Shown here: piece after piece, positions 1 to 64,000 of the stretch | Layout of the letters: each line of letters begins with the position of its first letter | How positions within the stretch are numbered: the first letter of the stretch is position 1 | Assembly (NCBI RefSeq): GCF_022842015.1 | Contig: NZ_JALHQJ010000003.1 | Span: 4,557 to 68,556 of the forward strand | DNA: 64,000 nt | Reading direction: 5' to 3' | Source: Nitrosomonas sp. | GTDB taxonomy: Bacteria; Pseudomonadota; Gammaproteobacteria; Burkholderiales; Nitrosomonadaceae | Made by a program: the position numbers and the translations under genes | The notes under the pieces: model-generated | Database searches by the model: none | The model's input: the letters and a program-made list of their open reading frames with translations, nothing else | What the model was told of the DNA's origin: nothing

Positions 1-1718
1 ATTGCTGTCAGCTCGATAGCATCCTGTGTTTGCACTGCATGCTCAGTCAACACATCGATAATGGTGCGCATGTCGCGAATATGCACACTCTCTTGTAGCA
101 AGTTATGCAAAACTTTCTGCACTGTTGACAGCGGCAATAATTTTGGAACCAGATCTTCAATAAGTTTGGGAAATTGTGTATTAAGATGATCAAGCAGTTT
201 CTGCAATTCCTGCCTGCCCAATAATTCAGCAGCGTGCGAATGGATCAAGTGGTTGATATGCGTCGTTACCACCGTGCTGGCATCAACCACGGTATAGCCA
301 TGCAGTTGCGCCTGTTCGCGTAAGGTTGCTTCAATCCATACTGCTGGCAATCCGAATGCCGGATCACTGGTTGCTGTGCCGGGTAACTGCATCGTGACTT
401 GTCCTGGGTTTATCGCTAGATACATACCCAAGTAAGATTCTCCCTGACCGATGACAGAACCTTTCAACGTAATACGATAAGCGTTAGGTCGTAACTCCAG
501 GTTATCCCTAATATGAATTACAGGTGGTAGAAAACCGATTTCCTGAGCAAATTTCCTGCGTATGCCATTAATTCTTTTTAGTAGATCACCTTGTTGTGCT
601 TTATCAACCAAAGGAATCAACCGGTAACCAACTTCTAATCCCAATGTATCAATTGGAGTTACATCATTCCAACTGGCATCTGTCTTTTCGATTGTCGGTA
701 TTTCTGGAGCAACAGACTCAACAAGCTGCGTAACTGGGCTTTTTTTCTTCCAATAAGCTATCGCACCTAAGGCAGAAGCGATAAAAAGAAATACAAAATT
801 TGGCATGCCCGGGATGAGCCCCATCACAGCTAAAATTGCGGCAGTAATTACCAATACTTGCGGTTGATTAAATAACTGACTTAAAACTTGCTCGCCCAGA
901 TCTTGATCAGTCGTTACTCGACTTACCACCATGCCTGCAGCGGTAGAAATAATGAGCGATGGGATTTGTCCGACCAAACCATCGCCGATGGTTAACAAAG
1001 TATAATTCTTCGCTGCCGATGCTAATTCCATATCGTGCTGCATAACACCCACAATCAATCCACCGACAATGGTAATCAGCATAATCAATATGCCGGCAAT
1101 TGCATCGCCGCGCACAAATTTACTGGCACCATCCATGGACCCATAGAAATCGGCTTCTTGCGAAATGACCAGTCTACGTTTACGCGCTTCGTCCTCGCCG
1201 ATCAATCCAGCATTCAAATCAGCGTCAATGGCCATCTGCTTGCCAGGCATAGCATCAAGTGTGAAGCGTGCGGTAACTTCTGCGATACGCCCCGCTCCTT
1301 TAGTAATCACGACAAAATTGATTACCACCAGAATAATGAACACCACCAACCCGACAGCATAATTCCCACCCACTAGAAAATGTCCAAATGCCTCGATCAC
1401 TTTGCCTGCAGCATCGGGTCCGGTATGTCCTTCAAGCAAGACAACCCGGGTTGAGGCGATATTTAACGACAGTCGCAACAAAGTTGTAATCAACAAAATA
1501 GTCGGGAATACTGCAAAATCGAGTGGATTCCTGGTATACAGGCTCACCATGAGCACGATAATGGCTACCGCAATATTGAAGGTAAACAGCAGATCCAATA
1601 CAAAAGGCGGCAATGGCAACACCATCATGGCCAGGATCATAATAATCAAGACCGGCCCAGCCAAGGTCCTGAAATTATTAATATCTGCTAAAGATGACAA
1701 TGTAACCGCGTTATTCAT
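1..1718 (-). CDS. flhA: Flagellar export protein FlhA (5' part, runs off left edge)
   Basis: Manual translation from ATG at 1718: MNNAVTLSSL...LAMMVLPLPPFVLDLLFTFNI...FPTILLITTLLRLSLNIASTRVVLL...KGAGRIAEV; directly downstream of flhB. Confidence 0.95.
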   Translation of the reverse strand, partial: MNNAVTLSSLADINNFRTLAGPVLIIMILAMMVLPLPPFVLDLLFTFNIAVAIIVLMVSLYTRNPLDFAVFPTILLITTLLRLSLNIASTRVVLLEGHTGPDAAGKVIEAFGHFLVGGNYAVGLVVFIILVVINFVVITKGAGRIAEVTARFTLDAMPGKQMAIDADLNAGLIGEDEARKRRLVISQEADFYGSMDGASKFVRGDAIAGILIMLITIVGGLIVGVMQHDMELASAAKNYTLLTIGDGLVGQIPSLIISTAAGMVVSRVTTDQDLGEQVLSQLFNQPQVLVITAAILAVMGLIPGMPNFVFLFIASALGAIAYWKKKSPVTQLVESVAPEIPTIEKTDASWNDVTPIDTLGLEVGYRLIPLVDKAQQGDLLKRINGIRRKFAQEIGFLPPVIHIRDNLELRPNAYRITLKGSVIGQGESYLGMYLAINPGQVTMQLPGTATSDPAFGLPAVWIEATLREQAQLHGYTVVDASTVVTTHINHLIHSHAAELLGRQELQKLLDHLNTQFPKLIEDLVPKLLPLSTVQKVLHNLLQESVHIRDMRTIIDVLTEHAVQTQDAIELTA

Positions 1719-1771
1719 GGTTTCGAAATAAATAATTTAAAGAAAATTTAACTTAAAATTCACTCACGCTG

Positions 1772-2914
1772 CTAAACCGCAAGATTTACCTGATCCAGCT
1801 CAGCCGGAACAGGCACATCAACCGGCGGTCTCGGCTCAGCGCCGCCATACTCGTTATATCGCCGTAACTGGAAAACGTACGCCAATATCTCAGCCACTGC
1901 GGTATACAGCTTTTCCGGTATCTCGCTTTCTAGTTCCGCGTGGTGATACAACGCTCGCGCAAGCGGCGGTGCTTCAAGAATTGGTATACGATGCTCAGTA
2001 GCAATCTCCCGAATTCGTGCAGCCAGCAAATGCACGCCTTTGGCGACCACTTTGGGTGCACGCATACTATTACTCTGATATCGCAATGCCACAGCATAGT
2101 GTGTCGGATTGGTAACAATGACGTCTGCCTTTGGAATTTCAGACATCATGCGACGGCGTGCGGCTTCACGTTGCAGATTACGAATACGGGCCTTGACGTA
2201 CGGATCACCTTCGCTTTCCTTGTGTTCTTTACGAATTTCGTCTTGAGTCATGCGTAATTGTTTCGCGTGTTCCCAGAGTTGAAATGGCACATCGATCGCA
2301 ACTATCATGATCATTGCGCCAATGATCAGCAGAAAACTCATTGCCAGAAAGTCACCGGTACGGCTAATTCCCAAATCAATGGATACTGTAAGCAGCGCTA
2401 TCACAGACTCTTTGTTATTCCAAATAACTAATGCCGCGACTCCACCAATGATGACGGTTTTAAGAATGGCCTTAACAAGCTCAATCAGGCTACGCATTGA
2501 AAAAATGCGGGCCAAACCTTTAAATGGGTCAATGCGCTTAAAATCTGGAATAACAGCCTTAGCACTGATAATCCAGCCACTCAAAAACATCGGAGCAAAG
2601 AATGCCACGACCAGAAGCAAAAACAACAAGGGTGCCATCGATATCAGACCTTCAATAGCAAGCTGATAAAAACGATCGATCATTAATTCAGGCTGAAACG
2701 CCAACTCCCGCTCCATTTGCATGCCAGATTGCATGATTTTCACCAACTTCTCCATCAGAGCTGCGCCCATCATCAATATCCCGACAGCAGCAGCCATCAA
2801 TAAGGTAAATGTGGTAAGTTCTTGAGAACGCGCAACCTGACCTTCTTCCCGTGCCTTCTCCAGGCGCCTGGGTGTGGCCTCTTCAGTACGTTCTAGATCA
2901 CTTTCTTCAGACAT
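1772..2914 (-). CDS. flhB: Flagellar export protein FlhB
   Basis: N-terminal ERTEEATPRRLEKAREEGQV, TNPTHYAVAL autocleavage motif, EGDPYVKARIR; start taken at MSEES (ORF track starts at 2926). Confidence 0.97.
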   Translation of the reverse strand: MSEESDLERTEEATPRRLEKAREEGQVARSQELTTFTLLMAAAVGILMMGAALMEKLVKIMQSGMQMERELAFQPELMIDRFYQLAIEGLISMAPLLFLLLVVAFFAPMFLSGWIISAKAVIPDFKRIDPFKGLARIFSMRSLIELVKAILKTVIIGGVAALVIWNNKESVIALLTVSIDLGISRTGDFLAMSFLLIIGAMIMIVAIDVPFQLWEHAKQLRMTQDEIRKEHKESEGDPYVKARIRNLQREAARRRMMSEIPKADVIVTNPTHYAVALRYQSNSMRAPKVVAKGVHLLAARIREIATEHRIPILEAPPLARALYHHAELESEIPEKLYTAVAEILAYVFQLRRYNEYGGAEPRPPVDVPVPAELDQVNLAV

Positions 2915-3130
2915 GACAAGCTCCAAATTTCTATCAATGAATTATCATTGGAATTATCTGAATCCCATATTGGGAATAAAGAAGGAATCATCCCCTTTAT
3001 TACTGGAACATTAAAAGCAGTCATATATCGTTCCTATCACCCATGAATCAGATCATTTTTCAGTTAATGGCTATGGCAAATCTGAAACGTATTACTATAT
3101 GATTTACCCGTTTATTTTTGTGATCACTCG

Positions 3131-5521
3131 ATGCAGTTTACTTTACGTTTTGTCGGATACATTTTTGCAACAGGGCTGCTTATCACTGTCTTATTGATCC
3201 TTATCGCCTTCTTACTGCTGCGCGCAAGTTTGCCGCAATATGACGGCGAAGCACCGCTTGCTGGGTTATCTGCACCCGTATTCATCGACCGAGATGCACT
3301 TGGCAGCGTGACCTTTAAAGGCGAAAATCGATTGGATTTAGCGCTGGCGATGGGCTATGTCCATGCACAGGAACGCTTCTTTGAAATGGATTTGATGCGC
3401 CGACAGGCTGCGGGCGAATTGTCCGAATTATTTGGTACTGCATCGCTCGCGCATGATCGCAAAGCACGTGCATTTCGCATGCGCACGCGCGCCACCGCCG
3501 TTTTACAACAGTTGCCTAAAACTCAACTGCAATTACTCGATGTTTATCGGGACGGTGTCAATCAAGGCATTGCAGCACTGACGGCGCGCCCTTTTCCATA
3601 CTTATTGACTCAAACCCAGCCTACCGTGTGGCGCAATGAAGACAGCATCTTAGTCATTGCTGCAATGTTTTTTACTTTGAATGAATCCAATATTTATCGT
3701 GAATTGGCGCTATCCCGCCTGCGCGCAACGCTATCAGAACCGGTTTATCGATTTTTGAACACTCCGGCAGGCAATTGGGATGCACCGTTGATTGATGAAC
3801 CCATCACCTTACCGGAACTCCCTTCAGCGGTGCATATCAATCTGCAAGCATTAGACAAAAAATTATTCAATGGCAACCCGTTAGCCATAGAACAATCGCC
3901 CGGCAGCAACAGTTTTGCGGTTGCCGGAGGACTAACCGATGGCCCTGCCATCGTCGCTAATGACATGCATTTATCGTTACGAGCACCTAACCTTTGGTTT
4001 AGAACTCGCCTTATTTATCCTGATGCCGCAACTGCAGATCAGTTTCACGACATCACCGGCATCAGCCTGCCCGGCGTGCCTTCAGTTGTGATCGGCTCAA
4101 ATCAGCATATCGCCTGGAGCTTCACCAATAGCCACGGAGATTTTTCCGATTGGGTAAGGATAAAAACTGATGCAGACGATCCAACACGCTACCTCAGTTC
4201 AACTGGCTGGCAACCGATGAAGATTCACCATGAAACCATTCGCATCCGCAATTCAATAGATGAAACCCTGCAAATTTCAGAAACTGAGTGGGGCCCTATT
4301 TTGGCGCAAGACCACGATAAAACCCCATTAGCGTTAGCCTGGACAGCATTGCAACCTGAAGCTATAAATCTTAAATTGACCGAGCTGGAACAGGTCAGGT
4401 CCGCGCAACGCGCCGCAAGGATTGCACCATTACTTGGCATCCCGGTACAAAACTTTATCGTCGGTGATCGTCATGGCAATATCAGTTGGACTCTTGCAGG
4501 CCGCATCCCCATCCGATCAGGTATGTATGATCCGCACGTACCTGCCGACTGGACTACAGCAAGTACGGGATGGAGCGGATGGCTGGAGCCTGAGCGCTAT
4601 CCGCTCATCAATAATCCTGCAACACTACGACTATGGTCTGCAAATTCACGTCCTGTTTCAGGTAGCCTGCTGAATCTTTTGGGTAATGGCGGCTTTGATT
4701 TAGGCGCAAGAGCCACGCAAATTCGCGACAGTTTATTGGCGCGTAACCAATTTACCGTAGCGGATATGCAAGCCATTCAATTGGATAATCGCGCGCTCTT
4801 GTTGACACGCTGGCATCAGCTACTGAGCAATATTCTGGAATCGGCAGACAGTGAGCTACCGTGGGTTTTAACAATGAAAAATGCATTAACTGACTGGAAT
4901 GGACAGGCTTCCACGGATTCTATTGCCTACCGGATTGTACGCACGTATCGCCATGAAGTGACAAAGACTGTATTAAACGGTTTTGCCGCCCCAGTGCGGC
5001 AAAACGATGCAGCTTTTGAATTACCTAGACTAAGTCAAGCGGAAGTAATTGTGTGGCAACTGCTCGAACAGAGACCCCAACACCTACTGCCATCGCCGTA
5101 TAAAAATTGGGAAGAATTACTATACCTTTGCGCACAACAAAGTGCCAAACAGATGCAACAAGATGGCGGTATTGCTGAACGAAACTGGGGTGAAGTCAAT
5201 GCAGCGCGTATTCGGCACCCCCTCAGTCAAAAACTTCCGTCATGGGTAGCACAATGGCTTGATATGCCAAGTGATCCGCTACCGGGTGATCACAATATGC
5301 CGCGTGTGCAATCCCCCAACTTTGGCGCCTCGCAACGCTCCGTGGTTGCTCCAGGGCAGGAAGAACATGGCTATTTTGATATGCCTGGAGGACAAAGCGG
5401 TCATCCGCTTTCGCCATACTACGGTCGTGGGCACGCCGACTGGGTAAATGGAAATCGCACACCTTTTCTTCCGGGGGCAGCGGAAAGACAAATGAAGCTT
5501 ATTTCAGTCCAGTCTAAATAA
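3131..5521 (+). CDS. Penicillin acylase family Ntn-hydrolase
   Basis: DRDALG..., GYVHAQERFFEMDL, GSNSFAV catalytic Ser start of beta chain, ANDMHL, PGGQSGHPLSPYY; N-terminal membrane anchor. Confidence 0.9.
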   Translation: MQFTLRFVGYIFATGLLITVLLILIAFLLLRASLPQYDGEAPLAGLSAPVFIDRDALGSVTFKGENRLDLALAMGYVHAQERFFEMDLMRRQAAGELSELFGTASLAHDRKARAFRMRTRATAVLQQLPKTQLQLLDVYRDGVNQGIAALTARPFPYLLTQTQPTVWRNEDSILVIAAMFFTLNESNIYRELALSRLRATLSEPVYRFLNTPAGNWDAPLIDEPITLPELPSAVHINLQALDKKLFNGNPLAIEQSPGSNSFAVAGGLTDGPAIVANDMHLSLRAPNLWFRTRLIYPDAATADQFHDITGISLPGVPSVVIGSNQHIAWSFTNSHGDFSDWVRIKTDADDPTRYLSSTGWQPMKIHHETIRIRNSIDETLQISETEWGPILAQDHDKTPLALAWTALQPEAINLKLTELEQVRSAQRAARIAPLLGIPVQNFIVGDRHGNISWTLAGRIPIRSGMYDPHVPADWTTASTGWSGWLEPERYPLINNPATLRLWSANSRPVSGSLLNLLGNGGFDLGARATQIRDSLLARNQFTVADMQAIQLDNRALLLTRWHQLLSNILESADSELPWVLTMKNALTDWNGQASTDSIAYRIVRTYRHEVTKTVLNGFAAPVRQNDAAFELPRLSQAEVIVWQLLEQRPQHLLPSPYKNWEELLYLCAQQSAKQMQQDGGIAERNWGEVNAARIRHPLSQKLPSWVAQWLDMPSDPLPGDHNMPRVQSPNFGASQRSVVAPGQEEHGYFDMPGGQSGHPLSPYYGRGHADWVNGNRTPFLPGAAERQMKLISVQSK

Positions 5522-5612
5522 ATGGATTCCAGCAAAGCTGGTTATCTTGGTTAATTATCTTCATCGATAAGCACTGCACTGCCATAGTACAAACTATCTG
5601 CTATGCAACAGA

Positions 5613-5978
5613 TTACTTCTTCTGTCCGCTCCGATGTACTTCCGTTTCTTCAATAATTTGTGCGTCTTCGATGATTACGGTTTGATCCATACCGGATTGA
5701 CGGTTTACATCATTGGATTGCTGCATGGTCTTTTCATGTTTCCGGCGTAACCACCAGAAACGTATGCCAACGACCACAACCGCCACGGCAACTAATGCCA
5801 GGAAAGCGGCAAAAAAGAAAATACCCGCGAACACCATAACCACAACAACGGGAATCAGCATCGCATAAGTAAGCCAGCGATTTAAAGGCGAAACCGGTGC
5901 ACGCTGAAATTCTCCCGACTCATCCTGACGGTATTCAGCAATCCTGCTCATTACAATTTTTCTCTCTTCATCATTCAT
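5613..5978 (-). CDS. Hypothetical membrane protein
   Basis: 121 aa with a long central hydrophobic segment; 4-nt overlap with pepP stop. Confidence 0.6.
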   Translation of the reverse strand: MNDEERKIVMSRIAEYRQDESGEFQRAPVSPLNRWLTYAMLIPVVVVMVFAGIFFFAAFLALVAVAVVVVGIRFWWLRRKHEKTMQQSNDVNRQSGMDQTVIIEDAQIIEETEVHRSGQKK

Positions 5979-7282
5979 TGCATTAACTCCTCTATTGCAG
6001 CAATTGTTTTGGGTGCCGCTAAAGTTAAAAGTTCATGGTCTGTTTGCGTAACCACCACGTCATCCTCAATGCGAATGCCAATATTCCAGAAATGCTCCGG
6101 CACATTATCCGCTGGACGGATGTAGCAACCCGGCTCAACTGTCAGCACCATGCCAGGCTGCAATAAACGCCATTCACCTTTCTGTTTGTATTCTCCAACA
6201 TCATGCACATCCATACCCAGCCAATGACCGGTCTTATGCATATAAAAACGTTTGTAGTCGCCCGACTCCAGCACAGCCTCCATGCTACCCTGACATAATC
6301 CCAAATCAATAAAACCTTGCGCTAACACAAGCAGTGCGGCTTGATGCGGATCATTCCAGTTATTTCCCGGCTTCACTTGCAATATTGCTGCTGTCTGGGC
6401 AGCCAGCACGAGTTGATACACATCTCTTTGTGCGGCAGTAAATTTTCCATTGATAGGAAATGTCCGCGTAATATCAGAAGCATAGCCATCCAACTCACAA
6501 CCCGCGTCAATCAATAATAAATCACCTGATTTCAATTCGGCATTATTCTGCACATAATGTAATACGCATGCGTTAGCGCCTCCGGCAACAATAGAAGTAT
6601 AAGCCGGTGACTGAGCACCATGCCGATAGAAGGTATAAAGCAATTCAGCTTCAATCTCGTTTTCGCGCATTCCCGGTATTGTCGTTTGCATCGCGCGCTG
6701 ATGTGCCTGCGCTGAAATATCCGCTGCCCGCTGCATAATTTGCAATTCGTCGGTACCCTTAATCAGGCGCATTTCATCCAATAATGCACGGTAATCATGA
6801 ATCTCACTCGGTGCCGCAACGCCTGTACGTGCCAGTTCACGCACCCGATTTAACCAACCGACAACACGCTGATCCCAGTTCTGATCCAATCCCAAGGCGG
6901 TGTAAACAGCGGGTTGATCTGCGAGTAACTGGGGCAGCAATTCTTCCAATTTAGCTAATGGATAAGTCTCATCAAAGCCGAAAACCTCCTTGGCTGCCTC
7001 CGGCCCATAGCGAAAACCATCCCAGATTTCACGCTCAGCGTCTTTCTCCCGGCAAAATAAAATATGCTCGGCCGGTGCACAATCAGTTGCGGCAACAATC
7101 AAAAGCACCGCCTCTGGTTCACGAAAACCAGTCAAGTAATAAAAATAGCTATCAAACCGGTATGGATAATGCGCATCACCATTCCGTAACCGCTCCGGAG
7201 CCGTTGGAATAATCGCCACACCCGTTTGCATTTGAGCTGCCAGAAGTTTGCGACGTGCGATAAAAGGTTGAATATAGGTCAT
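5975..7282 (-). CDS. pepP: Xaa-Pro aminopeptidase P
   Basis: YRFDSYFYYLTGF, DAGCELDGYASDITRT, HKTGHWLGMDVHD, TVEPGCY, GIRIEDD metal-ligand motifs. Confidence 0.93.
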   Translation of the reverse strand: MTYIQPFIARRKLLAAQMQTGVAIIPTAPERLRNGDAHYPYRFDSYFYYLTGFREPEAVLLIVAATDCAPAEHILFCREKDAEREIWDGFRYGPEAAKEVFGFDETYPLAKLEELLPQLLADQPAVYTALGLDQNWDQRVVGWLNRVRELARTGVAAPSEIHDYRALLDEMRLIKGTDELQIMQRAADISAQAHQRAMQTTIPGMRENEIEAELLYTFYRHGAQSPAYTSIVAGGANACVLHYVQNNAELKSGDLLLIDAGCELDGYASDITRTFPINGKFTAAQRDVYQLVLAAQTAAILQVKPGNNWNDPHQAALLVLAQGFIDLGLCQGSMEAVLESGDYKRFYMHKTGHWLGMDVHDVGEYKQKGEWRLLQPGMVLTVEPGCYIRPADNVPEHFWNIGIRIEDDVVVTQTDHELLTLAAPKTIAAIEELMQ

Positions 7283-7313
7283 AGTTACTATTTCAAGTTA
7301 TTACAATCAGTTA

Positions 7314-8084
7314 TTACTTGATCCCTGTTTGCGATTTAAGTTGCTTATCCAGTGCTTCGAGTCGCTCCGATGTTCCTACATCAATCCACTTTCCGGAAAA
7401 ATATTCACCGCTCACTTTGCCTATTGCTATTGCCTGCCGCAATACCGGAGCTAGTTTTACCGCCATGCCTGGTTTTATTGCGCTAAATAGTTGCGGTTGA
7501 TAAATGCCGATGCCACTAAACGTTAATCGATTGCTGCCTGTCAGTAAGATCTGATCCTGCTGTAACGCAAAATCTCCTGCGGCGTGATGCGATGGATTAT
7601 CCACTAGCACCAGATGCGCCAACTGTACTTTCTCCGACTGCATCGCTCTCATAACCGGTAACAACGATACATAATCCATTTCACAATAAATATCTGCGTT
7701 GACCACCAAGAATGGCTGATTGCTGGATTGACTCGTCAATAGCGGCAAGGCATTAGCGATCCCTCCCGCAGTTTCCAAAACTACTTGTTCAGGTGAATAT
7801 TGAATATTAACACCATAGCACTCACCTGTACCCAAAGCATTTTCAATCATTGCACCCAGGTACGCATGGTTAATGACAATATCAACAAAACCAGCACGCG
7901 CCAGATTTCTTAACTGGTATTCAATTAACGCCGCACCTCCTGCCTTTAACAATGGTTTTGGTACAGCATCGGTAAGCGGGCGCATGCGCTCACCGCGCCC
8001 CGCCGCAAGAATCATTGCCTTGTAGGCAACATTTTTAGAAGGTGTAGCCAATCTTCTGGTCTGATTTAGCAGGATGCAATTCAT
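7314..8084 (-). CDS. murU: MurNAc-1-phosphate uridylyltransferase-like nucleotidyltransferase (true start probably near 8015-8024)
   Basis: KAMILAAGRGERMRPLTD..PKPLL, LETAGGI, WIDVGT; adjacent to amgK. Confidence 0.85.
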   Translation of the reverse strand: MNCILLNQTRRLATPSKNVAYKAMILAAGRGERMRPLTDAVPKPLLKAGGAALIEYQLRNLARAGFVDIVINHAYLGAMIENALGTGECYGVNIQYSPEQVVLETAGGIANALPLLTSQSSNQPFLVVNADIYCEMDYVSLLPVMRAMQSEKVQLAHLVLVDNPSHHAAGDFALQQDQILLTGSNRLTFSGIGIYQPQLFSAIKPGMAVKLAPVLRQAIAIGKVSGEYFSGKWIDVGTSERLEALDKQLKSQTGIK

Positions 8085-9039
8085 CCAATAAATTCAGCAG
8101 CGGACGGAGTTCCCGGTAGCGCTCACACGCTGTACGCAAATATTGCATCACCAGCGGCATATCGTTTAGATAAGTCGCTTTGCCATCGCGATAATTGAGA
8201 CGGGCAAAAATCCCTAACACTTTTAGGTGGCGTTGCACACCCATCCACTCAAAGTCGCGATAAAACTCTGCAAAATCTGCAGCCACCGGCAACCCGGCTT
8301 GGCGTGCTTTTTCCCAATAGCGAATGGTCCAATCCAGAATGCGGTCTTCGTCCCAGTGAATATAGGCATCTTTGAATAAAGACACCAGATCATAGGTAAT
8401 CGGCCCATGTACCGCATCCTGAAAATCAAGAATACCCGGATTCGGCGTGGATACCATCAAATTGCGTGAATGATAATCCCGATGCACCAATACTTTGGCC
8501 TGTGCCAGATTGTTTTGCACTATATGATCAAAAACATTGCGTAAAACCGTTTGCTGTTCTTTGGATAGACTCACTTGCAAATGTTTCGCAATATACCAAT
8601 CCGGAAACATATCAAGTTCTCGCTGCAATAACGCTTGATCATAACTTGGCAAGCCTTCGACTTGTTGCGACATCTGCATTTGCACCAACGCCTCCGTCGC
8701 ATCACAATAAAGTTGATTGGCTGATTCAGGTGCCTGATTGAGTGCATGCAAAAAAGTGGTATGACCCAAATCGGATAACAACAAAAAACCAAACTCTACA
8801 TTTTGTGCCAGAATTCTGGGCACATGCACCCCGGCTGCAGCCAAAATCTCCGCCACGTGCAAGAACGGCGCACAATCTTCATATTGTGGCGGCGCATCCA
8901 TCACAACCAGTGTCTGGTCATCGAAAGAAACCCGGAAATAGCGCCGGAAGCTTGCATCCGCAGAGGCTGGTTCCAGCATAAATAATCTTTCGGGGAATTG
9001 CCCCTTTAGCCAATTCTCAAGTTGTTGTATACGTTCCAT
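8035..9039 (-). CDS. amgK: Anomeric MurNAc/GlcNAc kinase (APH-family phosphotransferase)
   Basis: ASADASFRRYFR, MDAPP, HRDYHSRNLM, LDFQDA, QRHLKVLGIFARL; paired with murU. Confidence 0.85.
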   Translation of the reverse strand: MERIQQLENWLKGQFPERLFMLEPASADASFRRYFRVSFDDQTLVVMDAPPQYEDCAPFLHVAEILAAAGVHVPRILAQNVEFGFLLLSDLGHTTFLHALNQAPESANQLYCDATEALVQMQMSQQVEGLPSYDQALLQRELDMFPDWYIAKHLQVSLSKEQQTVLRNVFDHIVQNNLAQAKVLVHRDYHSRNLMVSTPNPGILDFQDAVHGPITYDLVSLFKDAYIHWDEDRILDWTIRYWEKARQAGLPVAADFAEFYRDFEWMGVQRHLKVLGIFARLNYRDGKATYLNDMPLVMQYLRTACERYRELRPLLNLLDELHPAKSDQKIGYTF

Positions 9040-9257
9040 TCATATATCCGGATAATTAATCGCTCTCATCAAGATCAAAAATAGCCTATATTTTAACCCT
9101 TGAGAAAACTTCAGAAACTTTCCCTAGCGGGTAAAACTGGAACCGTTCTCAATAACAGTGGATAATTCGAACTTGTAAGCTCACAGCGTGAGATTTTATC
9201 ACGTCACACACGTGGCCAGTTGATCAGCTGGCAGATCAATCAACAAGGAGAACAACC

Positions 9258-9524
9258 ATGATTAATAAAAATGTAATTGACGAAATCAATGCCAAAGTCA
9301 GCGAAATTATGCAAAACAGTCCAGCCAAAGATATCGAAAAAAATGTCCGGGTTTTATTATCGGGCGCATTTTCCCGGCTTGAATTAGTTACTCGTGATGA
9401 ATTTGATGTACAGCAGGAAGTATTACAGCGCACCCGTGAAAAACTGATGATTCTTGAAGCCAAGGTAACCGCACTAGAAGCTCAGTTGGGTACAAACGAA
9501 ATGCAGTCAGAGTCCGATAAGTAA
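9258..9524 (+). CDS. ubiK: Accessory factor UbiK family protein
   Basis: LELVTRDEFDVQQEVLQRTREKL coiled-coil motif; usual position upstream of comM. Confidence 0.8.
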   Translation: MINKNVIDEINAKVSEIMQNSPAKDIEKNVRVLLSGAFSRLELVTRDEFDVQQEVLQRTREKLMILEAKVTALEAQLGTNEMQSESDK

Positions 9525-9593
9525 TTTATACTCCGTGGTAATAGCTTGAGTAAATCTTAACCTGCATCCATAACTTAATTCTGCGCTTAATAG

Positions 9594-10640
9594 ATGTCAC
9601 TCGCCATACTGTATAGCCGCGCGCTTTCCGGTATTCAAGCACCGTTGGTGACAGTGGAAACGCACATCGCCAACGGCTTGCCCAGCTTCACCATCGTCGG
9701 CCTTCCCGATACCGAAGTTAAAGAAAGTAAAGACCGCGTCAGAGCGGCGCTGCAAAATGCACAATTCAAAATCCCTGCGCAACGCATCACCATCAATCTA
9801 GCTCCTGCGGACTTACCCAAAGAGAGCGGACGGTTTGACTTACCCATAGCATTAGGAATACTCGCCGCAACCGGGCAAATTCCCAAAGATAAACTGGACC
9901 AATATGAATGGGCTGGTGAACTGGCATTAACCGGAGAATTGCGCCCGATTCACGGCGCTCTGGCAATGACCTACAACGCATTACAATCTGGCCGCAGTTT
10001 TGTGCTGCCGGAACAAAATGCCGCTGAAGCCGCGCTAGTCAAAAAAGCCACGATCTACGCGGCCAAATCGTTACTACAAATCTGTGCGCATTTAACCGAA
10101 CGAGAAACCTTGCCCATTTTTTCAGGCGTAACCGAGGCCAGGAATGAAGACTCCACTTACCCGGATCTTGATGAAGTCAAAGGACAAACGCAAGCCAAAC
10201 GTGCGCTAGAAATTGCCGCCGCAGGTGGCCATAGTCTGCTAATGATTGGCCCGCCCGGTACCGGAAAATCCATGTTGGCGGCACGCTTCCCCGGTATTCT
10301 ACCGCCCATGACAGAGGTAGAGGCTCTCGAATCTGCAGCCATTCAATCACTTAGTTATGGTAGCTTCAATATTGAGAATTGGAAAAAACGGCCGTTCCGC
10401 TCACCGCACCATACGGCATCCGGTGTTGCTCTGGTCGGCGGCGGCAGCCACCCTCGCCCCGGTGAAATTTCACTGGCCTTGCACGGCGTGCTGTTTCTGG
10501 ACGAGCTGGCCGAATTCGACCGCAAAGTTTTGGAAGTGCTGCGCGAACCCCTGGAATCTGGAAAAATCACCATCTCACGTGCCGCACGTCAAGCAGAATT
10601 CCCGGCGCAATTTCAACTGATTGCCGCAATGAATCCGTGA
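9594..10640 (+). pseudogene. comM: ComM/YifB Mg-chelatase-like ATPase, 5' part interrupted by the integrated element
   Basis: [42 protein letters not shown]; ends abruptly at AAMNP with TGA formed at the junction; continues as CPCGYLG at 43851. Confidence 0.95.
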
Positions 10641-12175
10641 GGTTCTGTTGCCTTTTTACCACGATTTAAGGAGGAATAATTAGAAATTATTCCTCCTTGT
10701 TTTGAGCCTGAATCTGGAAGTTGAGTTGGTGGTGGAGTATAGAAAAGGTTTATTTCGATTTCTCCATCACCAATAATAATTTTCTCTACGATAGCTTCAA
10801 CAATACGACGTTTTTCTTCAAAGGGAAGCGACGGCCAGCGACTATAAAGATCACGAGCTTCTTCGATAGCTACTTCTTGGGAAAGATGAGAGATTTTAAG
10901 TATATCGATTTCGGCTTGGAGTCTAGGGATCTGCTCTTCAAACTGATCACGACGCTCAGCTAGGGGTTTATACTTTGTCCCGAAGCCATGTTTATCAATC
11001 ATGCCCGACTGATATAAGTCATAAAGCTTATCAATTTCTAAGGTAAGTTTTTCTGATTCCTTTTTCTGTAAAGTTAGAAGTTCAACCTTTTGCTTCACCG
11101 TTTCATTGGCCTGCTCAAGGTGAGTTGCAATCTCCTGATCTGATACCAGGAAACTCTTGATCTGTTCGTGAAATACGGCTTCAAGATCATCAATCGGCAT
11201 TTTGTTACGACATTGCTGGCAAGTGTATTTGGGGCTATTTGAGGGCACATACATCTTTGGGCCACAACTACAATAAGTTAGGCCGGAAAACAAATAAGTA
11301 GCGGGTTTAGCGGAGCGTTTAAGTTTATTTCTCTGCTCATCCAGAAAAAAGTTGCATTCCTGCCAGAGTTCTTCAGAAACAATTGGCTCTATTTTTGAAT
11401 ATACCCATTCCGATTCTGGTTTAAGTTGCCAAGCACCATTTCGATCTTCACTGGATGTATAGTTGGCTCGGCGAGTGCCAATAACAATTGTATCTCTGAG
11501 TAGTCTATCAATAGTTGTATCAGAGAATTTACCACCATTTCTGGTGCGGTAACCTTGTTCATTGAGAAGTCTTGCCACTAATTTCTTGCGTTTATGCTCC
11601 CGAAACAACTCGAACATGAGCTTGCGGACTTTGGCTTCCGCGTCATCAATGCAGAGTTTCTTATCCTTCCATTGATAACCATAAGGGGCTTGGCCACCAG
11701 TTGGTAAACCGGCTTTGGCGCGAATAGGCACCGCAGCAGCAACGCGCTCAGATATTTCTTCACGTTCCCATTGGGCCATGGCTGCAATCATAGTGTAAAA
11801 AAGGCGACCAGCAGGCGTAGATGTATCAATAGATTCTGCCAAGGAAATCAGGTCAGCACCATATTCCCTGAAAGTCTCAGAGAACTCCAAAAGTTCTTTG
11901 GTATTTCTAGCGAGGCGGGCCAATTTTGAGAAGATAAGGCCAGTGATATGACCTTCCCGCATGTCATTAATCATCCGCTTAGCTTCGGGTGTCTCTTTAA
12001 CCGTTTTTCCCGACACAGCGTCGAGTCGATACACCTCGACTACGTTCCAGTCTTTTGCTTCAGCATAAAGACGAGCACGGCGTTCGTGGGTCTCAGGACT
12101 TTCACCCCGCACCTGATCTTCAGTGGAAACTCGAATCCAGATTCCAACCCGCTTTGATTCGTTTTTTATGCTCAT
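10613..12175 (-). CDS. Large serine recombinase (integrase of the comM element)
   Basis: WIRVSTEDQ catalytic Ser, SKLARLARN, recombinase domain PYGY, Zn ribbon CSCG..CQQC, coiled coil; last 7 codons are comM antisense beyond the crossover. Confidence 0.95.
10638..10661. repeat. Left attachment junction: TG core + 7-bp spacer + arm GTTGCCTTTTTACCA (10647-10661)
   Basis: Arm is the exact reverse complement of 43829-43843. Confidence 0.92.
10668..10702 (+). terminator. 13-bp perfect hairpin just inside the left junction; possible terminator of comM read-through
   Basis: AAGGAGGAATAAT-TAGAA-ATTATTCCTCCTT followed by GTTTT. Confidence 0.5.
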
Positions 12176-12355
12176 TTGTGTACCTCGTATACAAATAGAG
12201 ATTAGCTAATTGTTATTTCCTAATTATCACGAATATTGATAGCTAAATAGAAAGCAATAGTTTCCGTTTTAGGAGAGTAGAATTATTATAAAGTGGTTTA
12301 GTGATAGACACGAAGTTTTATCGGCTTATTGATTTTGTTGATTAATTATTTCTCT

Positions 12356-12781
12356 ATGTGCGGTGGCATTAAATATCAAGATCAGAAAATCTACTTTCCC
12401 AAGTCCGATGCTCGGTTAACTGTATTGCTGCGACATGGTGGAGTAACCTGGATTACTTGGGGTAACCATACAACTGTCGATTCTAGTCGTTTTCCTAACG
12501 GTGGCTGGGCAAGGCTTGATTCCATTAAGTTAGGGAAGTGGAAACCTTGGCATCCCAGACCAGTTTTAATTCCGGCAGATAGTTTTATGGAAAAAGACCA
12601 CGACAAGCAATCTCACTGGATAGATTTAGCTCCCAGCATGGCAATTCAAGCATTGCTAGCGGAAAGAAATAATGAACAACGAGTTTATGTGGTTACCGAA
12701 AACGCTCCGATTGAATACAATTGGATTCATGATCGTTGGCCAAGACTAAGAAAACTTTCTGATAAACAAGAAAAACATTGA
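12356..12781 (+). CDS. Short SRAP/HMCES-like (SOS response-associated peptidase) protein
   Basis: Starts MCG (Cys2); FME and IHDRWP resemble the SRAP Glu and IHDRMP motifs. Confidence 0.6.
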   Translation: MCGGIKYQDQKIYFPKSDARLTVLLRHGGVTWITWGNHTTVDSSRFPNGGWARLDSIKLGKWKPWHPRPVLIPADSFMEKDHDKQSHWIDLAPSMAIQALLAERNNEQRVYVVTENAPIEYNWIHDRWPRLRKLSDKQEKH

Positions 12782-12791
12782 GATATTAATA

Positions 12792-13529
12792 ATGCGATTC
12801 ATTATTCTTCTTGCTTCGTTGCTGTCTTTACCGATCCACGCAGAAAGCACCTACAACCCAATTCTTAAAAGTATAAAGCCACATAGCATCACCATTATTG
12901 GCGAAACCCATAAGCGGCCAGAATCTTTTCAGTTATTCCAGTCAATAATAAACGACTATCTACAAAAAAATAAATGTCTTATCGTTGCTTTAGAAATTGC
13001 TAGTAACAAACAATCCACGATAGATCAAGTGATTCAAGGTAAAGCTAAAGTTTCTGATATTGAAGTCGCGCCACCGATTGATCATCCAGATTTCCGGGTA
13101 TTGATAGAGAACTTAGCAAAACTACAAAAGCATAATGACTGCTTTCAGTTAATTGCTGTAGATGCTGATATTAAACTGAAGACTGATCGTGATGAATGGA
13201 TGGCTAAAGAGATGACTAAGCAGATTGGGAAGACGTCAATACTTGCGCTCTTGGGAAGTCTGCACACCTTAAAGAAAGTGAACTGGAATCCGGAACTGAC
13301 TCGCAAACCACCTTATCTACCAGAAATCCTTATTTCCAAAGGCTATGCCGTGCAAACGTATCCACAAATCTGGAAAGATCGCGAATGCAACACTCATTTT
13401 CAATTTATCAATGCAGATCAACCGGAAGCTACTGAATTACTCAATACCAGCTTGTTTTCTGTATTGAATGCTTCTAAACCCAAAACTGTATCGAATATTA
13501 TTGATGGAGTCATTCTCTGGAAATGTTAA
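12792..13529 (+). CDS. Secreted hypothetical protein, possible ChaN/EreA-like fold
   Basis: Signal peptide; IIGETH and VALE motifs; LLGSLH. Confidence 0.45.
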   Translation: MRFIILLASLLSLPIHAESTYNPILKSIKPHSITIIGETHKRPESFQLFQSIINDYLQKNKCLIVALEIASNKQSTIDQVIQGKAKVSDIEVAPPIDHPDFRVLIENLAKLQKHNDCFQLIAVDADIKLKTDRDEWMAKEMTKQIGKTSILALLGSLHTLKKVNWNPELTRKPPYLPEILISKGYAVQTYPQIWKDRECNTHFQFINADQPEATELLNTSLFSVLNASKPKTVSNIIDGVILWKC

Positions 13530-13549
13530 TAAATATTTTTGAAAAAATC

Positions 13550-14278
13550 TTAAAGAATATGAGCTCCGGCCAATTCAAGTTTTTCTTTTTTCTTTTCCCA
13601 CATAGGATACTTCTCACTTAAAAAAGCAAAGAATTTTTTATCGTGGTTTTTATACCGCATATGGCAGAGCTCATGAACTATTACATAGTCAATACAGTCT
13701 TTTGAAACATGAATTAGTTTAGGATGTAAGACAATTTTTTCTTTACTGATAAAACTACCCCAACGCTTTTTCATATCACGCATTGATAGTATCGGCATTT
13801 GTTTATAGTCAAACCTCTCCTTCATTACATCAAAACGATCAGCAAAAACTTTCTCTCTTTTTTCTTTAAACCAGCTGGTCAACAACTTTTTAGTATATGT
13901 ACTATCTGCAACAGATTTAGTTGTCTGTACCAAAAGTACGCCACGTAGCAGCAACACCTTGTCTTCCAAACTTTGTTTAACAAGTAATTGGTGCTGGCGA
14001 CCCAGGTAGTAAAAACTCTCGCCCGACACATATTCTTTTGTATACGCTTTTCGTTGGTGCTTTCCAAAGAAATGAAGTTGTTTTTGAAGCCAATACCACT
14101 TACGTTTAAGAAACTGCTCTATTCTCTCGGGAGCAGTATCATGCGGACACTTAACACAAATTCGCATGTCAGGCGTAACGGTCAGACCAAGGGTTTTTCT
14201 ATCTTGTGGAATGAGGTCGTAGCAGTAAACAAATGAACCGAAAATAAATTCTTTTTGATTCTTATGAGAAGATTTCAT
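13550..14278 (-). CDS. YgjP/M48-like metallopeptidase associated with type I RM
   Basis: MKKRWGS and YVIVHELCH (HExxH); ATG at 14278 overlaps the hsdR 3' end. Confidence 0.85.
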   Translation of the reverse strand: MKSSHKNQKEFIFGSFVYCYDLIPQDRKTLGLTVTPDMRICVKCPHDTAPERIEQFLKRKWYWLQKQLHFFGKHQRKAYTKEYVSGESFYYLGRQHQLLVKQSLEDKVLLLRGVLLVQTTKSVADSTYTKKLLTSWFKEKREKVFADRFDVMKERFDYKQMPILSMRDMKKRWGSFISKEKIVLHPKLIHVSKDCIDYVIVHELCHMRYKNHDKKFFAFLSEKYPMWEKKKEKLELAGAHIL

Positions 14279-17200
14279 AATTATTTTCTGCAAGAGTGAG
14301 CGTGTTGTTTATAATCGCTCGCATATCCGCGTCAGACAAATCAACTCCTTTCTCTTTTTTCACAACGTCATACAGATAATCGTCGAGAGTGTTCATAATA
14401 CGACGCTTCACATCAAGATTTTTGTACCAATCAACAATCGCTTCAGCTTTCACAATACCGAATATATCAAGAGTAATCACAATAAACGCATCCTCAGCAA
14501 CATCAAACTTTTTGAAATCTTCTTTAAGGTTGCGATAGAAAATATCAGATCCTTTTATAGATTCAATGGCTCCAGGCAGAAACTCATCCTTTTTACTTAC
14601 AACATCATCACTTATCAATTTAAGCTGTTTGAGCGCCGCCACGTCAGCTAGTTTTCCGTCACGCATCTTCTTCAAGATCTCTGAAATCTTCTTAGAAAAT
14701 CGTTCATAGAATTCAGGATCAGAATCCAGCTTTTCAGAAATAGTCTTTTGGGTTTGGGCTGCAATTGCTTCAGCCTTCGATTTGTCAGAACCAAGCGATT
14801 CAATCGCTTCCTCAAACTGTTTGCGATCTGTAATATTTATCTGCTTTGTAAGCAACTCCACACCCATTGCATCAACGTATTTGTCCAAAATATTCACCAG
14901 GGATTGCTTGTACTCAGCAAGATCAACTCGATCTGCGTATTTCAAACTCGCTGTCTTGCGAAGTTCCATAAATTTCTTAAGTTCACGGGTATACATATCC
15001 AGGCTATCAAACTCATGTACAAAGTCCTGCAATACAAAACACTCATTCAGATTTCTAATAAATGCGTTGAGGGTTTTATAGAACACTTCACGAGTTGGAG
15101 CATCATCAAGTAGCTGTAAGAAAGCCTCATCATCAGATGTGCCCTTAATGGCTTTGAAAATGTCATGCAAAAGACTGTAGCTCTGTTCAAGTTCTTCTAT
15201 CTTTTCAGCAACATCAATAAGGGTTCCCTGTACATCGGCTTCATCATAATTACCGAAGAGCTTCATTGCAGTATCAATATTCTTGGCATTCTCAGAATAA
15301 TCAATGATATATCCCGCAGTCTTTGGCAATTTCTTGTTTTCATGGAGCCGATTTACACGAGCAATTGCTTGAAGTAGGTTGTGATCTTTCAGATCCTTGG
15401 CGAGATATAGAACCGTATTGCGTGGCGCATCAAAACCAGTGAGTAGCTTATCTACTACGATAATCACTTCAATACCGTCATCGTTGTATTTAAAGCTATC
15501 AATAACATCCTTTTCATATTTCGTCACACTGCTGTGATTTTTTCTGATTCCATCAAGATATTTCACAACCTCGGCTTTATGTGTGTTTGCTTCATCGCCG
15601 TCATCATGTTCATCAGAAACTACAACTGCAGTGCGTATATTCCCGCGTTCCTGAAAGAATTTTTGAAACAAAACCGCTGAGAACTTGGATGGCGCTACAA
15701 TCTGCGCCTTAAGACCAGTATCTTGAAAATGTTTAGTGAAATGTTTTTCGATATCGTAGCCAATCTCGACGATTCTCTGAGGATTATCCTTAATGACTTT
15801 TGTACCAATATATTTTTGAAGTTCTTTTTTCTGTTTATCATTTAGAGCTTCAATAATACGTTCGACATGGCGATCAATCTGCTCTTCATTCTGAACCAAG
15901 TCCACATACCGACCTTCATAGATGAGCGGGAGAATTATGTTATCTGCTAAAGCGTCATCAATCGTATATTTATCAATATAGCCGCCAAATTTCTTCCAAC
16001 TCTCCTTATCCTTCTTCATGAGTGGAGTACCAGTAAAGCCGATATAGCACGCATTTGGAATAATGCGATTCATCTCAAGACTTGCGATACCGCTTTGACT
16101 TCGATGCGCCTCATCAATGAGTACAAAAATATTTTGATCAGAATCGACAAAACCAGCTTTCTTTTTTGCAGCTGATTCAAACTTATCAATAATCGTGGTA
16201 ATAACACCGAGGTTTCGATCCTTAATGAGATCAAGAAGATTCTGACCGCTCGTTGCCTGAATAACTTCCTTCTTAAGATTACAGTTTTTAAAGGTATCTT
16301 TAATTTGTTTATCCAGATCCTTACGATCGGTTACGATAATGACTCGGGGATTACTAATGTGCGGATTCTCAATGAGAGCTTTCACAAACATCACCATGGT
16401 GAGCGATTTACCAGATCCTTGGGTGTGCCATACAAGCCCACCTTTGCGACGAGTAATACCAGATTCTGAAGTCTCAGTTTCATCGACTCGTTTAAGCATT
16501 TTGTGAATCGCAAAGTATTGCTGATAGCGTGATAGTTTCTTTACCCCTGCATCAAAAAGAATGTAGTTTTTGGTGAGATCTAAAAGTCGTGCAGGTTCAA
16601 ACAACGCCAAGATGCCCCGATCCTGTTCAGTAGGCAATCTTTGGGTTTTTTGTTTGTGCCCGTCAGTGTACCCATTGAGGTCTTTCAGTACCTTCTCATA
16701 TACGGCATCATCAATCTTTTTACCAATGAGTTCTTTTGCTCGCTCATTTATTTCTTCAAAGGTCATCTCTTTTTCTTTCCAGACCGCATAAAACTTATTT
16801 GGGGTACCAGTAGTGCCGTACTGAAATTCCTTACCATTGGAACCTACAAGAAGTTGAGTGTAGGTAAAAAGTTTTGGGCAAAACTCAGGCCCCTGATTCC
16901 TATTCATCTGATTGATTGCCTCAATGACTGCCACACTCGATTTCTTGTTCTCAATGGTGGCGAATGGAATACCATTCACAAAGCATTGAACATCAGGGCG
17001 GATGTTCTGCTTACCACTTGCTACAAACTCAGCAGTCACATGAAATACGTTGTTTTCTGGATACTCAAAATCAATGAATCGAAAATTCTTTGAAATGGTC
17101 TTTCCACCCGCGCGCACACGGATAGTTTTACCACCCGAGGTGGGCATAATGATGTTGTATATCTTTTGAGACGTATCAATGAGACCCTCGTACTGAATAT

Positions 17201-17450
17201 GCTCAAGTTCGTCCACCGCACCTTGGACATCCTTTTCACTAAACGTATAGCTTTCACCATCAACTTCGTACTCATTGATCTCCATGAGTTTCACACTGGC
17301 GATATTCGCCAAAATGAAATTACTTGTGTCACCACCACGTTCAAGTAGCGCCTCTTCTGCGGATATGTATTGATATCCCATCGCCAAAAGTAGCTCTAGT
17401 GCAGTGAGCTGTGATTGTTTGGCTTCATCGAAGTGTACTTTTTCTAGCAT
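14262..17450 (-). CDS. hsdR: Type I restriction endonuclease subunit R
   Basis: RPDVQCFVNGIPFATIENK nuclease motif, HTQGSGKS, DEAHRSQ, FTGTP, KLLTGFDAP. Confidence 0.95.
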   Translation of the reverse strand: MLEKVHFDEAKQSQLTALELLLAMGYQYISAEEALLERGGDTSNFILANIASVKLMEINEYEVDGESYTFSEKDVQGAVDELEHIQYEGLIDTSQKIYNIIMPTSGGKTIRVRAGGKTISKNFRFIDFEYPENNVFHVTAEFVASGKQNIRPDVQCFVNGIPFATIENKKSSVAVIEAINQMNRNQGPEFCPKLFTYTQLLVGSNGKEFQYGTTGTPNKFYAVWKEKEMTFEEINERAKELIGKKIDDAVYEKVLKDLNGYTDGHKQKTQRLPTEQDRGILALFEPARLLDLTKNYILFDAGVKKLSRYQQYFAIHKMLKRVDETETSESGITRRKGGLVWHTQGSGKSLTMVMFVKALIENPHISNPRVIIVTDRKDLDKQIKDTFKNCNLKKEVIQATSGQNLLDLIKDRNLGVITTIIDKFESAAKKKAGFVDSDQNIFVLIDEAHRSQSGIASLEMNRIIPNACYIGFTGTPLMKKDKESWKKFGGYIDKYTIDDALADNIILPLIYEGRYVDLVQNEEQIDRHVERIIEALNDKQKKELQKYIGTKVIKDNPQRIVEIGYDIEKHFTKHFQDTGLKAQIVAPSKFSAVLFQKFFQERGNIRTAVVVSDEHDDGDEANTHKAEVVKYLDGIRKNHSSVTKYEKDVIDSFKYNDDGIEVIIVVDKLLTGFDAPRNTVLYLAKDLKDHNLLQAIARVNRLHENKKLPKTAGYIIDYSENAKNIDTAMKLFGNYDEADVQGTLIDVAEKIEELEQSYSLLHDIFKAIKGTSDDEAFLQLLDDAPTREVFYKTLNAFIRNLNECFVLQDFVHEFDSLDMYTRELKKFMELRKTASLKYADRVDLAEYKQSLVNILDKYVDAMGVELLTKQINITDRKQFEEAIESLGSDKSKAEAIAAQTQKTISEKLDSDPEFYERFSKKISEILKKMRDGKLADVAALKQLKLISDDVVSKKDEFLPGAIESIKGSDIFYRNLKEDFKKFDVAEDAFIVITLDIFGIVKAEAIVDWYKNLDVKRRIMNTLDDYLYDVVKKEKGVDLSDADMRAIINNTLTLAENNYEIFS

Positions 17451-17456
17451 GATAGT

Positions 17457-18713
17457 TTATTTAGAAATTGATAATGATTCAGGTGTGGGGATCGCTCCAG
17501 TAACGAGTTTGTTGAGGAGATATTTCTTTTGGTCTTTAAGAATTGTTAGCTTTTGTTTAAGTCGATAAATTTCTTTGTCCGCAACGTCTAGAATTTCTGC
17601 GATTGCTGATTGTTCTTCAAATTCAGGTATTTTTATGTTTATTTTTCCTAATTCTCCAAGATATACACCCCCTTGAGCACCTCTACTTTCCCTTTGCTTC
17701 AACTGTTTCTGAAAATTGCTTGCTTGCATTAGTTGAAAAAAAAATTCTGGACTTTGATTTTTAAATCTTAGAATTCCAACACTACGTTGAAATGTATAAT
17801 TATTTTTATAATCTTTAGTTAAAGCTACTCTTCCAATAGACCCAACCAAGCAAAGTAGCAGATCCCCATTTTGTATACGATATGATTTATGAATTTGTTC
17901 AAATTCTGTCTGACTAATAAGTCTAGGATCATTATTAGTGATAACATTTCCATCGACAATATCTTTGGCACTAAGTAACGGAATACCATTTTTGACATTC
18001 ATGTGAGTTGCGTGGGTACCATCTTTTATTAAAGAAGTAATTTGAGTCAGTTTATAAATCTTCCATGGATTATTGAATCCCGGTAAGCGTGTCTTGCTTG
18101 TAAGCAATTCCTGCATCAAACCTTTTTTGATTTCTTTCTTAATTTCAATCTTTCGCTTCAAGCTTTTAATTGAGTGATCCCAGGCACCTAAAACTGCAGC
18201 GATCCTTTTTTGTTCAGAAATAGGTGGCAAATGGAGTTTAACTTTTTTTAAATCTCCAACATTTACATGCTCCATCGTAGAACCAGTTTTTATTCTTCTT
18301 ATCTGTCTTTTACCCTCTAGTGATCTAAAGTATTGCAAGAAGTATTCTGGCGAAGCAATTTGTTTTTTAAGTCTAGTGATAATTAATGCGTGACAGTTTG
18401 CTCCAACTAATTTAGGTGGAACAATTGTTGTTAAACCAACTTCACCAGTTTGAACTATAAGCAAATCTTTTTCCTTTAAAATTGACTTGCTATTTTTTGT
18501 ACTAAATTCTGGTGTTACTTTTTTTATACCATTAAAATTAAATCCAAAATCAGTGACGTTGTAACCTTGAACATAGGTAACCCCATTAGGTTCTTCAGTG
18601 TAGTTCTCTACCGCCTTACCAACAAATCCATTGGTCATAAGTTCACACGCGTCATTCATTGTGACTTCTTCCCATGTTTCAGGAATATTCTGTTGTTCCT
18701 GGTTAGTTTTCAT
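17457..18713 (-). CDS. hsdS: Type I RM specificity subunit S
   Basis: Two TRDs with conserved PPISEQKRIA and PEFEEQSAIA repeats, KKGLMQELLT. Confidence 0.92.
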   Translation of the reverse strand: MKTNQEQQNIPETWEEVTMNDACELMTNGFVGKAVENYTEEPNGVTYVQGYNVTDFGFNFNGIKKVTPEFSTKNSKSILKEKDLLIVQTGEVGLTTIVPPKLVGANCHALIITRLKKQIASPEYFLQYFRSLEGKRQIRRIKTGSTMEHVNVGDLKKVKLHLPPISEQKRIAAVLGAWDHSIKSLKRKIEIKKEIKKGLMQELLTSKTRLPGFNNPWKIYKLTQITSLIKDGTHATHMNVKNGIPLLSAKDIVDGNVITNNDPRLISQTEFEQIHKSYRIQNGDLLLCLVGSIGRVALTKDYKNNYTFQRSVGILRFKNQSPEFFFQLMQASNFQKQLKQRESRGAQGGVYLGELGKINIKIPEFEEQSAIAEILDVADKEIYRLKQKLTILKDQKKYLLNKLVTGAIPTPESLSISK

Positions 18714-20130
18714 AATTTCGCATTAAAGCTATTGATTCTTTCAGCTGAGAAAGAAAGCTCTTGTTTTTGTTCGCAGGATAGTGAATGCAGTTTCTTATAA
18801 ATGTTGGTAAGGTGACTTGATTTTGTTTTCCCTTTTCTGGATAAGTTTTTTTAAGTTTTAATTTTTGAACAAAAAACTGTTCATCAAATGCATTTATGCC
18901 AATAGTCTCTTTCTTTTCATCTTCTACTAATTTTTCGTTTACTTCATCCAGTAGTCTTTGGCGGAGAAAGTCATAAAGTTCATTATGGTAACTATCATCT
19001 AATATTCCAAAAACATCAAAGTTTACACTTGCGTAAGTAGAGTTTTTTTCATCAAATGGAATTACTTCAGTTTTTTCATCTTTATCATGTTTAACTACCT
19101 TAAAATTTCTAGATAAACATTTCTTGTCTATCATATAATTTGAGTGTGTTGCAAAAAAACAGATATTATTATCTGATGAAGTTAGTTTTATTAGCTCACT
19201 CAAAAAATATTCCTGGGCTTGTGGATGAAGATGTGTTTCCGGCTCGTCTAAAAGAATAAGTGAGTTTGAAAGTGAATTTACTTCTTTCTGTGCAGATATG
19301 TTAAGAAGAAATGAAATAAACTGTTTAAAGCCATCGCTTCTTTGACTTGTGGTTTTTGCCTTTTTATTTGAATCCTTTACATGAAAATTGATCCCATCAC
19401 CTGAAATATCGAAGGTTATTGTGATTGAATGATTTGGCCAAACTTTTCTTATAAGACTAGTAACTTGCTGTCCGAGTTTATCCCTCAGATCCTCTCGTTC
19501 AGTAGAATCTGTTGTTATTGTTTGTATGATGCTTTGTATTCTTTGTTTTGTATCATATCCACAAAGTTCAAAACATCTCTTAAGTGGAATAGAAATATTA
19601 TCTGGGTTACTAGCAAATTGAGACAGTAATATTTGGTTTGTTATCAAATATTTCTCAGCATATTTCCAGTATATTGTGTAATGAGTAGAGCTAAATATTT
19701 GATCTAGCAATAGCGGCTCTATTTGAGTTTTTATATTCTCATCTGTCAGATCGTTAAATGATATAGTTTTTACTAGTTGTAAATTAGGTAAACTATAATT
19801 CACTTTTAGAGTTACATTTTTTATATCATTATCTTTAATTTTGATATCTGTATACTTTTTTACAATGAGTTCTTTACAAACTATAACATCATCTTTTTCT
19901 TGAACATATTCGTACTCGACTTCAATAGGAAGATCTTTATCTTGAAAATCTGAAGCGGTGGGGATAACGTGCTCGTCTAAAAGAGCAAACGATTGCAATA
20001 TGCTACTTTTTCCAGCTTCATTAACTCCAATAAGTCCATACGTAAAAGTACCGTCAGAAACTTGGTTGATGTCAAATTTTACATTCTCAATACTTCTGTA
20101 ATTTTTTATAGTGATAGATTGTAGTTTCAT
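18703..20130 (-). CDS. ABC/AAA ATPase with unassigned C-terminal domain, embedded in the RM operon
   Basis: IKNYRSI, GVNEAGKS Walker A, SDGFKQF signature, LLDEPETHLHP, THSNYMI; C-terminal IRNCIHYP. Confidence 0.8.
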   Translation of the reverse strand: MKLQSITIKNYRSIENVKFDINQVSDGTFTYGLIGVNEAGKSSILQSFALLDEHVIPTASDFQDKDLPIEVEYEYVQEKDDVIVCKELIVKKYTDIKIKDNDIKNVTLKVNYSLPNLQLVKTISFNDLTDENIKTQIEPLLLDQIFSSTHYTIYWKYAEKYLITNQILLSQFASNPDNISIPLKRCFELCGYDTKQRIQSIIQTITTDSTEREDLRDKLGQQVTSLIRKVWPNHSITITFDISGDGINFHVKDSNKKAKTTSQRSDGFKQFISFLLNISAQKEVNSLSNSLILLDEPETHLHPQAQEYFLSELIKLTSSDNNICFFATHSNYMIDKKCLSRNFKVVKHDKDEKTEVIPFDEKNSTYASVNFDVFGILDDSYHNELYDFLRQRLLDEVNEKLVEDEKKETIGINAFDEQFFVQKLKLKKTYPEKGKQNQVTLPTFIRNCIHYPANKNKSFLSQLKESIALMRNYEN

Positions 20131-20134
20131 ATGT

Positions 20135-21643
20135 TTATTTAATACCTAGCTCCTTCAAGTATTCAGACATCTGCTTTTCTAGTTTTTGCAGCTCCGGCTC
20201 AAGTTCAGCAAGTTCCTTAAGATTCGCACTGATATCGACTGGCGTTTCCTCTTCAAAAGTATCAACGTAACGAGTGATATTAAGATTGAAATCATTCTCT
20301 TCTATTTCGGCAAGATCAACCGAGCGAGCAAATTTTTCTACATCCTTACGCTTGGTGTACGTACCGTAAATCTTCTCAATATGCTCATCGGTCAGAACGT
20401 TTTGTGCTTTTGCTGACTTAAACTCCTTGGATGCTTCGATAAAGAAGATATCTTTTTTCTTTTCGTTCGCCCCACCTTTCTCACGTGATCGATCAATGAC
20501 AAGAATTGCCACTGGAATACCTGTTGTTTGAAAAAGCCCTGCGGGTAGGCCAATAACTGCATCAATGATGTTTTCCTTGATCAGATGTTCACGAATCTTG
20601 CCTTCGACTCCACCACGAAAGAGTACGCCATGCGGAACAATGACTGCCACACGTCCAGTTTTTGGCTTTGCTACTTCGATCATGTGCGTAATGAAGGCAA
20701 AGTCGCCTTTGTCCTTTGGTGGAACTCCTCGCCAGAAGCGATTATATGAATCTGATTCAGCATGTTCTGCACCCCACTTTTTAAGCGAGAATGGGGGATT
20801 GGCTACAACAACATCAAAACGCATCAGCTGGTCATTTTCGACGAGAAGGGGATTATTGAGCGTATCGCCCCATTCAAGACGTGCCGAATCTTTTCCGTGA
20901 AGGAACATGTTCATGCGAGCGAGTTGGAAAGTTGAACCTGTTGATTCCTGACCATAGAGGGCGTAATTCTTTGAACCTTTCTTTTCAACTTCTTCACCAG
21001 CCAAAAGAAGGAGGCCGCCCGAGCCACAAGCTGGATCACAGATACGATCACCCTCCTTAGGTTCTGCAAGCATAGCGACCAGCTGAGCCACCGAACGAAC
21101 CGTGAAGAATTCACCTGCTTTTTTACCTGCATCGGCACCAAAGCGTTCAACCATGTACATATATGAGTTGCCGATGATATCGTCGCCCACATCCGAGAGG
21201 TCAATCTTTGCAAAATCCTGAATGAGATGGCGAAGCATCTTGTTACGTTGTGCCAACTTGCCAAGTACCGACTCAGAGTTGAAATCAACACCAAATACAC
21301 CTTCAAGCTTCTCACTGTTTGCATCTTCAATACGGCGCAGCGCTTTATTTATCTCATCTCCAATGTTGTCCTCTTCAATTTTGCTGTAGATATAATCGAA
21401 AGAAGATTTTGGGGGAAGATAAAAGCGATCAAGCTTCATCTTCTCCTCGATTCGTTTTTCATCACTTCCAAAGCGCGCCTTGTATTCATTGTGACGCTTC
21501 TTATTAAGATCACTCAGGTACTTAAAGAAAAGCATGGTGAGTGCATAGTCTTTATATACACCGCCATCAACACTACTTCGTGAGGAATCAGCGGCGGCCC
21601 AAAGAATTTTATTGAGTTCTTCCTGAGTGAATTTTTTAGTCAT
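20135..21643 (-). CDS. hsdM: Type I RM methyltransferase subunit M (m6A)
   Basis: EFFTVRSV, DPACGSGG, ANPPF, PHGVLFRG, NLNITRYV. Confidence 0.95.
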   Translation of the reverse strand: MTKKFTQEELNKILWAAADSSRSSVDGGVYKDYALTMLFFKYLSDLNKKRHNEYKARFGSDEKRIEEKMKLDRFYLPPKSSFDYIYSKIEEDNIGDEINKALRRIEDANSEKLEGVFGVDFNSESVLGKLAQRNKMLRHLIQDFAKIDLSDVGDDIIGNSYMYMVERFGADAGKKAGEFFTVRSVAQLVAMLAEPKEGDRICDPACGSGGLLLLAGEEVEKKGSKNYALYGQESTGSTFQLARMNMFLHGKDSARLEWGDTLNNPLLVENDQLMRFDVVVANPPFSLKKWGAEHAESDSYNRFWRGVPPKDKGDFAFITHMIEVAKPKTGRVAVIVPHGVLFRGGVEGKIREHLIKENIIDAVIGLPAGLFQTTGIPVAILVIDRSREKGGANEKKKDIFFIEASKEFKSAKAQNVLTDEHIEKIYGTYTKRKDVEKFARSVDLAEIEENDFNLNITRYVDTFEEETPVDISANLKELAELEPELQKLEKQMSEYLKELGIK

Positions 21644-22226
21644 GGTGGTTTGTTAAGTTTGTAAATATTGCGTCTAGTATTTGATGCTTGAGCTCGTTTC
21701 TTCGATCTAGTATCTGCTGTTGCATTTGCATATTCTGGTAAAGTTTAACAATTGCTTTTTGTTTTCGTAGGTCGGGTATCGGCATTTTTAGTTGTTCAAG
21801 CAAACGACGGGGAAGTGCACCAATGTATGAACCTGTCACTATCTTTGAAAGCAAATCTTGGCCATTTTTTGAATTCAGATAATGAGTAACATATTCGGGC
21901 AATATGCCAGGAACTGTAATGCGGATAATATGCAACGATGATGATGCAATCACGTTCGATGCATCTGACTTAAATACTGCTGCTCTAAAAGCTCCGGCTC
22001 TCATTCCTCTTGCAATAATAAGTACGTCATTCTTTTTGATACGATTCGGATATCCAGCCGAATCAAAAGCGATTGGAGTGAGGATGCTCGCGTCAGTAAT
22101 AAACGTATTTCGTCCTAGATCCTTTGCTTGAATCACAAGGAGATCACCATTTTTGTCGGCCGTGATTGCACCACGGAAGGTGTATCCAGCGATGATAGTA
22201 GCAACATTATCTAATTTCATTTGCAT
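21636..22226 (-). CDS. Single-TRD HsdS-like protein
   Basis: One TRD-like unit ending LKMPIPDLRKQKAIV; overlaps the hsdM start. Confidence 0.7.
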   Translation of the reverse strand: MQMKLDNVATIIAGYTFRGAITADKNGDLLVIQAKDLGRNTFITDASILTPIAFDSAGYPNRIKKNDVLIIARGMRAGAFRAAVFKSDASNVIASSSLHIIRITVPGILPEYVTHYLNSKNGQDLLSKIVTGSYIGALPRRLLEQLKMPIPDLRKQKAIVKLYQNMQMQQQILDRRNELKHQILDAIFTNLTNHHD

Positions 22227-22380
22227 GAGTATAAGTTACTGCACATTATTTGTAAATATTGACATATTACAAATATAACTACCTGAGTAATATAACATTT
22301 TATTTATTGATATTAATAACTCAAAGTAAAATACGATATAACACCTCTCTACAGGTATGAACTTGGTGCTATAGAGTAAG

Positions 22381-22406
22381 AAAAACCCGGCAAAATTACC
22401 GGGTTT
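22381..22406 (-). terminator. Intrinsic terminator downstream of ardC
   Basis: AAACCCGG-8nt-CCGGGTTT hairpin with a T-run on the minus strand. Confidence 0.55.
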
Positions 22407-22413
22407 AAAAGAA

Positions 22414-23337
22414 CTATAAATTTGCAGTCTTTTCCATACTGCTATCTGTAGCCAAGCTTTCCAGATACAAACTGGCCGCCGAAGCCGCACTTGCTGCCGC
22501 AAAGATCGCTGTTTTGTGTTCTTTGAGCACTTGCAGCCAACTAGCAATGTATGCAGCATGATCTGATCTTGGATAGGTATTTATACCAAGCGTAGCGCAA
22601 AGAAACGAAGCGCCAAGCTCAGCAATCAACTCTTCCATAGCATAAGCACTTGATCCAAATCGTCCCGATAAATCACGTTTAAGTCGTGAAGGATGTCCAG
22701 ACCAGTGAACATGCTCATGGAAAAGCACGGCATAGTAGCCTTCTACCGATGATCCTGATTTAGTATCTCGAAACACTGATTGATTTGGCATATAGATACA
22801 ATCCAAAGCTGGACTGTAATAAGCGGTGTCACTGCCGTGGCGAATTTCACTTTGCAGGGAATTGATAAAACATACTGCCTTAGAGAATTTCTGGTGGTTT
22901 GCATCGTCAGACACTTCATTTGCCATCCAGCCATCAACCTGATCGCCATTAAACACATGAGAATAGCGAATTACGGCTCTCGCTTGATTTTGGGTATCGT
23001 CTTTTTCAACATCTTCATCCTCTTCCTTCCGTTGATAAAAAACGATAGTGGCTCCCTTTTCTCCCTGTCGCACTTGCGCTCCCAATGAATTCCATTGCAA
23101 ATACGAAGCCCAATATGAACTGGCGAATCCGGCTTTTCGCCTTGTAATCCACAGCGCTAACGCATTAATCCCTTGATACAGTTTTTTAGTTGCCGGATTG
23201 CGGGGAAGTCCAGCTTGCGCTTGTCTATGCCAAGGCATCTCGAAATCAGCCGCACCCGCTTCGATGGCACTGATTATTTCATTGGTGATCTGGGTATAGA
23301 TGTCAGCTTTTGAATTACCTAATATTTTCTGATGCAT
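22414..23337 (-). CDS. ardC: ArdC family antirestriction / ssDNA-binding protein
   Basis: MPWH..LPRNPATKKLYQGIN N-domain; zincin-like FHEHVHWSGH, YAMEELIAELG. Confidence 0.88.
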   Translation of the reverse strand: MHQKILGNSKADIYTQITNEIISAIEAGAADFEMPWHRQAQAGLPRNPATKKLYQGINALALWITRRKAGFASSYWASYLQWNSLGAQVRQGEKGATIVFYQRKEEDEDVEKDDTQNQARAVIRYSHVFNGDQVDGWMANEVSDDANHQKFSKAVCFINSLQSEIRHGSDTAYYSPALDCIYMPNQSVFRDTKSGSSVEGYYAVLFHEHVHWSGHPSRLKRDLSGRFGSSAYAMEELIAELGASFLCATLGINTYPRSDHAAYIASWLQVLKEHKTAIFAAASAASAASLYLESLATDSSMEKTANL

Positions 23338-23356
23338 AATGATCTCCTTGTCACGT

Positions 23357-23384
23357 GAGGAACACCGGAAATTCGGTGCTCCTC
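23357..23384. other. Imperfect hairpin immediately upstream of ardC
   Basis: GAGGAACACCG-GAAATT-CGGTGCTCCTC. Confidence 0.4.
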
Positions 23385-23408
23385 GATGACAAGGAAAGTC
23401 ATTAGCTA

Positions 23409-23939
23409 CTAAGAATCAGCGTCAAATGGGCTTGGTATGCCACGGCTACCGTAGAAAACTAATCCTAATGCCGCCGCATCAAATAGGCTTTGGCGTGGAT
23501 CGGCACTCATCCAGGGTTTTCGTACCCGTGGCAACCTATGACTGAAAGCCGGTATTTGCCGTCCAATAGCTTCGGCGATTTGATACTTTGTAACTGCACC
23601 CACAGCGCTGAAATATTGCTTAACTTCGGTATTAGAAAATCGGTGTAGATCAATATGCTCGGTAGCAGCTAAGTGAACTAGCATTTGATAAAGGTTTTTA
23701 ATTCGTGAAGAACGACGATTAACTCGGCTATTAGTATCTTCAAGAACAATCACTACCGGGCTATAGCGATCAATCAACTCTTTGATAGCAATGATTGTTT
23801 TATCATTACGATGTTTTTCTCTGATTTCCTTCACACCCCAGTCAAATGGGCTTTCTATGCCTTCAAACAAAACAAAGGCAAAACCGCGACTAAAAGGATA
23901 GATGGCGAGAACCAAATTCTCTTGACAAACGACACTCAT
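23409..23939 (-). CDS. RNase H-fold / RuvC-like hypothetical protein (176 aa)
   Basis: LAIYPFSRGFAFVLFEG, VIVLED, FDAAALG resemble RuvC motifs; ATG at 23939 overlaps the XRE stop (ATGA). Confidence 0.55.
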   Translation of the reverse strand: MSVVCQENLVLAIYPFSRGFAFVLFEGIESPFDWGVKEIREKHRNDKTIIAIKELIDRYSPVVIVLEDTNSRVNRRSSRIKNLYQMLVHLAATEHIDLHRFSNTEVKQYFSAVGAVTKYQIAEAIGRQIPAFSHRLPRVRKPWMSADPRQSLFDAAALGLVFYGSRGIPSPFDADS

Positions 23940-24307
23940 ACTTCCTTTTGTGAACGCGACGTGGATAAAGCTCGTTTTAGCGCGAAATTGAACAACTCTC
24001 GCTTGCGTAATCCCGTAAGGCTGGTAGTGTTGCTGAGCGCCTGGTCCATTCGATACATATTTCGCATGACCTCTTCCTCGACCAAGGCGTGGGCATCTGG
24101 AAACATGATCGAGGGGGGAACCCCGAAAATGACCTGGCAAGCAAGCGCGACCTCAATCTTGGGGGCGCGTTTGCCGTTTTCATAACGACTAATCTGCACA
24201 CTGCTTGCTGTACCGACCAACTTAGCAAGTTCTTTTTGGGTAAGTCCCCAATTGCGCCTGTGCGTGCGCAGATAGCACAGAACAACTGTGTTTTTCTTTT
24301 TCTCCAT
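23936..24307 (-). CDS. XRE-family HTH regulator
   Basis: LRTHRRNWGLTQKELAKLVG..QISRYENGKRAP. Confidence 0.85.
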   Translation of the reverse strand: MEKKKNTVVLCYLRTHRRNWGLTQKELAKLVGTASSVQISRYENGKRAPKIEVALACQVIFGVPPSIMFPDAHALVEEEVMRNMYRMDQALSNTTSLTGLRKRELFNFALKRALSTSRSQKEV

Positions 24308-24406
24308 TGGATATTGCGCTTCTGGGGTTATTAAGCAGAAGCAATATAATTGTCGCGCTATATCGATTTACGCAGTAGAGGTTAAAATTTTCTGTGGTGG
24401 ATAATC

Positions 24407-24543
24407 GGGTGGACTTGGGGACGTGGGGACGAAGAAAAGGGATACGGTATAGGCCAATATATTGAATTATAATGATATTATAAATAACGGATATCAGTAG
24501 TCTGATACCCGTTATTTACGTCCCCAAGTCCCCAAGTCCACCC
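24407..24543. other. Nested inverted-repeat element, candidate replication origin
   Basis: 25-bp arms 24407-24431 / 24519-24543 (1 mismatch), each with two GGGGAC units 8 bp apart; inner 17-bp hairpin 24481-24518; AT-rich spacer. Confidence 0.6.
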
Positions 24544-24551
24544 CTGCATCA

Positions 24552-25886
24552 TTATTCGTCAACTTCTCGCTCCGTTACCCCGTAACGAATGCATAGCTCA
24601 TCAACTTTTGTCTTCTCCGTTGCCGGGAGAACGTATACACCGTGACTTTTGTATGTCACAAGACGTAATCGTTTGCGAAGGACACCGCCAATTATTCGTG
24701 CAGTAATCGGGCGTTCATATTCAGCGGAGAATCGCTCAGTAAAAATGGTAGTGACTTCGGAGACTGGTATCGAATTTTCTTTGCCTTGCTGATATAAATC
24801 CTTTAATACTTCAAGCACCCCGGCTTCGATGGAAGAAGATCGTTCGGCATAAAGTTTTTGGTCAAAGGATCGCACGGTGACTCTGATTTCTTCCCGGAGT
24901 TTTTCATCTTCAATGATCGATAGCAGTGGAATGAGTATTTGATTGAGTCGCGGTGACAGTGACGGATCAATCAATGATTCATTGATTTTGATGGTGGTTA
25001 GCATGGTGAAACGATACATAAGCAGTTGGTTTCTGAGCGCCACCGCTTCAATTTTTTGAATATCTGGAAGATTAATCGGAATATCTCGCCTCAGGCTACT
25101 TTGTCCCATTTCTTCTGTAAGAAACCGGCTTTCTAGTGCAGGATCATCAAATGACTTTCGCATCGCCACGATCTTGGGGCCATAGACGTTAAAAGCCCGC
25201 GGATCGAATTCTCGTTGAGTGGTGATAGCGGTACGGAGAATCGGAAAACCCCGTACATTGCCGTTGTTAAATATCTTCACCAGCTCATTTTTCTCATCAC
25301 TAAAGCGAAAGTCGGCTTCATCAAAAATCAAGGTTCCTCTGAAAGTATCGAGGGTATGAAAAATCGGTGACACCGTTGACGCTCCACTGGCAAAGAATGC
25401 CTTATTGCACAGTGATCCAATCACAAACAGAGCACGGGTTTTGCCGGAACCAAAATCACCCCGCAAACGTAAATAGGGAAGCTCATTAAAAGCGTCGTAG
25501 ACCCAAGTTAGGAGAATGTAGTAGCTAGCGATCTTGCGAAAATGATCGGATATATCAACATAGCGGTAAATGTATATTTGGACATCGGTTATCAGCTTGG
25601 CCACTGATTGGTAGGATGCCGGTTTCTCGGCAAAAATTAGCGCTCCGTGCTTGATAAGGTTGTTGGAAGCGGGAATCGGCTCCAGTTTTCCTTCTTCTGG
25701 TGTTTTGTAGGAAGCAGCAACGGTAACTTGACCATTTTTTAAATAAGCCAAGGAAGTTTGTTTGGTATTGGCATCGTAAACCGTTTCAATAATGACGCCA
25801 CTTAAGAAGTATTCGGATACTATTTTTCTGGTTTGCTCTACCGGCTTGGGTGTTTTTTGTGTCATTGATACAGAATACCCAGCCAT
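24552..25886 (-). CDS. P-loop NTPase, probable replication helicase (Rep) of the element
   Basis: GDFGSGKT Walker A, TLIFDEAD Walker B, NNGN, ALESRF arginine finger; ori-like IR just downstream. Confidence 0.65.
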   Translation of the reverse strand: MAGYSVSMTQKTPKPVEQTRKIVSEYFLSGVIIETVYDANTKQTSLAYLKNGQVTVAASYKTPEEGKLEPIPASNNLIKHGALIFAEKPASYQSVAKLITDVQIYIYRYVDISDHFRKIASYYILLTWVYDAFNELPYLRLRGDFGSGKTRALFVIGSLCNKAFFASGASTVSPIFHTLDTFRGTLIFDEADFRFSDEKNELVKIFNNGNVRGFPILRTAITTQREFDPRAFNVYGPKIVAMRKSFDDPALESRFLTEEMGQSSLRRDIPINLPDIQKIEAVALRNQLLMYRFTMLTTIKINESLIDPSLSPRLNQILIPLLSIIEDEKLREEIRVTVRSFDQKLYAERSSSIEAGVLEVLKDLYQQGKENSIPVSEVTTIFTERFSAEYERPITARIIGGVLRKRLRLVTYKSHGVYVLPATEKTKVDELCIRYGVTEREVDE

Positions 25887-25972
25887 CCAGCTTTGCTCGA
25901 GGATGGATTGTTTGCGGTAGCGCTATACCTTCAGTACCTACCAAAGCAAATCAATTCTCGCAAACTAGCGGG

Positions 25973-26191
25973 ATGAGAAAAATCAAGGAACCACCAGAAA
26001 TTGCCGATATCGTGCGGTATTTTATGCCGGATGCCAATGATGAAGAATTAAAGGAAGCCACCATTAATTTCCGGGATTATTTGGCTGTGCTTTATCGAAT
26101 ATTCCTGCGCTTGGAAGCCGAGGGGCGTTTGGATGAGATTCGTGACTTTCCTGATAATAATGATAAAGTTAATGAATATAAACCTGATTAA
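25973..26191 (+). CDS. Small helical protein coupled to second recombinase (possible directionality/regulatory factor)
   Basis: 72 aa from ATG 25973; stop 2 bp before the recombinase ATG. Confidence 0.5.
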   Translation: MRKIKEPPEIADIVRYFMPDANDEELKEATINFRDYLAVLYRIFLRLEAEGRLDEIRDFPDNNDKVNEYKPD

Positions 26192-26193
26192 GT

Positions 26194-27747
26194 ATGAATA
26201 ACGTTTATGCCTATATTCGAGTATCAACCATTAAACAGGGTACGCAAGGCTCTTCCTTAGTTGAACAGCGCTTTGCTATCGAAAATTATGCCGAGCGCCA
26301 TAACCTAACGATCAAACAATGGTTTGAGGAAAAGGAAACGGCGGCAAAACGAGGCCGCACTATTTTCACTAAAATGCTAGGGCTTTTGATTAAAGGTAGA
26401 GCGCAAGGGGTAATCATCCACAAGATTGATCGCGGGGCCAGAAACCTCAAAGACTGGGCTGATCTTGGTTCCCTGATCGACAAAGGTATCGAAGTACATT
26501 TCGCACATGAAAGCCTGGATATGCAATCCCGCGGCGGTCGCTTGGCTGCTGATATTCAAGCGGTAGTAGCCGCCGACTTTATCCGCAACCTACGGGATGA
26601 GGTTAAAAAAGGGTTTCGGGGACGATTGCGCCAAGGGCTCTATCCGTTACCTGCGCCACTAGGATATTTAGATCAAGGTCGAGGATTACCAAAACTGCCT
26701 GATCCGGTAATGGCTCCGCTGGTACAACAAGCCTTTAAATTATATGCAACCGGCGAATACAATCTCTATACCCTGGGCAGAGAAATGTATGAAGCTGGTT
26801 TGCGTAATCGTCGTGGCAACCGAGTATCCCGAAGTGGCTTATCAACTATGCTTAACAATGAATTCTATTTCGGTATTATTCATATCGTATCGACAAACGA
26901 ACGCTACCAAGGTATCCATGAACCACTAATCAAAAAATCCCTGTTTGATCAGGTTCAGGATATTTTGCACGGAAGAACCAAGAACACCGGCCTAAAACAC
27001 GAATTCCGCTACCGAAAAACTATCAAATGCTTGCATTGCCACTATAACCTCATTGCTGAACGCCAGAAGGGAAAAGTCTATTACCGTTGCCAAACAAAAG
27101 ATTGCCCACTTACGTGCATCAGAGAAGATACGATTGATCAAGAAATGCAAACCATGCTTGATAGACTTAGCCTTCCGGAAGCGGCTATTAACCGACTAGA
27201 AGCTGAATTTGCTACGCTCCAGGCTGAAAGGTATCAGCATCAAGATGAATTAATACAATCAGCCCAACTAAATCTCGCTAATATTAATGATCGAATCACT
27301 CGTCTCACCGATGCTTATATTGATCGAATGATAGACAAAGAAATGTTTGATAACAGAAACAAAAAGTTACTGCACGAGCGGATAAGCGCCAAAGATACTT
27401 TGGACGAATTACGATCAGCTATGACCGACAATGACTACAAAACTCAATCGTTTCTGAAGTTGGTAAAAGCTATATCTCTGAACAAGACACAAGCCAATGA
27501 AACTGAAAATCGTGATCTACTAAAATCAGTTACCTCGAACCTTGAGATTGATGGAAAAAGGCTTGTCTTTACTTTGCAAAAACCATTTTCTGCTATTGCT
27601 GATTGGGACGAATCTCTTTATGGTGAACCACACCGAGCCACATCTCGAACTTTTGATGTAAAAGCCAGTAAGACTTCAAAGAATTTGTTTAAGTTGATAC
27701 ATGACAAGGAACCACCTGGTGATGAGCTAGGCAAGTTAGCTGCATAA
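26194..27747 (+). CDS. Second large serine recombinase
   Basis: YAYIRVST catalytic Ser, HKIDRGARN, PAPLGY, Zn ribbon CLHC..YYRCQTKDC, coiled coil. Confidence 0.93.
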   Translation: MNNVYAYIRVSTIKQGTQGSSLVEQRFAIENYAERHNLTIKQWFEEKETAAKRGRTIFTKMLGLLIKGRAQGVIIHKIDRGARNLKDWADLGSLIDKGIEVHFAHESLDMQSRGGRLAADIQAVVAADFIRNLRDEVKKGFRGRLRQGLYPLPAPLGYLDQGRGLPKLPDPVMAPLVQQAFKLYATGEYNLYTLGREMYEAGLRNRRGNRVSRSGLSTMLNNEFYFGIIHIVSTNERYQGIHEPLIKKSLFDQVQDILHGRTKNTGLKHEFRYRKTIKCLHCHYNLIAERQKGKVYYRCQTKDCPLTCIREDTIDQEMQTMLDRLSLPEAAINRLEAEFATLQAERYQHQDELIQSAQLNLANINDRITRLTDAYIDRMIDKEMFDNRNKKLLHERISAKDTLDELRSAMTDNDYKTQSFLKLVKAISLNKTQANETENRDLLKSVTSNLEIDGKRLVFTLQKPFSAIADWDESLYGEPHRATSRTFDVKASKTSKNLFKLIHDKEPPGDELGKLAA

Positions 27748-27830
27748 GTTATATTTATGATCTAACTCAATGTTCTCAAAAACATGTTTTGAATAAAAGG
27801 AGGGAGATATTGCAAAATTATGTTATCTAA
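27619..27830 (+). repeat. Copy A of a ~200-bp diverged direct repeat (recombinase-2 3' tail and downstream)
   Basis: Begins TATGGTGA; shares an identical 18-mer CGAGCCACATCTCGAACT (27634-27651) with 29098-29115; similarity continues past the stop; end coordinate approximate. Confidence 0.85.
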
Positions 27831-27987
27831 ACAGTAACTTGCAATTTACAAAACTTGTGGCATAGTGTAGTACTGTTCTTTAATAAAATTTAGTAGATGA
27901 GACGAACAAGCAGAGTGGCAAATATTGATATTCTGCTTGTTCGTCTCATTTTGAGCGGACATAACTTCAACTAATTGGAGGCACACG

Positions 27988-28812
27988 ATGTCAAACATCG
28001 CACACCTTGATACCGCTACTCTTGATACTGTCGCCAAGTTTTTCCGCATCATGCGGAAAGCTGGTGCTGATTTCACGGGTCCTATGCAAGATCTTAACAA
28101 AAGGAAAAACCTAGTAGCCTATTTGGCGCTTGAATGTCCTGAGATCACTGCCGAAGGCACAACAATCGTCACGATTATACCCAAAGGAGCCGAACTAGCA
28201 CGACGGATCTTAGGTGACGATTTCATCGACATCACCGAAGTTTCCTCGGCGTACAACTTTTCGTATTCTGATGAACAGCTAGTGAACTTTTCAAACACCT
28301 TGCCTGACTTCGATACTCTAATATGGCTACGTACTAATGGATACATGCTAGTCGCTGGGCCAAATGTAGATATCAATATGGTTGATATCTACAAAATCAA
28401 CCCCTCGCTGTATTACAGCAAGTTTCCCACTTTCGATTACGGGGAGGTTTGGCAAGAAAATGACAAGGAAAAGTTCCCGCGGTTGGACATGGTCAAGGCA
28501 GGGAAATGGCTTATGCTTCGCAAAGGTGATGTTCCGAATTCTCGGGCTAGTCCATGGTCTAATCAGAGTAAACTAGTCACCAGCCCCGAATACATTCCCA
28601 ATATCGCCAAAGTCATATACGGTGTGACTGTGTATCATAAAATTCGTAGTCATTACCTTCTATCAAACTTTTATGTCCGCACATCTTCATCTAATATGTA
28701 TGGCAATTCTGTAGGTGTCGGTTTTTTTGGTAGACATGGTATATGTATAGATGACAAATCTTTGGAAGATCGAGGCTTTGGCAACTGTGGCGTATCGTCG
28801 ATTCGAGACTGA
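27988..28812 (+). CDS. Hypothetical protein with DGR-variable-region-like C-terminus
   Basis: 274-aa ORF between repeat copies; C-terminus YVRTSS..GNSVGVGFF..GICI..DRGFGNCGVSSIR. Confidence 0.5.
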   Translation: MSNIAHLDTATLDTVAKFFRIMRKAGADFTGPMQDLNKRKNLVAYLALECPEITAEGTTIVTIIPKGAELARRILGDDFIDITEVSSAYNFSYSDEQLVNFSNTLPDFDTLIWLRTNGYMLVAGPNVDINMVDIYKINPSLYYSKFPTFDYGEVWQENDKEKFPRLDMVKAGKWLMLRKGDVPNSRASPWSNQSKLVTSPEYIPNIAKVIYGVTVYHKIRSHYLLSNFYVRTSSSNMYGNSVGVGFFGRHGICIDDKSLEDRGFGNCGVSSIRD

Positions 28813-28881
28813 ACTTTAAGATTATCAAGATTCTTAGATAGTTAAATAGACTAATTTGATCTTCATAAACAAAAAAAACAC

Positions 28882-28916
28882 AGACCCCCAAGTTGAAAAA
28901 CTTGAGGGTCTTTCTT
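28882..28916 (+). terminator. Intrinsic terminator after the 274-aa gene
   Basis: AGACCC-C-CAAGTT-GAAA-AACTTG-A-GGGTCT then TTCTT. Confidence 0.6.
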
Positions 28917-29016
28917 GATTAAGAATACCTAGTAAAGGGCGTTTAATCAGTTCGATTCCCACCAAGGTCTAATCAAAAGATATTCAATTTGGCAAATTTT
29001 CTTCCCAGAGCGTAAA

Positions 29017-29053
29017 ACACAAAATCGCTCTTAAAATAAGAGCGATTTTGTGT
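29017..29053. repeat. Perfect 17-bp inverted repeat
   Basis: ACACAAAATCGCTCTTA-AAA-TAAGAGCGATTTTGTGT. Confidence 0.85.
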
Positions 29054-29082
29054 CAAGGTAGGGAAACTTACCAAATGAAAGA

Positions 29083-29290
29083 TATGGTGAGCCATGTCGA
29101 GCCACATCTCGAACTAAAAACACTAAACCAGGTAAAACATCTAAGAATTTGTTTAGATTGATACATGACAAGAAACCGCCTAGTGATACTTCTAGCAAGC
29201 AGGTCGCTTAGTCTCCTTTATAAATCTTTGTTTATGTTCTCAAGAGTGAAACTTGAACAAAAGGAGAGAAATGTTACCAACAATATTGTT
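29083..29290 (+). pseudogene. Copy B: orphan 3' tail of a paralogous serine recombinase
   Basis: Translates YGEPCRATSRTKNTKPGKTSKNLFRLIHDKKPPSDTSSKQVA* versus YGEPHRATSRTFDVKASKTSKNLFKLIHDKEPPGDELGKLAA* in 26194-27747; end approximate. Confidence 0.85.
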
Positions 29291-29481
29291 TTTGTAGCAG
29301 AAGGTTTATCATTACTAAATGACAACAATTATTATATTGATGGATGCCCAGCTTTTGTGGGAGAAATAATACTACAAAATCAACTAATTGATGTAATATG
29401 GCACAATACAATTGCTCTATGAGTCTTCTATTATTGATTAGGAGCTCTGTGGTTGCTTTATTAATTTTTTAAATTTCACCT

Positions 29482-29940
29482 ATGTTTGAATTAGATCACA
29501 AGCATTTCATGCAGCTTGCGTTTGAACAAGCCAAAAAATCGTACGATGAAGGAGGATTACCAATTGGCGCAGTAATGATAGAAGATAATCTTGTCATTGG
29601 CTCGGGGCATAATCGGCGGGTACAAAATGGAGACCCAACTGCTCATGGTGAGATGGATTGTTTTCGACAAGTTGGTAGACGTAAAAACTACCAAGATGTC
29701 ACTCTCTACACCACATTAAGTCCATGTATGATGTGTGCTGGCACAGTGGTGCAATTCGGAATTCCACGGGTTATCATCGGTGAGAATAAGTCATTTGCCG
29801 GTAATATTGATTTTCTCAAAGAACATGGCGTCGAAGTCATTCTTCTGAACGATCCGCAATGTGAGTCCTTGATGCAAAAGTTTATTATTGAAAAACCAGA
29901 ATTGTGGAATGAGGATATTGCTGGGAGAGAACGTGTTTAA
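29482..29940 (+). CDS. Zn-dependent nucleoside/cytosine deaminase
   Basis: GGLPIGAV, AHGEMDC (HxE), LSPCMMC (PCxxC), ELWNEDI. Confidence 0.9.
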   Translation: MFELDHKHFMQLAFEQAKKSYDEGGLPIGAVMIEDNLVIGSGHNRRVQNGDPTAHGEMDCFRQVGRRKNYQDVTLYTTLSPCMMCAGTVVQFGIPRVIIGENKSFAGNIDFLKEHGVEVILLNDPQCESLMQKFIIEKPELWNEDIAGRERV

Positions 29941-30433
29941 TCATAAGCTGTTTCGTTTTAATATCCAAGATCAACTTCCCGAGACAAAAGAAGAGTTAGA
30001 TGAATATCTCAAAAACCTCAAAAACCTATTAAGCGATCAACAGCAAGAACCGATTTTTGCACACTTATATGAAAATCTATCAATTTTAGATGCAAAAGCT
30101 GCGTCATTGTTGCAGTTCAACTCAATCTTACTTGCAGTATTGGCCATATTTCTAACAGCCGACGCCATCTCAAGTACTGCTTTTTTTATTACCATAGCCG
30201 GTATATTCCTTATACTAATTTCATCATATTTGTTACTGGATGTTGTTTGGGTACATTGGTCAGCAGCGGATCATATGCACATCAGAGAAGATCATGAGCT
30301 TAAATTGCTTGAAGTGCGTAGAAGTCGCACGAGACTTTATCGTATTGCTTGGAATTTCTCTAGGGGAAGCTTATTGATGGTCGCAGCAGTTGTTATTTTT
30401 GAGCTTTTTCTAAAGATTACAGAGAAAGTTTAG
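29933..30433 (+). CDS. Small multi-pass membrane protein, possibly Pycsar-effector-like
   Basis: GTG overlaps the deaminase stop; ILDAKAASLLQFNSILLAV followed by about 3 hydrophobic helices. Confidence 0.55.
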   Translation: MFNHKLFRFNIQDQLPETKEELDEYLKNLKNLLSDQQQEPIFAHLYENLSILDAKAASLLQFNSILLAVLAIFLTADAISSTAFFITIAGIFLILISSYLLLDVVWVHWSAADHMHIREDHELKLLEVRRSRTRLYRIAWNFSRGSLLMVAAVVIFELFLKITEKV

Positions 30434-30589
30434 GAAAATTACCATCCAATGAATCGTCATACTTCAATAAAACTTCAAAGAATTCATTGAATTAAATCTC
30501 TGGGCACTACTAATATTTTCCATAACATAAGGCTAGAAGAGTTGCTTGTAGGTAGATCAAGTTCAAGTTTTACTTCACAATTAGCCTTT

Positions 30590-33169
30590 CTATAAGGTAG
30601 AGAACTTCCTAATTTTTTTTCTAATTTCTTCAAATCGCATTATTTCATCATTAAGATTCTGTGGTTCAGGATTCTTGTAAGCATATTTATCGCTATGGGT
30701 ATGTCCTTCCATATAGCGACAACATTGTGCAAAACTATCTTGTAGTTCTTGAATTAAAATCTGGTCAAAGTTCACTTCTGATAAGGAATCAATACTAACT
30801 CTATCCTCAAATGGTCTTACTGTATTATTAAAGAGATCATAGATAACTAGTACCTCATAAGAAGTTCTTAATGCAGAAAAGCCTTGGGCTAAATACCTGT
30901 ATCTTTCTTCCGGAGGACAATCGTCTTTATTGCTATTCCTGAAGTAATTCTTTGCAGGCTCAGCATTTCTGTATTTCTTCTGATATATTGGAGCGTTTCC
31001 GAACCAAATAAAACCAGGCTTATTGTTTCTACTTTCAATCCAATGACATAATACTTCGTCTTCTTTTGATTTAGATAAAAGATTAGATACGAAAACCAAA
31101 TCGTGTGAGAAGACAATTACTTGCTTGGCTGATGATTCGGCAATTAATCTCCTTGCTATTTCAGCTTTTCTTGCATCATCTAAAGAAGTAACAGGGTCGT
31201 CAAATATGATTCCTCTGTTCACTTCTGATAATTGCATTTCTGCTATAAAGTCAGCAATAGCAATAACTTTCTGCTCTCCTTCACTCAATACAGCATTCGG
31301 GTTATTACCTCGTAATTTTAGCTGTCTATACGATCTACCTGCTGTGCCTGTATGATTTATCTCGATACCAAAATTTCCATTTAGTTTTTGACACTCTTCA
31401 TTAAAAGTTTCGACATATTTCTGATTGAAATACTTATCTGATAGAGCTTTCTCAGTATCGGTTATTTTTCTTTTGGCAAAATTTGCACTACCTGCTTTTT
31501 TTATCCATATTTGATTATCAACGAAAGCCTCAAATTTTGAAAAATGAGTATTAAATTTCTCTTTGTGTTCTAAGAATGTTTTTTCCTTCAGCAATTTTTC
31601 CAATTTATTGCTTTGTTCATCATCTTTGAACAATTTAATTGCATCGCCAAGCGCTGTTTCAATCGTTGTGTGCTCTTCAACGCTAATTTTTACTTCAATT
31701 CGATTATTTGCTGTTTTATTTTGAATATCGGAAATGATGCTTTCAGATAGCGTTTTTTGTTCAGTGAGCCTTTGTTTTAATGAGTTCAAATGCTGGGGAT
31801 ATTTTTCAGTAAGCCAAGCTGAGAGTGTATTTTCTATAGGAAACAACTCAAAAACTAATTTCTCAAAAGCTTGCCTGATTTTATCAAGCTCTTCCTGTGC
31901 TTTTTTTGCATTCTCTTCCGCGACACTTTTTATAAAAGTCCAATAACTTGCAATCAATTTCTCAGCATCTTCTGAAAGTGGCTGATGGCAAAATAAACAG
32001 TTATCTCCGTTTTCAGGATAAATAGCTTTTTCAAATTTTTGATTTATTGCGAATGCTTCGGCGCTTACAATAAAATCTTTCCACTCTTCAGTGCCAATAC
32101 CTTCAATTTTATCCGTTTTAAAATTTTCAATTCCCTCGGCTTTAGCAACATCTTCTTTTTTCTTGCAATCGTTTATTACTTTTTTTACCTTTTCAAGTGT
32201 TTCGGTTGAGAAATATCGGTTAAGTGTTTCAAGTGCCTTTTTATTTTCTCCTAATAATTTTTTAATGTTCTCAAGATCTTTTATTTCCTTATCCTTACTT
32301 CTTGAAGCCAGAAGCAGTTCGTCATATTGCTTCTGAATTTCCGCTTTTTTGGTTTTATCTTCTTCTGAAAAAGGAGTGTATTTTTTCAAATCTTCAATTT
32401 TGGTTGAGGCAGAAAGTTTCTCAATTGCTGTTTTAATTTCAGATTCGCCATCAAATAAAAATAAAAGACTATCTAATGTATGCCCAATCCTCTTATCACT
32501 AATATTAGCATTTAGTTTTTGTTCAATTTTTGTAATAGCATCGGTGTATTCAGCAAAAAAACTTAATCCTGCTGGCCGGAACTCAAATTCATTTTTGTTC
32601 TCAAGTTGCTTTAATAATCCCTTTCCGTCAAAAACAGAGAACTGTTCAAACTCTACTGAATTCTCATTTGCAGGATATTCCAATGGAATGTCTGAATTCT
32701 GAGAAATGAAAGTAAATTTTGCTTTAATGGATTTGTGACCGCTATTGATATGAACATTGGGCAAAATTTCTTCTGGAGCTTTTGAGTAAAATACTTTTTT
32801 GAGCAATCTAACATAACCTGATTTTCCGGAACCGTTTGCACCGTAGATGATAGTCAGATTAGGGCTGAATTCAATTGTTTGGTTTTCAGTTAAAGCGTTT
32901 ACACCTTCAACACTTTCAAGTCTTGAAAGTAATAAATCAAGTTTATGATTACCTGAATTTCCGGCATTGTAATTGATTGTAATTACAGGCTTCTCGGTCT
33001 CATTCTTTAGCTTTAATTCTTCAAGGAGACAGGAATACGAAGTATCGATGTCATTTAGAGAAATGGCATTCCCTGACAAAATCTTCTGAGCGATGTATTT
33101 TGCCCAATACGGGAGATTATTGGCAAAATTATTTATTTCAGATTCAAGTGTTAAGTGCTTAGAAGTCAT
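30590..33169 (-). CDS. RloC-like ABC-ATPase with zinc hook and HEPN-like C-terminus
   Basis: GANGSGKS, CLFC hook in a long coiled coil, LSEGEQK, FDDPVTSLD, RYMEGH (Rx4H). Confidence 0.7.
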   Translation of the reverse strand: MTSKHLTLESEINNFANNLPYWAKYIAQKILSGNAISLNDIDTSYSCLLEELKLKNETEKPVITINYNAGNSGNHKLDLLLSRLESVEGVNALTENQTIEFSPNLTIIYGANGSGKSGYVRLLKKVFYSKAPEEILPNVHINSGHKSIKAKFTFISQNSDIPLEYPANENSVEFEQFSVFDGKGLLKQLENKNEFEFRPAGLSFFAEYTDAITKIEQKLNANISDKRIGHTLDSLLFLFDGESEIKTAIEKLSASTKIEDLKKYTPFSEEDKTKKAEIQKQYDELLLASRSKDKEIKDLENIKKLLGENKKALETLNRYFSTETLEKVKKVINDCKKKEDVAKAEGIENFKTDKIEGIGTEEWKDFIVSAEAFAINQKFEKAIYPENGDNCLFCHQPLSEDAEKLIASYWTFIKSVAEENAKKAQEELDKIRQAFEKLVFELFPIENTLSAWLTEKYPQHLNSLKQRLTEQKTLSESIISDIQNKTANNRIEVKISVEEHTTIETALGDAIKLFKDDEQSNKLEKLLKEKTFLEHKEKFNTHFSKFEAFVDNQIWIKKAGSANFAKRKITDTEKALSDKYFNQKYVETFNEECQKLNGNFGIEINHTGTAGRSYRQLKLRGNNPNAVLSEGEQKVIAIADFIAEMQLSEVNRGIIFDDPVTSLDDARKAEIARRLIAESSAKQVIVFSHDLVFVSNLLSKSKEDEVLCHWIESRNNKPGFIWFGNAPIYQKKYRNAEPAKNYFRNSNKDDCPPEERYRYLAQGFSALRTSYEVLVIYDLFNNTVRPFEDRVSIDSLSEVNFDQILIQELQDSFAQCCRYMEGHTHSDKYAYKNPEPQNLNDEIMRFEEIRKKIRKFSTL

Positions 33170-33304
33170 TTATGTATTCTACATAAAACACAGATTTCTA
33201 CAAAGATAAGCAAATGATGTTAAGTTCTCACACCATGCCTATCCTCCAATTATGGTGAATTATTTATATCGGGTTGTTCTTTTGATTTCAAAAAGGAGTC
33301 CGAT

Positions 33305-33871
33305 ATGTCAATGCAAATGCGCTCAAACGCTGAGCTTCTCGCCATGCTGGTGGGGAAAAGAAAAGCCGATAAGCTATTTCGCAACACACTGGTTTCACTA
33401 TTTTTTGCCAGGGAAGGAAGCAATAAATACTCGAAGGAACTGGCCGCTGCCAAGGAGCTAGTTAAACGCTCTCTAAATGAAGAGATACAGCAATTGGATG
33501 CTCTCAGTTCACCGGCAAAAGTGGCTGATTACCTGAAGTTAACGCTCATGGGATATGAACATGAAGTTTTTATCACCTTATTCCTTGATGCACAAAACCG
33601 CCTCATTGCTACCGAAGAATTGTTTCGTGGCACTTTGACCAATACAGCCGTCTATCCACGGGAAATCGTCAAGCGGGCGCTTTTGCTCAACGCGGGCAAT
33701 GTTATCTTTGCGCACAATCATCCTTCCGGATTGGCGACACCAAGTCATGCCGACAAAGTGCTGACAGAGACTTTAAAACAAGCATTAGCGCTCATAGACG
33801 TGAAAGTGCTCGATCATTTAGTGATCGGAGACGCCGCTGCGGTTAGTTTCGCCGAAAGTGGATGGTTATAA
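33305..33871 (+). CDS. radC: RadC family JAB-domain protein
   Basis: EHEVF, VYPREIVK, FAHNHPSG..PSHAD, VLDHLVIG. Confidence 0.9.
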   Translation: MSMQMRSNAELLAMLVGKRKADKLFRNTLVSLFFAREGSNKYSKELAAAKELVKRSLNEEIQQLDALSSPAKVADYLKLTLMGYEHEVFITLFLDAQNRLIATEELFRGTLTNTAVYPREIVKRALLLNAGNVIFAHNHPSGLATPSHADKVLTETLKQALALIDVKVLDHLVIGDAAAVSFAESGWL

Positions 33872-33874
33872 ATT

Positions 33875-33908
33875 AAACCCTGCCATAAACAGCAGGGTTT
33901 TTATTTTT
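33875..33908 (+). terminator. Intrinsic terminator after radC
   Basis: AAACCCTGC-8nt-GCAGGGTTT followed by a T-rich run. Confidence 0.7.
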
Positions 33909-33992
33909 TGTGAAAAACAATGGCTATAGAAATTACCAGAGCAGTAATTCACCACATCGTGCCATTTTTTTAGCGCAATCTATTCTAGCTAG

Positions 33993-35183
33993 GTGCATTA
34001 CCAACCCATTTCATTTTTTGGAAGAACCAACGCTCGAAATTCTCACCGCCACTTTGGTATCAAAAATAATGACCGTTTTTCCCATATCTATGTAATTGGC
34101 CGTACCGGGGCTGGAAAAACTACCTTATTGGAAACTCTGGCTACACAGGATATACAAAATGGCAAGGGCTTATGCGTCATTGATCCACATGGCGATCTGG
34201 CTGAAAGATTAGTATTAAGTGTTCCAGAACAGAGGACTAATGACCTTTGTTATGTGAACGTACCCGATATACAACAACCTTATGGCTATAACCCACTAAG
34301 AAAGGTACACCCTTCCCGTATACCCTTGGCCGTGTCGGGACTGATGGAAGCTTTCAAAAAACTTTGGGACGAGGCCTGGGGCGTTCGCATGGAGCATATA
34401 CTTAGAAATACGCTCTATGCCTTGATTGAAGCCGGTGACGCCAAGCTACCCGATATTCTTGGTATGATTGCTGATAAAAACTATCGCGCAACCATCATTC
34501 CGAAAGTTAAAAATGAGCAAGTGCGTAGTTTCTGGCTGGAAGAATTCACTGCCTATAATCCCCGCTATCGGCAGGAAATGATCGCTCCTATTCAAAATAA
34601 AGTCGGTGCATTTCTGGCCGATCCCAAGCTAAAACGCATCTTTACCGCAGCCCCCGTTAACCTCCAATTTCGATCAATTATGGATGAAGGGAAGATTCTG
34701 ATTGTGAATCTAGCCAAAGGTCGTCTTGGTGAGGATAGTGCCTCACTGTTTGGTGCGCTACTCGTAACCACTCTTGGTTTAGCGGCTATGAGTCGTGGTG
34801 ATATGCCGGAGTCAGAGCGCCGCGATTTTTTCATATACATCGATGAATTCCAGAGTTTCACTACGCTTTCCATCGCTAATATGGTTTCGGAGCTGAGAAA
34901 GTATCGTATTGGCCTTGTTTTGGCGCACCAACACTTCTATCAATTGGAACCCGATGTTAGGCATGCGGTATTAGCCAATGCCGGTACACTGATAGCGTTT
35001 CGGGTGGGGCCAGAAGATGCACCGCTGATTGCTCGGGAATTTGCACCAGTTTTCAACGTCACCGATCTTATCAGTCTACCAAACCACCATATCTACCTAA
35101 AACTCATGATCGACGGCGCTCCTAGCCAGCCATTTAGTGCCACCACTTTACATCCCCATGATCTTAATCATTTAAGTTATTAA
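33993..35183 (+). CDS. VirD4/TrwB/HerA-like P-loop ATPase
   Basis: HIYVIGRTGAGKT, VIDPHGDL, YIDEFQSF, ELRKYRIGLVLAHQ. Confidence 0.8.
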   Translation: MHYQPISFFGRTNARNSHRHFGIKNNDRFSHIYVIGRTGAGKTTLLETLATQDIQNGKGLCVIDPHGDLAERLVLSVPEQRTNDLCYVNVPDIQQPYGYNPLRKVHPSRIPLAVSGLMEAFKKLWDEAWGVRMEHILRNTLYALIEAGDAKLPDILGMIADKNYRATIIPKVKNEQVRSFWLEEFTAYNPRYRQEMIAPIQNKVGAFLADPKLKRIFTAAPVNLQFRSIMDEGKILIVNLAKGRLGEDSASLFGALLVTTLGLAAMSRGDMPESERRDFFIYIDEFQSFTTLSIANMVSELRKYRIGLVLAHQHFYQLEPDVRHAVLANAGTLIAFRVGPEDAPLIAREFAPVFNVTDLISLPNHHIYLKLMIDGAPSQPFSATTLHPHDLNHLSY

Positions 35184-35257
35184 CCCTTCTATCCGCTAAT
35201 ACAAAACGTAGATACTTTAGTTACTTATCTTATTCATGAGAAAAGAGGAGAAATCAT

Positions 35258-35638
35258 ATGAAGTTATTGCTACGTCGTAATCAAAAAACCGGCATGCTCG
35301 GAAAAATCATCTTTATCATCGCCGTCCGCGCGGAACTATCCGATGAAGAAAAAGCCGATATCAAAAAATACAAACTTGGCGATACTATGCTCTATGAACG
35401 CTCCAAAATCGCTGATCCCGGTAGCGGACTTCTTGGCATGGCTTCACGCTTAGCTTTCAGAATGATTAATCTGTCAATCTCAGTTAATGATTTAGAGAAG
35501 GGAAAAGAGGTTGAGTGCAAAGATGTGGTGGAAATGCTGGCCGTTGAAGAACAAATAAAAGAAGCCGCCCATACCTTTCGGACAGTCCTTGGAGCCGCTA
35601 GTACTTTTGGTGGTGAGGAAATTATCGAGATCAATTAA
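35258..35638 (+). CDS. Hypothetical protein
   Basis: 126 aa, SD-like GAGGAG upstream, abuts the 926-aa gene. Confidence 0.65.
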   Translation: MKLLLRRNQKTGMLGKIIFIIAVRAELSDEEKADIKKYKLGDTMLYERSKIADPGSGLLGMASRLAFRMINLSISVNDLEKGKEVECKDVVEMLAVEEQIKEAAHTFRTVLGAASTFGGEEIIEIN

Positions 35639-38419
35639 GTGTCTCAAAACTGGCTTTCCTGGCTCAAACCTTCGCCTAAACAATTAGAACAGGCGGAGAT
35701 GCTGACTATGTTGCAGCAGTTACAGCAGCATAGTCAGTGGGCATCGCCTCTCAATACCGAAGACAAAGTTAACAACTTTATAATTGATGTCATTGCTGAT
35801 GCTTGCAGTGAGCATGGCACTCTACCCGGCATACCTTTAGGCGAAGCGCTATTCTACGCCATCAAAACTCTTTTAAAAGATGATTCAATTATCGGAGAGT
35901 TACCAACTGAATCAGAAATTTGCCATCTAAGTATTGAAGAAGGTGTGCGTCTCCGAGCCGCTTTTAGACGCTATGAGCGGTTTCTAGCAACCCCAGATCG
36001 ATTATTAGCTATCTGGCAGGCAAAGCTCATATGGCTTTTTAGAGGTCTGCTTGGATATTTTCCCGAGTCCGCGTTTATTGATGTTAATGAAAATGGACAA
36101 GGTGCTGATGATTCCGTTGTTTTCCCCAAAGCTCAGGCTTTTGATCTTTGCGACAACCTTCCGGAAGTCATTCAGCGCATCATCGCGACTTTATTTGATG
36201 AGGATGTTGTTGAGGCACAGCTTTTTGCGCCAGAGCGAGACATATTTAACCGGAATTTGTTAAAAGCATCAGGCTATTCACCTGATGCTACCTTTAACCA
36301 TGATCCCAAAATAATATTACCCACAGAAAGCAAACTTAGAGAACCTGCGGCGTTGGTCGATGCGTATTTAGGCGGTACGCCATTTCAGGAACTGTTATAC
36401 AGCCCATTACCGTTTGCGATTCCGTTTCCGGCCCGATTTGAACACACGCACATTGTTGGCGGGACTGGGCACGGCAAAACCCAGCTTATGCAATTCTTGA
36501 TTCATCACGATATTGTGCGCTCACAAGATGATGGACGCTCAATTGTGGTGATTGATAGCCAAGGTGATTTGATCAATACCATTTCAAAGCTTGGTTATTT
36601 TAGCAATCCGGCACTAGCCGAACGTTTCGTACTCGTTGATCCAAACGATATTGAGCATCCGGTATGTCTAAACATGTTTGATTTCAATCGGGACAGACTA
36701 AGCGGTTATGCACCGGTTGACCGGGAAAAGATTTTAAATGCCACCATTGAGCTTTATGAGTATTTCTTTGGTGCTCTTCTTGGCGCTGAACTTACCCAAC
36801 GCCAAGGACTAATATTCCGCTACTTGGCCCGGTTATTGATTGAGATTCCCGATGCCAATATTCATACACTCAGGGAATTGATGGAAGATGGGGCAAAATT
36901 CCGGCCCTATATGGAGAAACTAACCGGTACGGCCAGAAGTTTCTTTGTCACGCAGTTTTTTGATAAAAAATTTGGTGAGACCAAAAAGCAAATTTTGACC
37001 CGTCTTTGGGGTGTGCTATCGAATTCATCCTTGGAGCGGATGTTTTCCCATACTCGCAATCGGATAGACATCTTTGAGCTCCTAAATCAAGGCAAGATTA
37101 TTCTTATTAATACCGCCAAGGACTTGTTAGGGCAAGACGGTGCAGCCATTTTCGGGAGATTCTTTATTGCCCTGATCGCTCAAGCCTCGATTCAACGGGC
37201 CGCCATGCCACCGCATACCCGTCGATCAGCTTTTGTTTATATTGACGAAGCGCAAGACTATTTTGATGACAATATTTCGCATCTGCTTAATCAAGCTAGA
37301 AAGTATCGAGTAGGACTGATCTTTGCTCATCAAAACATGGATCAATTAACTGCCAATCTTCGTTCCAGTGTACTGGCTTCCACCACCATTAAATTTGCCG
37401 GTGGTTTAAGTGCCAAGGATGCCGGAGTTCTTGATTCTGAATTCCGTACCGATGCCGATTTCTTGCTAGGTATGAAGAAAGGGAAAAATCATACCGAGTT
37501 TGCTTGTTATGTGAAGAACTACACTAATAAAGCGCTGACAGTATCGATTCCACTCGGGTTTGTGGAAGATAAACCCAAGATCACAGCCTTTCAGTATGAA
37601 GAGCTTTTGGATCGGAATCGTGAGTTATACAGTGAACCGCCACTATTGCCTGAAGAAATAGCGTTTCCTGAGCAGAGCAAACCAGAGTATAAAGGGCTAC
37701 AACCAGCCAAACCCAAAGAAACAACACCAGAAAAGCCATCACAGCCAGTGGCTACACCAGCTGAGCAAGAAAAATCCGCTTCACATGTACAACAGTCAAT
37801 TATCACGCCTATTGAATCGGAAGTACCTACTACACCAGAAGCCACCGCTAAAACAACCGCTGCGCCTAAAAAAGCGAAACCCATACCACCAGAGGATATT
37901 CCTCAAGCTGGCCGTGGTGGGCGACAACATAAGTATCTGCAACATTTAATCAAGCAATTGGCCGAAGAACGCGGATTCCGTGCCACTATTGAAGAAACCA
38001 TATTGGATGGCGCTGGACGGGTCGATGTATCGCTTATTCGTGAGAAAATACGAGTAGCTTGCCAAGTTTCGGTCACCACTACCAAAGATTGGGAACTTGG
38101 TGGTATCGAGAAGTGTTTTGCGGCTGGCTATACCGAGGTAGTGCTGGTATCGGGGACGGAACGGCATATCAAGAAATTATCCAAGTTTGTGGAAGAAAAC
38201 CTTGATCCCAAGGATCAGGGACGTGTCCGGTATATAATTCCTGATGGCGTTATTGAGTTTCTTGATAGTCTTGGGAAATTTACTCCGACTGAACAAGTGG
38301 TGCGTGGATACAAAGTACGCACGGTGCAACAGGCTACTGATTCAGAAGATGCGGCTTCGAGGCGGAAAGCAATTTCGGAGGTTATTGCTAGGTCGTTGCA
38401 GAAGGAGAGGGAGAAATAA
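35639..38419 (+). CDS. Large VirD4/TraD-like ATPase with Pro-rich linker and nuclease-like C-terminal domain
   Basis: HTHIVGGTGHGKT, VIDSQGDL, YIDEAQDY, QARKYRVGL; C-terminal GRVDVSL..VACQVSV. Confidence 0.75.
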   Translation: MSQNWLSWLKPSPKQLEQAEMLTMLQQLQQHSQWASPLNTEDKVNNFIIDVIADACSEHGTLPGIPLGEALFYAIKTLLKDDSIIGELPTESEICHLSIEEGVRLRAAFRRYERFLATPDRLLAIWQAKLIWLFRGLLGYFPESAFIDVNENGQGADDSVVFPKAQAFDLCDNLPEVIQRIIATLFDEDVVEAQLFAPERDIFNRNLLKASGYSPDATFNHDPKIILPTESKLREPAALVDAYLGGTPFQELLYSPLPFAIPFPARFEHTHIVGGTGHGKTQLMQFLIHHDIVRSQDDGRSIVVIDSQGDLINTISKLGYFSNPALAERFVLVDPNDIEHPVCLNMFDFNRDRLSGYAPVDREKILNATIELYEYFFGALLGAELTQRQGLIFRYLARLLIEIPDANIHTLRELMEDGAKFRPYMEKLTGTARSFFVTQFFDKKFGETKKQILTRLWGVLSNSSLERMFSHTRNRIDIFELLNQGKIILINTAKDLLGQDGAAIFGRFFIALIAQASIQRAAMPPHTRRSAFVYIDEAQDYFDDNISHLLNQARKYRVGLIFAHQNMDQLTANLRSSVLASTTIKFAGGLSAKDAGVLDSEFRTDADFLLGMKKGKNHTEFACYVKNYTNKALTVSIPLGFVEDKPKITAFQYEELLDRNRELYSEPPLLPEEIAFPEQSKPEYKGLQPAKPKETTPEKPSQPVATPAEQEKSASHVQQSIITPIESEVPTTPEATAKTTAAPKKAKPIPPEDIPQAGRGGRQHKYLQHLIKQLAEERGFRATIEETILDGAGRVDVSLIREKIRVACQVSVTTTKDWELGGIEKCFAAGYTEVVLVSGTERHIKKLSKFVEENLDPKDQGRVRYIIPDGVIEFLDSLGKFTPTEQVVRGYKVRTVQQATDSEDAASRRKAISEVIARSLQKEREK

Positions 38420-38628
38420 AACTTGGGAAAACAATTAAAATAAACTAAGACATTGAATTCTTCTTCAGTAACATGATAACCAGATACCCCCATGAAGATT
38501 AATTTATCGTAAGCAAATTCTTTCGAAAGTTGCTTAAGTAACTCTTAAATAATGCATTTAAATAGGACAGTCACAGCTAAGTGAAACCATTTTACCGTTA
38601 TACTAAAAATATTTAAAATCAATTAACA

Positions 38629-38645
38629 TTGATAAGTGTTATCAA
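38629..38645. promoter_or_regulatory. 7-3-7 palindrome upstream of the PqqD operon, candidate operator
   Basis: TTGATAA-GTG-TTATCAA about 70 bp before ATG 38714. Confidence 0.35.
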
Positions 38646-38713
38646 GTAATTGAAATTTTCTGTTTTTCTTTTTATTATGACAATGTAATTATTTAACTGA
38701 AAAAGGGCACTAT

Positions 38714-39148
38714 ATGAAAAATCTTTTTGATAGAAATCTTTCGTTAATAGAATCCGAAGTAGGTAATAATCTACTGTTGTATGATACTGTTAAAGAAGTA
38801 TTCTTTGTACTTAATCCACCAACAAAATTTATATGGCTGTTGTATTCCGAGGAGGATTCAATTACGCCAATCATCCAAATGATCAAAAAGTATTATAAGC
38901 ACCCTGCAAGAGAAAAAGAAATTATGGATGATGTTATCCAGATGGTAGATGAGCTAAAAAAAAATAAAATCCTTATCCCTGCAGATAATACTAAATCATC
39001 TCATTCCCAGTCCTTAAACTTAAGTACTTCTATTGAAGAACAATACAGCAAACCAACCCTAAGAAGTCTTACAAAAGAATGGATGCTGGAGTACCATCCA
39101 GACTCATATTACAGGGGTTCCCATTTTAGTGACCTGTGGGATTCTTGA
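38714..39148 (+). CDS. PqqD/RRE-family protein with C-terminal precursor-like tail
   Basis: Residues 1-89 PqqD-like (LLLYD..FFVLNPPTKFIWLL..DDVIQMVDELKKNKIL); Ser/Thr linker; YSKPTL at 111-116; aromatic-rich tail. Confidence 0.75.
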   Translation: MKNLFDRNLSLIESEVGNNLLLYDTVKEVFFVLNPPTKFIWLLYSEEDSITPIIQMIKKYYKHPAREKEIMDDVIQMVDELKKNKILIPADNTKSSHSQSLNLSTSIEEQYSKPTLRSLTKEWMLEYHPDSYYRGSHFSDLWDS

Positions 39149-40115
39149 ATTGAAAAGCTTTTCTTTTCTCTCTACTCCTGTTAAAAAATTAATTGAACAA
39201 GACTATCCTGAATTAAATTATGGAGAATACTTTTCTTCAATTGAATTTGAAGATCGGTCATTGCTGGTAGAAACGAATATTCCAAATTTAATTCCATTAC
39301 TGAACAAAAGATTCTATTGTGTCTCAAAAACAAAATTATCTTTTTGCCAAGCTTTTGTTAAGATTATTAAATCAAAAGAAAACCTTATTATTGAAACATC
39401 TTACAGAAAAACAATTTGTTTATGGAATGAATTATCTATATTTTTTGTAAAAAGAAATTCAACAAATAAAATTATTCAGGCTGGTAGTTTCAATCAGGCA
39501 ATTGGATCAAGCGACCCCCTTGATGACTCACTTACAGCCGAAATTAACACCCTAATATATTTTTTCATTGAAAGAGAAATTCTTTTAGAAATAAATTACT
39601 TATATAGAGATTATCTTTTTTTGCACGCATCATGTGTATATAACGATATGAGTAAGTTAGTCTTTCTGGGGCCGTCCTATTCGGGAAAAACGACACTTGC
39701 ATCAGCATTTGAATCTCTCGGCTGGCAATTTTTATCTGATGACATCATTGCAATCCACAGAATAACAAAAGAAATTAAATCATTCCCCAAAAAGAAACAC
39801 TTGCGCGAAGGAACAAGGAATCTTATCAATAATATTCATTTATCCAAAATTGCGAAGAAAGAATATATGAATAAACCAAATACTCGAGGATATTTTTTAT
39901 GCGGTTATAACCAAGGCCATGACCCGGAAGTAATTCCGGTCACTAACTTGGCTGATACACTTAATCAGATTTCACAGCATTTAATCATTCAAACTAAAAT
40001 GAATGGTGAAGAGAAATTTAATCAACTTTTTCCAATATTTGATAAATGGGAATTCTTCGAAATTCGAAGCATTTATGGTGACTTAACAAGCACTATTGAA
40101 GGCATTATCCAATGA
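39129..40115 (+). CDS. HPr-kinase-related P-loop kinase
   Basis: FLHAS, GPSYSGKTT, FLSDD motifs. Confidence 0.75.
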   Translation: MTCGILELKSFSFLSTPVKKLIEQDYPELNYGEYFSSIEFEDRSLLVETNIPNLIPLLNKRFYCVSKTKLSFCQAFVKIIKSKENLIIETSYRKTICLWNELSIFFVKRNSTNKIIQAGSFNQAIGSSDPLDDSLTAEINTLIYFFIEREILLEINYLYRDYLFLHASCVYNDMSKLVFLGPSYSGKTTLASAFESLGWQFLSDDIIAIHRITKEIKSFPKKKHLREGTRNLINNIHLSKIAKKEYMNKPNTRGYFLCGYNQGHDPEVIPVTNLADTLNQISQHLIIQTKMNGEEKFNQLFPIFDKWEFFEIRSIYGDLTSTIEGIIQ

Positions 40116-41077
40116 ATCCTACCACTCAAGAAAAAATACTTTTAACACCACAGATTAGAAAAGTGGTTGTTAAACTTACCAACAAGTGCAACCTGACTTG
40201 CAAACATTGCTATGTTTCAAGTCATCCACATGGAGAACATGGTCTTCAAGTAAATCAAGTTAAAAAAATTATCGATGAAACCTATAGATTGTATGGTTCT
40301 TTACTTTTTACACTCAGCGGGGGTGAAGCTCTCGTTAGAAAAGCAGATGTACTAAATCTGCTCAGATATTCAAAAAATTTTCATAAAACAGCTTTATATT
40401 CTAATGGAACTTTATTTACTAAAACTGTGAGCGAGCAGATTGCAGCGATAAGCCCAATAGTTCAAATAAGTATTGACGGTGCCTCATCATTTTCTCACGA
40501 TACCATGAGAGGGTCCGGAGCTTTTGATCGTACCCTTCATGGAATTGAAAATCTACTTACTGCCGGCTTGTCTTCCGAAAACATTCAGATTTTCTCGTCT
40601 ATTACAAATGAAACGGTTGAAGAAATGAATGAAATTCTTATGCTTGCAGATCGCTTGAGCATCAAGAGAGTGAGATTCGAACCAATTGCAAAAACAGGGA
40701 GAGCGAAAGAAACATGGCCAGATTCAGCTTCCCAAGTTTATGAAAACACTACCAAAAAATATCTAACGTATATAAAAAACCAAAAGGAATGGGTTAATGA
40801 TTGGGTTATGGAAGAAAGAAGAGACCTAAATTTTAATTTGCTTAAAATCTATAGCGATGGAACGGTGATGCCATATGCCTATTACGATGAAGAAGATAAG
40901 AAACTGGGCTCATTAGGAAATATTTTTGTCAATGATATTACAGAAATAGTCAATCCAGAAAATTTTACAAAAAAAATCATTGGGAAGTTTATCAGCGTAT
41001 CAAGTGGCCCCCAGCGAAGCTTGAAAGCTATTCAATTTACAAAACGAGGTTGTAATTTGTTATGGGATGTAATATGA
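40112..41077 (+). CDS. Radical SAM enzyme
   Basis: CNLTCKHC, SGGE, ISIDG; ATGA coupling to the kinase. Confidence 0.9.
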   Translation: MNPTTQEKILLTPQIRKVVVKLTNKCNLTCKHCYVSSHPHGEHGLQVNQVKKIIDETYRLYGSLLFTLSGGEALVRKADVLNLLRYSKNFHKTALYSNGTLFTKTVSEQIAAISPIVQISIDGASSFSHDTMRGSGAFDRTLHGIENLLTAGLSSENIQIFSSITNETVEEMNEILMLADRLSIKRVRFEPIAKTGRAKETWPDSASQVYENTTKKYLTYIKNQKEWVNDWVMEERRDLNFNLLKIYSDGTVMPYAYYDEEDKKLGSLGNIFVNDITEIVNPENFTKKIIGKFISVSSGPQRSLKAIQFTKRGCNLLWDVI

Positions 41078-42453
41078 GCTCTTTCCCAACATCTAAATCC
41101 AACAAAGAAATAATTGCTACGCTGCATCATCATAGATCAACTCTCTTCTCGTTTGAAAAAGAAGATCGTGTGATTCTCGGGGCAGTGTTCTCTAACTATA
41201 TGACAGCGCTCAATCGAGCAGCTCAAGTGATACGAAATGTAACCAATATTAAAACTAATCACACCATTCTCCTTAAAAGTCCGATAGATTCTTACCTCAT
41301 TAAACCTGTATCAGATACTTGTAATTTAAGATGTACTTATTGTTATGAAGGAGAAAAAGTAATTCGCAAGAACGGAAAAATGCCGTTAAGTCTTTTGGAA
41401 CCATTAACGAAGCAAATCATTGACATATCTCATGATAAAATCACAATTTCATGGCATGGTGGAGAACCCATGCTTAGAGGAATTGACTTCTTTAAGAAAG
41501 CTCTTTTCTATCAAAATAAATATAACAAAAAAGACCTCACAATCATCAATTCAATTCAGAGCAATGGCACATTGTTAACGAATGAATGGATCGAATTTAT
41601 ATTACTTCATAACATTAAAATCGGCATTAGTGTTGATGGACCTCTCTTATTACACGACAAATCTAGGATAGATTCAAATAATAAGGGAACCTATAATAAA
41701 GTAAAAGAAAGTATAAAAGCACTACAGCAAAGAGGAATAAATCCGGGAATAATATCAGTCATTCAGCCTCATCACATTGGAAATGCAAAATTGTATTTCG
41801 AAGGAATTGTAAAATTGGGTATCAGGAACTTAGATGTGCATCCATCTTTCGGATTTCACGGCCCAAGTGACCCTACAACCATTACAGCAAAACAATTTTC
41901 TAATTTCATGATTGAATTATTCGAATTGTGGTTAGCTTTTGGCGATCATACTATCAGGATAAGAGCTTTTGATGAATTTTTCAAAGGTTATTTAGGTGAA
42001 AAACCCGTTGTTTGTCACAATAATGGTGGTTGTTCAAAAATCTTAGCAATAAATGCAAATGGTGAAGTTATTCCATGCACCAGGCCATTTCATGACAAAG
42101 AATATATTTTTGGAAATCTTTATTCAACTTCATTACATGAAATAATACAAAGTAGCAAATGGAAAAATTTTGTTCAAAACGAAATAAGTGGTCAAAATCT
42201 CTCATCTGACTGCAAATGGAAAAGTATATGTTATGGAGGATGCCCTCAACATAGATATTCAGACAATCAGCAGGATATTAATTCATCAAACTATTTTTGT
42301 AGCTGCAGGAATAAAGATGAGAGCGGTTTCGGTCAATTATGGAGCCATATGCTGTGTAGAACGGATAGCATTATTTCGAATCTTAATGAAAAACACCTCG
42401 ATTGTTTGGTACAGACCTACGATAATAGATACAATCAAAAAGTAACCCCATAA
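41074..42453 (+). CDS. Radical SAM/SPASM maturase (anSME-like)
   Basis: CNLRCTYC, WHGGEP, SPASM-type C-terminus C..GC..GEVIPC..CKWKSICYGGCP..FC.C; ATGA coupling. Confidence 0.9.
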   Translation: MSSFPTSKSNKEIIATLHHHRSTLFSFEKEDRVILGAVFSNYMTALNRAAQVIRNVTNIKTNHTILLKSPIDSYLIKPVSDTCNLRCTYCYEGEKVIRKNGKMPLSLLEPLTKQIIDISHDKITISWHGGEPMLRGIDFFKKALFYQNKYNKKDLTIINSIQSNGTLLTNEWIEFILLHNIKIGISVDGPLLLHDKSRIDSNNKGTYNKVKESIKALQQRGINPGIISVIQPHHIGNAKLYFEGIVKLGIRNLDVHPSFGFHGPSDPTTITAKQFSNFMIELFELWLAFGDHTIRIRAFDEFFKGYLGEKPVVCHNNGGCSKILAINANGEVIPCTRPFHDKEYIFGNLYSTSLHEIIQSSKWKNFVQNEISGQNLSSDCKWKSICYGGCPQHRYSDNQQDINSSNYFCSCRNKDESGFGQLWSHMLCRTDSIISNLNEKHLDCLVQTYDNRYNQKVTP

Positions 42454-42455
42454 AA

Positions 42456-43289
42456 GTGACATTTAATCTTGGTGGAAAATTCGAAATTAACCGAATTGGT
42501 TATGGTGCCATGCAGCTCACTGGTAAGGGTGCTTTTGGTGAAATTCAGGATCAGGAAAATGCAATAAACCTTTTACAAACCGCAATCAGCAGTGGAGTAA
42601 ACTTTATTGATACTGCAGAAGCTTATGGACCTCATACCAATGAAATATTAATCAAAAAAGCACTTTATCCTTATAAGGAAGATTTGGTCATTGCGACGAA
42701 AGGTGGTCTCTTCAGACCTGGTCCATTTCAATGGAAATACAATGGCAATCCGGACTTTATCCGGAAAAATATAGAATCCAGTCTAGAAAGGCTTCAGATT
42801 GAAAGCATTATTTTATGGCAACTGCATCGAATTGACCCTGAAGTTCCAATTAAAAAAACGCTGGAACCTGTACTTGATGCTGTGAATACGGGAAAGATAA
42901 AGTTTGTTGGCTTGTCAGAAGTTTCCATAGATCAATTGAAAGCGGTTGAAGAAATTTTGCCTATTGTTTCAGTTCAAAATCTCTATAATCTCTCGATAAG
43001 GAAGTGGGAAGATATGGTTGATTATACAGCCAGCAGAAATATTGCATTTATTCCGTGGCACCCATTACATTCAGGAAAACTTTCCTTATCAGAAAAGATT
43101 AGAGATATTGCAATCGCTCACGATGCGACAGTGTACCAAATTGCATTAGCTTGGCTGTTGAAACGGTCCTACAATATTATTCTAATTCCTGGCACGAAAT
43201 CACTCACACATTTAATTGAGAATTTAAAATCTGCAGACATTAGATTATCAGATTCTGAATTTACTGAAATCTCAAAAGCAATGTATTAA
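42456..43289 (+). CDS. Aldo/keto reductase
   Basis: IGYGAM, FIDTAEAYG, IATKGG, LHRID, VGLSE, SVQNLYN, LIPGT. Confidence 0.9.
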   Translation: MTFNLGGKFEINRIGYGAMQLTGKGAFGEIQDQENAINLLQTAISSGVNFIDTAEAYGPHTNEILIKKALYPYKEDLVIATKGGLFRPGPFQWKYNGNPDFIRKNIESSLERLQIESIILWQLHRIDPEVPIKKTLEPVLDAVNTGKIKFVGLSEVSIDQLKAVEEILPIVSVQNLYNLSIRKWEDMVDYTASRNIAFIPWHPLHSGKLSLSEKIRDIAIAHDATVYQIALAWLLKRSYNIILIPGTKSLTHLIENLKSADIRLSDSEFTEISKAMY

Positions 43290-43357
43290 AAAATGTGTTC
43301 TCATATAAAAATATCACGAAATACGGGTTGATAAATATACAATAAAAAAAGACCAAT

Positions 43358-43825
43358 TTATTTACCATGTCGCTCATTCCACTGCTTTCTCATAGTTTTA
43401 TCAATAATATCCTCATTCATACCAAGAAATGAAGCAACGAGTCGCCGGTGATCATTCTTCATGATCGTTCCACCGCCTTCCCAATCCTTTACAGTACAAG
43501 GATCAACGCCTAAATTCCTAGCAACTACCCGCTGGCTCCACCCTAATTCTCGGCGCTTGGCAAACAACAATTCCGCAATTGATTTGGGATTCAAGTTAAC
43601 AGGATCATAACCAAGAAATTTGATCAGGATCGGCGTTTGGCAAAATTTTGGTTCTGAATGCCCATTTTCCCAGTTACCAACGGTGAAGTGAGTAACATTA
43701 AATAGCTCTGCTACCTCTGTTTGTTTCATATTAAGAAAAAGCCTTCGTTTAAGAATGTGTTCACCAATTGCTTTTGGTTCAAATTCATAAGGCTTAGGAA
43801 TTAATGACTTAAGTGAGGTGCGCAC
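43358..43825 (-). CDS. Tandem XRE-type HTH protein; predicted C-terminal module of the excised-state integrase
   Basis: Two HTH units (LKRRLFLNMKQTEVA..VGNWENG; KRRELGWSQRVVA..VKDWEGG); GTG start with no SD-like sequence; frame is open back to the TG core and closed by TAG at 43862-43864. Confidence 0.85.
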   Translation of the reverse strand: MRTSLKSLIPKPYEFEPKAIGEHILKRRLFLNMKQTEVAELFNVTHFTVGNWENGHSEPKFCQTPILIKFLGYDPVNLNPKSIAELLFAKRRELGWSQRVVARNLGVDPCTVKDWEGGGTIMKNDHRRLVASFLGMNEDIIDKTMRKQWNERHGK

Positions 43826-43828
43826 ATA

Positions 43829-43852
43829 TGGTAAAAAGGCAACGCGTCTATG
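43829..43852. repeat. Right attachment junction: arm TGGTAAAAAGGCAAC (43829-43843) + 7-bp spacer + TG core
   Basis: Exact inverted copy of 10647-10661 at the same 7-bp distance from TG. Confidence 0.92.
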
Positions 43853-44312
43853 CCCTTGCGGCTACTTGGGCCATTCCAACGGAAAATGCCATTGCACCCC
43901 AGACCAGATTTCCCGCTATCGCGGCAGAATCTCCGGCCCGTTATTGGATCGCATTGATATCCAAATTGAAGTTCCGGCGGTGCCGCAAGAAGAATTGATG
44001 CAACGCCGAATTATCGGCGAAAAAAGCAACATAATCAGAGACCGCGTGACGGAATCGCATCAACGACAACTCAGCCGACAGGAAAAAACCAACAACCGCT
44101 TGAGTGTTAAGGAAATCGACAAATTCTGTGCACTGGATACTGCTAGCGAAAACCTACTGAAACAGGCAATCAGTCGTTTGAACCTGTCTGCCCGGGCGTA
44201 TCACCGCATACTGAAAGTCGCGCGAACAATTGCGGATTTGTCGGGTATCGAGAGAATCAATAATCAGCACATTGCGGAAGCGATTCAGTATCGTAGGTTA
44301 GATAAACATTAG
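43851..44312 (+). pseudogene. comM: ComM/YifB 3' part
   Basis: CPCGYLGH..YRGRISGPLLDRIDI..LSARAYHRILKVARTIADL..HIAEAIQYR; 348+153 = 501 aa when rejoined. Confidence 0.95.
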
Positions 44313-44395
44313 ATTTCATATATCTGATGAATCAACAACGCCAAGACGAAAGATTTTGTACCTTGCATAGATATTTCAAATACTAATAAACAGGA

Positions 44396-45091
44396 TCAAT
44401 TTTTACTTTGGACTTTTAACAAATCATCTGGTACAACATTTTTGCTTTTTAACTCAAATGCCCCTGTATGAATGCCATTGACTGCATATTCATAAGCACC
44501 GGTCCCTAAGTCATACACTTGCAACGGTAGAACGAGCGTATATAGTTTGTCATCTGTAGTGCAGGGAACTTCTATCTCATTTCCCGAGAATTGATTGTAA
44601 GATGACACTGTCACTTCAAATCGGAAGCGATATTGCGGCTTATCTGCATATTTTGTCTGTCCTTGATTAACAATCAGTACATTCCCACATGAATAGTTGA
44701 AATGTCCGCTTAATTTAAGAAAAACCTGAATTGGCTGCTCGCCCGTCATGACAAGCTCTACCTGCTCTACGATATCTTTATTTAACGGAACTTCCTCAAC
44801 TTGCATCAATTTGTACGCATCAATATCTGGATCATGCTGCAACCGAATTTTGTGATACCAAGTCCTGTTGAAGTGTTGATCCAACGTAAAGACACCGGCT
44901 ATCGAAACTATGCCCTCAAGAGTATCGTAATAATTTCCCGGCTCATGTTTTCCCAAAACACTTGTATCTTTATCCCACATTCCGTAATAAATTGGATTAC
45001 TATGCGCCGAAATTGGATTTAATACCGTTAATCCCAGAATTAAAATAGAAAAGATCGTTTTTCTTGCTTGATGAGTATTCATAGCGATCAA
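44396..45091 (-). CDS. Secreted hypothetical protein
   Basis: 231-aa ORF with signal peptide; no family recognised. Confidence 0.6.
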   Translation of the reverse strand: MIAMNTHQARKTIFSILILGLTVLNPISAHSNPIYYGMWDKDTSVLGKHEPGNYYDTLEGIVSIAGVFTLDQHFNRTWYHKIRLQHDPDIDAYKLMQVEEVPLNKDIVEQVELVMTGEQPIQVFLKLSGHFNYSCGNVLIVNQGQTKYADKPQYRFRFEVTVSSYNQFSGNEIEVPCTTDDKLYTLVLPLQVYDLGTGAYEYAVNGIHTGAFELKSKNVVPDDLLKVQSKN

Positions 45092-45240
45092 TCCAAGTTA
45101 GTTTAAGATGATTTAAAATATGCACATATACGCAGAGGCTTTTGCAAAAGTCTCACGCATTGTATATCTCAAAATAGGCCCTTGTCCTTGTTATTTTCTC
45201 TCCGTCGCTTACAGAAATGCTGATTTGAAAAATGATATCC

Positions 45241-46113
45241 CTAGCTAGAGGTAGGGTTTGTTAAAATCCAGGTGTCTATCAGTTCGCGAAGATGATCAGG
45301 ATGCGTGGCTGGGAGCCAGTGATCGGAGTCAATGGTAACAAACTCCACTTGTGGCAATGTTGCAAGCGCAATTTGCGTACGCCTTACATCGGTGATGCTT
45401 CGCCCGCGTGATTGAATCACCAGGCAAGGGCAATGCACAGCAGTTACCGGCAGGGGTTGCATAAGTTCAATGAGATTACTGAGGTACTGGACTGTCGGCA
45501 TCGTCTTGATGTCAAGCCAAGGTGAACCGTAATCCGTCAGTATTTCTTTTAGTTGCGCGTGGCTGGCTTCATGAAGGCGACGATCCAATAGCTGCAGGTC
45601 CAGAGTTTCGAGCTGGCGCCGATAAAGTCCGAGGCGATTGAGTAATTTAATCAATCCCAGAGCAAGATGCAGTACCGGCAAAAGCCGCCGCAGCCAGACA
45701 AGGATGCCAGTTACCGCCTCTCGATCCATGGGTTCGATGAGCACCAATCCAGCACACCTATCGGGAAAGCGCGATGCGAAGCCAAGCGCAATGTTGGCGC
45801 CCAAACAATGGCCCACAACGAAAGCTTGCGTCTGCTGCTCGTGATCCAGCATGCTGGCAATATCTTGACTCCAGTCCTTGATACGTGCCGCTCCTCGCCA
45901 AATGGATTTTCCGTGTCCGCGCAGATCTGGACGGAGCACAAGCCGATCGTTAGTCAAGCGGCTATGCTTAACGAAATGCCACCAACGCGTAGAGTTGCTT
46001 GCAGCACCATGCAGCAGTACGATGGGCGTATTCCGTTCACTTTGTACCGGTGTCCATCGCCGGTATGTGAGTTCAACGCTATCTTCACCCTGGAAATATT
46101 GTTTCTCATCCAT
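45241..46113 (-). CDS. Alpha/beta hydrolase
   Basis: LLHG oxyanion motif, PDLRGHGKS, GHCLG nucleophile elbow, C-terminal DHW. Confidence 0.85.
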   Translation of the reverse strand: MDEKQYFQGEDSVELTYRRWTPVQSERNTPIVLLHGAASNSTRWWHFVKHSRLTNDRLVLRPDLRGHGKSIWRGAARIKDWSQDIASMLDHEQQTQAFVVGHCLGANIALGFASRFPDRCAGLVLIEPMDREAVTGILVWLRRLLPVLHLALGLIKLLNRLGLYRRQLETLDLQLLDRRLHEASHAQLKEILTDYGSPWLDIKTMPTVQYLSNLIELMQPLPVTAVHCPCLVIQSRGRSITDVRRTQIALATLPQVEFVTIDSDHWLPATHPDHLRELIDTWILTNPTSS

Positions 46114-46512
46114 CTACAAACGCCCGCTTTTTTCCAAACGCCGCTTGACCATCCAGTGGTAGAGTGACGACAGCAATGGGCGAATCACGGGCAGACCGAT
46201 GAACCAAGCCAGCGGTTTTAGCAAGAATACCCGGGACATCAACACAATGTAAGCATCCAGTTCGGAAACTATCTCCCGGCGTTCATCACGAACATGCAAC
46301 TGAGTCAGTGCCAGACGAGGATCAATACCGATGTCACGCAAATGTTCGTCTTGCCCAGTGATATCAAACCAGCATACATCTTCCCCATTTTTTCCTGCCA
46401 GCTTTTCATAGTTTTCTCGATCCTTAATACAACTAGGGCATGCGCCATCATAATAGACGGTGATCTTTTCTTTTCCTTCACGCATCATTAATCCCCCTTG
46501 ATTAGATACCAA
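46114..46512 (-). CDS. DCC1/DUF393-like thiol-disulfide oxidoreductase
   Basis: VYYDGACPSC; true start may be 46488. Confidence 0.8.
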   Translation of the reverse strand: MVSNQGGLMMREGKEKITVYYDGACPSCIKDRENYEKLAGKNGEDVCWFDITGQDEHLRDIGIDPRLALTQLHVRDERREIVSELDAYIVLMSRVFLLKPLAWFIGLPVIRPLLSSLYHWMVKRRLEKSGRL

Positions 46513-46804
46513 AACAGCAAGGATTTCGAGATCAGGCCTTACATCTCACACCCTTCTATATTGCAATGACCCAAGCAATGTGGCTGGCAAAAATAAACAA
46601 TGCGAGTGCCAAATGTTTAGGTCTGCAACGGGTACTTCATTGTGTGATTATTATGTCTTACGTAATTGCGTTGTGCTGGGCAGAAAAACCCAGCACAACG
46701 GCATTTGATCTGACTTCAGATATCGATTTGTTACCTAATTCCTACAATCTATTTGTCATCAGATCATAATAATAAACTGGCTTTCCTTTTCACTGACTTG
46801 AGCC

Positions 46805-47350
46805 TTAGTCATCATTGCTACCCTCTTCTTCTAGCAACTGCCCCCGAATCACACCTGCAGGGAAAGCTGTACTATGCACATTCGCGTAGATTTTTCCGCC
46901 TCGCATTGCAAAAGCCAGAGAAGCAATATTATTGAGCGGCACACCGCATACTTCAATAGCCTCAGGTGTTTCAGGCGATACGATATCGCTGTTATCCAAG
47001 GCAACTTCAACTGAACCTTCGCCCACATCCACTGGCGGATCTACAGGACCGAAAAGAAAAGCCACGACTGGCCCGTTCACCCCCGCAGATGCGCAGTGAA
47101 AGTGTGCCTGCGTTATTCCAGAACCGTTACGAACAGTAAGGCGAAACTGTGCTTTGGTTAGCGCCGAATCAAATTCAACTTCAATTGCGCCGGTAGTATC
47201 AGCAACAACTCCGCCTGCGGGAGTGGTAACCTCTTGCGCGCCACTTAAGCCTGCCTTAAATTTTAATTCATTTGCAGCATATGCAGAAACAGAACTCAGT
47301 CCAAAAAACAAAATTATTAATAACAACAGGTTAATATACAGTTTATTCAT
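46805..47350 (-). CDS. Secreted CHRD-domain protein
   Basis: Signal peptide, LSGAQEV, AHFH, YANVHSTAFPAGVIRGQL. Confidence 0.85.
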   Translation of the reverse strand: MNKLYINLLLLIILFFGLSSVSAYAANELKFKAGLSGAQEVTTPAGGVVADTTGAIEVEFDSALTKAQFRLTVRNGSGITQAHFHCASAGVNGPVVAFLFGPVDPPVDVGEGSVEVALDNSDIVSPETPEAIEVCGVPLNNIASLAFAMRGGKIYANVHSTAFPAGVIRGQLLEEEGSNDD

Positions 47351-47596
47351 GATTTATTCTCCTTATAGAATAACCACCTTGTAAAATAGTGATATTTCTA
47401 ATTTAAAACTCAAGGCGGCATTCAGGTTCAAAATTAAGAATCCTTGTGCTTGCGAAGAACAACGCCAAACCCACTTCGGCGCAAATATAGTATGGTGAAT
47501 TCAAGCACCAACCGCAATAGTTATTATTTAGTAGTAAACTTGTGACTCCCCGTGGTCTCGCTACGAGGCTGTTTATTAATTTAAAGTTATGACTCC

Positions 47597-48286
47597 ATGA
47601 GCAACGTTGTTCTTGTTTTACTATGTAAGCGACCGGCTCTCGGCATAGGGAAACAAAGATTGGCTGCAAGTCTAGGTATGGAATTGGCGCAGCAGATTGC
47701 TGATGCTTTGTTGGCATGTGCGCTGGAAGACACGTGTAATTGGCCTGGTTCGGTGATCATTGCGCCCGCCAATCAAGAAGATATGGAATGGGCGCAAGCC
47801 TTGCCAGTGCCAACGAATTTTCCGGCAACCGCTTTGCCGCAGGTGGCAGGCAATTTGGGACAGCGGCTCAATGCGCTAGATCAGGCATTGCGTGCGCAAG
47901 GCATGGAACAATTGGTATTTATCGGCAGTGACGCACCGGGGTTGACCTCAGTTGATTACGAGGCGACCTGTGCTGCATTGCGATATCATGATGTTGTGTT
48001 AATTCCAGCCCTCGATGGTGGTGTCGTGCTTATGGCTAATCGATGTGCATGGCCGGACTTGGCTGCCTTGCCGTGGAGCAGCAATCGCTTAGGCCTCTCT
48101 TTGATGGATATTTGCCGCAATGCCGGACAATCCGTGATGACGATAAAACAAGGGTGTGATGTCGATGAGTTGAAAGATTTGTTAGCGTTGACTGGTTTGC
48201 TGCGACAGGATAAACGACCCGCGCGTCGTGCATTGCTGGAGCTTGTTGATAAGATCACTTCATCTACAAAAATACCTTATGGTTAA
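47597..48286 (+). CDS. DUF2064-type glycosyltransferase-like protein (arsenosugar-cluster associated)
   Basis: KRP..GKQRLA, GNLGQRL, IGSDAP, PALDGG, DVDE. Confidence 0.8.
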   Translation: MSNVVLVLLCKRPALGIGKQRLAASLGMELAQQIADALLACALEDTCNWPGSVIIAPANQEDMEWAQALPVPTNFPATALPQVAGNLGQRLNALDQALRAQGMEQLVFIGSDAPGLTSVDYEATCAALRYHDVVLIPALDGGVVLMANRCAWPDLAALPWSSNRLGLSLMDICRNAGQSVMTIKQGCDVDELKDLLALTGLLRQDKRPARRALLELVDKITSSTKIPYG

Positions 48287-48968
48287 GTGTAGTGTCATTA
48301 TCCCTTGCTATTATGATAATGAAAATTTAGCACGTTTAACGGAGCAGTTGCAGCAATTACCGAATAACCCGTGTGAAATCATTGTCGTTGATGCTGCCAA
48401 TAGCACCCGCTGCTTAGATATTTGTAAACAGTTCGGGGTACAGCGGTTGGTGAGTGAGCCTTGCCGTGGGCAGCAATTGCGTCAAGGCGCAATACAGGCC
48501 AAAGGCGACGTTTTGTGGTTTCTACACGCGGATGCGCAACTCTCCACCGATCCGGTGGCAGCGATATCAAGTGCGTTAGCACGAGGTGCAATTGGTGGTT
48601 ATTTTCGTTTCCGCTTTGCCAAGCCGCGTGCTTGGCAAGCTTTTATTTTGGAACCGGCGATAGCCCTGCGATGCCGTTTCGGTGTTCCCTATGGTGATCA
48701 AGGGATTTTTATCAAACGCTTAGTTTATCAACAAATAGGCGGGCATGCGCCGTGGCCGCTGTTTGAGGAAGTGCCTTTAGTGCAATCCGCTCGCCGTTGT
48801 GGTAAATTTTTAGCACTATCCGAACCTGTTTTTGTCGATACGCGTCGTTGGCGGCGTGATGGTTGGTGGCGGCGTACTTGGTATAATCGCAAATTGGCCT
48901 GGAATTTTATGCGTGGCGTTACGCCACAGGAACTCGCTGAAAAATACCATTCTAAAATTGGCTCGTAA
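48279..48968 (+). CDS. GT2 glycosyltransferase (arsenosugar-cluster associated)
   Basis: SVIIP, RGQQLRQGA, FLHAD, PYGDQGIF, FEEV; ATG at 48279 overlaps the upstream gene. Confidence 0.85.
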   Translation: MVKCSVIIPCYYDNENLARLTEQLQQLPNNPCEIIVVDAANSTRCLDICKQFGVQRLVSEPCRGQQLRQGAIQAKGDVLWFLHADAQLSTDPVAAISSALARGAIGGYFRFRFAKPRAWQAFILEPAIALRCRFGVPYGDQGIFIKRLVYQQIGGHAPWPLFEEVPLVQSARRCGKFLALSEPVFVDTRRWRRDGWWRRTWYNRKLAWNFMRGVTPQELAEKYHSKIGS

Positions 48969-49008
48969 ATGACATAATAATGCAAATCATCCTATGTGAA
49001 GGAATATC

Positions 49009-50055
49009 ATGCAAGAGATTGTGCAAAAATATTATGGTGAAACCCTTACGGGAACTCAGGATTTATTGACCGATGCGTGTTGCACAGACACAGGACTACC
49101 GCATTTTATCAAGCCGCTGCTGAGTCGAGTGCATGCGGAAGTGCGAGCACGTTATTACGGCTGCGGTTTGGTTTTGCCTGAATTACTGGAGGGACTAGCC
49201 ATTCTGGATCTAGGGTGCGGTGCGGGGAGAGATGTGTATGTGCTATCGCAATTAGTCGGGGAGAAAGGACAAATTATCGGCGTGGATATGACTGAGGAGC
49301 AACTGGCAGTTGCCCGTCAGCATGAAAAATACCACCAGCAAGCCTTCGGCTACAAACGCAGCAATGTGCGCTTTCTGCACGGCTATATCGAACGGTTGCA
49401 CGAGCTTGAATTGGCGGATGCCAGCGTGGATTTAATCGTATCGAATTGCGTCATTAATCTGGCGTCAGATAAGGCGGCGGTATTGCGTGAAGCTTTCCGT
49501 ACATTGAAACCTGGAGGGGAATTGTATTTCTCCGATGTCTACAGCGATCGGCGTATTCCAGCGGAATTGACGCATGATCCGGTACTGTATGGCGAATGCT
49601 TAAGCGGCGCGCTGTATTGGAATGACTTTTTGCAACTGGCGCGCAAGAATGGTTTTGCCGATCCGCGTTTGGTCGACGACCGGCCAATTGGCATTAACAA
49701 CTCTGAGTTATCCGACAAAACGGGGAATATTCGTTTTTATTCGGCAACTTATCGGCTGTTTAAATTGCACGACCTGGAGCTGGCTTGTGAGGATCATGGA
49801 CAATCGGTGGTATATCGAGGCACGATTCCTCATCATCCTCATGCATTTCGGTTGGATAAGCATCATTTTATTGAAGCTGGCAGGCAGTTTCCAGTGTGTG
49901 GGAATACCTGGCGTATGCTGCATGACACGCGATTCAGAGAGCACTTCGATTTTTATGGTAACTTTGGTCAGCATTTCGGCATTTTTCCCGGTTGTGGCAT
50001 GGGCATTCCGTTTGCAGATGCAACCACTGGCGGACAGACCAACGGATGCTGTTGA
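49009..50055 (+). CDS. ArsM/AS3MT-like SAM-dependent methyltransferase
   Basis: ACC, YYGCG, LDLGCGAGRD, SNCVINL, GECLSGA, terminal GCC. Confidence 0.8.
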   Translation: MQEIVQKYYGETLTGTQDLLTDACCTDTGLPHFIKPLLSRVHAEVRARYYGCGLVLPELLEGLAILDLGCGAGRDVYVLSQLVGEKGQIIGVDMTEEQLAVARQHEKYHQQAFGYKRSNVRFLHGYIERLHELELADASVDLIVSNCVINLASDKAAVLREAFRTLKPGGELYFSDVYSDRRIPAELTHDPVLYGECLSGALYWNDFLQLARKNGFADPRLVDDRPIGINNSELSDKTGNIRFYSATYRLFKLHDLELACEDHGQSVVYRGTIPHHPHAFRLDKHHFIEAGRQFPVCGNTWRMLHDTRFREHFDFYGNFGQHFGIFPGCGMGIPFADATTGGQTNGCC

Positions 50056-50057
50056 AC

Positions 50058-51008
50058 ATGAATGCCACTGTTTTACCAACATCTGAAAAGCCTCGTACTC
50101 GTCGCTCCAAATCATGGTATGTCACACACGACGACAAGCCGCATGGTTTTATCCGTTCGCATGCTTTGGAGGAATTATGGTTTCACACCGGCACCGCGTG
50201 TAATTTAGCTTGCCCCTTCTGTCTGGAAGGATCAAAACCTGGTGATGATCGTCTGCAACTGATGCGTTTCGATGATGCTAAACCATACATCGACGAAGCG
50301 ATGGTTCTGGGAGTTAAGCAATTTTCTTTTACCGGTGGGGAGCCTTTTGTTAATAAAGACATAGTGCATATTCTCGATTATGCATTGCAGCATCGTCCCT
50401 GCATGGTGCTGACTAACGCCACGGAACCACTGATCAAGCGTTTGTCGCAATTGGAGTCAGTGCGTGAACGTCCCCATGCTGTGCATTTCCGGGTTAGCCT
50501 AGATCATTTCCTGGCGGATGAGCATGATCGAGCCCGTGGTGAAGGGATGTTTTCGATGGCGCTGGATGGTTTATGTGCTTTGAATGAGTTGGGATTCAGT
50601 GTATCCGTGGCAAATCAGAAAATTGCTGATTTATCGGCAAGTAAAGTATCTAAGTGCTTCGCGGAGGTTTTTCGCGGCGCAGGTTTACCAGAAAATTTAC
50701 CGCGGATTGAGTTTCCTGAATTTTATCCGCCTAATAGTACCGTTCCTGCACCCCAGATTACACAAAGTTGTATGGTGGATTATCAAACCGAATCGACCCG
50801 GCGTGAATTCATGTGCGCTTTTAGCCGTATGGTGGTTAAGAATGCCGGTGAATGCAAGGTTTATGCGTGCACACTGGTCGATGACGATCCCGATTATGTA
50901 TTAGGGCGAACTCTAACTGAGAGTCTGCAAGAGCCGGTGAGTATGAAACACCATCGTTGTTACAGTTGTTTTCAGTTTGGTGCCTCGTGCAGCGAAATGA
51001 AGCGATAA
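50058..51008 (+). CDS. Radical SAM protein of ArsM-linked cluster
   Basis: LWFHTGTACNLACPFC, TGGEP, C-terminal CAFSRM..VYAC..CYSC. Confidence 0.85.
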   Translation: MNATVLPTSEKPRTRRSKSWYVTHDDKPHGFIRSHALEELWFHTGTACNLACPFCLEGSKPGDDRLQLMRFDDAKPYIDEAMVLGVKQFSFTGGEPFVNKDIVHILDYALQHRPCMVLTNATEPLIKRLSQLESVRERPHAVHFRVSLDHFLADEHDRARGEGMFSMALDGLCALNELGFSVSVANQKIADLSASKVSKCFAEVFRGAGLPENLPRIEFPEFYPPNSTVPAPQITQSCMVDYQTESTRREFMCAFSRMVVKNAGECKVYACTLVDDDPDYVLGRTLTESLQEPVSMKHHRCYSCFQFGASCSEMKR

Positions 51009-51300
51009 TGATCAAATATCATTGATTGTTTGGATTGTTTTTTAGTTTTGACCTGCAGTGTTTTCAATGCCGCAATGAGAATAACATCAAGTGCCTAGGA
51101 AATGAGTCAGTGGATATCAGAAGGTATCAATCATCATGGCGTTTGAGTGCGTTCAATATGGCAGTGCCTGAAAATGGCCTGGCATCATACTGATACAAAC
51201 TGATGACTAAAGATCAGCATATCCCACTGTAAGATTGACTCCAGCCAGAAACGAATCTGCCGACTATAATGAAGCTATTACAATCTAGAGGTGACAGACT

Positions 51301-53235
51301 ATGGCATACTCTACCAAAGAAACCAATAAAGTAAGTCATAATTCAGTGACAAAGAATGAACAACTACTAACGATAATCGAGCGCGTCACTTGTGCTCTCA
51401 GAACTTTGAGCGCCGGCAATCATACTTTATTGCATGCCTCAGACGAGCAAGAATTGCTGCATGACATGTGCCAAGTTATCGTGGAAAAGGGTGGTTATCG
51501 CATGGCTGGCGTCGCATATGCCGAACACAACAAAGAAAAGAGTCTTCACTGGATGGCAAGTATTGGAGTAGATAAAGAATTTGTGGAGGCGTCACAATAC
51601 ACTTGGGCCGACACAGAAATGGGACTCTCCGCTACAGCTACTGCGATTCGCACAGGCCAGCCCTGTGTGGGCAGGAGCATCCTCACTGATCCTGTCTACG
51701 CTGTCCCCGCTTATGCTCCCCTTCGCGAAAATGCAATCAAGGTCGGATATGCTACAGTTACCGCTTTTCCCTTGCGCGTTAATGAGCAAGTGCTTGGTGC
51801 CTTGGTTATGGGTGCGATCGAACCTGATGCGTTCGATGAAGAAGAAGTCAAATTACTCAGCGAATTGGCCGATGACCTGGCTTATGGCATCGCCAATCTG
51901 CGCATACGCATTGAGCATCAGACAGCCCAAGCTACCATTGCACGTCTGGCTTATTATGATTCCTTGACTGAATTACCCAACCGCACCTTCATGCTTGAGC
52001 GCTTGCAAGATGCCATTCAAACTGCAAAACGTAACCACCACCCTCTTGCTCTCTTGCATATGAGTATTGTCCGGCTACGTGGCGTCAATCAAATCCTGGG
52101 TTATGGTTCGGGAGATCAATTGCTGCAAAAACTGGCTCAGCGTCTGAAGCGCAGCCTGGAAACTGGTGATTTTCTGGCGCGAGTCGGAGAAGGCGAGTTT
52201 GCTTTGCTCTTGCCCAGCGGAGGATCTGATGATGCTATTCAAGCTGCACAGCGGCTGGCTAATGTCTTGCACGACTCCGTGGAAGTGGCGGGTCTAATGG
52301 TCGATCCGCGCGTCAGCATAGGCATTGCCCTCTATCCAGTTCACGCCATCGAAGCGGATATCTTGTTGCGGCGTGCCAATGCGGCTACAAATGATGTCTG
52401 TCCTGCTCGAGGCGGCTACGCCATATATACAGGAGGACAGGAACAAGAATGTACCCGACGTCTTTCCTTGATGGGGGATTTTCGTCAAGCGATTGAACGA
52501 AAAGAGTTATTGCTCTATTGCCAGCCCAAGGTCGACATTGTGTCGCGACGGGTGTGTGGAGCAGAGGCTTTGGTGCGCTGGCAGCACCCTGTGCACGGCA
52601 TGCTTGCAACCACGGAATTCATCAAGCTCGCTGAAAATGCCGGTTTAATTACTCCTCTAACGCATTGGATGCTCGACGCAGTTTTTAGTCAAAGCTATGC
52701 CTGGCACGAGATAGGGTTGGAGCAGGCCTTATCGGTAAATTTGTCCGCGCATGATTTGTATGATCCTATGCTCATTGACCGTATCAAAGGTTTGTTTTCC
52801 ACTTGGCATATTAGTCCGGAGCTGATTCAATTTGAATTGACCGAGAGCACCTTAATGGAAGAGCCATCAATCGCATTAGAGACATTAACCAAGCTCAAGA
52901 AACTCGGGACCCGATTATTCATTGACGACTTTGGCACGGGATATTCGAGCTTGAGTTATTTGCAAAAACTGCCTGTAGACTCAATCAAGATTGATCAGTC
53001 GTTTGTCATGCCCATGGAAGCAAATAATGATTCAGCTGTGATTGTGCATTCGACCATTGAACTTGGACATAATCTGGATTTGGAAGTGGTGGCGGAAGGA
53101 GTGGATAGCCAAGCTGTGTGGGATCTCCTGGCAACATTGGAATGCGATGTGGCGCAAGGTTATCTGATCAGCATGCCGATGCCAGCAGAGGAATTCAGCA
53201 ATTGGGAAAGCGAATGGGTGCGGGTGCCAGTGTAA
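51301..53235 (+). CDS. GAF-GGDEF-EAL protein, probable c-di-GMP phosphodiesterase
   Basis: GAF N-terminus; degenerate GEGEF; intact EAL, ELTES, DDFGTGYSS. Confidence 0.9.
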   Translation: MAYSTKETNKVSHNSVTKNEQLLTIIERVTCALRTLSAGNHTLLHASDEQELLHDMCQVIVEKGGYRMAGVAYAEHNKEKSLHWMASIGVDKEFVEASQYTWADTEMGLSATATAIRTGQPCVGRSILTDPVYAVPAYAPLRENAIKVGYATVTAFPLRVNEQVLGALVMGAIEPDAFDEEEVKLLSELADDLAYGIANLRIRIEHQTAQATIARLAYYDSLTELPNRTFMLERLQDAIQTAKRNHHPLALLHMSIVRLRGVNQILGYGSGDQLLQKLAQRLKRSLETGDFLARVGEGEFALLLPSGGSDDAIQAAQRLANVLHDSVEVAGLMVDPRVSIGIALYPVHAIEADILLRRANAATNDVCPARGGYAIYTGGQEQECTRRLSLMGDFRQAIERKELLLYCQPKVDIVSRRVCGAEALVRWQHPVHGMLATTEFIKLAENAGLITPLTHWMLDAVFSQSYAWHEIGLEQALSVNLSAHDLYDPMLIDRIKGLFSTWHISPELIQFELTESTLMEEPSIALETLTKLKKLGTRLFIDDFGTGYSSLSYLQKLPVDSIKIDQSFVMPMEANNDSAVIVHSTIELGHNLDLEVVAEGVDSQAVWDLLATLECDVAQGYLISMPMPAEEFSNWESEWVRVPV

Positions 53236-53461
53236 GGATACGGTGCATATTTGTCCATAAGGTATTGTCAAGTTGAGTAAATTTGGGCACGACTATTGAA
53301 TTACAGACTTTAAAGTCTGATGTTACTTTTTCCAAGACGCAAAGAACCTCTTATTGTATGATTTCAAATGGAAATCGATAGCACTTGCATAGCGTCGCTG
53401 ACTTCTTTATTGCTCTATTATCGCTCAGATACAGTTCACTTAGCAGCATTCTTGTTTCATA

Positions 53462-54055
53462 TCAATTTCTTGCAAATCTTATCCCAATGGTTGCATTGGT
53501 ATCCGATGCAGTCAATATGGCAGAAAAGTGATCGTCGATTTGAATCCACTGTCCACGTCCAAACCTAATATCGGTCGCAGTGAGAGGATCGCACGCTCTT
53601 GCATTTTGCAGTTCTTCTGCAATATCCATACAGACTAAATGATAAAGCTGTTGTGCCATGCCGATATCGGAATCAGGAATCGGTGCATCACGCGATGTGG
53701 GACTTTTGTTCCGCCCACCGCTCATGCCGCGATAATAGGTGATTTGACGAAAAGCTGGATTATCATCGATTTCCACACGAGAAATAGTACTCCGCCCTTT
53801 ATCCGCATATTCCTGTTTTGTATACAAAGACTCCTTGATCTGTATGTAATCCCGCGCTTGTAGAATATCCGCAATCATTTCTAGTGGTGTATTAATTGAA
53901 ATACCCTCGATTTCAACCGTTTTCAATGTTTGACTTTCCGAATTGCCCGCCCATCCATGCGATGCAGCAATACTTAGTAACCCGACAATCCAAAACAACA
54001 TGAACTTCCGAGTAAGACTACCCTGGCATAATTTTTTCCATTTCATATTGTTCAT
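53462..54055 (-). CDS. Exported hypothetical protein
   Basis: 197 aa with an N-terminal hydrophobic/signal segment. Confidence 0.6.
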   Translation of the reverse strand: MNNMKWKKLCQGSLTRKFMLFWIVGLLSIAASHGWAGNSESQTLKTVEIEGISINTPLEMIADILQARDYIQIKESLYTKQEYADKGRSTISRVEIDDNPAFRQITYYRGMSGGRNKSPTSRDAPIPDSDIGMAQQLYHLVCMDIAEELQNARACDPLTATDIRFGRGQWIQIDDHFSAILTASDTNATIGIRFARN

Positions 54056-54076
54056 CTCAATCTCCTTGTAAAAACT

Positions 54077-56098
54077 TTAATGCGCATGTTCACCGGGTGG
54101 CGGCATGATTTCATCTTCTTCATTAAGTTGCCTCAACTGCAGTGTCAGAGCATCGAAATTTTGCCAACCAAATCCTTCGAATTGACCCACCCATCGCGCG
54201 CGCAAGTAACCAAAACGATCGGTAATAAATTCCATGTGTCCAGGAAACATTCCTTTACCCGATAAATCGGGAACTGTTCTAACTCGGCGATAGAGCCAAT
54301 AACTGTCCTTGATCTCCGACCAACCCTCTATTACTACAGGGAAATTAGCAATTTCAGAAACCTGCTCTAACTCCGATTGACTCAGTGCACGAATTGGAAT
54401 CGCCAGAACCTCGGTATTTAGCGCCTTGATTCTGTCATATGCAGCAGCCAATTGAAAAAAGCGTTCTTTAGATTGAGGCCAGGAAAATAACACCAGCAAT
54501 ACATTCTTTTGCAAACGAAAATCTTTTAAATTGCCACTGGAACCATCATTCGCTGCATAATTAAATACCGGCGATGCGATGACAGGCATCTCAGGCAAAA
54601 TCATACTCCCCAACAAGCGTGCATCAAAACCACGCGACAGTGCATGAAGAAAATTGATCAAATCCCAGCGATCATCTTCAGACAAAGTCGCGGCATAACC
54701 CGGCATCTGAGTTCCCGGGATACCGTGCGATAACAGATGAAAAACGTTACCTACGGTATATTGTGCCGTATGTTGTTGCGTCAACAGATCAGTAGGATCG
54801 CGCACGTCGGGATCGGCGACGGGCTGAGTACCCTTGCCTTGCGGTCCATGACAGTTGATGCAGTTTTCTGCAAACAACCTGGAACCATTAACAATGGAGA
54901 TCGCATCAAAAGGGATTGTCGGTTTCAGATAAGTCTCAGGATAGGCTTCAATTGCCAAAGGCGGCAAAGCAATCGCCATCGAACTAATTCCCAGAAAACC
55001 AGGCACTAAAATCTTCGCCATCCGGTTCCAGTGATTCTTTTTACCCAGCCAGATAGTACTCAATGCGATGAGAAACAACACAATTCCGAACCACACCATT
55101 TCCTGCACATACGGCTCATCCCAAGTTGCATTGATCGAGAAACGGAACGGATAAGGCCAATTCTCAATCATCGTATGCTTGGCAGGCAGCGTATTGGCCA
55201 GAATGGTTGCAAGCAGTACCAGCAACACTGCTAAAAAGAACTCAATACCGACCCACTGCCTTAGATGTTTAGTACTGCGATCGTCCTGTTCAATACCATC
55301 CTCAGACAATCTAGGAAGCCACCGGTAACGTGCTTGATATGCAATCACCAAAATGACCACCAGAATACTTAACTTGGCGATTAATAACCAGCCGTAAGGA
55401 CTGGCAACCAGGGTATGATAAAAAGTTTCAACCAAGCGATCAGTCACAATCAAACCGGTCACCGCCAGCAGCAGCATGACAGGCGCTGCAACAACTGAGA
55501 ATTTTTTAAGATAACTTGCCGTCACCAAAACCATTCCTTTACCGGATTCACTATGGCTACTGTATAAAACAAGCAGAACAGCCGGTAATGCTCCAAACCA
55601 TGCGCCTGCCAGCAATATATGAACCGCATACGGAGCAATAGCTGCAAACGACATCTCGTCCGCGCTGGAATGACTCATTAGGGTACCCGCTATTAACGGA
55701 AGGGAAGCAGCAATAGCCCATAAAAGATAATGCCATTTTTCTCGCTTTGCACGTCGAAGAACAAGAATAGCCATCAATAGCATACTTGCCAGGGCCGCGC
55801 GAGCCACCCAAACATAACCAATCTGTGTTTTCTGTACGATTTCCAACCAAGCGAGTGGACTCCAGACGTTAGCAACGACTCCCGTTGCTTCACCGGTCGT
55901 GATAGCCAGAATGCCAATCAATCCAAGCAAAACAATACCCGCCATCCATGGAAAACACCTTTCCAACCGGGTGACCCAAGCAGCTTCAAATAATGTTTTC
56001 TGCTGACCAATAATAAACAGAAAAACACAACTTCCAAATAAAGTTAAATTGGCAGTCAACTGCGACCACCGAGCAAATGCAGCAATGATTTCAATCAT
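54077..56098 (-). CDS. CopD-family membrane protein fused to cytochrome c and a C-terminal redoxin-like domain
   Basis: CopD-like TM helices with HILLAGAWFG, CINCH heme motif, GTQMPG, LKDFR..VLLV. Confidence 0.8.
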   Translation of the reverse strand: MIEIIAAFARWSQLTANLTLFGSCVFLFIIGQQKTLFEAAWVTRLERCFPWMAGIVLLGLIGILAITTGEATGVVANVWSPLAWLEIVQKTQIGYVWVARAALASMLLMAILVLRRAKREKWHYLLWAIAASLPLIAGTLMSHSSADEMSFAAIAPYAVHILLAGAWFGALPAVLLVLYSSHSESGKGMVLVTASYLKKFSVVAAPVMLLLAVTGLIVTDRLVETFYHTLVASPYGWLLIAKLSILVVILVIAYQARYRWLPRLSEDGIEQDDRSTKHLRQWVGIEFFLAVLLVLLATILANTLPAKHTMIENWPYPFRFSINATWDEPYVQEMVWFGIVLFLIALSTIWLGKKNHWNRMAKILVPGFLGISSMAIALPPLAIEAYPETYLKPTIPFDAISIVNGSRLFAENCINCHGPQGKGTQPVADPDVRDPTDLLTQQHTAQYTVGNVFHLLSHGIPGTQMPGYAATLSEDDRWDLINFLHALSRGFDARLLGSMILPEMPVIASPVFNYAANDGSSGNLKDFRLQKNVLLVLFSWPQSKERFFQLAAAYDRIKALNTEVLAIPIRALSQSELEQVSEIANFPVVIEGWSEIKDSYWLYRRVRTVPDLSGKGMFPGHMEFITDRFGYLRARWVGQFEGFGWQNFDALTLQLRQLNEEDEIMPPPGEHAH

Positions 56099-56250
56099 GT
56101 TCTTACGATAAAGCCATTTCTATTATTGTGATAATACCCGCGAAATAGATTGCAATAGATAACAATTCGATCAGCAGGCAATTCTGGATTTTCTGGGTTC
56201 AGATTAAATTATAAAAACATTCTACCTTGAGTTGAGAGATATTCAAGCCT

Positions 56251-56675
56251 ACTGATGCGCAGGGTATCAAGCATACCTGCACCTGGGATGCTTTAAACCG
56301 ACACCGACCAAACACACCCACGTCACAGTAAGCGGTGTACCCGGTGTGGCTGCGCTCATTTGGTGTTATGACACCGAGACTAACGGCATTGGGCGCCTAA
56401 CCAGCATAAGCGATGAATCCGACAGAGCAAGCTTTAGCTATGATTAAATGACGTATCCCTCCGGCACAATAGTAGCTGCCACTTATGGTGCCGATGGCTG
56501 CCCGATAGAGATTCGCGTCAACGACGATCTGCTAATGAGTAACATCACATATCACCCGTTTGGAGAACCGAAAAGCCGGATGTGGAGTAACAATCATGCA
56601 CATAACCGCAGCTTTGACTATGATGCAGGAAATCGCTTAAACAACCAGTCAAACAATATCATCTTCAAACTCTGA
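56251..56675 (+). pseudogene. RHS/YD-repeat remnant
   Basis: Fragments TDAQG..WDALNR, YD..GIGRLTSISD, TYPSG..YGADG, ITYHPFG, YDAGNRL, broken by stops and frameshifts. Confidence 0.7.
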
Positions 56676-56849
56676 GCGGGTGCTGCGTTTGATATTGCAT
56701 CACAGCAATTCGGAAATGGCGGTAATTTGCAATGTATTGATAAAGGAAATTAAGCAACTTGCTATGTCCATCCAGAGACTGTGCAATCTGTAGTTCTTGA
56801 TAAGAGTTCATTCATGTTACTGGTTCCCAATTTAAATATTGAGGTCACT

Positions 56850-57048
56850 ATGAATGTTGCTATTTATGTTCGATTGCTAAATGAAGGATTAGACGTTTTT
56901 CGACTTGTATCTGCATACTCGAGTTGCTCCAAATATTTTTGTTCTTGGTAATGCGGACTTTTATGATTCTATAGATGAAGAATGGGAGTTTCAAGCAGGA
57001 TCAAATATTTCAAGGTCAGGAGCTGACTTGAGTTTAAAAAACTCGTGA
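56850..57048 (+). pseudogene. Frameshifted small hypothetical gene next to the RHS remnant
   Basis: GAGG then MNVAIYVRLLNEGLDVFR; continues FVLG..YDSIDEEWEFQAG after a frameshift in the T5 run at 56936-56940. Confidence 0.45.
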
Positions 57049-57143
57049 AAATTAGTTTGTTACAAAAAACCAAGGAAAGATACTCCAGCCAAGCCGGAGT
57101 ATTTTGACATTTTGACTGGAGCAAATAGTCAAAATATTGTGAA

Positions 57144-57428
57144 TTAGCAATAACCAGGAAATTCATTTAGATTATCGTCCTGAGATAGACTGTAATTCAT
57201 AGCAATAATCAGGTAAATGATATAAACCCCCGCCCCAAGAGCGATATCTGAACTAATCCAGAAAATTAGCGTGCTTGGAGGATAAAACATGGATAGCATA
57301 CCAAAAATAGTTCCAATGACAAATAGTGTCAAAATTGTAAAAATTTTATTTGTTTTCATAAGTATCTCCAATATAAATAAATAAAAAATTCTATGCCTTA
57401 ATGCTTTACTTATGACGACATACTTCAC
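57144..57428 (-). CDS. Small membrane hypothetical protein
   Basis: Two hydrophobic helices; start uncertain. Confidence 0.4.
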   Translation of the reverse strand: MKYVVISKALRHRIFYLFILEILMKTNKIFTILTLFVIGTIFGMLSMFYPPSTLIFWISSDIALGAGVYIIYLIIAMNYSLSQDDNLNEFPGYC

Positions 57429-57840
57429 AAAATATTTACATTTTATTCACATTAATTTCACACCACTAACGCCGCGCAATTGACAAACCCGTGGCAAGAC
57501 CACAGGGCATGCAAAGATCAACTTATTGTTTTTGCTTGATAATTATAAATTCACCTTGAACCACCGCAACATTTAAATGCTTTTTCTCAATAAACTTGGC
57601 GAATCAGCAGAAAAGACTACAAATAAACTGCTCCCAATACAAAAATTGAAGAATAACTATCTCTTACTTGAAAAAGTAGTGATAGAATTCCGACGTCAAG
57701 TCAATTAACCCTGCTCTAAACATGACATATTGGTTACGTGGCTTTGGCGAGATTTGCCCTTTCCTCGCATTTCTTTGAATATGGCAAGTATGAAATAGAA
57801 ATTATGATCAACTGACCAATTACTACAAAGGATATATAAA

Positions 57841-58806
57841 ATGTTTGAAAGTTTAAAAAATCTGTTAAAACATTTTACAGGCAGTCAAGAATCAACTTCA
57901 GGCATCAGCACGCAGGATACGACTTCATCAGCCGCTGCTGCAGGCAACACTCAATACATCACTCTGAGTCAATTCAATTTAGGTACAGGCTCCATTGGGC
58001 CAGGCAATCGCAATGATATTGATCAGAATGTTTTAAATCAAATGTATCACGCCATTGCATCGGGCTTGTTTAATGTTCCGGTAAACAACTCCATACCAGA
58101 AATATGTGTTGATGGCCGTACCAATAAAAACGGTTATCGTAAAAGCGCTCCTTGTGCAGCCGGAGGCACATTAAGCATAGTGTACGGTGGCGATCTCGGA
58201 AGCAACTCAGCCGCCACTGACATCAACGAAGTACAGTTAACCACACAAACCATTAATAAGCTTAAAGAAAAGGGACACCAAGCTGGGGTGCATGGAGATG
58301 ATCATAGTGACTGCGGCTGCGGTGCATGTTCCAAAGCGCCGACGATATATCAACATATTACAGAACACATCAATGATCTTGCTTCACTGACAAATCAGCT
58401 GGGTATTAATATAACCGAATCAGAAAAAGATTCGATTGTTCAACAGGCCAAGAATCGTTTAAATCAAGCGGGTTTCTTTGCGGAAAACAGAGCATCTGTA
58501 GTACAAGCAGCTCAGGATAGCGGTGCTGATTATGAAGAATTAGTAGGACAGCACAATGAATTAGGTATTGCATTAAATACGCGCGTTGGCACAACTGTGG
58601 ATCGCTCTGCAATTCGTTCGAAGTATGGACCGCAATACGACATGTTTGTAGTTGACGCGTGGACATTTGGCAATGCGGCAAAAGATATCAATTCAACCGA
58701 TAATGAAGCAGACGAACAACGCATCGCCAAAGCAATCACCTTGCAAAATGTAGCCACCGCTTCCGTGCTGGGCCATGGCTCTTTGCCCATTATCCCAATC
58801 GCATAA
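57841..58806 (+). CDS. Cadmium/zeta-class carbonic anhydrase-like protein
   Basis: CVDGR, GG, GHQAGVHGDDHSDCGCG match the CDCA Cys-His-Cys ligand pattern. Confidence 0.65.
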   Translation: MFESLKNLLKHFTGSQESTSGISTQDTTSSAAAAGNTQYITLSQFNLGTGSIGPGNRNDIDQNVLNQMYHAIASGLFNVPVNNSIPEICVDGRTNKNGYRKSAPCAAGGTLSIVYGGDLGSNSAATDINEVQLTTQTINKLKEKGHQAGVHGDDHSDCGCGACSKAPTIYQHITEHINDLASLTNQLGINITESEKDSIVQQAKNRLNQAGFFAENRASVVQAAQDSGADYEELVGQHNELGIALNTRVGTTVDRSAIRSKYGPQYDMFVVDAWTFGNAAKDINSTDNEADEQRIAKAITLQNVATASVLGHGSLPIIPIA

Positions 58807-58854
58807 CCTGCATATTAAGACTTTATCCAGACGAAATTCTATCTCAAGATAAAC

Positions 58855-58883
58855 AACATCCCGTGGCAAAGCCACGGGATGTT
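58855..58883. terminator. 13-bp perfect hairpin between convergent genes
   Basis: AACATCCCGTGGC-AAA-GCCACGGGATGTT. Confidence 0.6.
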
Positions 58884-58945
58884 CAAGTTGATACGTCCGT
58901 ACTTTGCGCCTTATTATCCGATCAAAATCTATACACTATTGCAGA

Positions 58946-59401
58946 TTAGGTGTCGACTTGAGCAAATTGCGCTCGCACTGGCAATTTAAGAATAGCCTCG
59001 GCATTACTGCTTGAAAAAACTTTCTCGGCCGCTTGCTGCCATGGTAGCCAAATATAATTTAAATGCTCCCTGGCAGCGATCATAATCGGCATTATGTCCG
59101 GCAAACACAAACCGAATACATGTTCAGTATTGAATCTTACATCCGGCCCATAACGCCAGCGCCATTCTTGATAAATTTCGTAGCAATTCTCAATCTGCCA
59201 ATTAGTCAGAACATAACCAGTGGGATTTAACCCTGTTTCCTCGGATACTTCCCGAATTGCAGTCTGGACTAATGTTTCGCCAGGATCCTGGCTGCCTGTA
59301 ACCGACTGCCAGAAACCCGGATGATCCGCGCGCTCTAATAATAATACTTGCAAATCAACTGTATGAATAATAACCAGAACAGAAACCGGAATCTTATACA
59401 T
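58946..59401 (-). CDS. nudB: Dihydroneopterin triphosphate diphosphatase
   Basis: YKIPVSVLV, FWQSVTGS, Nudix box AIREVSEETG, NTEHVF; next to aspS. Confidence 0.92.
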   Translation of the reverse strand: MYKIPVSVLVIIHTVDLQVLLLERADHPGFWQSVTGSQDPGETLVQTAIREVSEETGLNPTGYVLTNWQIENCYEIYQEWRWRYGPDVRFNTEHVFGLCLPDIMPIMIAAREHLNYIWLPWQQAAEKVFSSSNAEAILKLPVRAQFAQVDT

Positions 59402-59412
59402 TAAAGCAACAG

Positions 59413-61200
59413 CTACCCATTACTTGATTTAGTTTCAACTTGACGCAAGCGAATATTGAGTTCTCTTAGTTGCTTTTCATCGACAGTGCTGGGCGCATGA
59501 GTCAATAGGCACTGCGCACGTTGGGTTTTAGGAAAGGCAATGACATCGCGAATTGATTCTGAGCCGGTCATCATGGCCAGAATACGATCCAATCCAAACG
59601 CGATGCCACCATGCGGTGGAGCACCATATTGAAGCGCTTCTAACAAAAAGCCAAATTTTTCTTGTGCTTCTTGTTCGGAAATATTTAAAGCACGAAACAC
59701 CTTGGACTGGATATCTTGGCGATGAATCCGCACTGAGCCACCGCCAATCTCCGAACCATTCAGAACCATATCGTAGGCTTTGGAAAGCGCCTGACCGGGA
59801 TCGTTTTCGAGTAAATCCTCATGTCCATCAGCCGGTGACGTGAAAGGATGATGCAATGCCTGCCAGCGATTATCTTCTTCGTCGCGTTCAAACATCGGAA
59901 AATCAACCACCCATAGCGGCTTCCACCCGGGTTCAGCATGGCCGTGCTGATGACCAACCTTAATGCGTAATGCGCCCAAAGATTCATTGACAATTTTGGC
60001 TTTGTCCGCACCGAAAAAAATCAAATCGCCATCTTGGGCCTTAGTGCGAACAAGAATGGTTTTGATTGTATCTTCCGGCAGGAATTTCAGAATCGGTGAT
60101 TGCAGTCCTTCCACACCATCGGAGAGACGATTAATCTTAATATACGCCAAACCCTTAGCGCCATAAATTGCAACAAACGCCGTATAATCATCAATTTCCT
60201 TGCGCGATAATTCACCACCTTTAGGCACCCGCAAAGCCGCTACCCGTCCATCCGTTTTTTCCGCGGCCTCACGGAACACCTTGAAAGGAACTTCTCTCAT
60301 GATGTCGGTTAACTCAGTAAACTCTAGTGAAATGCGCAAATCTGGTTTATCCGAACCATATTTGAACATCACTTCGGCGTAAGTCAGCCGTGGAAATGGG
60401 TTGGGCAAATCCACATTACTCACATTCTTGAATAGTCCGCGCATCATCTCTTCCATCAAAGACATGATTTCATGCTCTGACAGAAATGAAGTTTCTATAT
60501 CGATCTGGGTAAATTCAGGCTGCCGGTCCGCACGCAAATCTTCATCACGGAAACAACGGGTAATCTGATAATAACGATCAAAACCAGATACCATCAACAG
60601 TTGTTTGAATAATTGCGGTGATTGCGGCAAGGCAAAAAAATGACCGGCGTTCACCCGTGACGGCACCAGATAATCCCGCGCACCTTCGGGCGTAGATTTA
60701 GTCAACATCGGTGTCTCAATATCTAAAAATCCATGTTGATCCAGAAATACGCGAACCGCCATAGCAACCTTATGCCGTAAACGAAGATTCGATTGCATCG
60801 CCGGGCGCCGGAGATCCAGATAGCGATGCTCCAGCCGCACAATTTCACTGATATTGTCGTCATCCATCAAAAAGGGCGGTGTCAATGAGGTGTTCAATAC
60901 CTCAATAGCCGCCACCAGGATCTCGATTTCCCCGCTGACCAAAGACGTATTAATCGTTCCCTCAGGTCTATTTCGTACCTTACCGGTAATTTTCAGTACA
61001 AATTCATTGCGTATTTTTTCTGCCGCCTGAAATGTTTCCACGTTATCGGGGTCACATACAACCTGTACCAAACCTTCGCGATCACGCAAATCAATAAATA
61101 TCACCCCGCCATGATCTCTGCGTCGGTGTACCCAACCAAAAAGGGTTACTGTTTTATCTAAGTATTCGGTATTAATGGCGCCACAGTAATTTGTACGCAT
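59413..61200 (-). CDS. aspS: Aspartate-tRNA ligase
   Basis: [56 protein letters not shown]. Confidence 0.98.
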
Positions 61201-61279
61201 AATTCTTTCAATGGTCTAAGTAAAGGGATTGATAATTTCCGGGGTTTATATCGCCGCAATATGGTGACGCTCAGGTCAA

Positions 61280-61603
61280 TCAATCGGCAGCTGCGGCAGT
61301 CGTTGTCGGAATGCTCTCTTTTTTCGTGGTCGTATCTGCGGGTGCGGGTGCCGACGTTGCTGATGGCGTGCTTTCGGTATTTTCTTTTGCAGCAGGCTTG
61401 GTAGTATCTGATGGTTTCGTCTTGTTCTTAAAATCAGTGACGTACCAACCGCTTCCCTTCAATTGAAATCCTGCAGCAGAAATCAGTTTTGTATAGTTAT
61501 TACTGCCACACACAGGGCATGCTGTAATGGGTGCATCGCTAATCTTTTGCAAATGTTCTTTCTCGGCACCGCATGAATTGCAAAGATATTCATAAATAGG
61601 CAT
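61280..61603 (-). CDS. FmdB-family zinc-ribbon protein
   Basis: MPIYEYLCNSCG..CPVCGS..FQLKGSGWYVTD; start at 61603. Confidence 0.88.
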   Translation of the reverse strand: MPIYEYLCNSCGAEKEHLQKISDAPITACPVCGSNNYTKLISAAGFQLKGSGWYVTDFKNKTKPSDTTKPAAKENTESTPSATSAPAPADTTTKKESIPTTTAAAAD

Positions 61604-61902
61604 AGAGACCTCCAACAATTCAAAATTGAGAAACCGCAGATTATATACCTTAACCTGTTTTATTTTAAGCATGCAATCGCTACAGAACAAGAATTCACAC
61701 CCACCAATCCTATTTTCTCAATTGTTGTCAATACTCAGCGTTGTGCGAGAATTATCATAATGGAGATGAATTATGTTTCATTTACACCTACAGATAGGGA
61801 AAACATTCAGCCTATACGTGACTTTATTGGATCAAAATTATATATTATGGTCAGAATTTTTTATTTATCCGTCCAGTCGCGCTTATCTTCAGGAACATTG
61901 CC

Positions 61903-64000
61903 ATGAATCACAATTTATTCAACAGCCTGCATGAATTAAACCTTCCCCAAGGAAATCGCGCAAAATATTACTCACTCCCGGCATTGGAAAAAAACGGTGC
62001 CGGGAAAATTTCTCGCCTGCCGATTTCGATTCGTATTGTTCTGGAGTCTGTTTTACGCAATTATGACAATAAAAAAATCACCGAAGCACATATCCGTCAA
62101 TTAGCGAAGTGGAAACCGGATGCCCCCAGGGTAGATGAAATCCCGTTTGTTGTTTCTCGCATTGTACTGCAAGATTTCACCGGGGTACCATTGTTGGTAG
62201 ATCTCGCCGCCATGCGTAGCGCGGCAGTCAAACTGGGGAAAGACCCTAAGCTAATCGAGCCATTGGTACCGGTTGATCTGGTTGTGGATCATTCGATTCA
62301 GGTCGATCATTACGGCAACAAAGATGCGCTGAATTACAACATGGAGATTGAGTTTTCCCGCAACAACGAACGCTATCAGTTCATTAAGTGGGGCATGCAG
62401 GCGTTTGACACTTTCAAGGTCATCCCGCCCGGAATCGGGATCGTGCATCAGGTCAATCTGGAATATCTTGCGCGTGGTGTGCATCAAAAAAATGGGCTAA
62501 TTTATCCAGATACCTTGGTCGGCACCGACTCGCATACTACTATGATCAACGGAATCGGCGTGGTCGGTTGGGGTGTCGGCGGCATTGAAGCAGAAGCTGG
62601 CATGCTAGGGCAACCGGTTTATTTTCTTACACCCGATGTAGTCGGCGTGAATTTGATCGGCCAATTACACGAAGGCGTTACCGCAACCGATTTGGTGCTG
62701 ACAATCACCGAAATGCTGCGCAAATCCAATGTGGTCGGAAAATTTGTTGAATTTTTCGGTACAGGGACTGCCTCGCTGACATTGCCCGACCGTGCCACCA
62801 TTGCCAATATGGCACCCGAATATGGCGCTACGATGGGTTTTTTTCCGGTAGATGATGTCACCGTCGAATACTTCAAAGGCACAGGACGAAATGAAGAAGA
62901 AATCAAAGCATTCCAAAGTTATTTCCAAGCACAACAGATGTATGGCATCCCCCGCCAAGGCGACATTGACTATACCAGCGAACTGACACTTGATCTTAGC
63001 TCGGTCACACCATCACTGGCAGGCCCCAAACGGCCGCAGGATCGTATTGAACTGAGTGCGATCAAATCCAGGTTTACTGAACTCTTCAACAAACCCGCTA
63101 AGGAAAGCGGCTACGGCAAACAAGATCACGATCTCCATCAGCGTTACTTGACACGCAGCAGCCGTGCTCAGGATCCCGAGGTATGCACACATATCGACGC
63201 CTGTGAACCAGATGATAGCCGGTTGTCGTCACCCGTTCCCGGTAACGTAGCAAGAGAGGATAACGCACCAACAGCTCACAACACGGCACCTGTCGAACGG
63301 CGAATGACCTCCCGCAACGTTGCCGAAATGACCAGCAACCGGCCAACACCCGATCCGATCGAATTATCTCCGCATAAATTGAACGGTTTCTCAATTGAAT
63401 TAGGTCACGGCGATGTCCTGATTGCCGCCATCACGTCCTGCACTAACACCTCCAACCCCAGCGTGCTGCTCGCCGCCGGATTACTGGCCAAGAATGCCGT
63501 CGAAAAAGGATTGTCTGTCAAGCGCCATATTAAAACCTCGCTCGCGCCCGGTTCACGCGTGGTTACCGATTATCTGACCGTTACCGGATTGCTGCCTTAT
63601 CTGGAGCAATTGGGATTTAATCTGGTCGGCTATGGCTGCACCACCTGTATCGGCAATTCCGGGCCTTTGGCAGAACCGATTGAAGAAACAATTGTGAAGA
63701 ATGATCTGGTTTGTGCTGCGGTGCTATCGGGAAATCGTAATTTCGAGGCACGCATTCACTCAAATATCCACGCCAATTTTTTAGCATCTCCACCGCTCGT
63801 AGTTGCTTACGCCATCGCGGGCTCGATGCTGAAAGATATTACTACCGAACCAATCGGCATCGGAAAAAATAATCAACCGGTTTGGCTTAAAGATATCTGG
63901 CCCAGCAGTGAGGAAATTCATGCGCTGATGAAATTTGCCACGAACGCGGATACTTTCCGGCAACTCTACAGCAACCTCACCAAAAACCATGACCTGTGGA
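61903..64000 (+). CDS. acnA: Aconitate hydratase A (runs off right edge)
   Basis: Manual translation: [57 protein letters not shown]; absent from the ORF track because no stop lies in the window. Confidence 0.95.

Follow-up and report, generated by a model that had tools for sequence, protein, structure and literature searches.

An island in comM of Nitrosomonas sp. carried by a large serine recombinase with attP inside its own reading frame

Analysis of the window (the whole stretch of 64,000 nucleotides from Nitrosomonas sp.) revealed a mobile element whose attP lies inside the reading frame of its own large serine recombinase, LSR1; the insertion cuts comM and also cuts the DNA-binding tail off the integrase. 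Very probably, LSR1 inserted this 33.2-kb element into comM through the attP in its own gene, and the integrase consequently has two isoforms. The change of isoform can be read directly in the DNA, and we infer that it affects function.

Insertion into comM and the attachment sites

The gene is interrupted at a TG (10638-39 / 43851-52), and 15-bp inverted arms begin 7 bp inside each junction (Table 1). Matches to PF01078 and PF13541 (Pfam) in the 5' fragment place the insertion within a gene of the Mg_chelatase family (ComM/YifB). The fragment ends at a TGA (10638-10640) composed of the crossover TG and the first base of the element, which is the conversion of TGC to TGA that had been predicted. 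The inserted segment (10640-43852) measures 33,213 bp and has a GC content of 39.1%, compared with 47.0% and 45.5% in the flanks. Joining 9594-10639 to 43853-44312 in silico restored the expected uninterrupted ComM of 501 amino acids, to whose residues 1-348 the 5' fragment is identical (100%). Comparison with relatives carrying intact comM, suggested as a check in the original prediction, gave the same picture: aligned along its full length, the rejoined protein shows 75-91% identity to intact comM in 22 of 24 genomes of the genus (best match 91%), is collinear with the congeners' gene and contains no indel where the two parts meet. The comM site is empty in 22 of these 24 congeners. No second comM copy was found in this genome and ComM is cut at residue 348; hence the assembled genome is comM-null.

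Table 1. Features of the element and its junctions in the window.
Feature	Position	Strand	Basis or composition
comM 5' fragment, 348 aa, ChlI and most of the Mg_chelatase AAA+ domain	9594-10640	+	Pfam, ORF list
LSR1, large serine recombinase, integrated isoform, 520 aa	10613-12175	-	Pfam Resolvase and Recombinase
attL: ...ATGAATCCG-TG(10638-39)-AGGTTCT(10640-46)-GTTGCCTTTTTACCA(10647-10661)	10614-10661		comM half-site, crossover, element arm
Perfect 14-bp stem-loop in LSR1 linker coding region, 6 bp from att arm	10668-10698		
Two small genes: 150 aa; 245 aa with weak Cofac_haem_bdg match	12329-13529	+	
Cargo block 1: YgjP-like metallopeptidase, type I R-M (hsdR, hsdS, hsdM, partial hsdS)	13550-22226	-	Pfam, PADLOC
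Backbone: ArdC-like anti-restriction protein (22414-23337), 243-aa and 444-aa proteins	22414-25886	-	Pfam
LSR2, second large serine recombinase, 517 aa	26194-27747	+	Pfam
Cargo block 2: 274-aa orphan, cytidine-deaminase-like (29482-29940), 181-aa protein, 859-aa ATPase	27988-33169		
Backbone: RadC, 396-aa TraD/TrwB-like ATPase, 126-aa protein, 926-aa TrwB/HerA-like ATPase	33305-38419	+	Pfam, NCBIfam
Cargo block 3: PqqD-like, 328-aa, two radical-SAM (one SPASM), aldo/keto reductase	38714-43289	+	Pfam
Detached LSR1 C-terminal module, two XRE/Cro-type HTH	43358-43850	-	Pfam HTH_3, HTH_31
attR: TGGTAAAAAGGCAAC(43829-43843)-GCGTCTA(43844-50)-TG(43851-52)-CCCTTGCGGC	43829-43877		arm, crossover, comM half-site
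comM 3' fragment, residues 349-501 of rejoined ComM	43851-44312	+	

Both junction strings of the predicted att sites, with the 2-bp crossover, were found in the window as written. The 15-mer arm occurs twice in the 64 kb, once on each strand, even when two mismatches are allowed (0.14 expected). attL and attR share the TG alone, without long direct repeats, and the 15-7-2-7-15 attP is unrelated to the comM attB; the former is conserved in 33 sequences and the latter in 24. Both att junctions were also seen in 23 genomes besides that of the window, and in 24 of 24 base-resolved sites the crossover is the first Cys codon of AAMNPCPCG (AAMNP/CPCG). A chance palindrome was rejected, as 33 family members have the same arms, spacing and CA/TG crossover, and 24 of 24 keep attB. 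The identity of the two arms had been taken as a sign of a recent or still active element. This reasoning is invalid: both arms lie inside the element and are recombinase half-sites in coding DNA, selected across phyla, so their symmetry is uninformative on age.

The predicted integrase is indeed a large serine recombinase with Pfam Resolvase and Recombinase domains. Its catalytic domain (PF00239, 1.3e-33, residues 12-156) contains the motif RVSTEDQ with S17 at the position of the nucleophilic serine; this motif and the zinc-ribbon cysteines (C302, C304, C319 and C322) are invariant in an alignment of 18 homologs. The Recombinase domain (PF07508) covers residues 179-275, and the AlphaFold model of the homolog P0003 has long antiparallel helices (346-449), an inserted coiled coil, between the zinc-ribbon strands. 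By NCBIfam the protein is CcrB/XisF-like, with CcrAB as the best matches. The catalytic domain, the Recombinase domain with zinc ribbon and the 2-bp crossover all point to a large serine recombinase, and catalysis is predicted.

Relatives of LSR1 were found in 343 species genomes from many phyla. The homologs are 58-95% identical, and in 57 of 80 fetched loci one adjoins the same comM break, the convergent comM fragment ending at residue 348-351; the opposite end, with HTH module and comM fragment 345/349-501, was found in at least 24 genomes. Comparison of these related genomes establishes, at the level of sequence, the insertion step of LSR1-type elements into comM.

These data also bear on how the element arrived. 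If the element were a transposon, for example a Tn7-like island of the AbaR type, with terminal inverted repeats of 15 bp and a duplicated TG target, this would account for inverted repeats close to both ends, and comM is the classic target of AbaR/Tn7-like elements in Acinetobacter (PMC11472951). However, the element has no transposase, no TnsA/B/C-type transposition gene was found on any of its ORFs (Pfam, NCBIfam, PHROG), the repeats are not terminal but set 7 bp in from the junctions, the junction falls at the identical base in 24 genomes and unsplit relatives show both arms as one palindrome in the LSR gene. Gene content, fixed junction base and unsplit palindrome rule this reading out, leaving it practically no probability. 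Hardly more probable is insertion by LSR2, or a nest of two elements. The element does hold two LSR genes, and in G075 the element is bounded by LSR2 together with a second copy of its tail, apparently after insertion via an LSR2-associated site. Yet the comM junction always adjoins LSR1, with or without LSR2 nearby, and attP sits within LSR1. LSR2 homologs lie less than 10 kb from LSR1 in 29 loci; since LSR2 travels with the backbone in these, it belongs to the backbone and is not a nested foreign element.

attP within the integrase gene

The integrated LSR1 ORF crosses attL, and its last eight codons and stop come from antisense comM DNA. Across the rebuilt attP the 520-aa ORF becomes one of 676 aa, in which core, linker and two XRE-type HTH domains are in frame; the other two frames across the attP of the window are full of stops. 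The rebuilt attP keeps the LSR1-HTH frame in 22 of 23 other genomes although the linker varies in length, and the crossover occurs in two codon phases among the frame-keeping genomes. Unsplit proteins also occur naturally (650-685 aa) and bear Resolvase, Recombinase, HTH_3 and HTH_31; at 11 unsplit loci the attP palindrome sits in the linker, with both arms contiguous within the LSR gene. In the P0003 model a complete LSR core is followed by a disordered linker (478-526) and two folded HTH domains. By its sequence, LSR1 belongs to a self-splitting LSR-HTH family, in which joining attL to attR rebuilds LSR-linker-(HTH)2 in frame, as it does here. No published serine recombinase with attP inside its own gene was found. 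The stem-loop beside the arm is present in only a subset of close relatives, with differing stem sequences, and fails a terminator scan.

The stranded HTH module, which resembles P22 C2/HipB, appears in the ORF list with 155 aa and a GTG start at 43825 (43358-43825), and is open in the LSR1 frame up to the crossover. No ATG or GTG with a Shine-Dalgarno sequence is conserved for it in the family, and no promoter-like site was found upstream; the fragment may be translated from a TTG of its own within the att arm. The att pair had been described as directly usable, and the sites themselves are borne out, with the caveat that the ORF annotated at 520 aa is chimeric, its end being host DNA; the free element encodes the 676-aa LSR-HTH fusion.

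Together these features suggest the following mechanism. LSR1 would join the palindromic attP of ~46 bp to attB by conservative site-specific recombination, with exchange at TG. As attP lies in the disordered linker between the complete core and the tandem XRE-HTH module, the free circle would encode the full-length protein and the integrated element the tail-less enzyme, with the HTH module stranded at the opposite end and no start codon conserved for it. Precise excision by LSR1 would regenerate a scarless comM for the 501-aa protein, as expected from serine recombinase chemistry and the intact sites and ORFs. The full-length form is most likely confined to the interval between excision (or transfer) and re-integration. 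Only the integrated state is present in the assembly, which contains neither an attP nor an attB junction, and no recombination directionality factor (RDF) was identified for the element. Among 11 genomes with an unsplit LSR1-HTH gene, comM is intact in 10, at least four of which have the canonical AAMNPCPCG target; in these genomes integration thus stays incomplete despite the full-length protein. We tentatively propose, as a possibility and not as the expected outcome, that attP within the integrase is a built-in directionality and state switch without a separate RDF. The full-length LSR-(HTH)2, which only the free circle can encode, would be competent, targeted or self-limited in the attP x attB reaction. 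The tail-less core of the integrated copy would differ in activity, being excision-prone or silent, and stranded HTH modules and P' half-sites would seed arrays of recombinase-less cassettes at comM, a pan-bacterial platform for cargo accretion.

Cargo, relatives and the fate of comM

The element consists of a conserved backbone and three variable cargo blocks, mostly of anti-phage defence genes. The 245-aa gene next to LSR1 is common to the closest relatives, and next to LSR1 homologs the ArdC-like gene was found in 12 other loci, the 243-aa gene in 29 and the 444-aa gene in 20. RadC and the 396-aa, 126-aa and 926-aa genes were found in nine, 34, five and 24 other loci, and their order is unchanged in L127 and G075. 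The element was also compared with integrative conjugative or mobilizable elements (ICE/IME), which are marked by a relaxase, a coupling protein and, in an ICE, a mating-pair-formation T4SS. The two TraD/TrwB-like ATPases score far below curated cut-offs; no relaxase or T4SS genes were recognised in the element, several backbone proteins of which are without annotation. In cargo block 1 an OLD/AriA-like ATPase (18703-20130) is inserted between hsdS and hsdM, and the 93%-identical relative L123 has a Vsr and C5-methylase module in place of this block. The 859-aa AAA_13/PDC-S06 protein of cargo block 2 (30590-33169, minus strand) is a candidate defence ATPase. Homologs of block 2 are absent among the other fetched loci, and so is cargo block 3.

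L123, the closest relative, occupies the same syntenic site with different cargo. Among identical residues, LSR1 and its L123 counterpart have 71.5% identical codons, compared with 49-55% for the flanking host genes. LSR1 is thus far less diverged than host genes at synonymous sites, a sign that it was exchanged horizontally once the hosts had separated. Two congeners (G050 and G044) hold decayed, recombinase-less remnants at the same comM site, so such elements do become fixed; congeners recovered comM via a new 3' end and not via excision. G023 contains arrays of stranded HTH modules, where recombinase-less cassettes accreted in tandem.

It is conceivable, although improbable, that the present element is likewise a fossil, which entered via LSR1 but can no longer excise here, so that comM is permanently lost. 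The remnants in G050 and G044, the HTH arrays in G023 and the lack of junction contigs in the assembly are in line with this. On the other side, LSR1, the HTH module and every ORF of the backbone are intact, as are the two att sites, and all of these agree with the family consensus; the exchange of LSR1 is also more recent than the divergence of the hosts.

The reading of the original prediction, a regulated switch in which signal-driven excision and re-integration toggle transformability as in the Listeria comK prophage ('active lysogeny'), is speculative and we consider it unlikely, slightly more so than the fossil. The sites allow scarless reversal by design, the host retains dprA and comEC, LSR targets are enriched for competence genes (PMC10083194), and loss of comM reduces transformation with heterologous DNA and may shield mobile elements from curing (PMC11472951). 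Against it stand the missing excision product, the lack of any identified regulator or RDF, and the recovery of comM by congeners through other means than excision. Furthermore, one family member has its own intact comM with the target motif altered to AAMNSCPCG, which suggests landing-pad logic and not deliberate sabotage of transformation. No other nucleotide stretch of this near-universal gene is as conserved as the attB, which is sufficient alone to explain why it serves as a landing pad in so many phyla. The family member with its own comM and the other routes of restoration in congeners speak for comM being, in the main, a conserved place to land.

Comparison with known systems

An LSR island in comM is an instance of a published pattern, and beyond a well-resolved att pair this one contributes little to it. 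In Durrant et al. (2022, Nat Biotechnol, PMC10083194), 12.4% of the predicted site-specific LSRs target the Mg-chelatase/ATP-dependent-protease gene (ComM/YifB); the targeting of comM by LSR1 is hence not new in kind, and enzyme class, target gene family and intragenic insertion are all alike. The original prediction that comM is a repeated target of mobile elements agrees with that study and with PMC11472951. Less ordinary is an attachment site within the recombinase gene in hundreds of species and many phyla, with the isoform following the integration state. The term 'helix-turn-helix' does not appear in the main text of Durrant et al., and no mention of attP inside a recombinase ORF was found there. 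This arrangement offers a testable handle on the control of serine integrase directionality without a separate RDF. It also means that catalogues and tool screens taking ORFs from integrated copies will collect truncated, host-tailed chimeras. As an accretion site for defence cargo, comM bears on why competence genes are targeted.

The SSV-type 'suicidal' integrases (PMC7253208, PMC8371274) likewise have attP in the integrase ORF, which integration splits and excision rebuilds. They are, however, enzymes of the tyrosine superfamily from archaeal viruses and plasmids, whereas LSR1 is a serine recombinase; the SSV split destroys the enzyme, whereas integrated LSR1 keeps all canonical LSR domains and loses only the accessory tandem-HTH tail. 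Membership of the SSV-type family was rejected, as LSR1 lacks a Phage_integrase domain; the shared trait is attP inside int. In the integration-dependent immunity of mycobacteriophages (Broussard 2013, cited in PMC8092301), attP also lies in a phage gene whose C-terminus is set by integration, and in corynephage CyranoPS (bioRxiv 10.64898/2026.10.29.762952) integration is likewise an isoform switch through attP in a phage gene. In those phages it is the repressor gene that is split, by a tyrosine integrase, and 15-35 residues with a degradation tag are lost, whereas here the serine integrase has its own gene split and loses folded DNA-binding domains of about 155 residues.

The Listeria comK prophages (A118/phi10403S type; integrase PMC3556126) share a serine integrase, a competence gene as target and restoration by excision, which is here predicted. 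They are phages in comK, with attP not reported inside int, whereas the present element is an island in comM; regulatory excision in Listeria was demonstrated experimentally, and for the LSR1 element it is hypothetical. AbaR/Tn7-like islands of Acinetobacter baumannii (PMC11472951) are also cargo-rich islands in comM, with loss of transformability there. AbaR islands move by transposition with TnsABC-like genes, which are absent here. SCC and pseudo-SCC arrays at staphylococcal rlmH combine large serine recombinases, a conserved intragenic landing site and tandem recombinase-less cassettes; SCC insertion leaves rlmH active, and the SCC att site is not known to lie inside ccr. The likeness to SCC lies in CcrAB as the best NCBIfam match of LSR1 and in the tandem recombinase-less cassettes of G023.

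Junctions of the island and the rejoined comM

Analysis of the window sequence revealed that both element-host junctions, attL and attR, match exactly those given in the original prediction. The 5' comM ORF ends in a TGA composed of the crossover TG and the first base of the insert, and joining of the flanks in silico yields a 501-aa ComM. The insert is 33,213 bp long, and its GC content of 39.1% is lower than the 47.0% and 45.5% of the flanks. Comparison with relatives carrying an intact gene found comM uninterrupted, about 500 aa long and 75-91% identical in 22 of the 24 other species of the genus; congener comM DNA, with collinearity read directly from the strings, is continuous across the join position with no indel. 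No second comM copy was found in this genome. Searching the 64 kb for the 15-mer arm returned two sites only, on opposite strands, even with two mismatches allowed. The predicted junctions and the rejoined 501-aa ComM are thus upheld; the claim that identical arms indicate a recent element is invalid, since both arms lie within the element and serve as functional half-sites. The island was also considered as a transposon, and this reading was rejected because there is no transposase, the repeats lie 7 bp inside the ends and both arms form one palindrome in unsplit relatives.

Features of the comM island and of related loci (window positions unless a locus or contig is named)
Feature	Position	Description
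comM 5' fragment	9594-10640	ends at attL
comM 3' fragment	43851-44312	begins at attR
attL	crossover 10638-39; arm 10647-61	...ATGAATCCG, crossover TG, AGGTTCT, arm GTTGCCTTTTTACCA
attR	arm 43829-43; crossover 43851-52	arm TGGTAAAAAGGCAAC, GCGTCTA, crossover TG, then CCCTTGCGGC
Predicted attB		GCCGCAATGAATCCG-TG-CCCTTGCGGC
Predicted attP		GGCAACGCGTCTA-TG-AGGTTCTGTTGCC
LSR1	10613-12175 (-)	backbone (LSR1-HTH); large serine recombinase adjoining attL
HTH ORF	43358-43825	two XRE-type HTH domains
Stem-loop	10668-10698	perfect 14-bp stem, AAGGAGGAATAATT/AATTATTCCTCCTT
Inverted repeat	12174-12196	10 bp, ATTTGTGTAC/GTATACAAAT
LSR2	26194-27747	backbone; second large serine recombinase
243-aa and 444-aa proteins		backbone; unknown function
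ArdC; RadC		backbone
TraD/TrwB-like ATPases		backbone; 396 aa and 926 aa, 126-aa gene between
Type I R-M system		cargo; embedded OLD/AriA-like ATPase at 18703-20130
Deaminase		cargo
PDC-S06 candidate defence ATPase	30590-33169	cargo
PqqD/radical-SAM/aldo-keto-reductase cluster	38714-43289	cargo; right end
Element-borne comM	L039: 8400-12515	intact, directly upstream of recombinase
Remnant in G044	L121, C15:42500-51000	intact comM, ars operon, HTH fragment, attR, duplicated comM 3' fragment
Remnant in G050	L120, C44:15500-23500	comM 1-364 with stops, two large ORFs, HTH fragment, attR, comM 349-501
Island in G023	L138/L139, C4:123142-158611	Acidobacteriaceae; array in comM
Permuted element in G075	L130/L131, C1:236483-272110	Saccharibacteria

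The LSR1 family and the split integrase

LSR1 carries the Resolvase and Recombinase Pfam domains of a large serine recombinase (LSR); among curated families it matches CcrB and XisF best. In a scan that took one genome per species, LSR1 relatives turned up in 343 genomes. The best 80 of these 343, 58-82% identical, occur in Saccharibacteria and other CPR lineages, Beta-, Gamma- and Alphaproteobacteria, Acidobacteriota, Bacteroidota, Planctomycetia, Dehalococcoidia and others. In 57 of the 80 loci the recombinase is directly followed by a comM fragment that is convergent with it and stops at residue 348-351; the recombinase is fused to an HTH module in 11, two have another arrangement and ten are uninformative, mostly contig ends. 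At least 24 split genomes have, at another position on the contig, an HTH ORF adjoining comM residues 345/349-501. Base-level comparison gave the family consensus ...GGCAAC-N7-CA-N7-GTTGCCtTttTGCcA for attP (recombinase sense) and GCnGCgATGAAyCCn-TG-yCCnTGCGG for attB. In 24 of 24 cases the crossover lies within the codon for the first Cys of AAMNPCPCG, and the truncated comM usually ends in TGA at the junction because a conserved T precedes CA. In two alphaproteobacterial loci (L072, L073) the recombinase is followed by a same-strand comM-like C-terminal segment (34-42% identity) instead of the usual convergent N-terminal fragment; this layout could reflect a different orientation, a different paralog as target or a rearrangement.

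Inside the element the LSR1 ORF has no stop; it crosses attL and terminates in antisense comM, 25 bp past the junction, for a product of 520 aa. In the rejoined circle the same frame stays open across attP into the HTH ORF, giving 676 aa, and the other two frames across the circle attP are full of stops. Single proteins of 650-685 aa that combine Resolvase, Recombinase, HTH_3 and HTH_31 domains exist in the protein database and are 56-67% identical over the whole 676 aa; the closer relatives of LSR1 (75-95%) are all 503-650 aa long, with variable tails and no HTH. The attP palindrome lies within linker coding sequence in the 11 unsplit loci, and after rebuilding of attP the recombinase and HTH frames are continuous in 22 of 23 other genomes, the exception having a degenerate arm. 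Subfamilies differ in the codon phase of the crossover: one has phase 0, its arm being translated as RVAFLP, and another has phase 2, where the same DNA is translated as ALPFC. The DNA site and the open frame are thus maintained independently of one another. In an AlphaFold model of a natural full-length homolog the LSR core is complete and includes the coiled coil, the linker (478-526) holding the attP-encoded stretch is disordered, and two well-folded HTH domains follow; no canonical LSR domain is thus missing from the integrated isoform. It is therefore very likely, as far as structure goes, that this is an LSR1-mediated, scarlessly reversible insertion in comM that also splits the integrase. 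The disruption of comM is in itself ordinary; what is notable is the self-splitting LSR-HTH design and its spread over many phyla, and this design has a practical consequence for the use of this att pair.

The HTH fragment lacks a conserved ATG or GTG start preceded by a Shine-Dalgarno sequence, and no promoter-like site lies upstream of the HTH ORF in the window. Of the in-frame codons that resemble a start, a TTG belonging to the att arm is the only one to recur, and it is a possible start of the fragment.

The LSR1 linker coding region also contains a stem-loop 6 bp from the att arm. Stems of different sequence occupy the equivalent position in close relatives (L001, L002, L004, L006, L011, L018 and L054) and are missing in distant members. 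With conservation limited to a subfamily, the hairpin was dropped as a defining feature; a terminator role, shielding LSR1 against read-through from comM, was rejected on the T-tail rule of the scan. The LSR1 promoter has no operator-like copies of the att arm, only an inverted repeat that covers the Shine-Dalgarno sequence and start codon and could serve translational or operator control of LSR1.

Mobility, backbone and cargo

Comparison with 130 fetched loci set the backbone apart from variable cargo. LSR2 is part of the backbone, and its reading as a nested element was rejected on that ground. The closest relative (L123) has an LSR1 94% identical in protein, sits in the syntenic comM of a related host and shares the backbone, with a Vsr/C5-methylase module in place of the type I system. 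Among identical residues, 71.5% of codons are identical between the two LSR1 genes, compared with 49-55% for the flanking host genes; the integrase module has therefore been exchanged after host divergence. This exchange shows that the module has been mobile over evolutionary time; it does not speak for activity today. Judged from sequence, the disruption of comM appears structurally reversible, as none of the sites or ORFs is broken and all agree with the family consensus; serine-recombinase chemistry is scarless. The assembly contains no attP or attB junction, including no minor excision-product contigs, and no candidate recombination directionality factor emerged.

No relaxase or T4SS was recognised on the element, and Pfam, NCBIfam and PHROGs gave no relaxase or replication annotation for the backbone proteins. 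PLSDB held no relatives beyond about 30% identity and IMG/VR held none. In G075 the same element is circularly permuted: one end is formed by LSR2 and the opposite end by a copy of residues 398-508 of LSR2, its C-terminal tail. Intact LSR1-HTH and attP lie mid-element, and the genome has an intact comM at another place. This arrangement suggests that LSR2 may provide a second insertion route via a site in its own 3' end.

Among the cargo, a 475-aa OLD/AriA/GajA-like ATPase (AAA_15/AAA_21) lies between hsdS and hsdM with overlapping stops and starts, which recalls the PrrC-type riders on type I systems. An 859-aa AAA_13 protein is a full-length match to the PADLOC candidate system PDC-S06 (1e-124). 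The PqqD-like/radical-SAM/SPASM/aldo-keto-reductase cluster has no counterpart in the other fetched elements and is therefore cargo specific to this copy.

comM as a target and comparison with known systems

Host dprA and comEC are intact, so loss of comM could matter. Several features favour a view of comM as mainly a conserved landing pad over one in which the gene is toggled deliberately. comM is near-universal, and no part of its nucleotide sequence is more conserved than the target. One of the 80 loci (L039) has an intact comM of its own, which shares 89% identity with the disrupted host fragment, reads AAMNSCPCG in place of AAMNPCPCG and so resembles a target-immune replacement allele. 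Two genomes of the same genus, G044 and G050, hold remnants without a recombinase. Furthermore, comM is intact in genomes with unsplit elements, with canonical attB in at least four.

In each of four MAGs (G078, G079, G084 and G085; L134-L137) an unsplit LSR1-HTH with intact attP occurs together with a canonical AAMNPCPCG attB that is empty; either these genomes keep the full-length enzyme inactive, or subpopulations are mixed within the bins. G002 has two tandem units of comM C-terminal fragment plus HTH (L082, L110). The comM island of G023 has four P' half-site plus HTH starts that are nearly identical to one another and each lead into different cargo, with a single LSR at the comM-proximal end. 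The three junctions within the array share one sequence (...GCAGTCCTCTGATCT-CA-TCCCTGCGTTGCC...), which departs from attR precisely at the crossover; the array resembles the outcome of cassette gain or loss through the recombinase.

LSR insertion in the ComM/YifB gene has already been published (Durrant et al., PMC10083194), and the core finding, an LSR-split comM, therefore belongs to a known kind. No published serine integrase with attP in its own gene was found in the literature searched, the coverage of which is incomplete; within that searchable literature, published cases of attP inside an element's own gene came only from tyrosine-recombinase systems. Mx8 IntP is another case of attP inside the element's own gene. 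The archaeal SSV-type suicidal integrases share this placement (PMC7253208, PMC8371274), as does integration-dependent immunity (PMC8092301). Both of these are tyrosine systems, whereas LSR1 is a serine recombinase.

Follow-up and report, generated by a model that had tools for sequence, protein, structure and literature searches.

The evidence assembled here makes it likely that Rec2, a large serine recombinase encoded in a Nitrosomonas genome, integrates a mobile element through an attP located in the 3' end of its own gene, and that cassettes without a recombinase of their own have been stacked at this site. The window, that is, the whole stretch of DNA analysed, comprises 64,000 nt of Nitrosomonas sp. 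(GCF_022842015.1, contig NZ_JALHQJ010000003.1, positions 4,557-68,556, forward strand), with the rec2 locus under study at window positions 26,194-29,290. Relatives from candidate-phyla-radiation (CPR) bacteria, metagenomes and Proteobacteria are designated by locus (L0xx) or genome (G073 and G190). On the evidence of sequence comparison, the recombination point, the tRNA-Glu junctions, the exchange of tails, the recurrence of arms, the modularity of cassettes and the circular permutation of the element are established.

The repeated 3' end of rec2, hereafter the tail, is scarce: of 401 Patescibacteria genomes sampled, 1 contained it, as did 4 among 190 genomes from the family of the host. A plasmid collection returned a single weak recombinase match only. 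An Rfam scan of positions 27400-29500 gave nothing near any gathering score, and ARAGORN called no tRNA within the window. A literature search of partial coverage found no description of a cassette system based on the Rec2 tail, and an earlier description is possible.

The rec2 gene and its repeated tail

The features that define the locus are the following:

25973-26191, plus strand: small conserved ORF directly 5' of rec2, 72 aa as called in identical contigs
26194-27747, plus strand: rec2, large serine recombinase of 517 aa (Pfam domains, catalytic motif, PDB matches)
27595-27655 (limits approximate), plus strand: site A, attP-type, in the rec2 3' end (tRNA-Glu junctions, orphan-tail starts, identity drop)
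27621-27626, plus strand: site A core TGGTGA, identical to the site B core
27625-27830, plus strand: tail A (P' arm), with 40 codons past the crossover, stop codon and conserved 3' untranslated stretch of ~80 bp
29085-29090, plus strand: site B core TGGTGA (site at about 29060-29120)
29089-29294, plus strand: tail B, an orphan P' arm; 40 codons are open, the stop is at 29209-29211, and a conserved untranslated stretch follows

Rec2 carries a resolvase-type catalytic domain with its nucleophilic serine. The Resolvase domain (PF00239) is matched at residues 4-148 (E 2e-23) and the Recombinase domain (PF07508) at E 4.6e-13, and there is a weak zinc ribbon match (PF13408, 21.5 bits against a cut-off of 25.3). 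The catalytic-serine motif YIRVST lies at the N-terminus (YAYIRVSTIKQ), and the PDB matches are serine-recombinase catalytic domains, that of the TP901-1 integrase among them. The small ORF preceding rec2 has no Pfam match; it is called 5' of the recombinase gene in L045-L048, L054, L055 and L057, and homologs occupy the same place in L009, L010, L011 and L025. It is a candidate for a directionality factor or a regulator.

The last 42 codons of rec2 and about 80 bp beyond them reappear 1,464 bp downstream, as reported in a first-pass annotation of this DNA and now confirmed by alignment and genome BLAST. Copy A (27619-~27830) and copy B (29083-~29294) are in register, with gapless blocks 83-88% identical and about 78-80% identity over the whole ~210 bp, and copy B is the sole other match to the tail in the 3.06-Mb genome (BLAST E 6e-18). 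The similarity does begin abruptly, as had been noted, at TATGGTGA, upstream of which the sequences are unrelated. The frame of tail B stays open for 40 codons past the crossover (EPCRATSRT...KQVA*), and the rest of the element begins beyond it. An apparent third tail copy at 30465-30491 is attributed to chance, because its local alignment score of 30 falls inside the shuffled range (maximum 32).

Crossover point and tRNA-Glu target

In three CPR or metagenome contigs (L054, L009 and L012), ARAGORN calls and the sequences themselves place the recombinase gene in direct junction with the antisense 3' end of a tRNA-Glu gene, at TGGTGA. The site is therefore an attP and the tail its P' arm. The tRNA-Glu junction has just TGGTGA and CC, i.e., TGGTGA(N)CC, in common with attP. 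ARAGORN still calls an intact tRNA-Glu at these junctions, its final TCACCA coming from the element. Every orphan tail begins at the same point as the site A crossover, which would fall within TGGTGA and probably at its GA (27625-27626).

The first-pass annotation had instead taken as the point of exchange the central dinucleotides AC (27633) and AT (29094/95), the latter being the axis of an att-like symmetry in copy B. The symmetry is present at 29080-29109 as a 7/8 match of AGATATGG/CCACATCT, but other sites do not conserve its left half, and recombination does not take place at its axis: the tRNA-Glu junctions place the crossover within TGGTGA, which is the same in A and B, and the tRNA acceptor strand GACCCCA stays intact immediately to the right of TGGTGA, so that the crossover would lie at or left of that point. 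The best dyad axis of site A is at offset 3-4 of GTGA. In class-3 and class-4 cassette arms the tail's CTCGAACTT recurs in inverted form, with GTGA/A as the axis, and dyad symmetry reaches 19-21/36 in some of them, being weak in the recombinase-attached site. Large serine recombinases as a class act on short att sites (~40-50 bp) of imperfect symmetry, crossing over at a central 2 bp and leaving the target unduplicated.

The complete element

Outside the cassette region, the element comprises the following parts:

9594-10640: truncated comM
10613-12175, minus strand: int1, a second large serine recombinase (Pfam), at the junction with truncated comM
29482-33169, unstranded: terminal cargo behind tail B (Pfam, PADLOC)
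29482-29940: deaminase (Pfam)
29888-30433: partner protein of the deaminase, 174-181 aa
30590-33169, minus strand: PDC-S06 candidate defence ATPase (PADLOC, E 1e-124)
33305-38419, plus strand: backbone after the variable region, RadC and then two coupling-protein-like ATPases (Pfam)

RadC comes after the arrays in L034, L041 and L057; in L057 a PDC-S06 family member also stands ahead of RadC, after the last tail, and a coupling-protein-like gene of the window's 396-aa type lies downstream of RadC in L034 and L057. In G190 both coupling-protein-like ATPases are syntenic, and a RadC match was not found there. The G190 Int1 homolog is fused in frame to an HTH gene that stands separately in the window (43358-43825), and this HTH-Int1 fusion is the uncut int1 attP. 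The order is tail, VirD4, fused HTH-Int1, ArdC and recombinase gene joined to tRNA-Glu in G190, and Int1, recombinase gene with tail, VirD4 and HTH in the window. Since the element sits in the host comM via Int1, the Rec2 attP is uncut with respect to the chromosome. A parallel between the two recombinases had earlier been drawn from an EPH/EPC codon near both C-termini; it is coincidental at the residue level, although both genes do have attP within their 3' end.

The cassette of the window

The window holds one cassette of 1,464 bp, formed by tail A, a 274-aa gene and a class-3 arm, with these features:

27897-27949, plus strand: terminator-like hairpin (inverted repeat with 25-bp arms, then TTTT) separating tail A from the cargo gene
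27988-28812, plus strand: cargo gene of cassette 1, 274 aa, the sole ORF between the copies
28882-28911, unstranded: terminator-like hairpin with T-run 3' of the cargo gene
28948-29084 or 29086, plus strand: class-3 cassette left arm, ~140-150 nt, conserved and non-coding (alignment with 7 other sites)

The earlier statement that one cargo gene with its terminator separates the copies is thus accurate (single ORF 27988-28812, hairpin with T-run 28882-28911). The 274-aa protein has no Pfam or PADLOC match; it has 42 homologs, those with names being from CPR bacteria, and the gene is apparently of CPR origin. The three CPR homologs examined adjoin housekeeping genes, have no tails nearby and lend no support to the idea of a travelling cassette gene.

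The class-3 arm includes a tRNA-T-arm-like segment (28948-28975), a covarying bidirectional-terminator hairpin (29017-29053) and CAAGGTAGGGAAACTTACC. It aligns over ~150 nt with the orphan-site arms of L029, L030, L032, L034, L038 and L043, and also with the arm adjoining tRNA-Glu in L016. In this alignment L029, L030, L034, L038, L043 and L016 read AA(A)GTT(C/T)GAG, the inverted copy of the tail's CTCGAACTT. The window and L032 arms read AAACTTACC there. The window arm thus lacks AAAGTTCGAG, the inverted motif of the best class-3 arms, so that site B may be a poor substrate.

These properties bear on whether the array is merely a fossil, built site-specifically in earlier hosts and inert in this Nitrosomonas, with Rec2 or site B non-functional, the cassette fixed and only Int1/comM relevant. 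We give this somewhat less than an even chance. All 12 contigs with an identical cargo protein have the same arrangement, with no array polymorphism, and the host's only tRNA-Glu ends GACGCCA instead of GTCACCA, so that this genome lacks the target core and hence the natural target. Site B has an arm of the degenerate subclass just described, and tails A and B, being only ~80% alike, do not reflect a recent event. A dead system is less easily reconciled with a rec2 gene intact at 517 aa and with all its domains, with a tail B frame that has been kept, and with crossover bases made compatible by TGGTGA in both cores. Rec2 may still be active in Nitrosomonas.

Arrays in relatives

Outside the window, orphan tails form direct arrays at about 15 other loci. 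Each tail is preceded by a conserved, non-coding left arm, and these arms belong to a few recurring classes common to unrelated contigs. A pattern scan of metagenomes returned 17 contigs, 8 of which have 2-3 tails in direct orientation on fuller listing, and G073, of the same genus as the host, carries the recombinase gene and two orphan tails. The comparison of homologous recombinases that the first-pass annotation had proposed as a check thus found repeated tails and varying cargo units, and its view that small cargo units bounded by tail copies are stacked downstream is borne out.

Its further claim, that recombination inside the 3' end swaps the recombinase tail, agrees with the existence of near-identical recombinase bodies (96-100%) with tails just 72-74% alike, namely in L030 and L036 (last 600 bp of the body 99-100% identical, tail 74%) and in L028 and L040 (96-97% and 72%); for the window and L044 the values are 94/89% and 71%. 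Cassettes also behave as modules. A ParDE cassette, 87-93% identical from site to site, occupies different array positions in L030, L038 and L043, with unrelated upstream flanks. In CPR genomes, a class-3 arm (L016) and a class-1 arm (L066) are joined directly to tRNA-Glu, with no recombinase body in the stretches fetched. The open frame is kept in 20 of 21 orphan tails, with dN/dS of 0.34 for orphan and 0.28 for attached tails, which speaks for selection on both. Cassettes measure 0.7-5.5 kb and many of their genes are antisense. Defence genes make up most of what they carry in relatives, namely toxin-antitoxin pairs, a Thoeris-type TIR protein and Gabija-like and SIR2-HerA genes.

The same arrays allow an assessment of the idea that copy B is the 3' stump of a paralogous recombinase or second element whose body was deleted, with cargo left between the copies by chance, as in decayed tandem islands. 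Such decay is real elsewhere: L010 has recA, recB' (aa 1-314), a tail and recC in tandem, G190 has a recombinase fragment (aa 398-508) with a tail, and L042 and L011 contain fragments of second recombinases, the truncated pieces of L010 and G190 implying that deletion also shapes arrays. For copy B, however, it is very improbable. The DNA to its left does not code for a recombinase and is interrupted by stop codons in the frame of the tail; it is instead the conserved non-coding arm of ~150 nt common to 7 other sites, which in L016 adjoins tRNA-Glu. Moreover, random deletions would not share one end nucleotide, and yet more than 25 independent orphan tails begin at a single nucleotide position, behind unrelated left flanks. 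Copy B would consequently not be traceable to a deleted full element, nor is it the stump of a recombinase gene. A class-2 arm was likewise considered as decayed recombinase coding sequence and rejected, its in-frame translation having stops and no resemblance.

The slimmest chance goes to homologous recombination, in which the ~210-bp tails, 70-90% identical over ~200 bp in many co-occurring elements, would be portable homology for RecA-type exchange of cargo, without any site-specific recombination where the tails begin; such exchange within tails is possible as an additional process, but blocks that all begin at one nucleotide next to unrelated left flanks, a tRNA-Glu junction sharing so few bases with attP, dyad symmetry about the boundary in some arms and a site-bearing gene that encodes a serine recombinase argue against it as the explanation.

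Proposed mechanism and significance

In the favoured model, in which Rec2 integrates its element through the attP in its own gene and cassettes accumulate there, TGGTGA is complementary to TCACCA, the sequence that closes the tRNA-Glu genes of CPR bacteria at their 3' end; these genes would be the chromosomal target. Upon integration Rec2 would shed its 40-codon tail and read about 20 codons of tRNA antisense instead. Small recombinase-less elements would have their own site, composed of a left arm, TGGTGA or GTGA and a copy of the 40-codon tail, target the same tRNA-Glu site and be moved in trans. Repeated recombination at these sites would stack cassettes in direct order, and the attP-intact form would therefore have cassettes between the recombinase body and the remainder of the element. 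Tail B of the window would be an earlier, displaced P' arm, and Int1 would have inserted the whole two-recombinase element into comM of Nitrosomonas. We infer that Rec2 itself catalyses the stacking, by accretion at hybrid sites or by direct capture. To our knowledge, canonical large serine recombinases recombine attP only with attB; stacking by Rec2 would therefore need reactions on hybrid or attP-like sites.

A bolder version, which we regard as possible but doubtful, would make Rec2 and its site a working cassette-capture platform, the serine-recombinase counterpart of an integron. Here a two-integrase element would gather and reshuffle defence and toxin-antitoxin cassettes while moving between CPR bacteria (tRNA-Glu) and Proteobacteria (comM), and each event would rewrite the Rec2 C-terminus, often to -AA, such that stability or activity of the enzyme would reveal the state of the site (free, occupied or integrated). 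About 60% of the tails compared here end in -AA, an ending that resembles ssrA-type degradation tags.

If the comparative picture holds, it describes a second, mechanistically distinct way in which small defence and toxin-antitoxin cassettes come to form integron-like arrays, based on a docking site in the coding end of a large serine recombinase. It supplies defined parts: a site of ~50 bp, arms of several classes, tRNA-Glu as the target and a small candidate cofactor. Since serine integrases are in wide use for genome engineering, these parts may be of practical interest. A single element family is cut at two alternative attachment sites in hosts as far apart in phylum as CPR bacteria and nitrifying Betaproteobacteria, which is relevant to gene flow to and from CPR bacteria, and the cassette arms could act as bait for new defence genes.

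Comparison with known systems

Having an attP for tRNA-Glu, and arrays at tRNA-Glu in fetched stretches that lack the recombinase gene, the system resembles non-autonomous integrative elements accreting in tandem (SCC-like, CIME-like) more than it does an integron. SCC elements are mobilized by Ccr large serine recombinases and target the 3' end of rlmH, which the element rebuilds. In staphylococci, SCC/SCCmec units form tandem composite islands in which some pseudo-SCC units have no ccr, and some of these encode anti-phage defences (PMC11470126). The likeness covers a large serine recombinase, a 3'-end target rebuilt by the element, units in direct order with target-end repeats between them, recombinase-less units moved in trans and defence cargo; judged from sequence, the Rec2 system shares both 3'-end integration that keeps the target gene intact and direct arrays that include recombinase-less units. 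It differs in that the repeated end is the recombinase's own 40-codon tail rather than rlmH, the primary target is tRNA-Glu, the hosts are CPR bacteria and Proteobacteria, and the site is within the recombinase gene, so that the C-terminus of the enzyme changes with each event.

Site-specific accretion with cis-mobilizable elements (CIMEs) is a feature of the ICESt1/ICESt3 family at fda of Streptococcus thermophilus, which uses a tyrosine integrase and identical core repeats. There too, att-bounded non-autonomous elements stand in tandem with an autonomous one and can exit as a composite, which would explain arrays ending inside the excised form. The present system differs from it by its serine recombinase, a site in the recombinase's own gene, much smaller cassettes (0.7-5.5 kb) and dedicated conserved arms.

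Chromosomal integrons with defence cargo have been described (10.1101/2024.07.02.601686). Their resemblance to the Rec2 arrays lies in a recombinase-proximal docking site, direct arrays of small, mostly one- or two-gene cassettes ending in a conserved arm, toxin-antitoxin cassettes and defence cargo, and the existence of arrays without a recombinase. The differences are these: a serine recombinase, not an IntI-type tyrosine recombinase, adjoins the array; several unrelated arm classes are found on a double-strand-type dyad site, not an attC-type folded single strand; a terminator-like hairpin between rec2 and the cargo gene and many antisense cassette genes contrast with a common Pc promoter; and the docking site is within the 3' end of the gene, not upstream. 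The original description of an integron-like array run by a serine recombinase therefore stands as regards the tail-bounded cassette stacks, and fails as regards a tyrosine integrase, an attC-type folded site or a shown common promoter.

The placement of attP within a coding sequence has its own precedents, in that the SSV1 integrase gene is split by attP, and the repressor of mycobacteriophages BPs and Brujita, in work of Broussard et al. from 2013, reportedly has attP in its gene and an integration-dependent C-terminus. In these systems, as in Rec2, attP in coding sequence means that integrated and excised states encode different C-termini, and the Rec2 tail may act as a degron; the precedents differ in using tyrosine integrases, and none of them stacks cassettes.

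The repeated 3' end of Rec2

The 517-aa product of rec2 carries Resolvase, Recombinase and weak zinc-ribbon domains and is therefore a large serine recombinase; members of its 90%-identity cluster are 496, 517 and 518 aa long. As the first-pass annotation had claimed, the end of the gene recurs 1,464 bp downstream with one gene in between, the repeated part taking in the final 42 codons and about 80 bp of 3' sequence, with 83-88% identity in gapless blocks and an abrupt onset of similarity at TATGGTGA. These are the only two copies of this tail in the 3.06-Mb genome (E 6e-18), and the frame of copy B is still open (EPCRATSRT...KQVA*). No family match was found for the intervening 274-aa ORF.

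Features of the repeat region
26194-27747 (+), Rec2 ORF
27619 to about 27830, tail copy A
27897-27949, strong hairpin between the tail copies
27988-28812, 274-aa ORF between the tail copies
28882-28911, terminator-like hairpin between the tail copies
28948-29086, left flank of copy B
29083 to about 29294, tail copy B

The motif ATGTTCTCAA(N10-14)TTGAATAAAAGGAGGGAAATATTGCC is conserved after most tails (L025-L057; 27760-27830 and 29225-29294 in the window) and has no obvious identity as a promoter, as the ribosome-binding site of a conserved ORF or as a known RNA.

A probable attP site for tRNA-Glu

In a 189-kb metagenome contig encoding the 496-aa variant (L054), a 594-kb Saccharibacteria contig (L009) and a more distant Doudnabacteria locus (L012), the recombinase ORF reads through the junction ...CGCTTTATGGTGA|CCCCACGGAGAATCGAACTCC into a tRNA-Glu gene called by ARAGORN, on its antisense strand. 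The tRNA-Glu 3' end, TCACCA, is the complement of TGGTGA, and the acceptor strand is unbroken directly to the right of the junction. Since attP (TGGTGAACC...) and the tRNA side (TGGTGACCC...) have only TGGTGA(N)CC in common, crossover is placed inside TGGTGA or immediately to its left; in dyad-symmetry scans the axis falls at offset 3-4 of GTGA, making GA at 27625-27626 the most likely crossover pair. The cores of the sites in copies A and B are identical, and the AC and AT previously proposed as central dinucleotides are ruled out, lying to the right of the crossover region, by about 7-8 bp at site A and about 5 bp at site B. From these junctions, the site in the Rec2 3' end appears to be an attP for tRNA-Glu. 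Rec2 ends in ...YGDPTENRTPICRMKTCCPNH* in the integrated state and in the 40-codon tail when attP is intact; about 60% of the tails have a final -AA (LAA, KAA, RAA, QAA), like ssrA-type ClpXP tags, and after integration the tRNA-antisense tail finishes in -PNH. The single tRNA-Glu of this Nitrosomonas ends in GACGCCA, and its genome therefore lacks the Rec2 target core.

A single recombination point in related loci

The module hsdM-ArdC-RuvC-like-p444-small ORF-Rec2 is also present in a genome of the same genus (G073), in Nitrotoga and in two MAGs, one gammaproteobacterial and one of Saccharibacteria. When homologous recombinases were collected, as had been proposed, the cargo downstream proved variable: related loci diverge 3' of the recombinase and contain extra orphan tails (copies devoid of the recombinase body), all starting at one nucleotide, GTGA(A/G)CC (27623 in the window). 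A pattern scan of metagenome contigs added 17 contigs, 8 of which have two or three tails in the fuller listing, with uniform orientation within each contig. Near-identical recombinase bodies carry strongly differing tails in the three pairs compared.

Identity over the last 600 bp of the recombinase body and over the tail
L030 vs L036: body 99-100%, tail 74%
L028 vs L040: body 96-97%, tail 72%
Window vs L044: body 94% / 89%, tail 71%

The system is rare and patchy (4/190 Nitrosomonadaceae genomes, 1/401 sampled Patescibacteria genomes). A distant Rec2 relative with 41% identity and the same architecture (L014, a Patiriisocius MAG, Bacteroidota) has its own, different tail, near-identically repeated 3.5 kb downstream (7424, 10953) with two cargo genes between the copies, meaning that the design reaches past the Rec2 lineage.

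Cassettes with their own site

Orphan tails are preceded by sequence with stops in the tail frame that is not recombinase coding sequence. This holds for copy B and speaks against its being the stump of a deleted full element, the origin that would have undone the first-pass reading. The left flanks sort into a few classes common to unrelated contigs, that of copy B aligning with seven other class-3 instances. The class-3 arm is a module of about 150 nt with a bidirectional-terminator hairpin whose stem covaries (GCTCTT/AAGAGC, GCCCTT/AAGGGC, GTCCTT/AAGGAC). Class-4 arms and the class-3 arms of L029, L030, L034, L038, L043 and L016 contain AA(A)GTT(C/T)GAG or AAAAGTTG, which is the CTCGAACTT of the tail inverted, symmetric about GTGA|A (19-21/36 matches in the best cases). 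The class-3 arms of the window and L032 have AAACTTACC at this position, and that of the window is of a degenerate subclass. The 5' part of the arm (28948-28975, AGTTCGATTCCCACCAAGGTCTAAT), conserved across all class-3 arms, looks, on the plus strand, like a tRNA T-arm together with the 3' strand of the acceptor, and may have been left behind by another integration system that targeted tRNA genes.

In the CPR genomes behind L016 and L066, class-3 and class-1 arms abut tRNA-Glu directly, with more orphan tails upstream and no recombinase body beside them in the stretches fetched; such a joint is what would be expected at the right-hand end of an integrated cassette. In three contigs with unrelated flanks, a ParDE toxin-antitoxin cassette of 1.36-1.38 kb shows 87-93% site-to-site identity, lying right after the recombinase in L030 and behind other cassettes in L038 and L043. 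The units between tails thus look like cassettes that are non-autonomous and have a site of their own. The 40-codon frame is kept in 20/21 orphan tails and their dN/dS is 0.34 (0.26 outside the site) versus 0.28 for attached tails, indicating evolution as coding sequence, which would be expected if tails cycle onto the recombinase.

The array layout is unvarying across the 12 contigs carrying it. Cargo in relatives includes Gabija-like OLD-ATPase/UvrD pairs (L010, L025, L034, L041), SIR2 with HerA (L034), a ThsB-type TIR protein (L031), ParDE pairs (seven instances), TerB_N, dCTP-deaminase-like and PDC-S06 proteins and a DEAD-box helicase. The variable region extends from the recombinase, or the first tail of the contig, to RadC in the window, L034, L041 and L057, with a coupling-protein-like gene after RadC in the window, L034 and L057. 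Of the 42 homologs of the 274-aa protein, those with names are from CPR bacteria (Minisyncoccia, Parcubacteria); all three examined there are single chromosomal genes amid housekeeping genes.

One element family, two integrases

The Rec2 region belongs to a lower-GC island inserted in a comM-like gene, flanked by housekeeping proteins that group with Nitrosomonas (N. oligotropha group).

Features of the island
9594-10640, comM-like gene, truncated by the island
10613-12175 (-), Int1, a further large serine recombinase at the comM junction
30590-33169 (-), 859-aa AAA_13 ATPase, full-length match to the PADLOC candidate defence family PDC-S06 (E 1e-124)
43358-43825, tandem-HTH gene, separate from Int1

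On the island, a type I restriction-modification system into which an OLD-like ATPase is inserted is followed by ArdC, a RuvC-like gene, a 444-aa gene, a small ORF and Rec2; after the repeat region come a deaminase with a small partner, the PDC-S06 ATPase and RadC, and there are also two coupling-protein-like ATPases, a radical-SAM cluster and the tandem-HTH gene. In L057, a PDC-S06 member occupies the same spot between last tail and RadC. The hsdM protein (20135-21643) is 96% identical to that of the Nitrotoga genome (L010, 2-1438), whereas the neighbouring ArdC, p444 and Rec2 are just 60-75% identical, which makes the element a mosaic whose restriction-modification module was exchanged recently.

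The element of the Saccharibacteria MAG (G190) is a circular permutation of that in the window, reading tail...VirD4a-p126-VirD4b...HTH-Int1...ChaN-like...ArdC...Rec|tRNA-Glu instead of Int1...Rec2|tail...VirD4...HTH. In G190 (C1, L068-L070), a single uninterrupted 682-aa ORF joins the tandem-HTH gene to an Int1 homolog (81% identical), presumably the uncut Int1 attP. Integration would therefore alter the C-terminus of both recombinases of the element. The permuted order and the fused ORF point to one element family with two integration routes, apparently tRNA-Glu by way of Rec2 in CPR genomes and comM by way of Int1 in Nitrosomonas, each recombinase having a predicted attP within its own 3' end.

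Origin of the array

Most likely, the array arose by successive integration followed by outer-site excision. The main element and cassettes would integrate one after another at tRNA-Glu or leftover hybrid sites, and a circle would then be excised through the outermost sites, its cassettes separating the recombinase body from the former P' arm, exactly the order of the window. Accretion is seen in G190, where a tailed recombinase fragment and a class-1 site are both present, about 32-35 kb upstream of the Rec integrated at the tRNA gene. Alternatively, cassettes could be captured directly at the recombinase-proximal site; either route needs putative reactions beyond the canonical attP x attB pair. 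Successive integration would not act alone, as truncated recombinase genes in some arrays show that deletion also contributes.

Comparison with known systems

In the literature searched, no description was found of cassette arrays docked at the 3' end of a serine recombinase's own gene; for the biology of mobile elements and defence islands, such a tail-docked system is of high interest. The integron-like array initially suggested holds as regards small cassettes stacked at the recombinase end; the defining features of integrons are absent, and the likeness is by analogy only. Among the closest known systems are ICE/CIME accretion and the tandem SCC arrays, in which Ccr serine recombinases act at the rlmH 3' end and defences are likewise carried (PMC11470126).

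Follow-up and report, generated by a model that had tools for sequence, protein, structure and literature searches.

A Nitrosomonas PqqD-like protein that probably carries recognition element, leader and core in one chain beside two radical SAM enzymes

Recognition element (RRE) domains are, to our knowledge, known as free chaperones or as parts of modifying enzymes, and in both layouts they read a leader on a separate peptide. The locus described here raises the question of what an RRE protein serves when it is encoded with two radical SAM enzymes and no separate precursor. The locus lies in a stretch of 64,000 nt from Nitrosomonas sp. (GCF_022842015.1, contig NZ_JALHQJ010000003.1, positions 4,557 to 68,556, forward strand), hereafter the window. 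Within it, gene A, coding for a PqqD-like protein with a long C-terminal extension, is the first gene of a tight operon A-B-C-D-aldo/keto reductase (Table 1). We propose, with moderate confidence, that the gene A protein is a self-presenting single-chain substrate in which RRE, leader and core are joined. The two radical SAM enzymes (C and D) and the kinase-like protein (B) encoded beside it probably act on this protein itself.

The ORF of gene A is real, and its position (38714-39148, forward strand) and sequence are exactly those given in an earlier sequence-only reading of this DNA. The PqqD-like N-terminal domain named in that reading was recovered by Pfam above the gathering score (PqqD on residues 22-87, E = 1e-5, 26.2 bits vs a cut-off of 23.4), while NCBIfam returned sub-threshold matches only, to PqqD, WgkC, ScmD and lasso PqqD. 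YSKPTL (residues 111-116; 39044-39061) and the tail after it, RSLTKEWMLEYHPDSYYRGSHFSDLWDS, also agree in position and sequence. The operon is as tightly packed as had been described, with genes that overlap or abut: A and B overlap by 20 nt, B and C by 4 nt and C and D by 16 nt, and 2 nt separate D from the aldo/keto reductase gene. A sigma-70-like promoter match precedes gene A, and the number of such sites in this upstream region is no higher than in shuffled controls.

Table 1. Positions of the features of the gene A cassette within the 64,000-nt window.
Feature	Position	Strand	Description
Gene A	38714..39148	+	144 aa, ATG start, stop codon included; RRE domain, linker, recognition motif, conserved tail
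Gene A, RRE (PqqD) domain	38714..38980	+	Pfam PF05402, AF2 fold and PDB fold matches
Gene A, linker, residues 90-110	38981..39043	+	Variable length; Ser/Thr-rich in the window copy only
Gene A, recognition-sequence-like motif YSKPTLRSLT, residues 111-120	39044..39073	+	Family consensus YExPx(I/L/V)xx(Y/L)(T/S)
Gene A, block KEWMLEYHPD, residues 121-130	39074..39103	+	Consensus (E)W(M/L)xxNHP; helix predicted to pack on the domain
Gene A, C-terminal block FSDLWDS, residues 138-144	39125..39145	+	Family consensus F(S/G)DTW
Gene B	39129..40115	+	HPr-kinase C-domain-like / ScmC-like P-loop protein, 328 aa; start codon uncertain
Gene C	40112..41077	+	Radical SAM enzyme, 321 aa; SPASM-like C-terminal half without auxiliary-cluster cysteines
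Gene D	41062..42453	+	anSME/DynA/DarE-like radical SAM/SPASM enzyme, 463 aa; 8 conserved SPASM-region cysteines, no RRE
Aldo/keto reductase	42456..43289	+	277 aa; accessory gene, window copy of the cassette only
Sigma-70-like promoter match TTGAAA-17-TATTAT	38650..38678	+	AT-rich gap upstream of gene A; weak evidence

A word-index homology search with gene A or gene B found essentially the query alone, and a profile of the family added two proteins only. An exhaustive phmmer search over 1.84 billion protein representatives (E <= 0.001) yielded 26 proteins, of which 24, the query included, are 136-171 aa long and alignable end to end. The other two matches were P0025, an 80-aa RRE without a tail, and P0012 (979 aa), which was discarded as a spurious match on a repeat protein. 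Family members occur in AT-rich and in GC-rich backgrounds. No family member was found in 24 genomes of the same genus, nor in 16 further genomes, each from a different family of the same order, one of which (G035) gave PqqD-only matches. Degenerate DNA patterns for NHP-x7-F(S/G)DTWxP gave chance matches only in genome and metagenome contigs.

The alignment of the 24 homologs shows a common layout. The RRE is followed by a variable linker, the motif Y-E-x-P-x-(I/L/V)-x-x-(Y/L)-(T/S), the block (E)-W-(M/L)-x-x-N-H-P, a variable stretch of about 7 residues, F-(S/G)-D-T-W and a final 0-13 residues. Conservation of the tail had been set beforehand as one of the points on which the sequence-only reading could fail; the tail proved to be conserved, with FSDTW as its most constrained part. 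Mean pairwise identity is 24% in the RRE, 10% in the linker, 29% in the YxxP block and 43% in EWMxxNHP, and it reaches 62% in FSDTW, the best-conserved part of the whole gene A protein. Within the YxxP motif, the Tyr is kept in 20 of the 24 homologs and the Pro in 22; in the EWMxxNHP block, W, H and P are kept in 20, 22 and 23, and in the FSDTW block D and W are kept in 23 and 22, respectively. Among the tail sites suggested earlier for modification, YYR and HFS are only loosely conserved; the positions that are kept are W123, (N)H128-P129 and F138-S-D-T-W142. The Ser/Thr-rich linker is a property of the window copy (38% Ser/Thr) and not of the family (20% as the mean across homologs). Trp, His, Phe and Tyr are frequent in the family tail; cysteine is missing from 21 of the 24 tails, and no Cys is conserved.

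AF2 models were obtained for two distant members, gene A and P0017 (24% identical), from small overlapping alignments (25 and 12 sequences). The RRE winged-helix order, three strands and then three helices, is present in both. In the gene A model (mean pLDDT 86, pTM 0.79), the RRE comprises strands at 12-16, 19-24 and 29-33 and helices at 35-43, 51-60 and 67-83, and the linker (block-mean pLDDT 70-75) contains a short strand at 107-110. A further strand at 116-120 lies inside the 111-120 block, for which the mean pLDDT is 97. It is followed by helices at 121-127 (pLDDT about 90) and 129-138 (about 64) and by a disordered end, with block means of 64 (131-140) and 49 (141-144) and residues 140-143 below 50. 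The P0017 model agrees in topology, with a strand at 123-127, helices at 128-134 and 136-144 and disorder (pLDDT below 50) at its end, residues 148-153. In both modelled members, the YxxP segment thus appears as a high-confidence predicted strand on the RRE fold. The YxxP sequence of lasso systems and the wider W/Y/LxxP/L/I group are RRE recognition sequences, bound as a beta-strand on beta-3 (PMC12710340). The top Foldseek matches of the model in the PDB were the lasso B1 RREs 5v1v, 5v1u and 6jx3 (TM 0.73-0.82 normalised to target), whose structures all include their YxxP leaders. A well-packed helix is predicted for residues 121-130; a folded structural extension would fit this segment as well as a leader.

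The tail-less P0025 provided a further line of evidence. It is the closest RRE without a tail (34% identical by phmmer; 32.5% over gene A residues 8-87 by blastx), and its locus, L034, has the order P0025, a gap, a 59-aa ORF (2263-2442) and a radical SAM gene that, among the genes of the window, matches C best. The 59-aa peptide, MEDIMKDKEFNDPQNGKSANEKPRPEYEPPRIITYTSEQILEEIGPAQACSPSPCVFTP, contains EYEPPRIITYTSE, which carries a YExPxIxxYTxE motif and is followed by a Cys-containing core. The HMM of the family tail aligned its segment kYetPkireYtkeW to EYEPPRIITYTSEQ, with 10.2 bits for the whole L034 peptide; of the 44,314 small ORFs in the genome that contains the window, not one reached 10.2 bits or matched the motif regex. 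Judged from its sequence, L034, from a neighbouring lineage, is a split version of the fusion, with the same type of RRE and the same motif on a separate precursor. Since the motif there stands on a separate peptide, the YxxP block of the fused proteins would be a real recognition sequence and the part after it the substrate, an argument of the Rosetta-stone type.

We also searched for a precursor encoded apart from gene A, the discovery of which had been set as another point on which the sequence-only reading could fail. The 295-nt gap upstream of gene A contains no plausible small ORF, and the genome contains no second copy of the gene A tail. When all ORFs of 15-120 aa from eleven homolog loci and an 8-kb stretch of the window, twelve sequences together, were compared all against all, no conserved small ORF emerged outside the large genes, in flanks or gaps; many of the contigs are short, and for some of these loci a distant precursor gene is possible. 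The earlier statement that no separate precursor is evident thus extends from the window to its own genome and, within the limits of the many short contigs, to conservation across the homologous loci.

Further, the gene order around A is conserved, as checked for orthology of the neighbouring genes by tblastn. Gene A always stands directly ahead of the same two radical SAM genes, and six distinct loci have B as the gene after A and before C. The order A-B-C-D was found in the window, in L006/L007 (P0004), L017 (P0005), L031 (P0017, in a GC-rich background) and L035/L036 (P0018); in the sixth B-containing locus, L015 (P0006), the contig covers A, B and the first part of C. L010 (P0013) has A-C-D without B, and in L011/L012 (P0011) A is followed directly by C, where the contig ends. 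The aldo/keto reductase gene is confined to the window and is absent from L006, L031 and L035. No copy of the cassette contains a protease or an exporter/transporter gene. The S24/S26 peptidase genes upstream in L031 and L034 were considered as a shared leader peptidase; the two have only a 21-residue motif in common (E = 0.003), and no such gene was called next to A in the window, L006 or L035, so that they were rejected as part of the core cassette.

The two radical SAM enzymes differ in their cysteines. In C, only the CxxxCxxC cysteines are conserved (6 homologs), which points to an enzyme without auxiliary clusters, while D keeps eight SPASM-region cysteines, corresponding to a full SPASM set. 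The CxxxCxxC motif of C begins at residues 18-33, and D has 48-85 poorly conserved residues of variable length ahead of its radical SAM core. Neither protein therefore has room for an RRE, and the only RRE of the cassette sits in A. The nearest families of D are peptide and protein maturases, namely anSME, DynA, DarE and cyclophane synthases. Its NCBIfam scores stay below every equivalog cut-off (anSME TIGR03942, 285 vs 349 bits; DynA, 202.7 vs 450; DarE, 189.2 vs 650), and GrrM/OscB scored 156 bits.

A Cys-free tail rich in W, H, F and Y, together with an enzyme whose relatives make aromatic cross-links or oxidise C-beta-H, indicates that cross-linking or oxidation would most likely be the chemistry on the tail. 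Three-residue cyclophanes follow the pattern aromatic-x-x. F-S-D and W-x-P would fit this pattern. The substrate motif of anSME is C/S-x-P/A-x-R. A sulfatase motif of this type was sought in the family tail and rejected: the aligned positions read E-x-P-x-I-R and not S/C-x-P-x-R, with position 112 mostly Glu and the Arg offset by one.

Protein B resembles HPr kinases at a distance. The window copy matched NCBIfam HprK_rel_A with E = 1.5e-8 (34 bits vs a cut-off of 200), Pfam Hpr_kinase_C (PF07475) matched four of five sequences (B and four homologs; best E = 4.5e-5), and a five-sequence profile of B found the HPr(Ser) kinase 3tqf in the PDB (E = 7.6e-4). Precomputed Pfam matches to ScmC, all weak, were present for the B homologs in L015, L035 and L036. 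H166, G181, G186, K187, T189, D204 and D205 are invariant in B and the four homologs, which we take to be the HPr-kinase C-domain pattern H..G.SG.GK(S/T)T...DD.

The presence of B goes along with the last residue of A. All six loci whose A has a terminal Ser contain B (four of these A proteins end in WDS, one in SPGCS and one in GGRS), and B is absent from both confirmed loci whose A ends otherwise (L010 and L011/L012). The P0018 locus (L035/L036) was looked up as a prediction of this pairing and came out as predicted. L009 could be an exception, as a 33-aa fragment resembling the N-terminus of B follows a Gly-ending A there, with a match that is not significant. As found in these sequences, the correlation is suggestive and comes from few, partly related clades. 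Homologs of HPr kinase are known from lasso clusters, where they phosphorylate the precursor on its C-terminal Ser (PMC8498205). The C-terminal Ser of A is thus a candidate kinase target, and a better one than the Ser/Thr residues of the linker, whose phosphorylation was rejected as a family feature because the Ser/Thr richness is not conserved across homologs. Ser139 was rejected as a target, since Gly occupies this position in the B-containing P0004 and P0006.

To place the cassette among known systems, we compared it with the pathways that share some of its parts. The lasso B1 RREs (TbiB1, 5v1v/5v1u, and the B1 protein of 6jx3) resemble A in fold and in the type of motif, YxxP followed by a hydrophobic residue. 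They differ in that motif and RRE share one polypeptide in A and that the partners here are two radical SAM enzymes; the lasso machinery (a B2 transglutaminase-like leader peptidase and an Asn-synthetase-like macrolactam synthetase C) is absent from the cassettes in the window, L006, L017, L031 and L035. Paeninodin-type lasso kinases share with B the HPrK C-domain pattern and, in all six B loci, a Ser-ending partner, but B scores far below the family cut-offs and neither a nucleotidyltransferase nor lasso machinery is found here. Haft's SynChlorMet (SCM) system has the same set of four parts, with a PqqD-like protein, an HPrK/ScmC-like protein and two radical SAM enzymes (ScmC, ScmD, ScmE, ScmF). 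However, the scores are far under the cut-offs (ScmD 15.3 vs 100, ScmF 93.9 vs 400 and ScmE 70.8 vs 400 bits), the ScmD model has 84 positions and no tail, and here C is without auxiliary clusters and D is anSME-like. A literature search for SynChlorMet or the Scm genes found no relevant paper.

DarE/DynA, cyclophane synthases and anSME are closest to D, share its full SPASM set and act in systems whose cross-linking substrates the Cys-free aromatic tail resembles, but DarE and DynA work on short separate peptides without an RRE. The PQQ system differs in PqqD itself (TIGR03859, 17 bits vs a cut-off of 46), and no cassette gene matches the PqqB or PqqC families. Mycofactocin differs in its maturase (MftC TIGR03962, 93.8 bits vs 265) and in its precursor: MftA ends in a Val-Tyr core, the tail of A in WDS. 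Unlike sactipeptide and ranthipeptide precursors, the A tails have no conserved Cys for thioethers; the split peptide of L034 does have a Cys-containing core. In borosins (OphMA) and plant BURP-domain cyclases, the precursor is fused to its own catalytic enzyme, and in QhpC/QhpD a whole protein is the radical SAM substrate. As in these cases, the core in A would be the C-terminal end of a larger folded protein that aids its own processing; unlike in borosins and BURP proteins, where the fused part is catalytic, A contributes the recognition element only and catalysis would fall to separate enzymes. A fusion of RRE and precursor was not found in the RRE-Finder papers or in full-text literature searches. 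The system would work like an RRE-dependent radical SAM RiPP pathway, and it does not belong to the lasso, PQQ, mycofactocin, anSME or darobactin systems.

The analysis shows how the domains are arranged, which parts are conserved, how the genes are linked, which fold is predicted and that a split relative exists; docking, enzyme-substrate relation, sites and chemistry are inferred, as follows. The YxxP segment would add an extra strand to the RRE of A, most simply in cis, with a swap between two chains as a further possibility. The compact module formed in this way would dock on C and D, neither of which has an RRE of its own, and would present the flexible FSDTW end, possibly along with W123 and H128, for radical chemistry. 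The FSDTW block is the likeliest modified core. D would introduce aromatic C-C, C-N or C-O cross-links, or oxidise C-H bonds, and C, without auxiliary clusters, could perform a second step. Where present, B may phosphorylate the C-terminal Ser of A, as such kinases do on lasso precursors. As the cassette lacks a protease or exporter, the product may remain in the cell, as a modified protein or as a peptide freed by a host protease. The missing leader peptidase and transporter are unusual for a RiPP and count against the RiPP reading.

The cassette is part of a larger island. Its GC content is 29-36%, vs 44% for the genome, and it forms the right end of an island of about 33 kb that splits a comM/yifB-type Mg-chelatase-like gene (N-terminal part 9594-10640, C-terminal part 43818-44312). 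The cargo of the island includes two large serine recombinases, a type I restriction-modification system with an AAA_15/21 ATPase, ArdC, RadC, a PDC-S06 ATPase (E = 1e-124) and two coupling-protein-like ATPases. Downstream of the cassette, L006 has PDC-S06 (1079 bits), a nuclease and a SoFic-like gene; L035 has a phage-type integrase on one side of the cassette and McrBC on the other. The cassette thus adjoins defence genes in each of the three loci with long flanks (the window, L006 and L035). This suggests that the cassette is a mobile accessory module, possibly with a role in defence. PADLOC has no model for the cassette; A had no match, C and D matched pVip at the generic radical-SAM level (55-60 bits), and B matched VakA with E = 0.005.

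The evidence for RRE, leader and core in one chain, as proposed in the sequence-only reading, consists of the conserved tail, the lack of a separate precursor, the predicted strand, the lasso B1 fold matches and the split relative. Some of it could also be accommodated by other explanations. Discrete PqqD proteins normally work in trans, and A could do the same, its folded C-terminal extension stabilising the domain or binding the radical SAM partners, with the true precursor elsewhere or missed. The well-ordered residues 116-130 of the AF2 model and the shortness of many homolog contigs agree with this. In addition, about 21% of PF05402 proteins exceed the length of a discrete RRE without containing another Pfam domain (PMC12710340). 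The predicted binding strand, however, is the YxxP segment of A itself, and in L034 the motif is found on the substrate peptide and not on the RRE. Additionally, the homologous loci contain no conserved small ORF, the cassette moves as four genes among unrelated flanks, and the best-conserved block is predicted to be disordered, which is what one would expect if it were a substrate or a short linear motif. On balance we consider a purely trans-acting A unlikely.

This last feature, conserved disorder at a terminus, is often that of docking motifs. FSDTW might accordingly be left unmodified and serve as a docking or regulatory motif for the radical SAM enzymes or the kinase, or as an autoinhibitory pseudo-substrate, while the enzymes act on a non-peptide target or on one of the host or a phage. 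The defence genes that adjoin the cassette in all three loci with long flanks would suit such a target, as would the weak matches of C and D to prokaryotic viperin models. We judge this quite improbable: those matches, at 55-60 bits, are at the generic radical-SAM level, the closest families of D are peptide and protein maturases, and an RRE combined with a YxxP motif is the signature of peptide-substrate presentation. An origin by chance or annotation error, that is, a fortuitous motif and aromatic tail in an AT-rich ORF or an ORF that is not a gene, can be dismissed almost entirely. Short motifs do arise by chance and the word-index search found no homologs, but the exhaustive search recovered full-length homologs in AT- and GC-rich backgrounds whose tail is kept better than the domain. 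This places motif and tail far beyond chance and refutes the explanation, and the conserved gene order likewise speaks against it.

A single-chain substrate with RRE, recognition sequence and core in one natural chain would, if confirmed, represent a third RRE layout, and it would account for some clusters that appear to possess an RRE and maturases yet no precursor. For genome mining, it would imply the rule that the C-terminus of over-long PqqD proteins should be inspected, and it would provide a compact, portable scaffold for showing engineered cores to radical SAM enzymes. The Cys-free W/H/F tail, the anSME/DynA-like D and the auxiliary-cluster-free C together point to uncharacterised chemistry.

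The repeated siting beside defence genes and the lack of a protease or exporter make an intracellular, immunity-related role possible. As a speculative extension, which we regard as doubtful, A-B-C-D could be a self-contained mobile system of defence islands, in which the RRE-tailed A is converted in the cell to a cross-linked or cofactor-bearing effector (phosphorylated in some clades) against phages or mobile elements, and not to an exported natural product. RiPP-like modification would in that case produce an intracellular immune effector, on a substrate that carries its own recognition element. As a minor observation on the operon of the window, the aldo/keto reductase encoded there, in this copy of the cassette only, could, speculatively, reduce a carbonyl intermediate.

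Gene C of the cassette encodes a radical SAM enzyme whose C-terminal half is SPASM-like, as it is in its orthologs in five homologous loci (L007, L010, L017, L031 and L035). The only cysteines conserved across this family are those of the CxxxCxxC motif, so the SPASM-like half, with none conserved, holds no auxiliary Fe-S clusters. The best HMM matches are nonetheless SPASM enzymes (AhbD, MftC and ScmF).

The locus of the closest tail-less RRE (L034) carries a split RiPP-like cluster that encodes a SipW/S26-like peptidase and the discrete RRE together with a precursor of 59 aa; the cluster's radical SAM enzyme has an N-terminal extension of about 95 aa. The precursor has the leader motif YEPPRIITYT and ends in ACSPSPCVFTP. 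A PorU-like type IX secretion sortase is encoded on the same contig.

In the window, an aldo/keto reductase gene starts 2 nt past the last radical SAM gene. Its product is PRK10376-like (245 bits, under the PRK10376 cut-off), and the gene accompanies this copy of the cassette only. Immediately 5' of the cassette, the genes of two HerA/TraD-like ATPases (mad8-like in PADLOC) flank a gene of 126 aa; the proteins scanned included neither a relaxase nor any mating-pair component.

The island of about 33 kb interrupts a comM/yifB-type Mg-chelatase-like gene, and a large serine recombinase gene overlaps its left junction. Defence and anti-defence genes are abundant in the cargo: type I R-M genes (HsdR, HsdS and HsdM) with an AAA_15/AAA_21 ATPase inserted among them, an ArdC-like anti-restriction/metallopeptidase protein and a PDC-S06 ATPase (E=1e-124). 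Defence genes also recur as cassette neighbours in other loci. The four-gene cassette of L035 has a phage-type integrase on one side and McrBC on the other; in L006, the genes that come after the cassette are a PDC-S06 ATPase, a PD-(D/E)xK-type nuclease and a SoFic-like gene.

Coordinates of the features discussed
Feature	Sequence	Position	Strand	Length
comM/yifB-type gene, N-terminal part (left of island)	window	9594-10640		348 aa
Large serine recombinase	window	10613-12175	minus	
Defence and anti-defence cargo	window	14262-21643, 22414-23337, 30590-33169		
Two HerA/TraD-like ATPases and the intervening 126-aa gene	window	33993-38419		
Gene C	window	40112-41077		
Aldo/keto reductase	window	42456-43289		
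comM/yifB-type gene, C-terminal part (right of island)	window	43818-44312		164 aa
Split cluster	L034	1265-3053		
Cassette and flanking genes	L035	6365-15464		
Cassette and following genes	L006	4090-8345

Follow-up and report, generated by a model that had tools for sequence, protein, structure and literature searches.

At the right end of a genomic island in Nitrosomonas sp. (GCF_022842015.1), a cluster of enzyme genes raises the question of what an HPr kinase-like protein, two dissimilar radical SAM enzymes (rSAMs) and an aldo/keto reductase (AKR) might modify together. The original prediction, made from the window (the whole 64,000-nucleotide stretch analysed, NZ_JALHQJ010000003.1:4557-68556), was a new intracellular RiPP or cofactor-like pathway. 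Our results suggest that the first part of this proposal stands. We consider it fairly probable that this is a RiPP-like maturation cassette, rare and spread by horizontal transfer, with a substrate that brings its own recognition element.

The cassette and its island

Five tightly packed genes encode, in this order, a PqqD-tail protein, an HprK-like protein, rSAM-1, rSAM-2 and the AKR (Table 1). As predicted, they are linked by overlaps or a 2-bp gap, the latter between rSAM-2 and the AKR gene, but the interval originally assigned to them (39129-43289) spans just four, the PqqD-tail gene lying immediately upstream. The HprK-like gene starts either at the GTG listed, which overlaps the PqqD-tail gene by 20 nt, or at TTG 39150; rSAM-1 overlaps its end via an ATGA, and both possible starts of rSAM-2 overlap rSAM-1. 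No other small ORF was found in the 295-bp gap upstream of the PqqD-tail gene, and sigma-70-like matches in the region were not above those in shuffles. Gene calls and the profile search revealed no cyclase, peptidase or transporter gene in the operon or adjoining it, in agreement with the absence noted originally.

Table 1. Positions of the features in the window
Feature	Position	Strand	Basis or remark
Genomic island in comM	10640..43850	.	33.2 kb; cassette is the right-most cargo; comM alignment
Large serine recombinase	10613-12175	-	Island cargo
PDC-S06	30590-33169		Island cargo; PADLOC candidate defence gene
Sigma-70-like promoter, best match	38650..38678	+	10/12 consensus, 35 nt 5' of the PqqD-tail start; weak evidence
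PqqD-tail protein, 144 aa	38714..39148	+	Single chain made up of RRE domain, linker, leader-like motif and conserved core; proposed to present itself as substrate
YSKPTL, leader-type [Y/W]xxPx[LVIFA] RRE-binding motif (residues 111-116)	39044..39061	+	Pro114 invariant in 15 sequences
Conserved core (residues 121-144) KEWMLEYHPDSYYRGSHFSDLWDS, Ser at end	39074..39145	+	Invariant residues in the 15-sequence alignment
HprK/PEPCK-fold P-loop protein, 328 aa, putative peptide Ser/Thr kinase	39129..40115	+	NCBIfam HprK_rel_A, E=1.5e-8
rSAM-1, 321 aa, radical SAM core and Cys-free SPASM/twitch remnant	40112..41077	+	Radical_SAM, 62.9 bits
rSAM-2, 463 aa (459 aa from ATG 41074), anSME/DynA/DarE-like rSAM-SPASM	41062..42453	+	N-terminal extension, rewired auxiliary-cluster cysteines
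Aldo/keto reductase, 277 aa, lineage-specific accessory gene	42456..43289	+	Aldo_ket_red, 201.7 bits
Tandem XRE-type HTH protein	43358..43825	-	HTH_3/HTH_31 matches; between cassette and island end

The intact comM gene of N. ureae Nm13 aligns to 6595-10639 and 43851-44317 of the window, joining 10639 to 43851, and the island therefore extends from about 10640 to 43850. Its flanks encode the two parts of ComM (N-terminal, 9594-10640; C-terminal, 43818-44312). The cassette is thus confirmed as the last cargo before the right junction, and it lies in AT-rich DNA, as had been said: GC is 0.32-0.36 over 39-43 kb, the AKR gene included, versus 0.44-0.49 on both sides. Further cargo comprises a type I restriction-modification (RM) system, an AAA_15 ATPase, a second recombinase and a deaminase. 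No equivalent of the XRE-type gene was found adjacent to the cassette in the relatives, and it lies outside the conserved cassette.

The first four genes form a conserved, extremely rare cassette. Directly upstream of rSAM-2, the PqqD-tail gene and rSAM-1 were found in all 11 relatives examined (P0004, P0007, P0009, P0010, P0011, P0013, P0015, P0016, P0017, P0019 and L025), and an HprK/ScmC-like gene was present in seven; the L023 locus was recovered independently, via its tail protein. The genes do therefore occur together elsewhere, with the exception of the AKR gene, which is in none of the 11 related loci and was found solely in this island. Among 5.8 billion sequences, the family forms only some 19 protein clusters. 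The cassette is strain-specific (36 further Nitrosomonas genomes lack it) and is scattered across phyla (Proteobacteria, Bacteroidota) on islands, ICE-like elements and one CTnDOT-like conjugative transposon; nine of the ten loci with usable flanks are on mobile elements.

The proteins of the cassette

In the PqqD protein, a recognition domain of lasso-B1 type is joined to a leader-like motif, YxxPx[LIVM], and then to a core (HP...F-x-D-x-W). Pfam PqqD matches residues 22-87 with 26.2 bits. In the AF2 model (mean pLDDT 78), built like that of the HprK-like protein on a shallow alignment (15 and 14 sequences, respectively), the RRE most closely resembles, by Foldseek, the leader-bound RREs of TbiB1 and lasso B1 (TM 0.77-0.82). 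The YSKPTL motif follows the definition of the RRE-binding leader motif given in PMC13381572. Residues 116-120, just after it, form a beta-strand in the model, and residues 111-120 have a mean pLDDT of ~92, alongside a low-confidence linker; the last seven residues are disordered. This confidence pattern suggests that the leader motif docks in cis on the RRE.

In the core, H128, P129, F138, D140 and W142 are invariant, and mean pairwise identity is 0.61, versus 0.37 for the RRE. Because its core is more conserved than its recognition domain, the PqqD-tail protein is most likely its own substrate. Note that such conservation is atypical of RiPP natural products, and the core could instead be a folded adaptor domain. 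The PqqD-tail family comprises 13 clusters among 5.8 billion proteins. In one relative the gene is apparently split into a 94-aa PqqD and a 53-aa ORF. In a sister clade (L017/L018) the RRE is fused to a tail containing YKRPGV, beside a lone rSAM-2 homologue. Ser is found at the C-terminus in three of eight kinase-type tails, and the C-terminal-Ser rule of the lasso kinases is therefore not general here.

The HPr-kinase likeness of the second protein holds at the superfamily level but not at the family level, where HprK_rel_A scores 34 bits against a cutoff of 200. All 14 members of its family match HprK_rel_A/B, 11 match Pfam Hpr_kinase_C and eight match ScmC weakly (best E 1.1e-4); the HprK_rel_A/B matches are better than those to ScmC, yet fall far short of the 200-bit cutoff. 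Within the H...GxSGxGK[ST]T...DD motifs, H166, K187 and D204 are invariant and G186, T189 and D205 near-invariant, and all 50 Foldseek matches listed for the AF2 model (pLDDT 81) are PEPCK or HprK/P. With the P-loop fold and catalytic motifs of this superfamily, the protein is a putative kinase. It has only four full-length relatives in 1.84 billion representatives.

rSAM-1 contains CX3CX2C and no invariant Cys elsewhere, and its SPASM match (19.7 bits) is under the 21.5-bit threshold. The predicted loss of the auxiliary-cluster cysteine extends to all its relatives, which have Y-S-D-G-x-V-x-P-Y in place of the usual G-x-V-x-P-C. The enzyme reaches no curated family cutoff (AhbD 101.7/500, MftC 93.8/265, ScmF 93.9/400, HxsC 54.7/268). 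Its best PDB match is SkfB, in the core only, and the sugar-nucleoside decarboxylase 7VOB and MoaA are likewise matched at core level.

rSAM-2 aligns to anSME (PDB 4K36, 286 bits) along the whole catalytic and SPASM region. Since this match begins at residue 77, the enzyme carries the N-terminal extension of ~75 aa that had been proposed, with no detectable RRE similarity. Further PDB matches are ChlB, CteB and TigE. The families that it matches best are all peptide or protein modifiers, although each score is under its cutoff (anSME TIGR03942 285/349.45, DynA 203/450, DarE 189/650). The original prediction also noted that one Cys of the SPASM CxxC is absent (SSDC); it is the first, and it is absent from the 19 closest relatives too. 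Eight auxiliary Cys are invariant (C318, C324, C339, C384, C390, C394, C413 and C415), and all 19 close relatives have the signature xxxC + CxC + PCTRPF, the extra downstream C-x-C occurring in none of 101 more distant anSME-like matches. Because the absence is clade-wide, with an extra C-x-C instead, it is not a lesion; judging from these alignments, the "missing" cysteines of both rSAMs are clade signatures and not decay. Moreover, the CX3CX2C and GGE motifs are intact in the cassette rSAM enzymes. With these motifs intact, the auxiliary Cys invariant, the Cys swap clade-wide and the kinase motifs kept, the cassette enzymes look active.

The AKR scores 245 bits against PRK10376, under the cutoff of 280. 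Tailoring genes differ by locus: where the AKR gene sits here, one relative (L192) has an aKG-HExxH peptide beta-hydroxylase (109.5 bits, cutoff 40).

Comparison with known systems

The maturase set had been called unusual. The combination is rare, but an RRE, an HprK-like protein and rSAM/SPASM enzymes have been catalogued together as the SynChlorMet cassette (SCM; ScmC/D/E/F; TIGR04249, TIGR04250, TIGR04251, PF27840), which is defined only in silico. In both systems a single operon encodes two radical SAMs together with a homologue of PqqD and a ScmC-type protein resembling HprK, and the weak ScmC matches of the relatives' kinase-like genes add to the likeness. However, rSAM-1 is below the cutoffs of ScmF and ScmE (70.8/400 for the latter), one rSAM has lost all its SPASM cysteines and the other resembles anSME and not PqqE; here, moreover, PqqD is fused to the presumed substrate and the cassette sits on defence-rich mobile islands. 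The window HprK-like protein has no ScmC match (TIGR04249/PF27840) at E<=0.1 in Pfam or NCBIfam, and with anSME the best family of rSAM-2, we rejected SynChlorMet membership.

The RRE and kinase pairing is characterised in the pathways of lasso peptides and of linear polyphosphorylated peptides (LPP), where the precursor is bound by the RRE and its C-terminal Ser is phosphorylated by an HprK homologue (PMC8498205, PMC13381572). The cassette has in common with LPP (Popov et al. 2026, PMC13381572) and with phosphorylated lasso peptides of the paeninodin type a discrete lasso-B1-type RRE, the [Y/W]xxPx[LVIFA] motif and an HprK-homologous kinase, and the window tail ends in Ser. The cassette differs in having no lasso cyclase, B2 protease, SpI-type peptidase, nucleotidyltransferase or MsbA-like exporter, in its two added rSAMs and in the fusion of precursor to RRE. 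LPP C-termini are highly variable (PMC13381572), in contrast to the conserved core here. Of the LPP core set (SpI-like peptidase, RRE, HprK-like kinase, NTP transferase and MsbA-like exporter; PMC13381572), the cassette has just the RRE and a kinase-like protein, with an S24/S26-like peptidase gene overlapping the rSAM-2 end in one relative. The B1-type RRE and YxxPxL leader with invariant Pro correspond to those of a lasso system; the Asn-synthetase-like cyclase (C) and transglutaminase-like B2 are absent from the operon, its flanks and the relatives' loci, and a lasso peptide was rejected.

As to rSAM-2, DynA, DarE, GrrM/OscB, YhhB and AmcB are matched with 130-200 bits and XyeB with 106. 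From anSME, DynA, DarE and the three-residue-cyclophane enzymes it is set apart by its scores, its extension, the CxC replacing the first Cys of CxxC and its constant pairing with rSAM-1. An anaerobic sulfatase maturase was rejected: the TIGR03942 cutoff is not reached, the first Cys of CxxCx5Cx3C is absent clade-wide and no sulfatase gene is nearby or elsewhere in the island. The invariant F-x-D and W-x-x of the core would fit the aromatic-X-X motif cross-linked by cyclophane enzymes. Paired systems such as His-Xaa-Ser (HxsB/HxsC) also have, in a single operon, a SPASM rSAM and a shorter partner rSAM that lacks SPASM, but rSAM-2 scores 82.8/370 with HxsB, rSAM-1 is far from HxsC, and there is no HxS-repeat peptide or HxsD here.

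Proposed pathway and its role

That the substrate is a peptide is supported by the lasso-B1 RRE fold, the YxxPxL tail motif and the L192 peptide beta-hydroxylase. The following scheme is drawn, in each reaction step, from family resemblance. The PqqD-tail protein would consist of a lasso-B1/PqqD-type RRE (~residues 8-89), a variable linker, YSKPTL and a core (...W...HP...Y...F-x-D-x-W-D-S). YSKPTL is predicted to dock in cis on the RRE as a beta-strand, which would leave the final core residues free. rSAM-2, from the anSME/DynA/DarE/three-residue-cyclophane branch and with two putative auxiliary clusters, one re-ligated via the new CxC, would abstract a C-beta hydrogen in F-x-D-x-W, giving an aromatic-to-C-beta cross-link or an oxidation, and rSAM-1, without an auxiliary cluster, may act on that core in a second radical step. 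At kinase-bearing loci the HprK-like protein would phosphorylate a C-terminal hydroxyl, here most likely that of Ser144, in the manner of the lasso and LPP kinases. The AKR may be a tailoring enzyme added at this locus, whose substrate is perhaps a carbonyl formed in the anSME-like step. The product would stay in the cell, possibly still joined to the RRE domain. Since no dedicated protease or exporter is encoded here, or at most related loci, the product is probably cell-retained, and the cassette is apparently an uncharacterised RiPP-like pathway of this kind.

A defence or fitness role had also been suggested. Genomic context makes a role in defence or inter-element conflict plausible, rather than one in antibiotic export or primary metabolism, because the cassette is mobile-island cargo, usually among anti-phage genes. 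Known or candidate defence genes (restriction, McrBC, OLD, PADLOC candidates) lie within ~8 kb at seven of the ten loci with usable flanks, a count from about ten loci without a matched control set. PDC-S06 adjoins the cassette in the window and in L008; other neighbours are a type I RM (L010), McrBC and AAA_5 REase-like genes (L012), a PDC-M40B-like gene (L014), an OLD-type ATPase (L015), and a NucC-like nuclease with a PDC-S29-like gene (L024). L023, L191 and the P0013 locus have no defence neighbour. PADLOC v2 has no specific defence model for the cassette proteins; it gave a marginal VakA match (E=0.005) and pVip matches for both rSAMs (E 4e-17 and 2e-15), in the generic rSAM core only.

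A stronger claim, sharing the biochemistry set out above, is that the function is immunity, and that the PqqD-tail protein, once modified, acts as sensor or effector in a dedicated anti-phage or anti-mobile-element system, armed or triggered by the rSAM and kinase steps. We hold this as a tentative possibility. It is favoured by the defence neighbours, by the RM system, AAA_15 ATPase and deaminase on the same island, by the strain-specific presence of the cassette on islands across phyla, and by the missing exporter, which fits intracellular action. However, this is guilt by association; three loci lack such neighbours, genes for an ABC transporter, a methyltransferase and a carbamoyltransferase give the P0013 locus a biosynthetic appearance, the beta-hydroxylase is a natural-product-like tailoring gene, and we found no link with defence in the literature on PqqD/SPASM cassettes. 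More tentatively still, the cassette may represent a new type of immune or conflict system in prokaryotes that makes use of RiPP chemistry: the invariant C-terminal peptide of a protein bearing its own leader and recognition element would be cross-linked by radical SAMs, and in some lineages phosphorylated, to give an intracellular effector or sensor. Such a system would account for the lack of a protease and exporter, for the unusually fixed core and for the repeated occurrence of restriction, McrBC, OLD and PDC genes beside the cassette on mobile islands.

An ordinary antimicrobial or signalling RiPP, its core cut off by a host or distant protease and leaving through a generic transporter or by lysis, appears unlikely. 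rSAM-2 does resemble DynA, DarE and the cyclophane-forming maturases of exported peptides, single relatives have the S24/S26-like peptidase or a nearby ABC transporter, and tailoring varies between loci as in natural-product clusters; but the window and most relatives have no protease or exporter, there is no evident immunity gene, and the core is unusually invariant for an arms-race antibiotic. We regard a peptide-derived redox cofactor of the PQQ or mycofactocin type as very improbable. A PqqD-type chaperone with rSAMs recalls the logic of those systems, the conserved core with its invariant aromatic and acidic residues resembles cofactor precursors, and the AKR, originally proposed as the redox partner, is translationally coupled here. 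This analogy is not supported: the AKR gene is missing from every relative, the PqqD (17/46), MftC and PqqE models are far under their cutoffs, the PDB match to PqqE is weak, PqqA/B/C and MftA/D/E/F genes are absent, and the cassette is sporadic and mobile, not co-inherited with dependent dehydrogenases. Least probable of all is that the rSAMs act on a non-peptide substrate (e.g. a nucleotide, viperin-style) with the PqqD-tail protein as a mere regulator or scaffold, since the pVip matches and the core-level matches of rSAM-1, which has no remaining peptide-specific feature, are outweighed by the generic nature of the viperin likeness (NCBIfam viperin_w_prok 51.9 vs cutoff 180, on which we rejected a pVip), the firm place of rSAM-2 among peptide-modifying SPASM enzymes, an RRE with a cis leader motif, whose sole known role is peptide presentation, and the peptide hydroxylase beside one relative's cassette.

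Because the family is tiny, the ecological weight of the cassette is small and its value is mechanistic. If our RiPP-like reading is true, the cassette would provide a clear example from nature of a RiPP substrate in covalent fusion with the element that recognises it, and the fused RRE-core would offer a minimal scaffold to study and engineer the delivery of cores to radical SAMs by RREs. It would also pose two puzzles in enzymology, a SPASM enzyme with a moved auxiliary-cluster ligand (CxxC to xxxC + CxC) and an obligate partner rSAM that has discarded all its auxiliary cysteines. Finally, since the product is apparently cell-retained and the cassette lies among anti-phage genes on mobile elements, the recruitment of peptide-modification chemistry for intracellular conflict would become a testable idea.

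The gene unit and its island

The original prediction described five tightly packed, AT-rich genes at 39129-43289, at the right end of an element. The ORF listing and domain scans bore out the packing, with the ends of all five genes overlapping or nearly abutting, and the GC content of the unit was indeed low, 0.32-0.36 vs 0.44-0.49 in its surroundings. The interval proposed contains four of the genes and leaves out the first one, which encodes the PqqD-domain protein (see the table). No separate precursor ORF was found upstream of this PqqD gene, and promoter and terminator scans of the region gave matches at shuffle level.

Features of the comM island and of the gene unit in the window
Feature	Position	Size	Strand or place	Basis
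ComM, N-terminal part	9594-10640			
Large serine recombinase	10613-12175		left boundary of the island	
Type I restriction-modification operon	17457-21643		(-)	
AAA_15/AAA_21 ATPase	18703-20130			
PDC-S06	30590-33169		(-)	PADLOC, E=1e-124
TraD/TrwB-like ATPase	33993-35183			
TraD/TrwB-like ATPase	35639-38419			
PqqD-domain protein	38714-39148	144 aa	same strand as the other four genes	ORF listing, Pfam/NCBIfam scans
P-loop (HprK-like) protein	39129-40115	328 aa	same strand	ORF listing, Pfam/NCBIfam scans
Radical SAM protein rSAM-1	40112-41077	321 aa	same strand	ORF listing, Pfam/NCBIfam scans
Radical SAM/SPASM protein rSAM-2	41062-42453	463 aa	same strand	ORF listing, Pfam/NCBIfam scans
Aldo/keto reductase AKR	42456-43289	277 aa	same strand	ORF listing, Pfam/NCBIfam scans
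ComM, C-terminal part	43818-44312			

The unit forms the final cargo of an island of 33.2 kb (10640-43850) and is followed there by an XRE-type regulator; its location at the right end is thereby confirmed. The island interrupts comM, since the intact comM of N. ureae Nm13 spans the junction between 10639 and 43851 of the window. The N-terminal fragment of ComM shares 95-98% identity with its three closest Nitrosomonas relatives, N. ureae Nm13 among them, which makes the host a Nitrosomonas. The cargo includes a type I restriction-modification system, a second serine recombinase, a cytidine deaminase, the candidate defence gene PDC-S06, RadC and two TraD-like ATPases. Note that an ATPase gene sits between hsdS and hsdM in the restriction-modification operon. 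The two TraD/TrwB-like coupling-protein ATPases lie directly upstream of the cassette, the longer one stopping 295 bp ahead of the PqqD gene, and no relaxase or mating-pair genes to go with them were recognisable in the island. An exact-protein look-up returned only the same island again, in related metagenome runs.

Relatives of the cassette

For co-occurrence, eleven rSAM-2 clade members of metagenomic or genomic origin were analysed; Paraburkholderia sp. MM6662-R1, a Sphingobacteriales MAG, one contig of high GC and several that are AT-rich are among them. Against the refuting outcome named in the original prediction, the genes travel together: a PqqD(-tail) gene (139-171 aa) and an rSAM-1 orthologue lie directly upstream of rSAM-2 in 11/11 members, although in one of them the PqqD(-tail) gene is apparently split (94 + 53 aa). 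The kinase-like gene is present in 7/11 relatives (type A, eight loci with the window) and absent from the other 4/11 (type B). The cassette of Paraburkholderia unamae, recovered independently via its tail protein, is also type B. Its rSAM-2 (L023:11400-12700) is annotated as a 338-aa fragment, but an uninterrupted frame runs through the whole gene and covers the N-terminal extension too; we regard the short call as a gene-calling artefact, not a pseudogene. This cassette also adjoins a serine recombinase, of 520 aa.

The AKR, which had been proposed as part of the set, was found in none of the related loci. The slot that it holds in the window varies among the relatives and is empty in some. 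In one locus (L192:4577-5851) it is occupied by an aKG-HExxH peptide beta-hydroxylase (TIGR04267, 109.5 bits, cutoff 40), separated by 23 nt from the rSAM-2 orthologue upstream, in a second by an S24/S26-like peptidase and in another by a methyltransferase. Thus, from gene content, the AKR is an accessory specific to its lineage, and three to four genes make up the unit that is conserved.

Searches of 5.8 billion sequences gave 19 rSAM-2 clusters and 13 tail-protein clusters. The window's own genome apart, the full cassette occurs in one species genome of 185,579, and a scan of 185,579 species genomes with the type-B tail alignment recovered solely the Sphingobacteriales MAG. A single metagenome scan, using a pattern dominated by the generic WHGGEP, gave 80 anSME-like loci (anSME, anaerobic sulfatase-maturating enzyme), of which one (L025) was a true additional member.

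The radical SAM and kinase-like proteins

In rSAM-1 the CX3CX2C and GGE motifs are intact. Outside CX3CX2C the protein has no conserved Cys, its SPASM match is below threshold, and the loss of the auxiliary-cluster Cys first noticed in the window extends to every relative, with '...PY' in place of the usual '...PC'. The N-terminal extension and the absent CxxC Cys described for rSAM-2 were also recovered: the anSME alignment starts at residue 77 (286 bits to PDB 4K36), and the scores remain below all the curated cutoffs (anSME 285/349, DynA 203/450, DarE 189/650). The closest rSAM-2 database clusters (19/19) carry xxxC together with a PCTRPF motif and, some 20 residues downstream, a new C-x-C, and share the long N-terminus, one sequence being N-terminally shorter. 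Among 101 more distant anSME-like matches, the canonical CxxC is present in 94 and the C-x-C in none. Eight auxiliary-cluster Cys are invariant in the rSAM-2 family. We interpret the absent first Cys of CxxC as a clade signature, in which the auxiliary-cluster ligand would have been relocated, rather than the cluster lost. Decay was rejected as an explanation, because the Cys losses are clade-wide and compensated, with all catalytic motifs intact. Another possibility, that rSAM-2 hides an RRE (the peptide-recognition domain of the PqqD-tail protein) in its extension, was dropped because hhalign against the PqqD-tail profile gave a probability of only 0.2%.

The HprK-like protein had no match in Pfam, and its NCBIfam matches, HprK-related kinases A and B, were all sub-threshold. 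HMMER, run in full over 1.84 billion representatives, identified only 4 full-length relatives; a word-based search and genome scan found none. Scans of another 36 genomes from the genus gave no match, and those of 24 further genomes from the order gave P-loop fragments only (5/24). Members of the family retain the catalytic pattern of HprK/P, H...GxSGxGK[ST]T...DD, with key residues invariant or near-invariant; in its alignment 14/14 members match HprK_rel_A/B and 11/14 match Pfam Hpr_kinase_C. The AF2 model (pLDDT 81; built, like that of the PqqD-tail protein, on a shallow alignment) retrieved PEPCK and HprK/P structures only. Thus, at the level of motifs and modelled fold, the original label of HPr-like kinase is correct, for a protein that belongs to no curated family.

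A putative self-presenting precursor and its setting

In the alignment of the tail-protein family (15 members), the RRE and the linker vary, and after them comes [Y/x]-x-x-P-x-[LIVM], with the Pro invariant (YSKPTL in the window). The best-conserved stretch of the protein comes after this leader-type motif and ends HP...F-x-D-x-W, the mean pairwise identity being 0.61 for the tail vs 0.37 for the RRE. The motif is the recognition sequence, [Y/W]xxPx[L/V/I/F/A], to which discrete lasso-type RREs bind (PMC13381572). In the AF2 model (pLDDT 78), the RRE has a winged-helix fold, its top structural matches being leader-bound TbiB1 and lasso B1. The linker is modelled with low confidence and residues 111-120 with high confidence (mean pLDDT ~92), residues 116-120 forming a beta-strand, and the last seven residues, FSDLWDS, are disordered. 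Alignment and model suggest that the PqqD-tail protein is probably its own substrate, and the most economical reading would be a precursor with a built-in RRE and a self-docked leader, its free C-terminus presented to the enzymes. In a sister clade from betaproteobacterial MAGs (L017:8184-10128 and L018), rSAM-1 is absent and the rSAM-2 homologue (36% identity) shows the same xxxC + CxC signature. Ahead of this homologue lie genes for an aKG-HExxH peptide hydroxylase (47.6 bits) and for a PqqD-fused protein of 197 aa, which carries YKRPGV and differs in its tail. Thus, the RRE-precursor fusion seems broader than the cassette.

The NCBIfam neighbours of rSAM-2 are anSME, DynA/DarE and the three-residue cyclophane formers GrrM/OscB, YhhB, AmcB and XyeB. 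Enzymes of the anSME, DynA/DarE and three-residue cyclophane types act on a peptide residue by C-beta hydrogen abstraction, and the invariant F-x-D and W-x-x of the tail match the aromatic-X-X motif of the cyclophane formers. By analogy, our leading guess is that rSAM-2 would catalyse a cross-link or an anSME-type oxidation within F138-W142, with rSAM-1 providing a second radical step. In the lasso and LPP (linear polyphosphorylated peptide) pathways, HprK homologues act on the precursor while the RRE binds it, phosphorylating its C-terminal Ser (PMC8498205; PMC13381572). Since the window tail ends in Ser, the HprK-like protein is predicted to phosphorylate Ser144; only 3/8 type-A tails end in Ser. 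Speculatively, the AKR could reduce a carbonyl arising from the anSME-like step. Because the cassette encodes no protease or exporter, its product is probably retained inside the cell.

Known or candidate defence genes lie within ~8 kb of the cassette in 7/10 loci with usable flanks. They include PDC-S06, type I restriction-modification, McrBC and AAA_5 restriction-like genes, a PDC-M40B-like gene, an OLD-type ATPase, and a NucC-like nuclease with a PDC-S29-like gene. Recognisable mobile DNA carries 9/10 loci (serine/tyrosine recombinase islands, a CTnDOT-like conjugative transposon, UmuDC/S24 modules), and one locus is more like a biosynthetic cluster. In a metagenome scaffold of 577 kb (L191), a type-B cassette is cargo inside the CTnDOT-like transposon, with TraG, TraJ, TraM, DUF4138 and DUF3945/Toprim genes on either side. 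PDC-S06 accompanies the cassette both in the window and, independently, at L008, which may reflect either defence-island coincidence or functional pairing. This AAA_13 ATPase is 5.5 kb from the cassette in the window and 170 nt downstream in L008 (L008:4090-6378), and the cassette proteins of the two loci share only ~41-58% identity. In the literature searched, PqqD/SPASM cassettes were not found to be connected with phage defence. Because of these defence neighbours and mobile DNA, a conflict-related role is supported by association, in ten loci and without a control set.

Finally, the parts list of the in silico-defined SynChlorMet (SCM) system matches that of the cassette, as does the RRE-kinase toolkit of lasso and LPP peptides. 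Membership in SCM, lasso, LPP, anSME, mycofactocin/PQQ, Hxs and viperin systems was rejected on the tested features, and no description of the cassette was found in the literature on SynChlorMet, PqqD/SPASM with defence islands or anti-phage functions, and RRE-fused precursors. Overall, the sequence observation behind the original prediction was confirmed and its interpretation upheld in part. By its gene content, the cassette belongs to the rSAM/RRE/kinase peptide-maturation theme, already known as such; what would set it apart, from sequences and models, are three unusual features: a putative self-presenting precursor, auxiliary clusters that appear rewired or discarded, and residence in defence islands.
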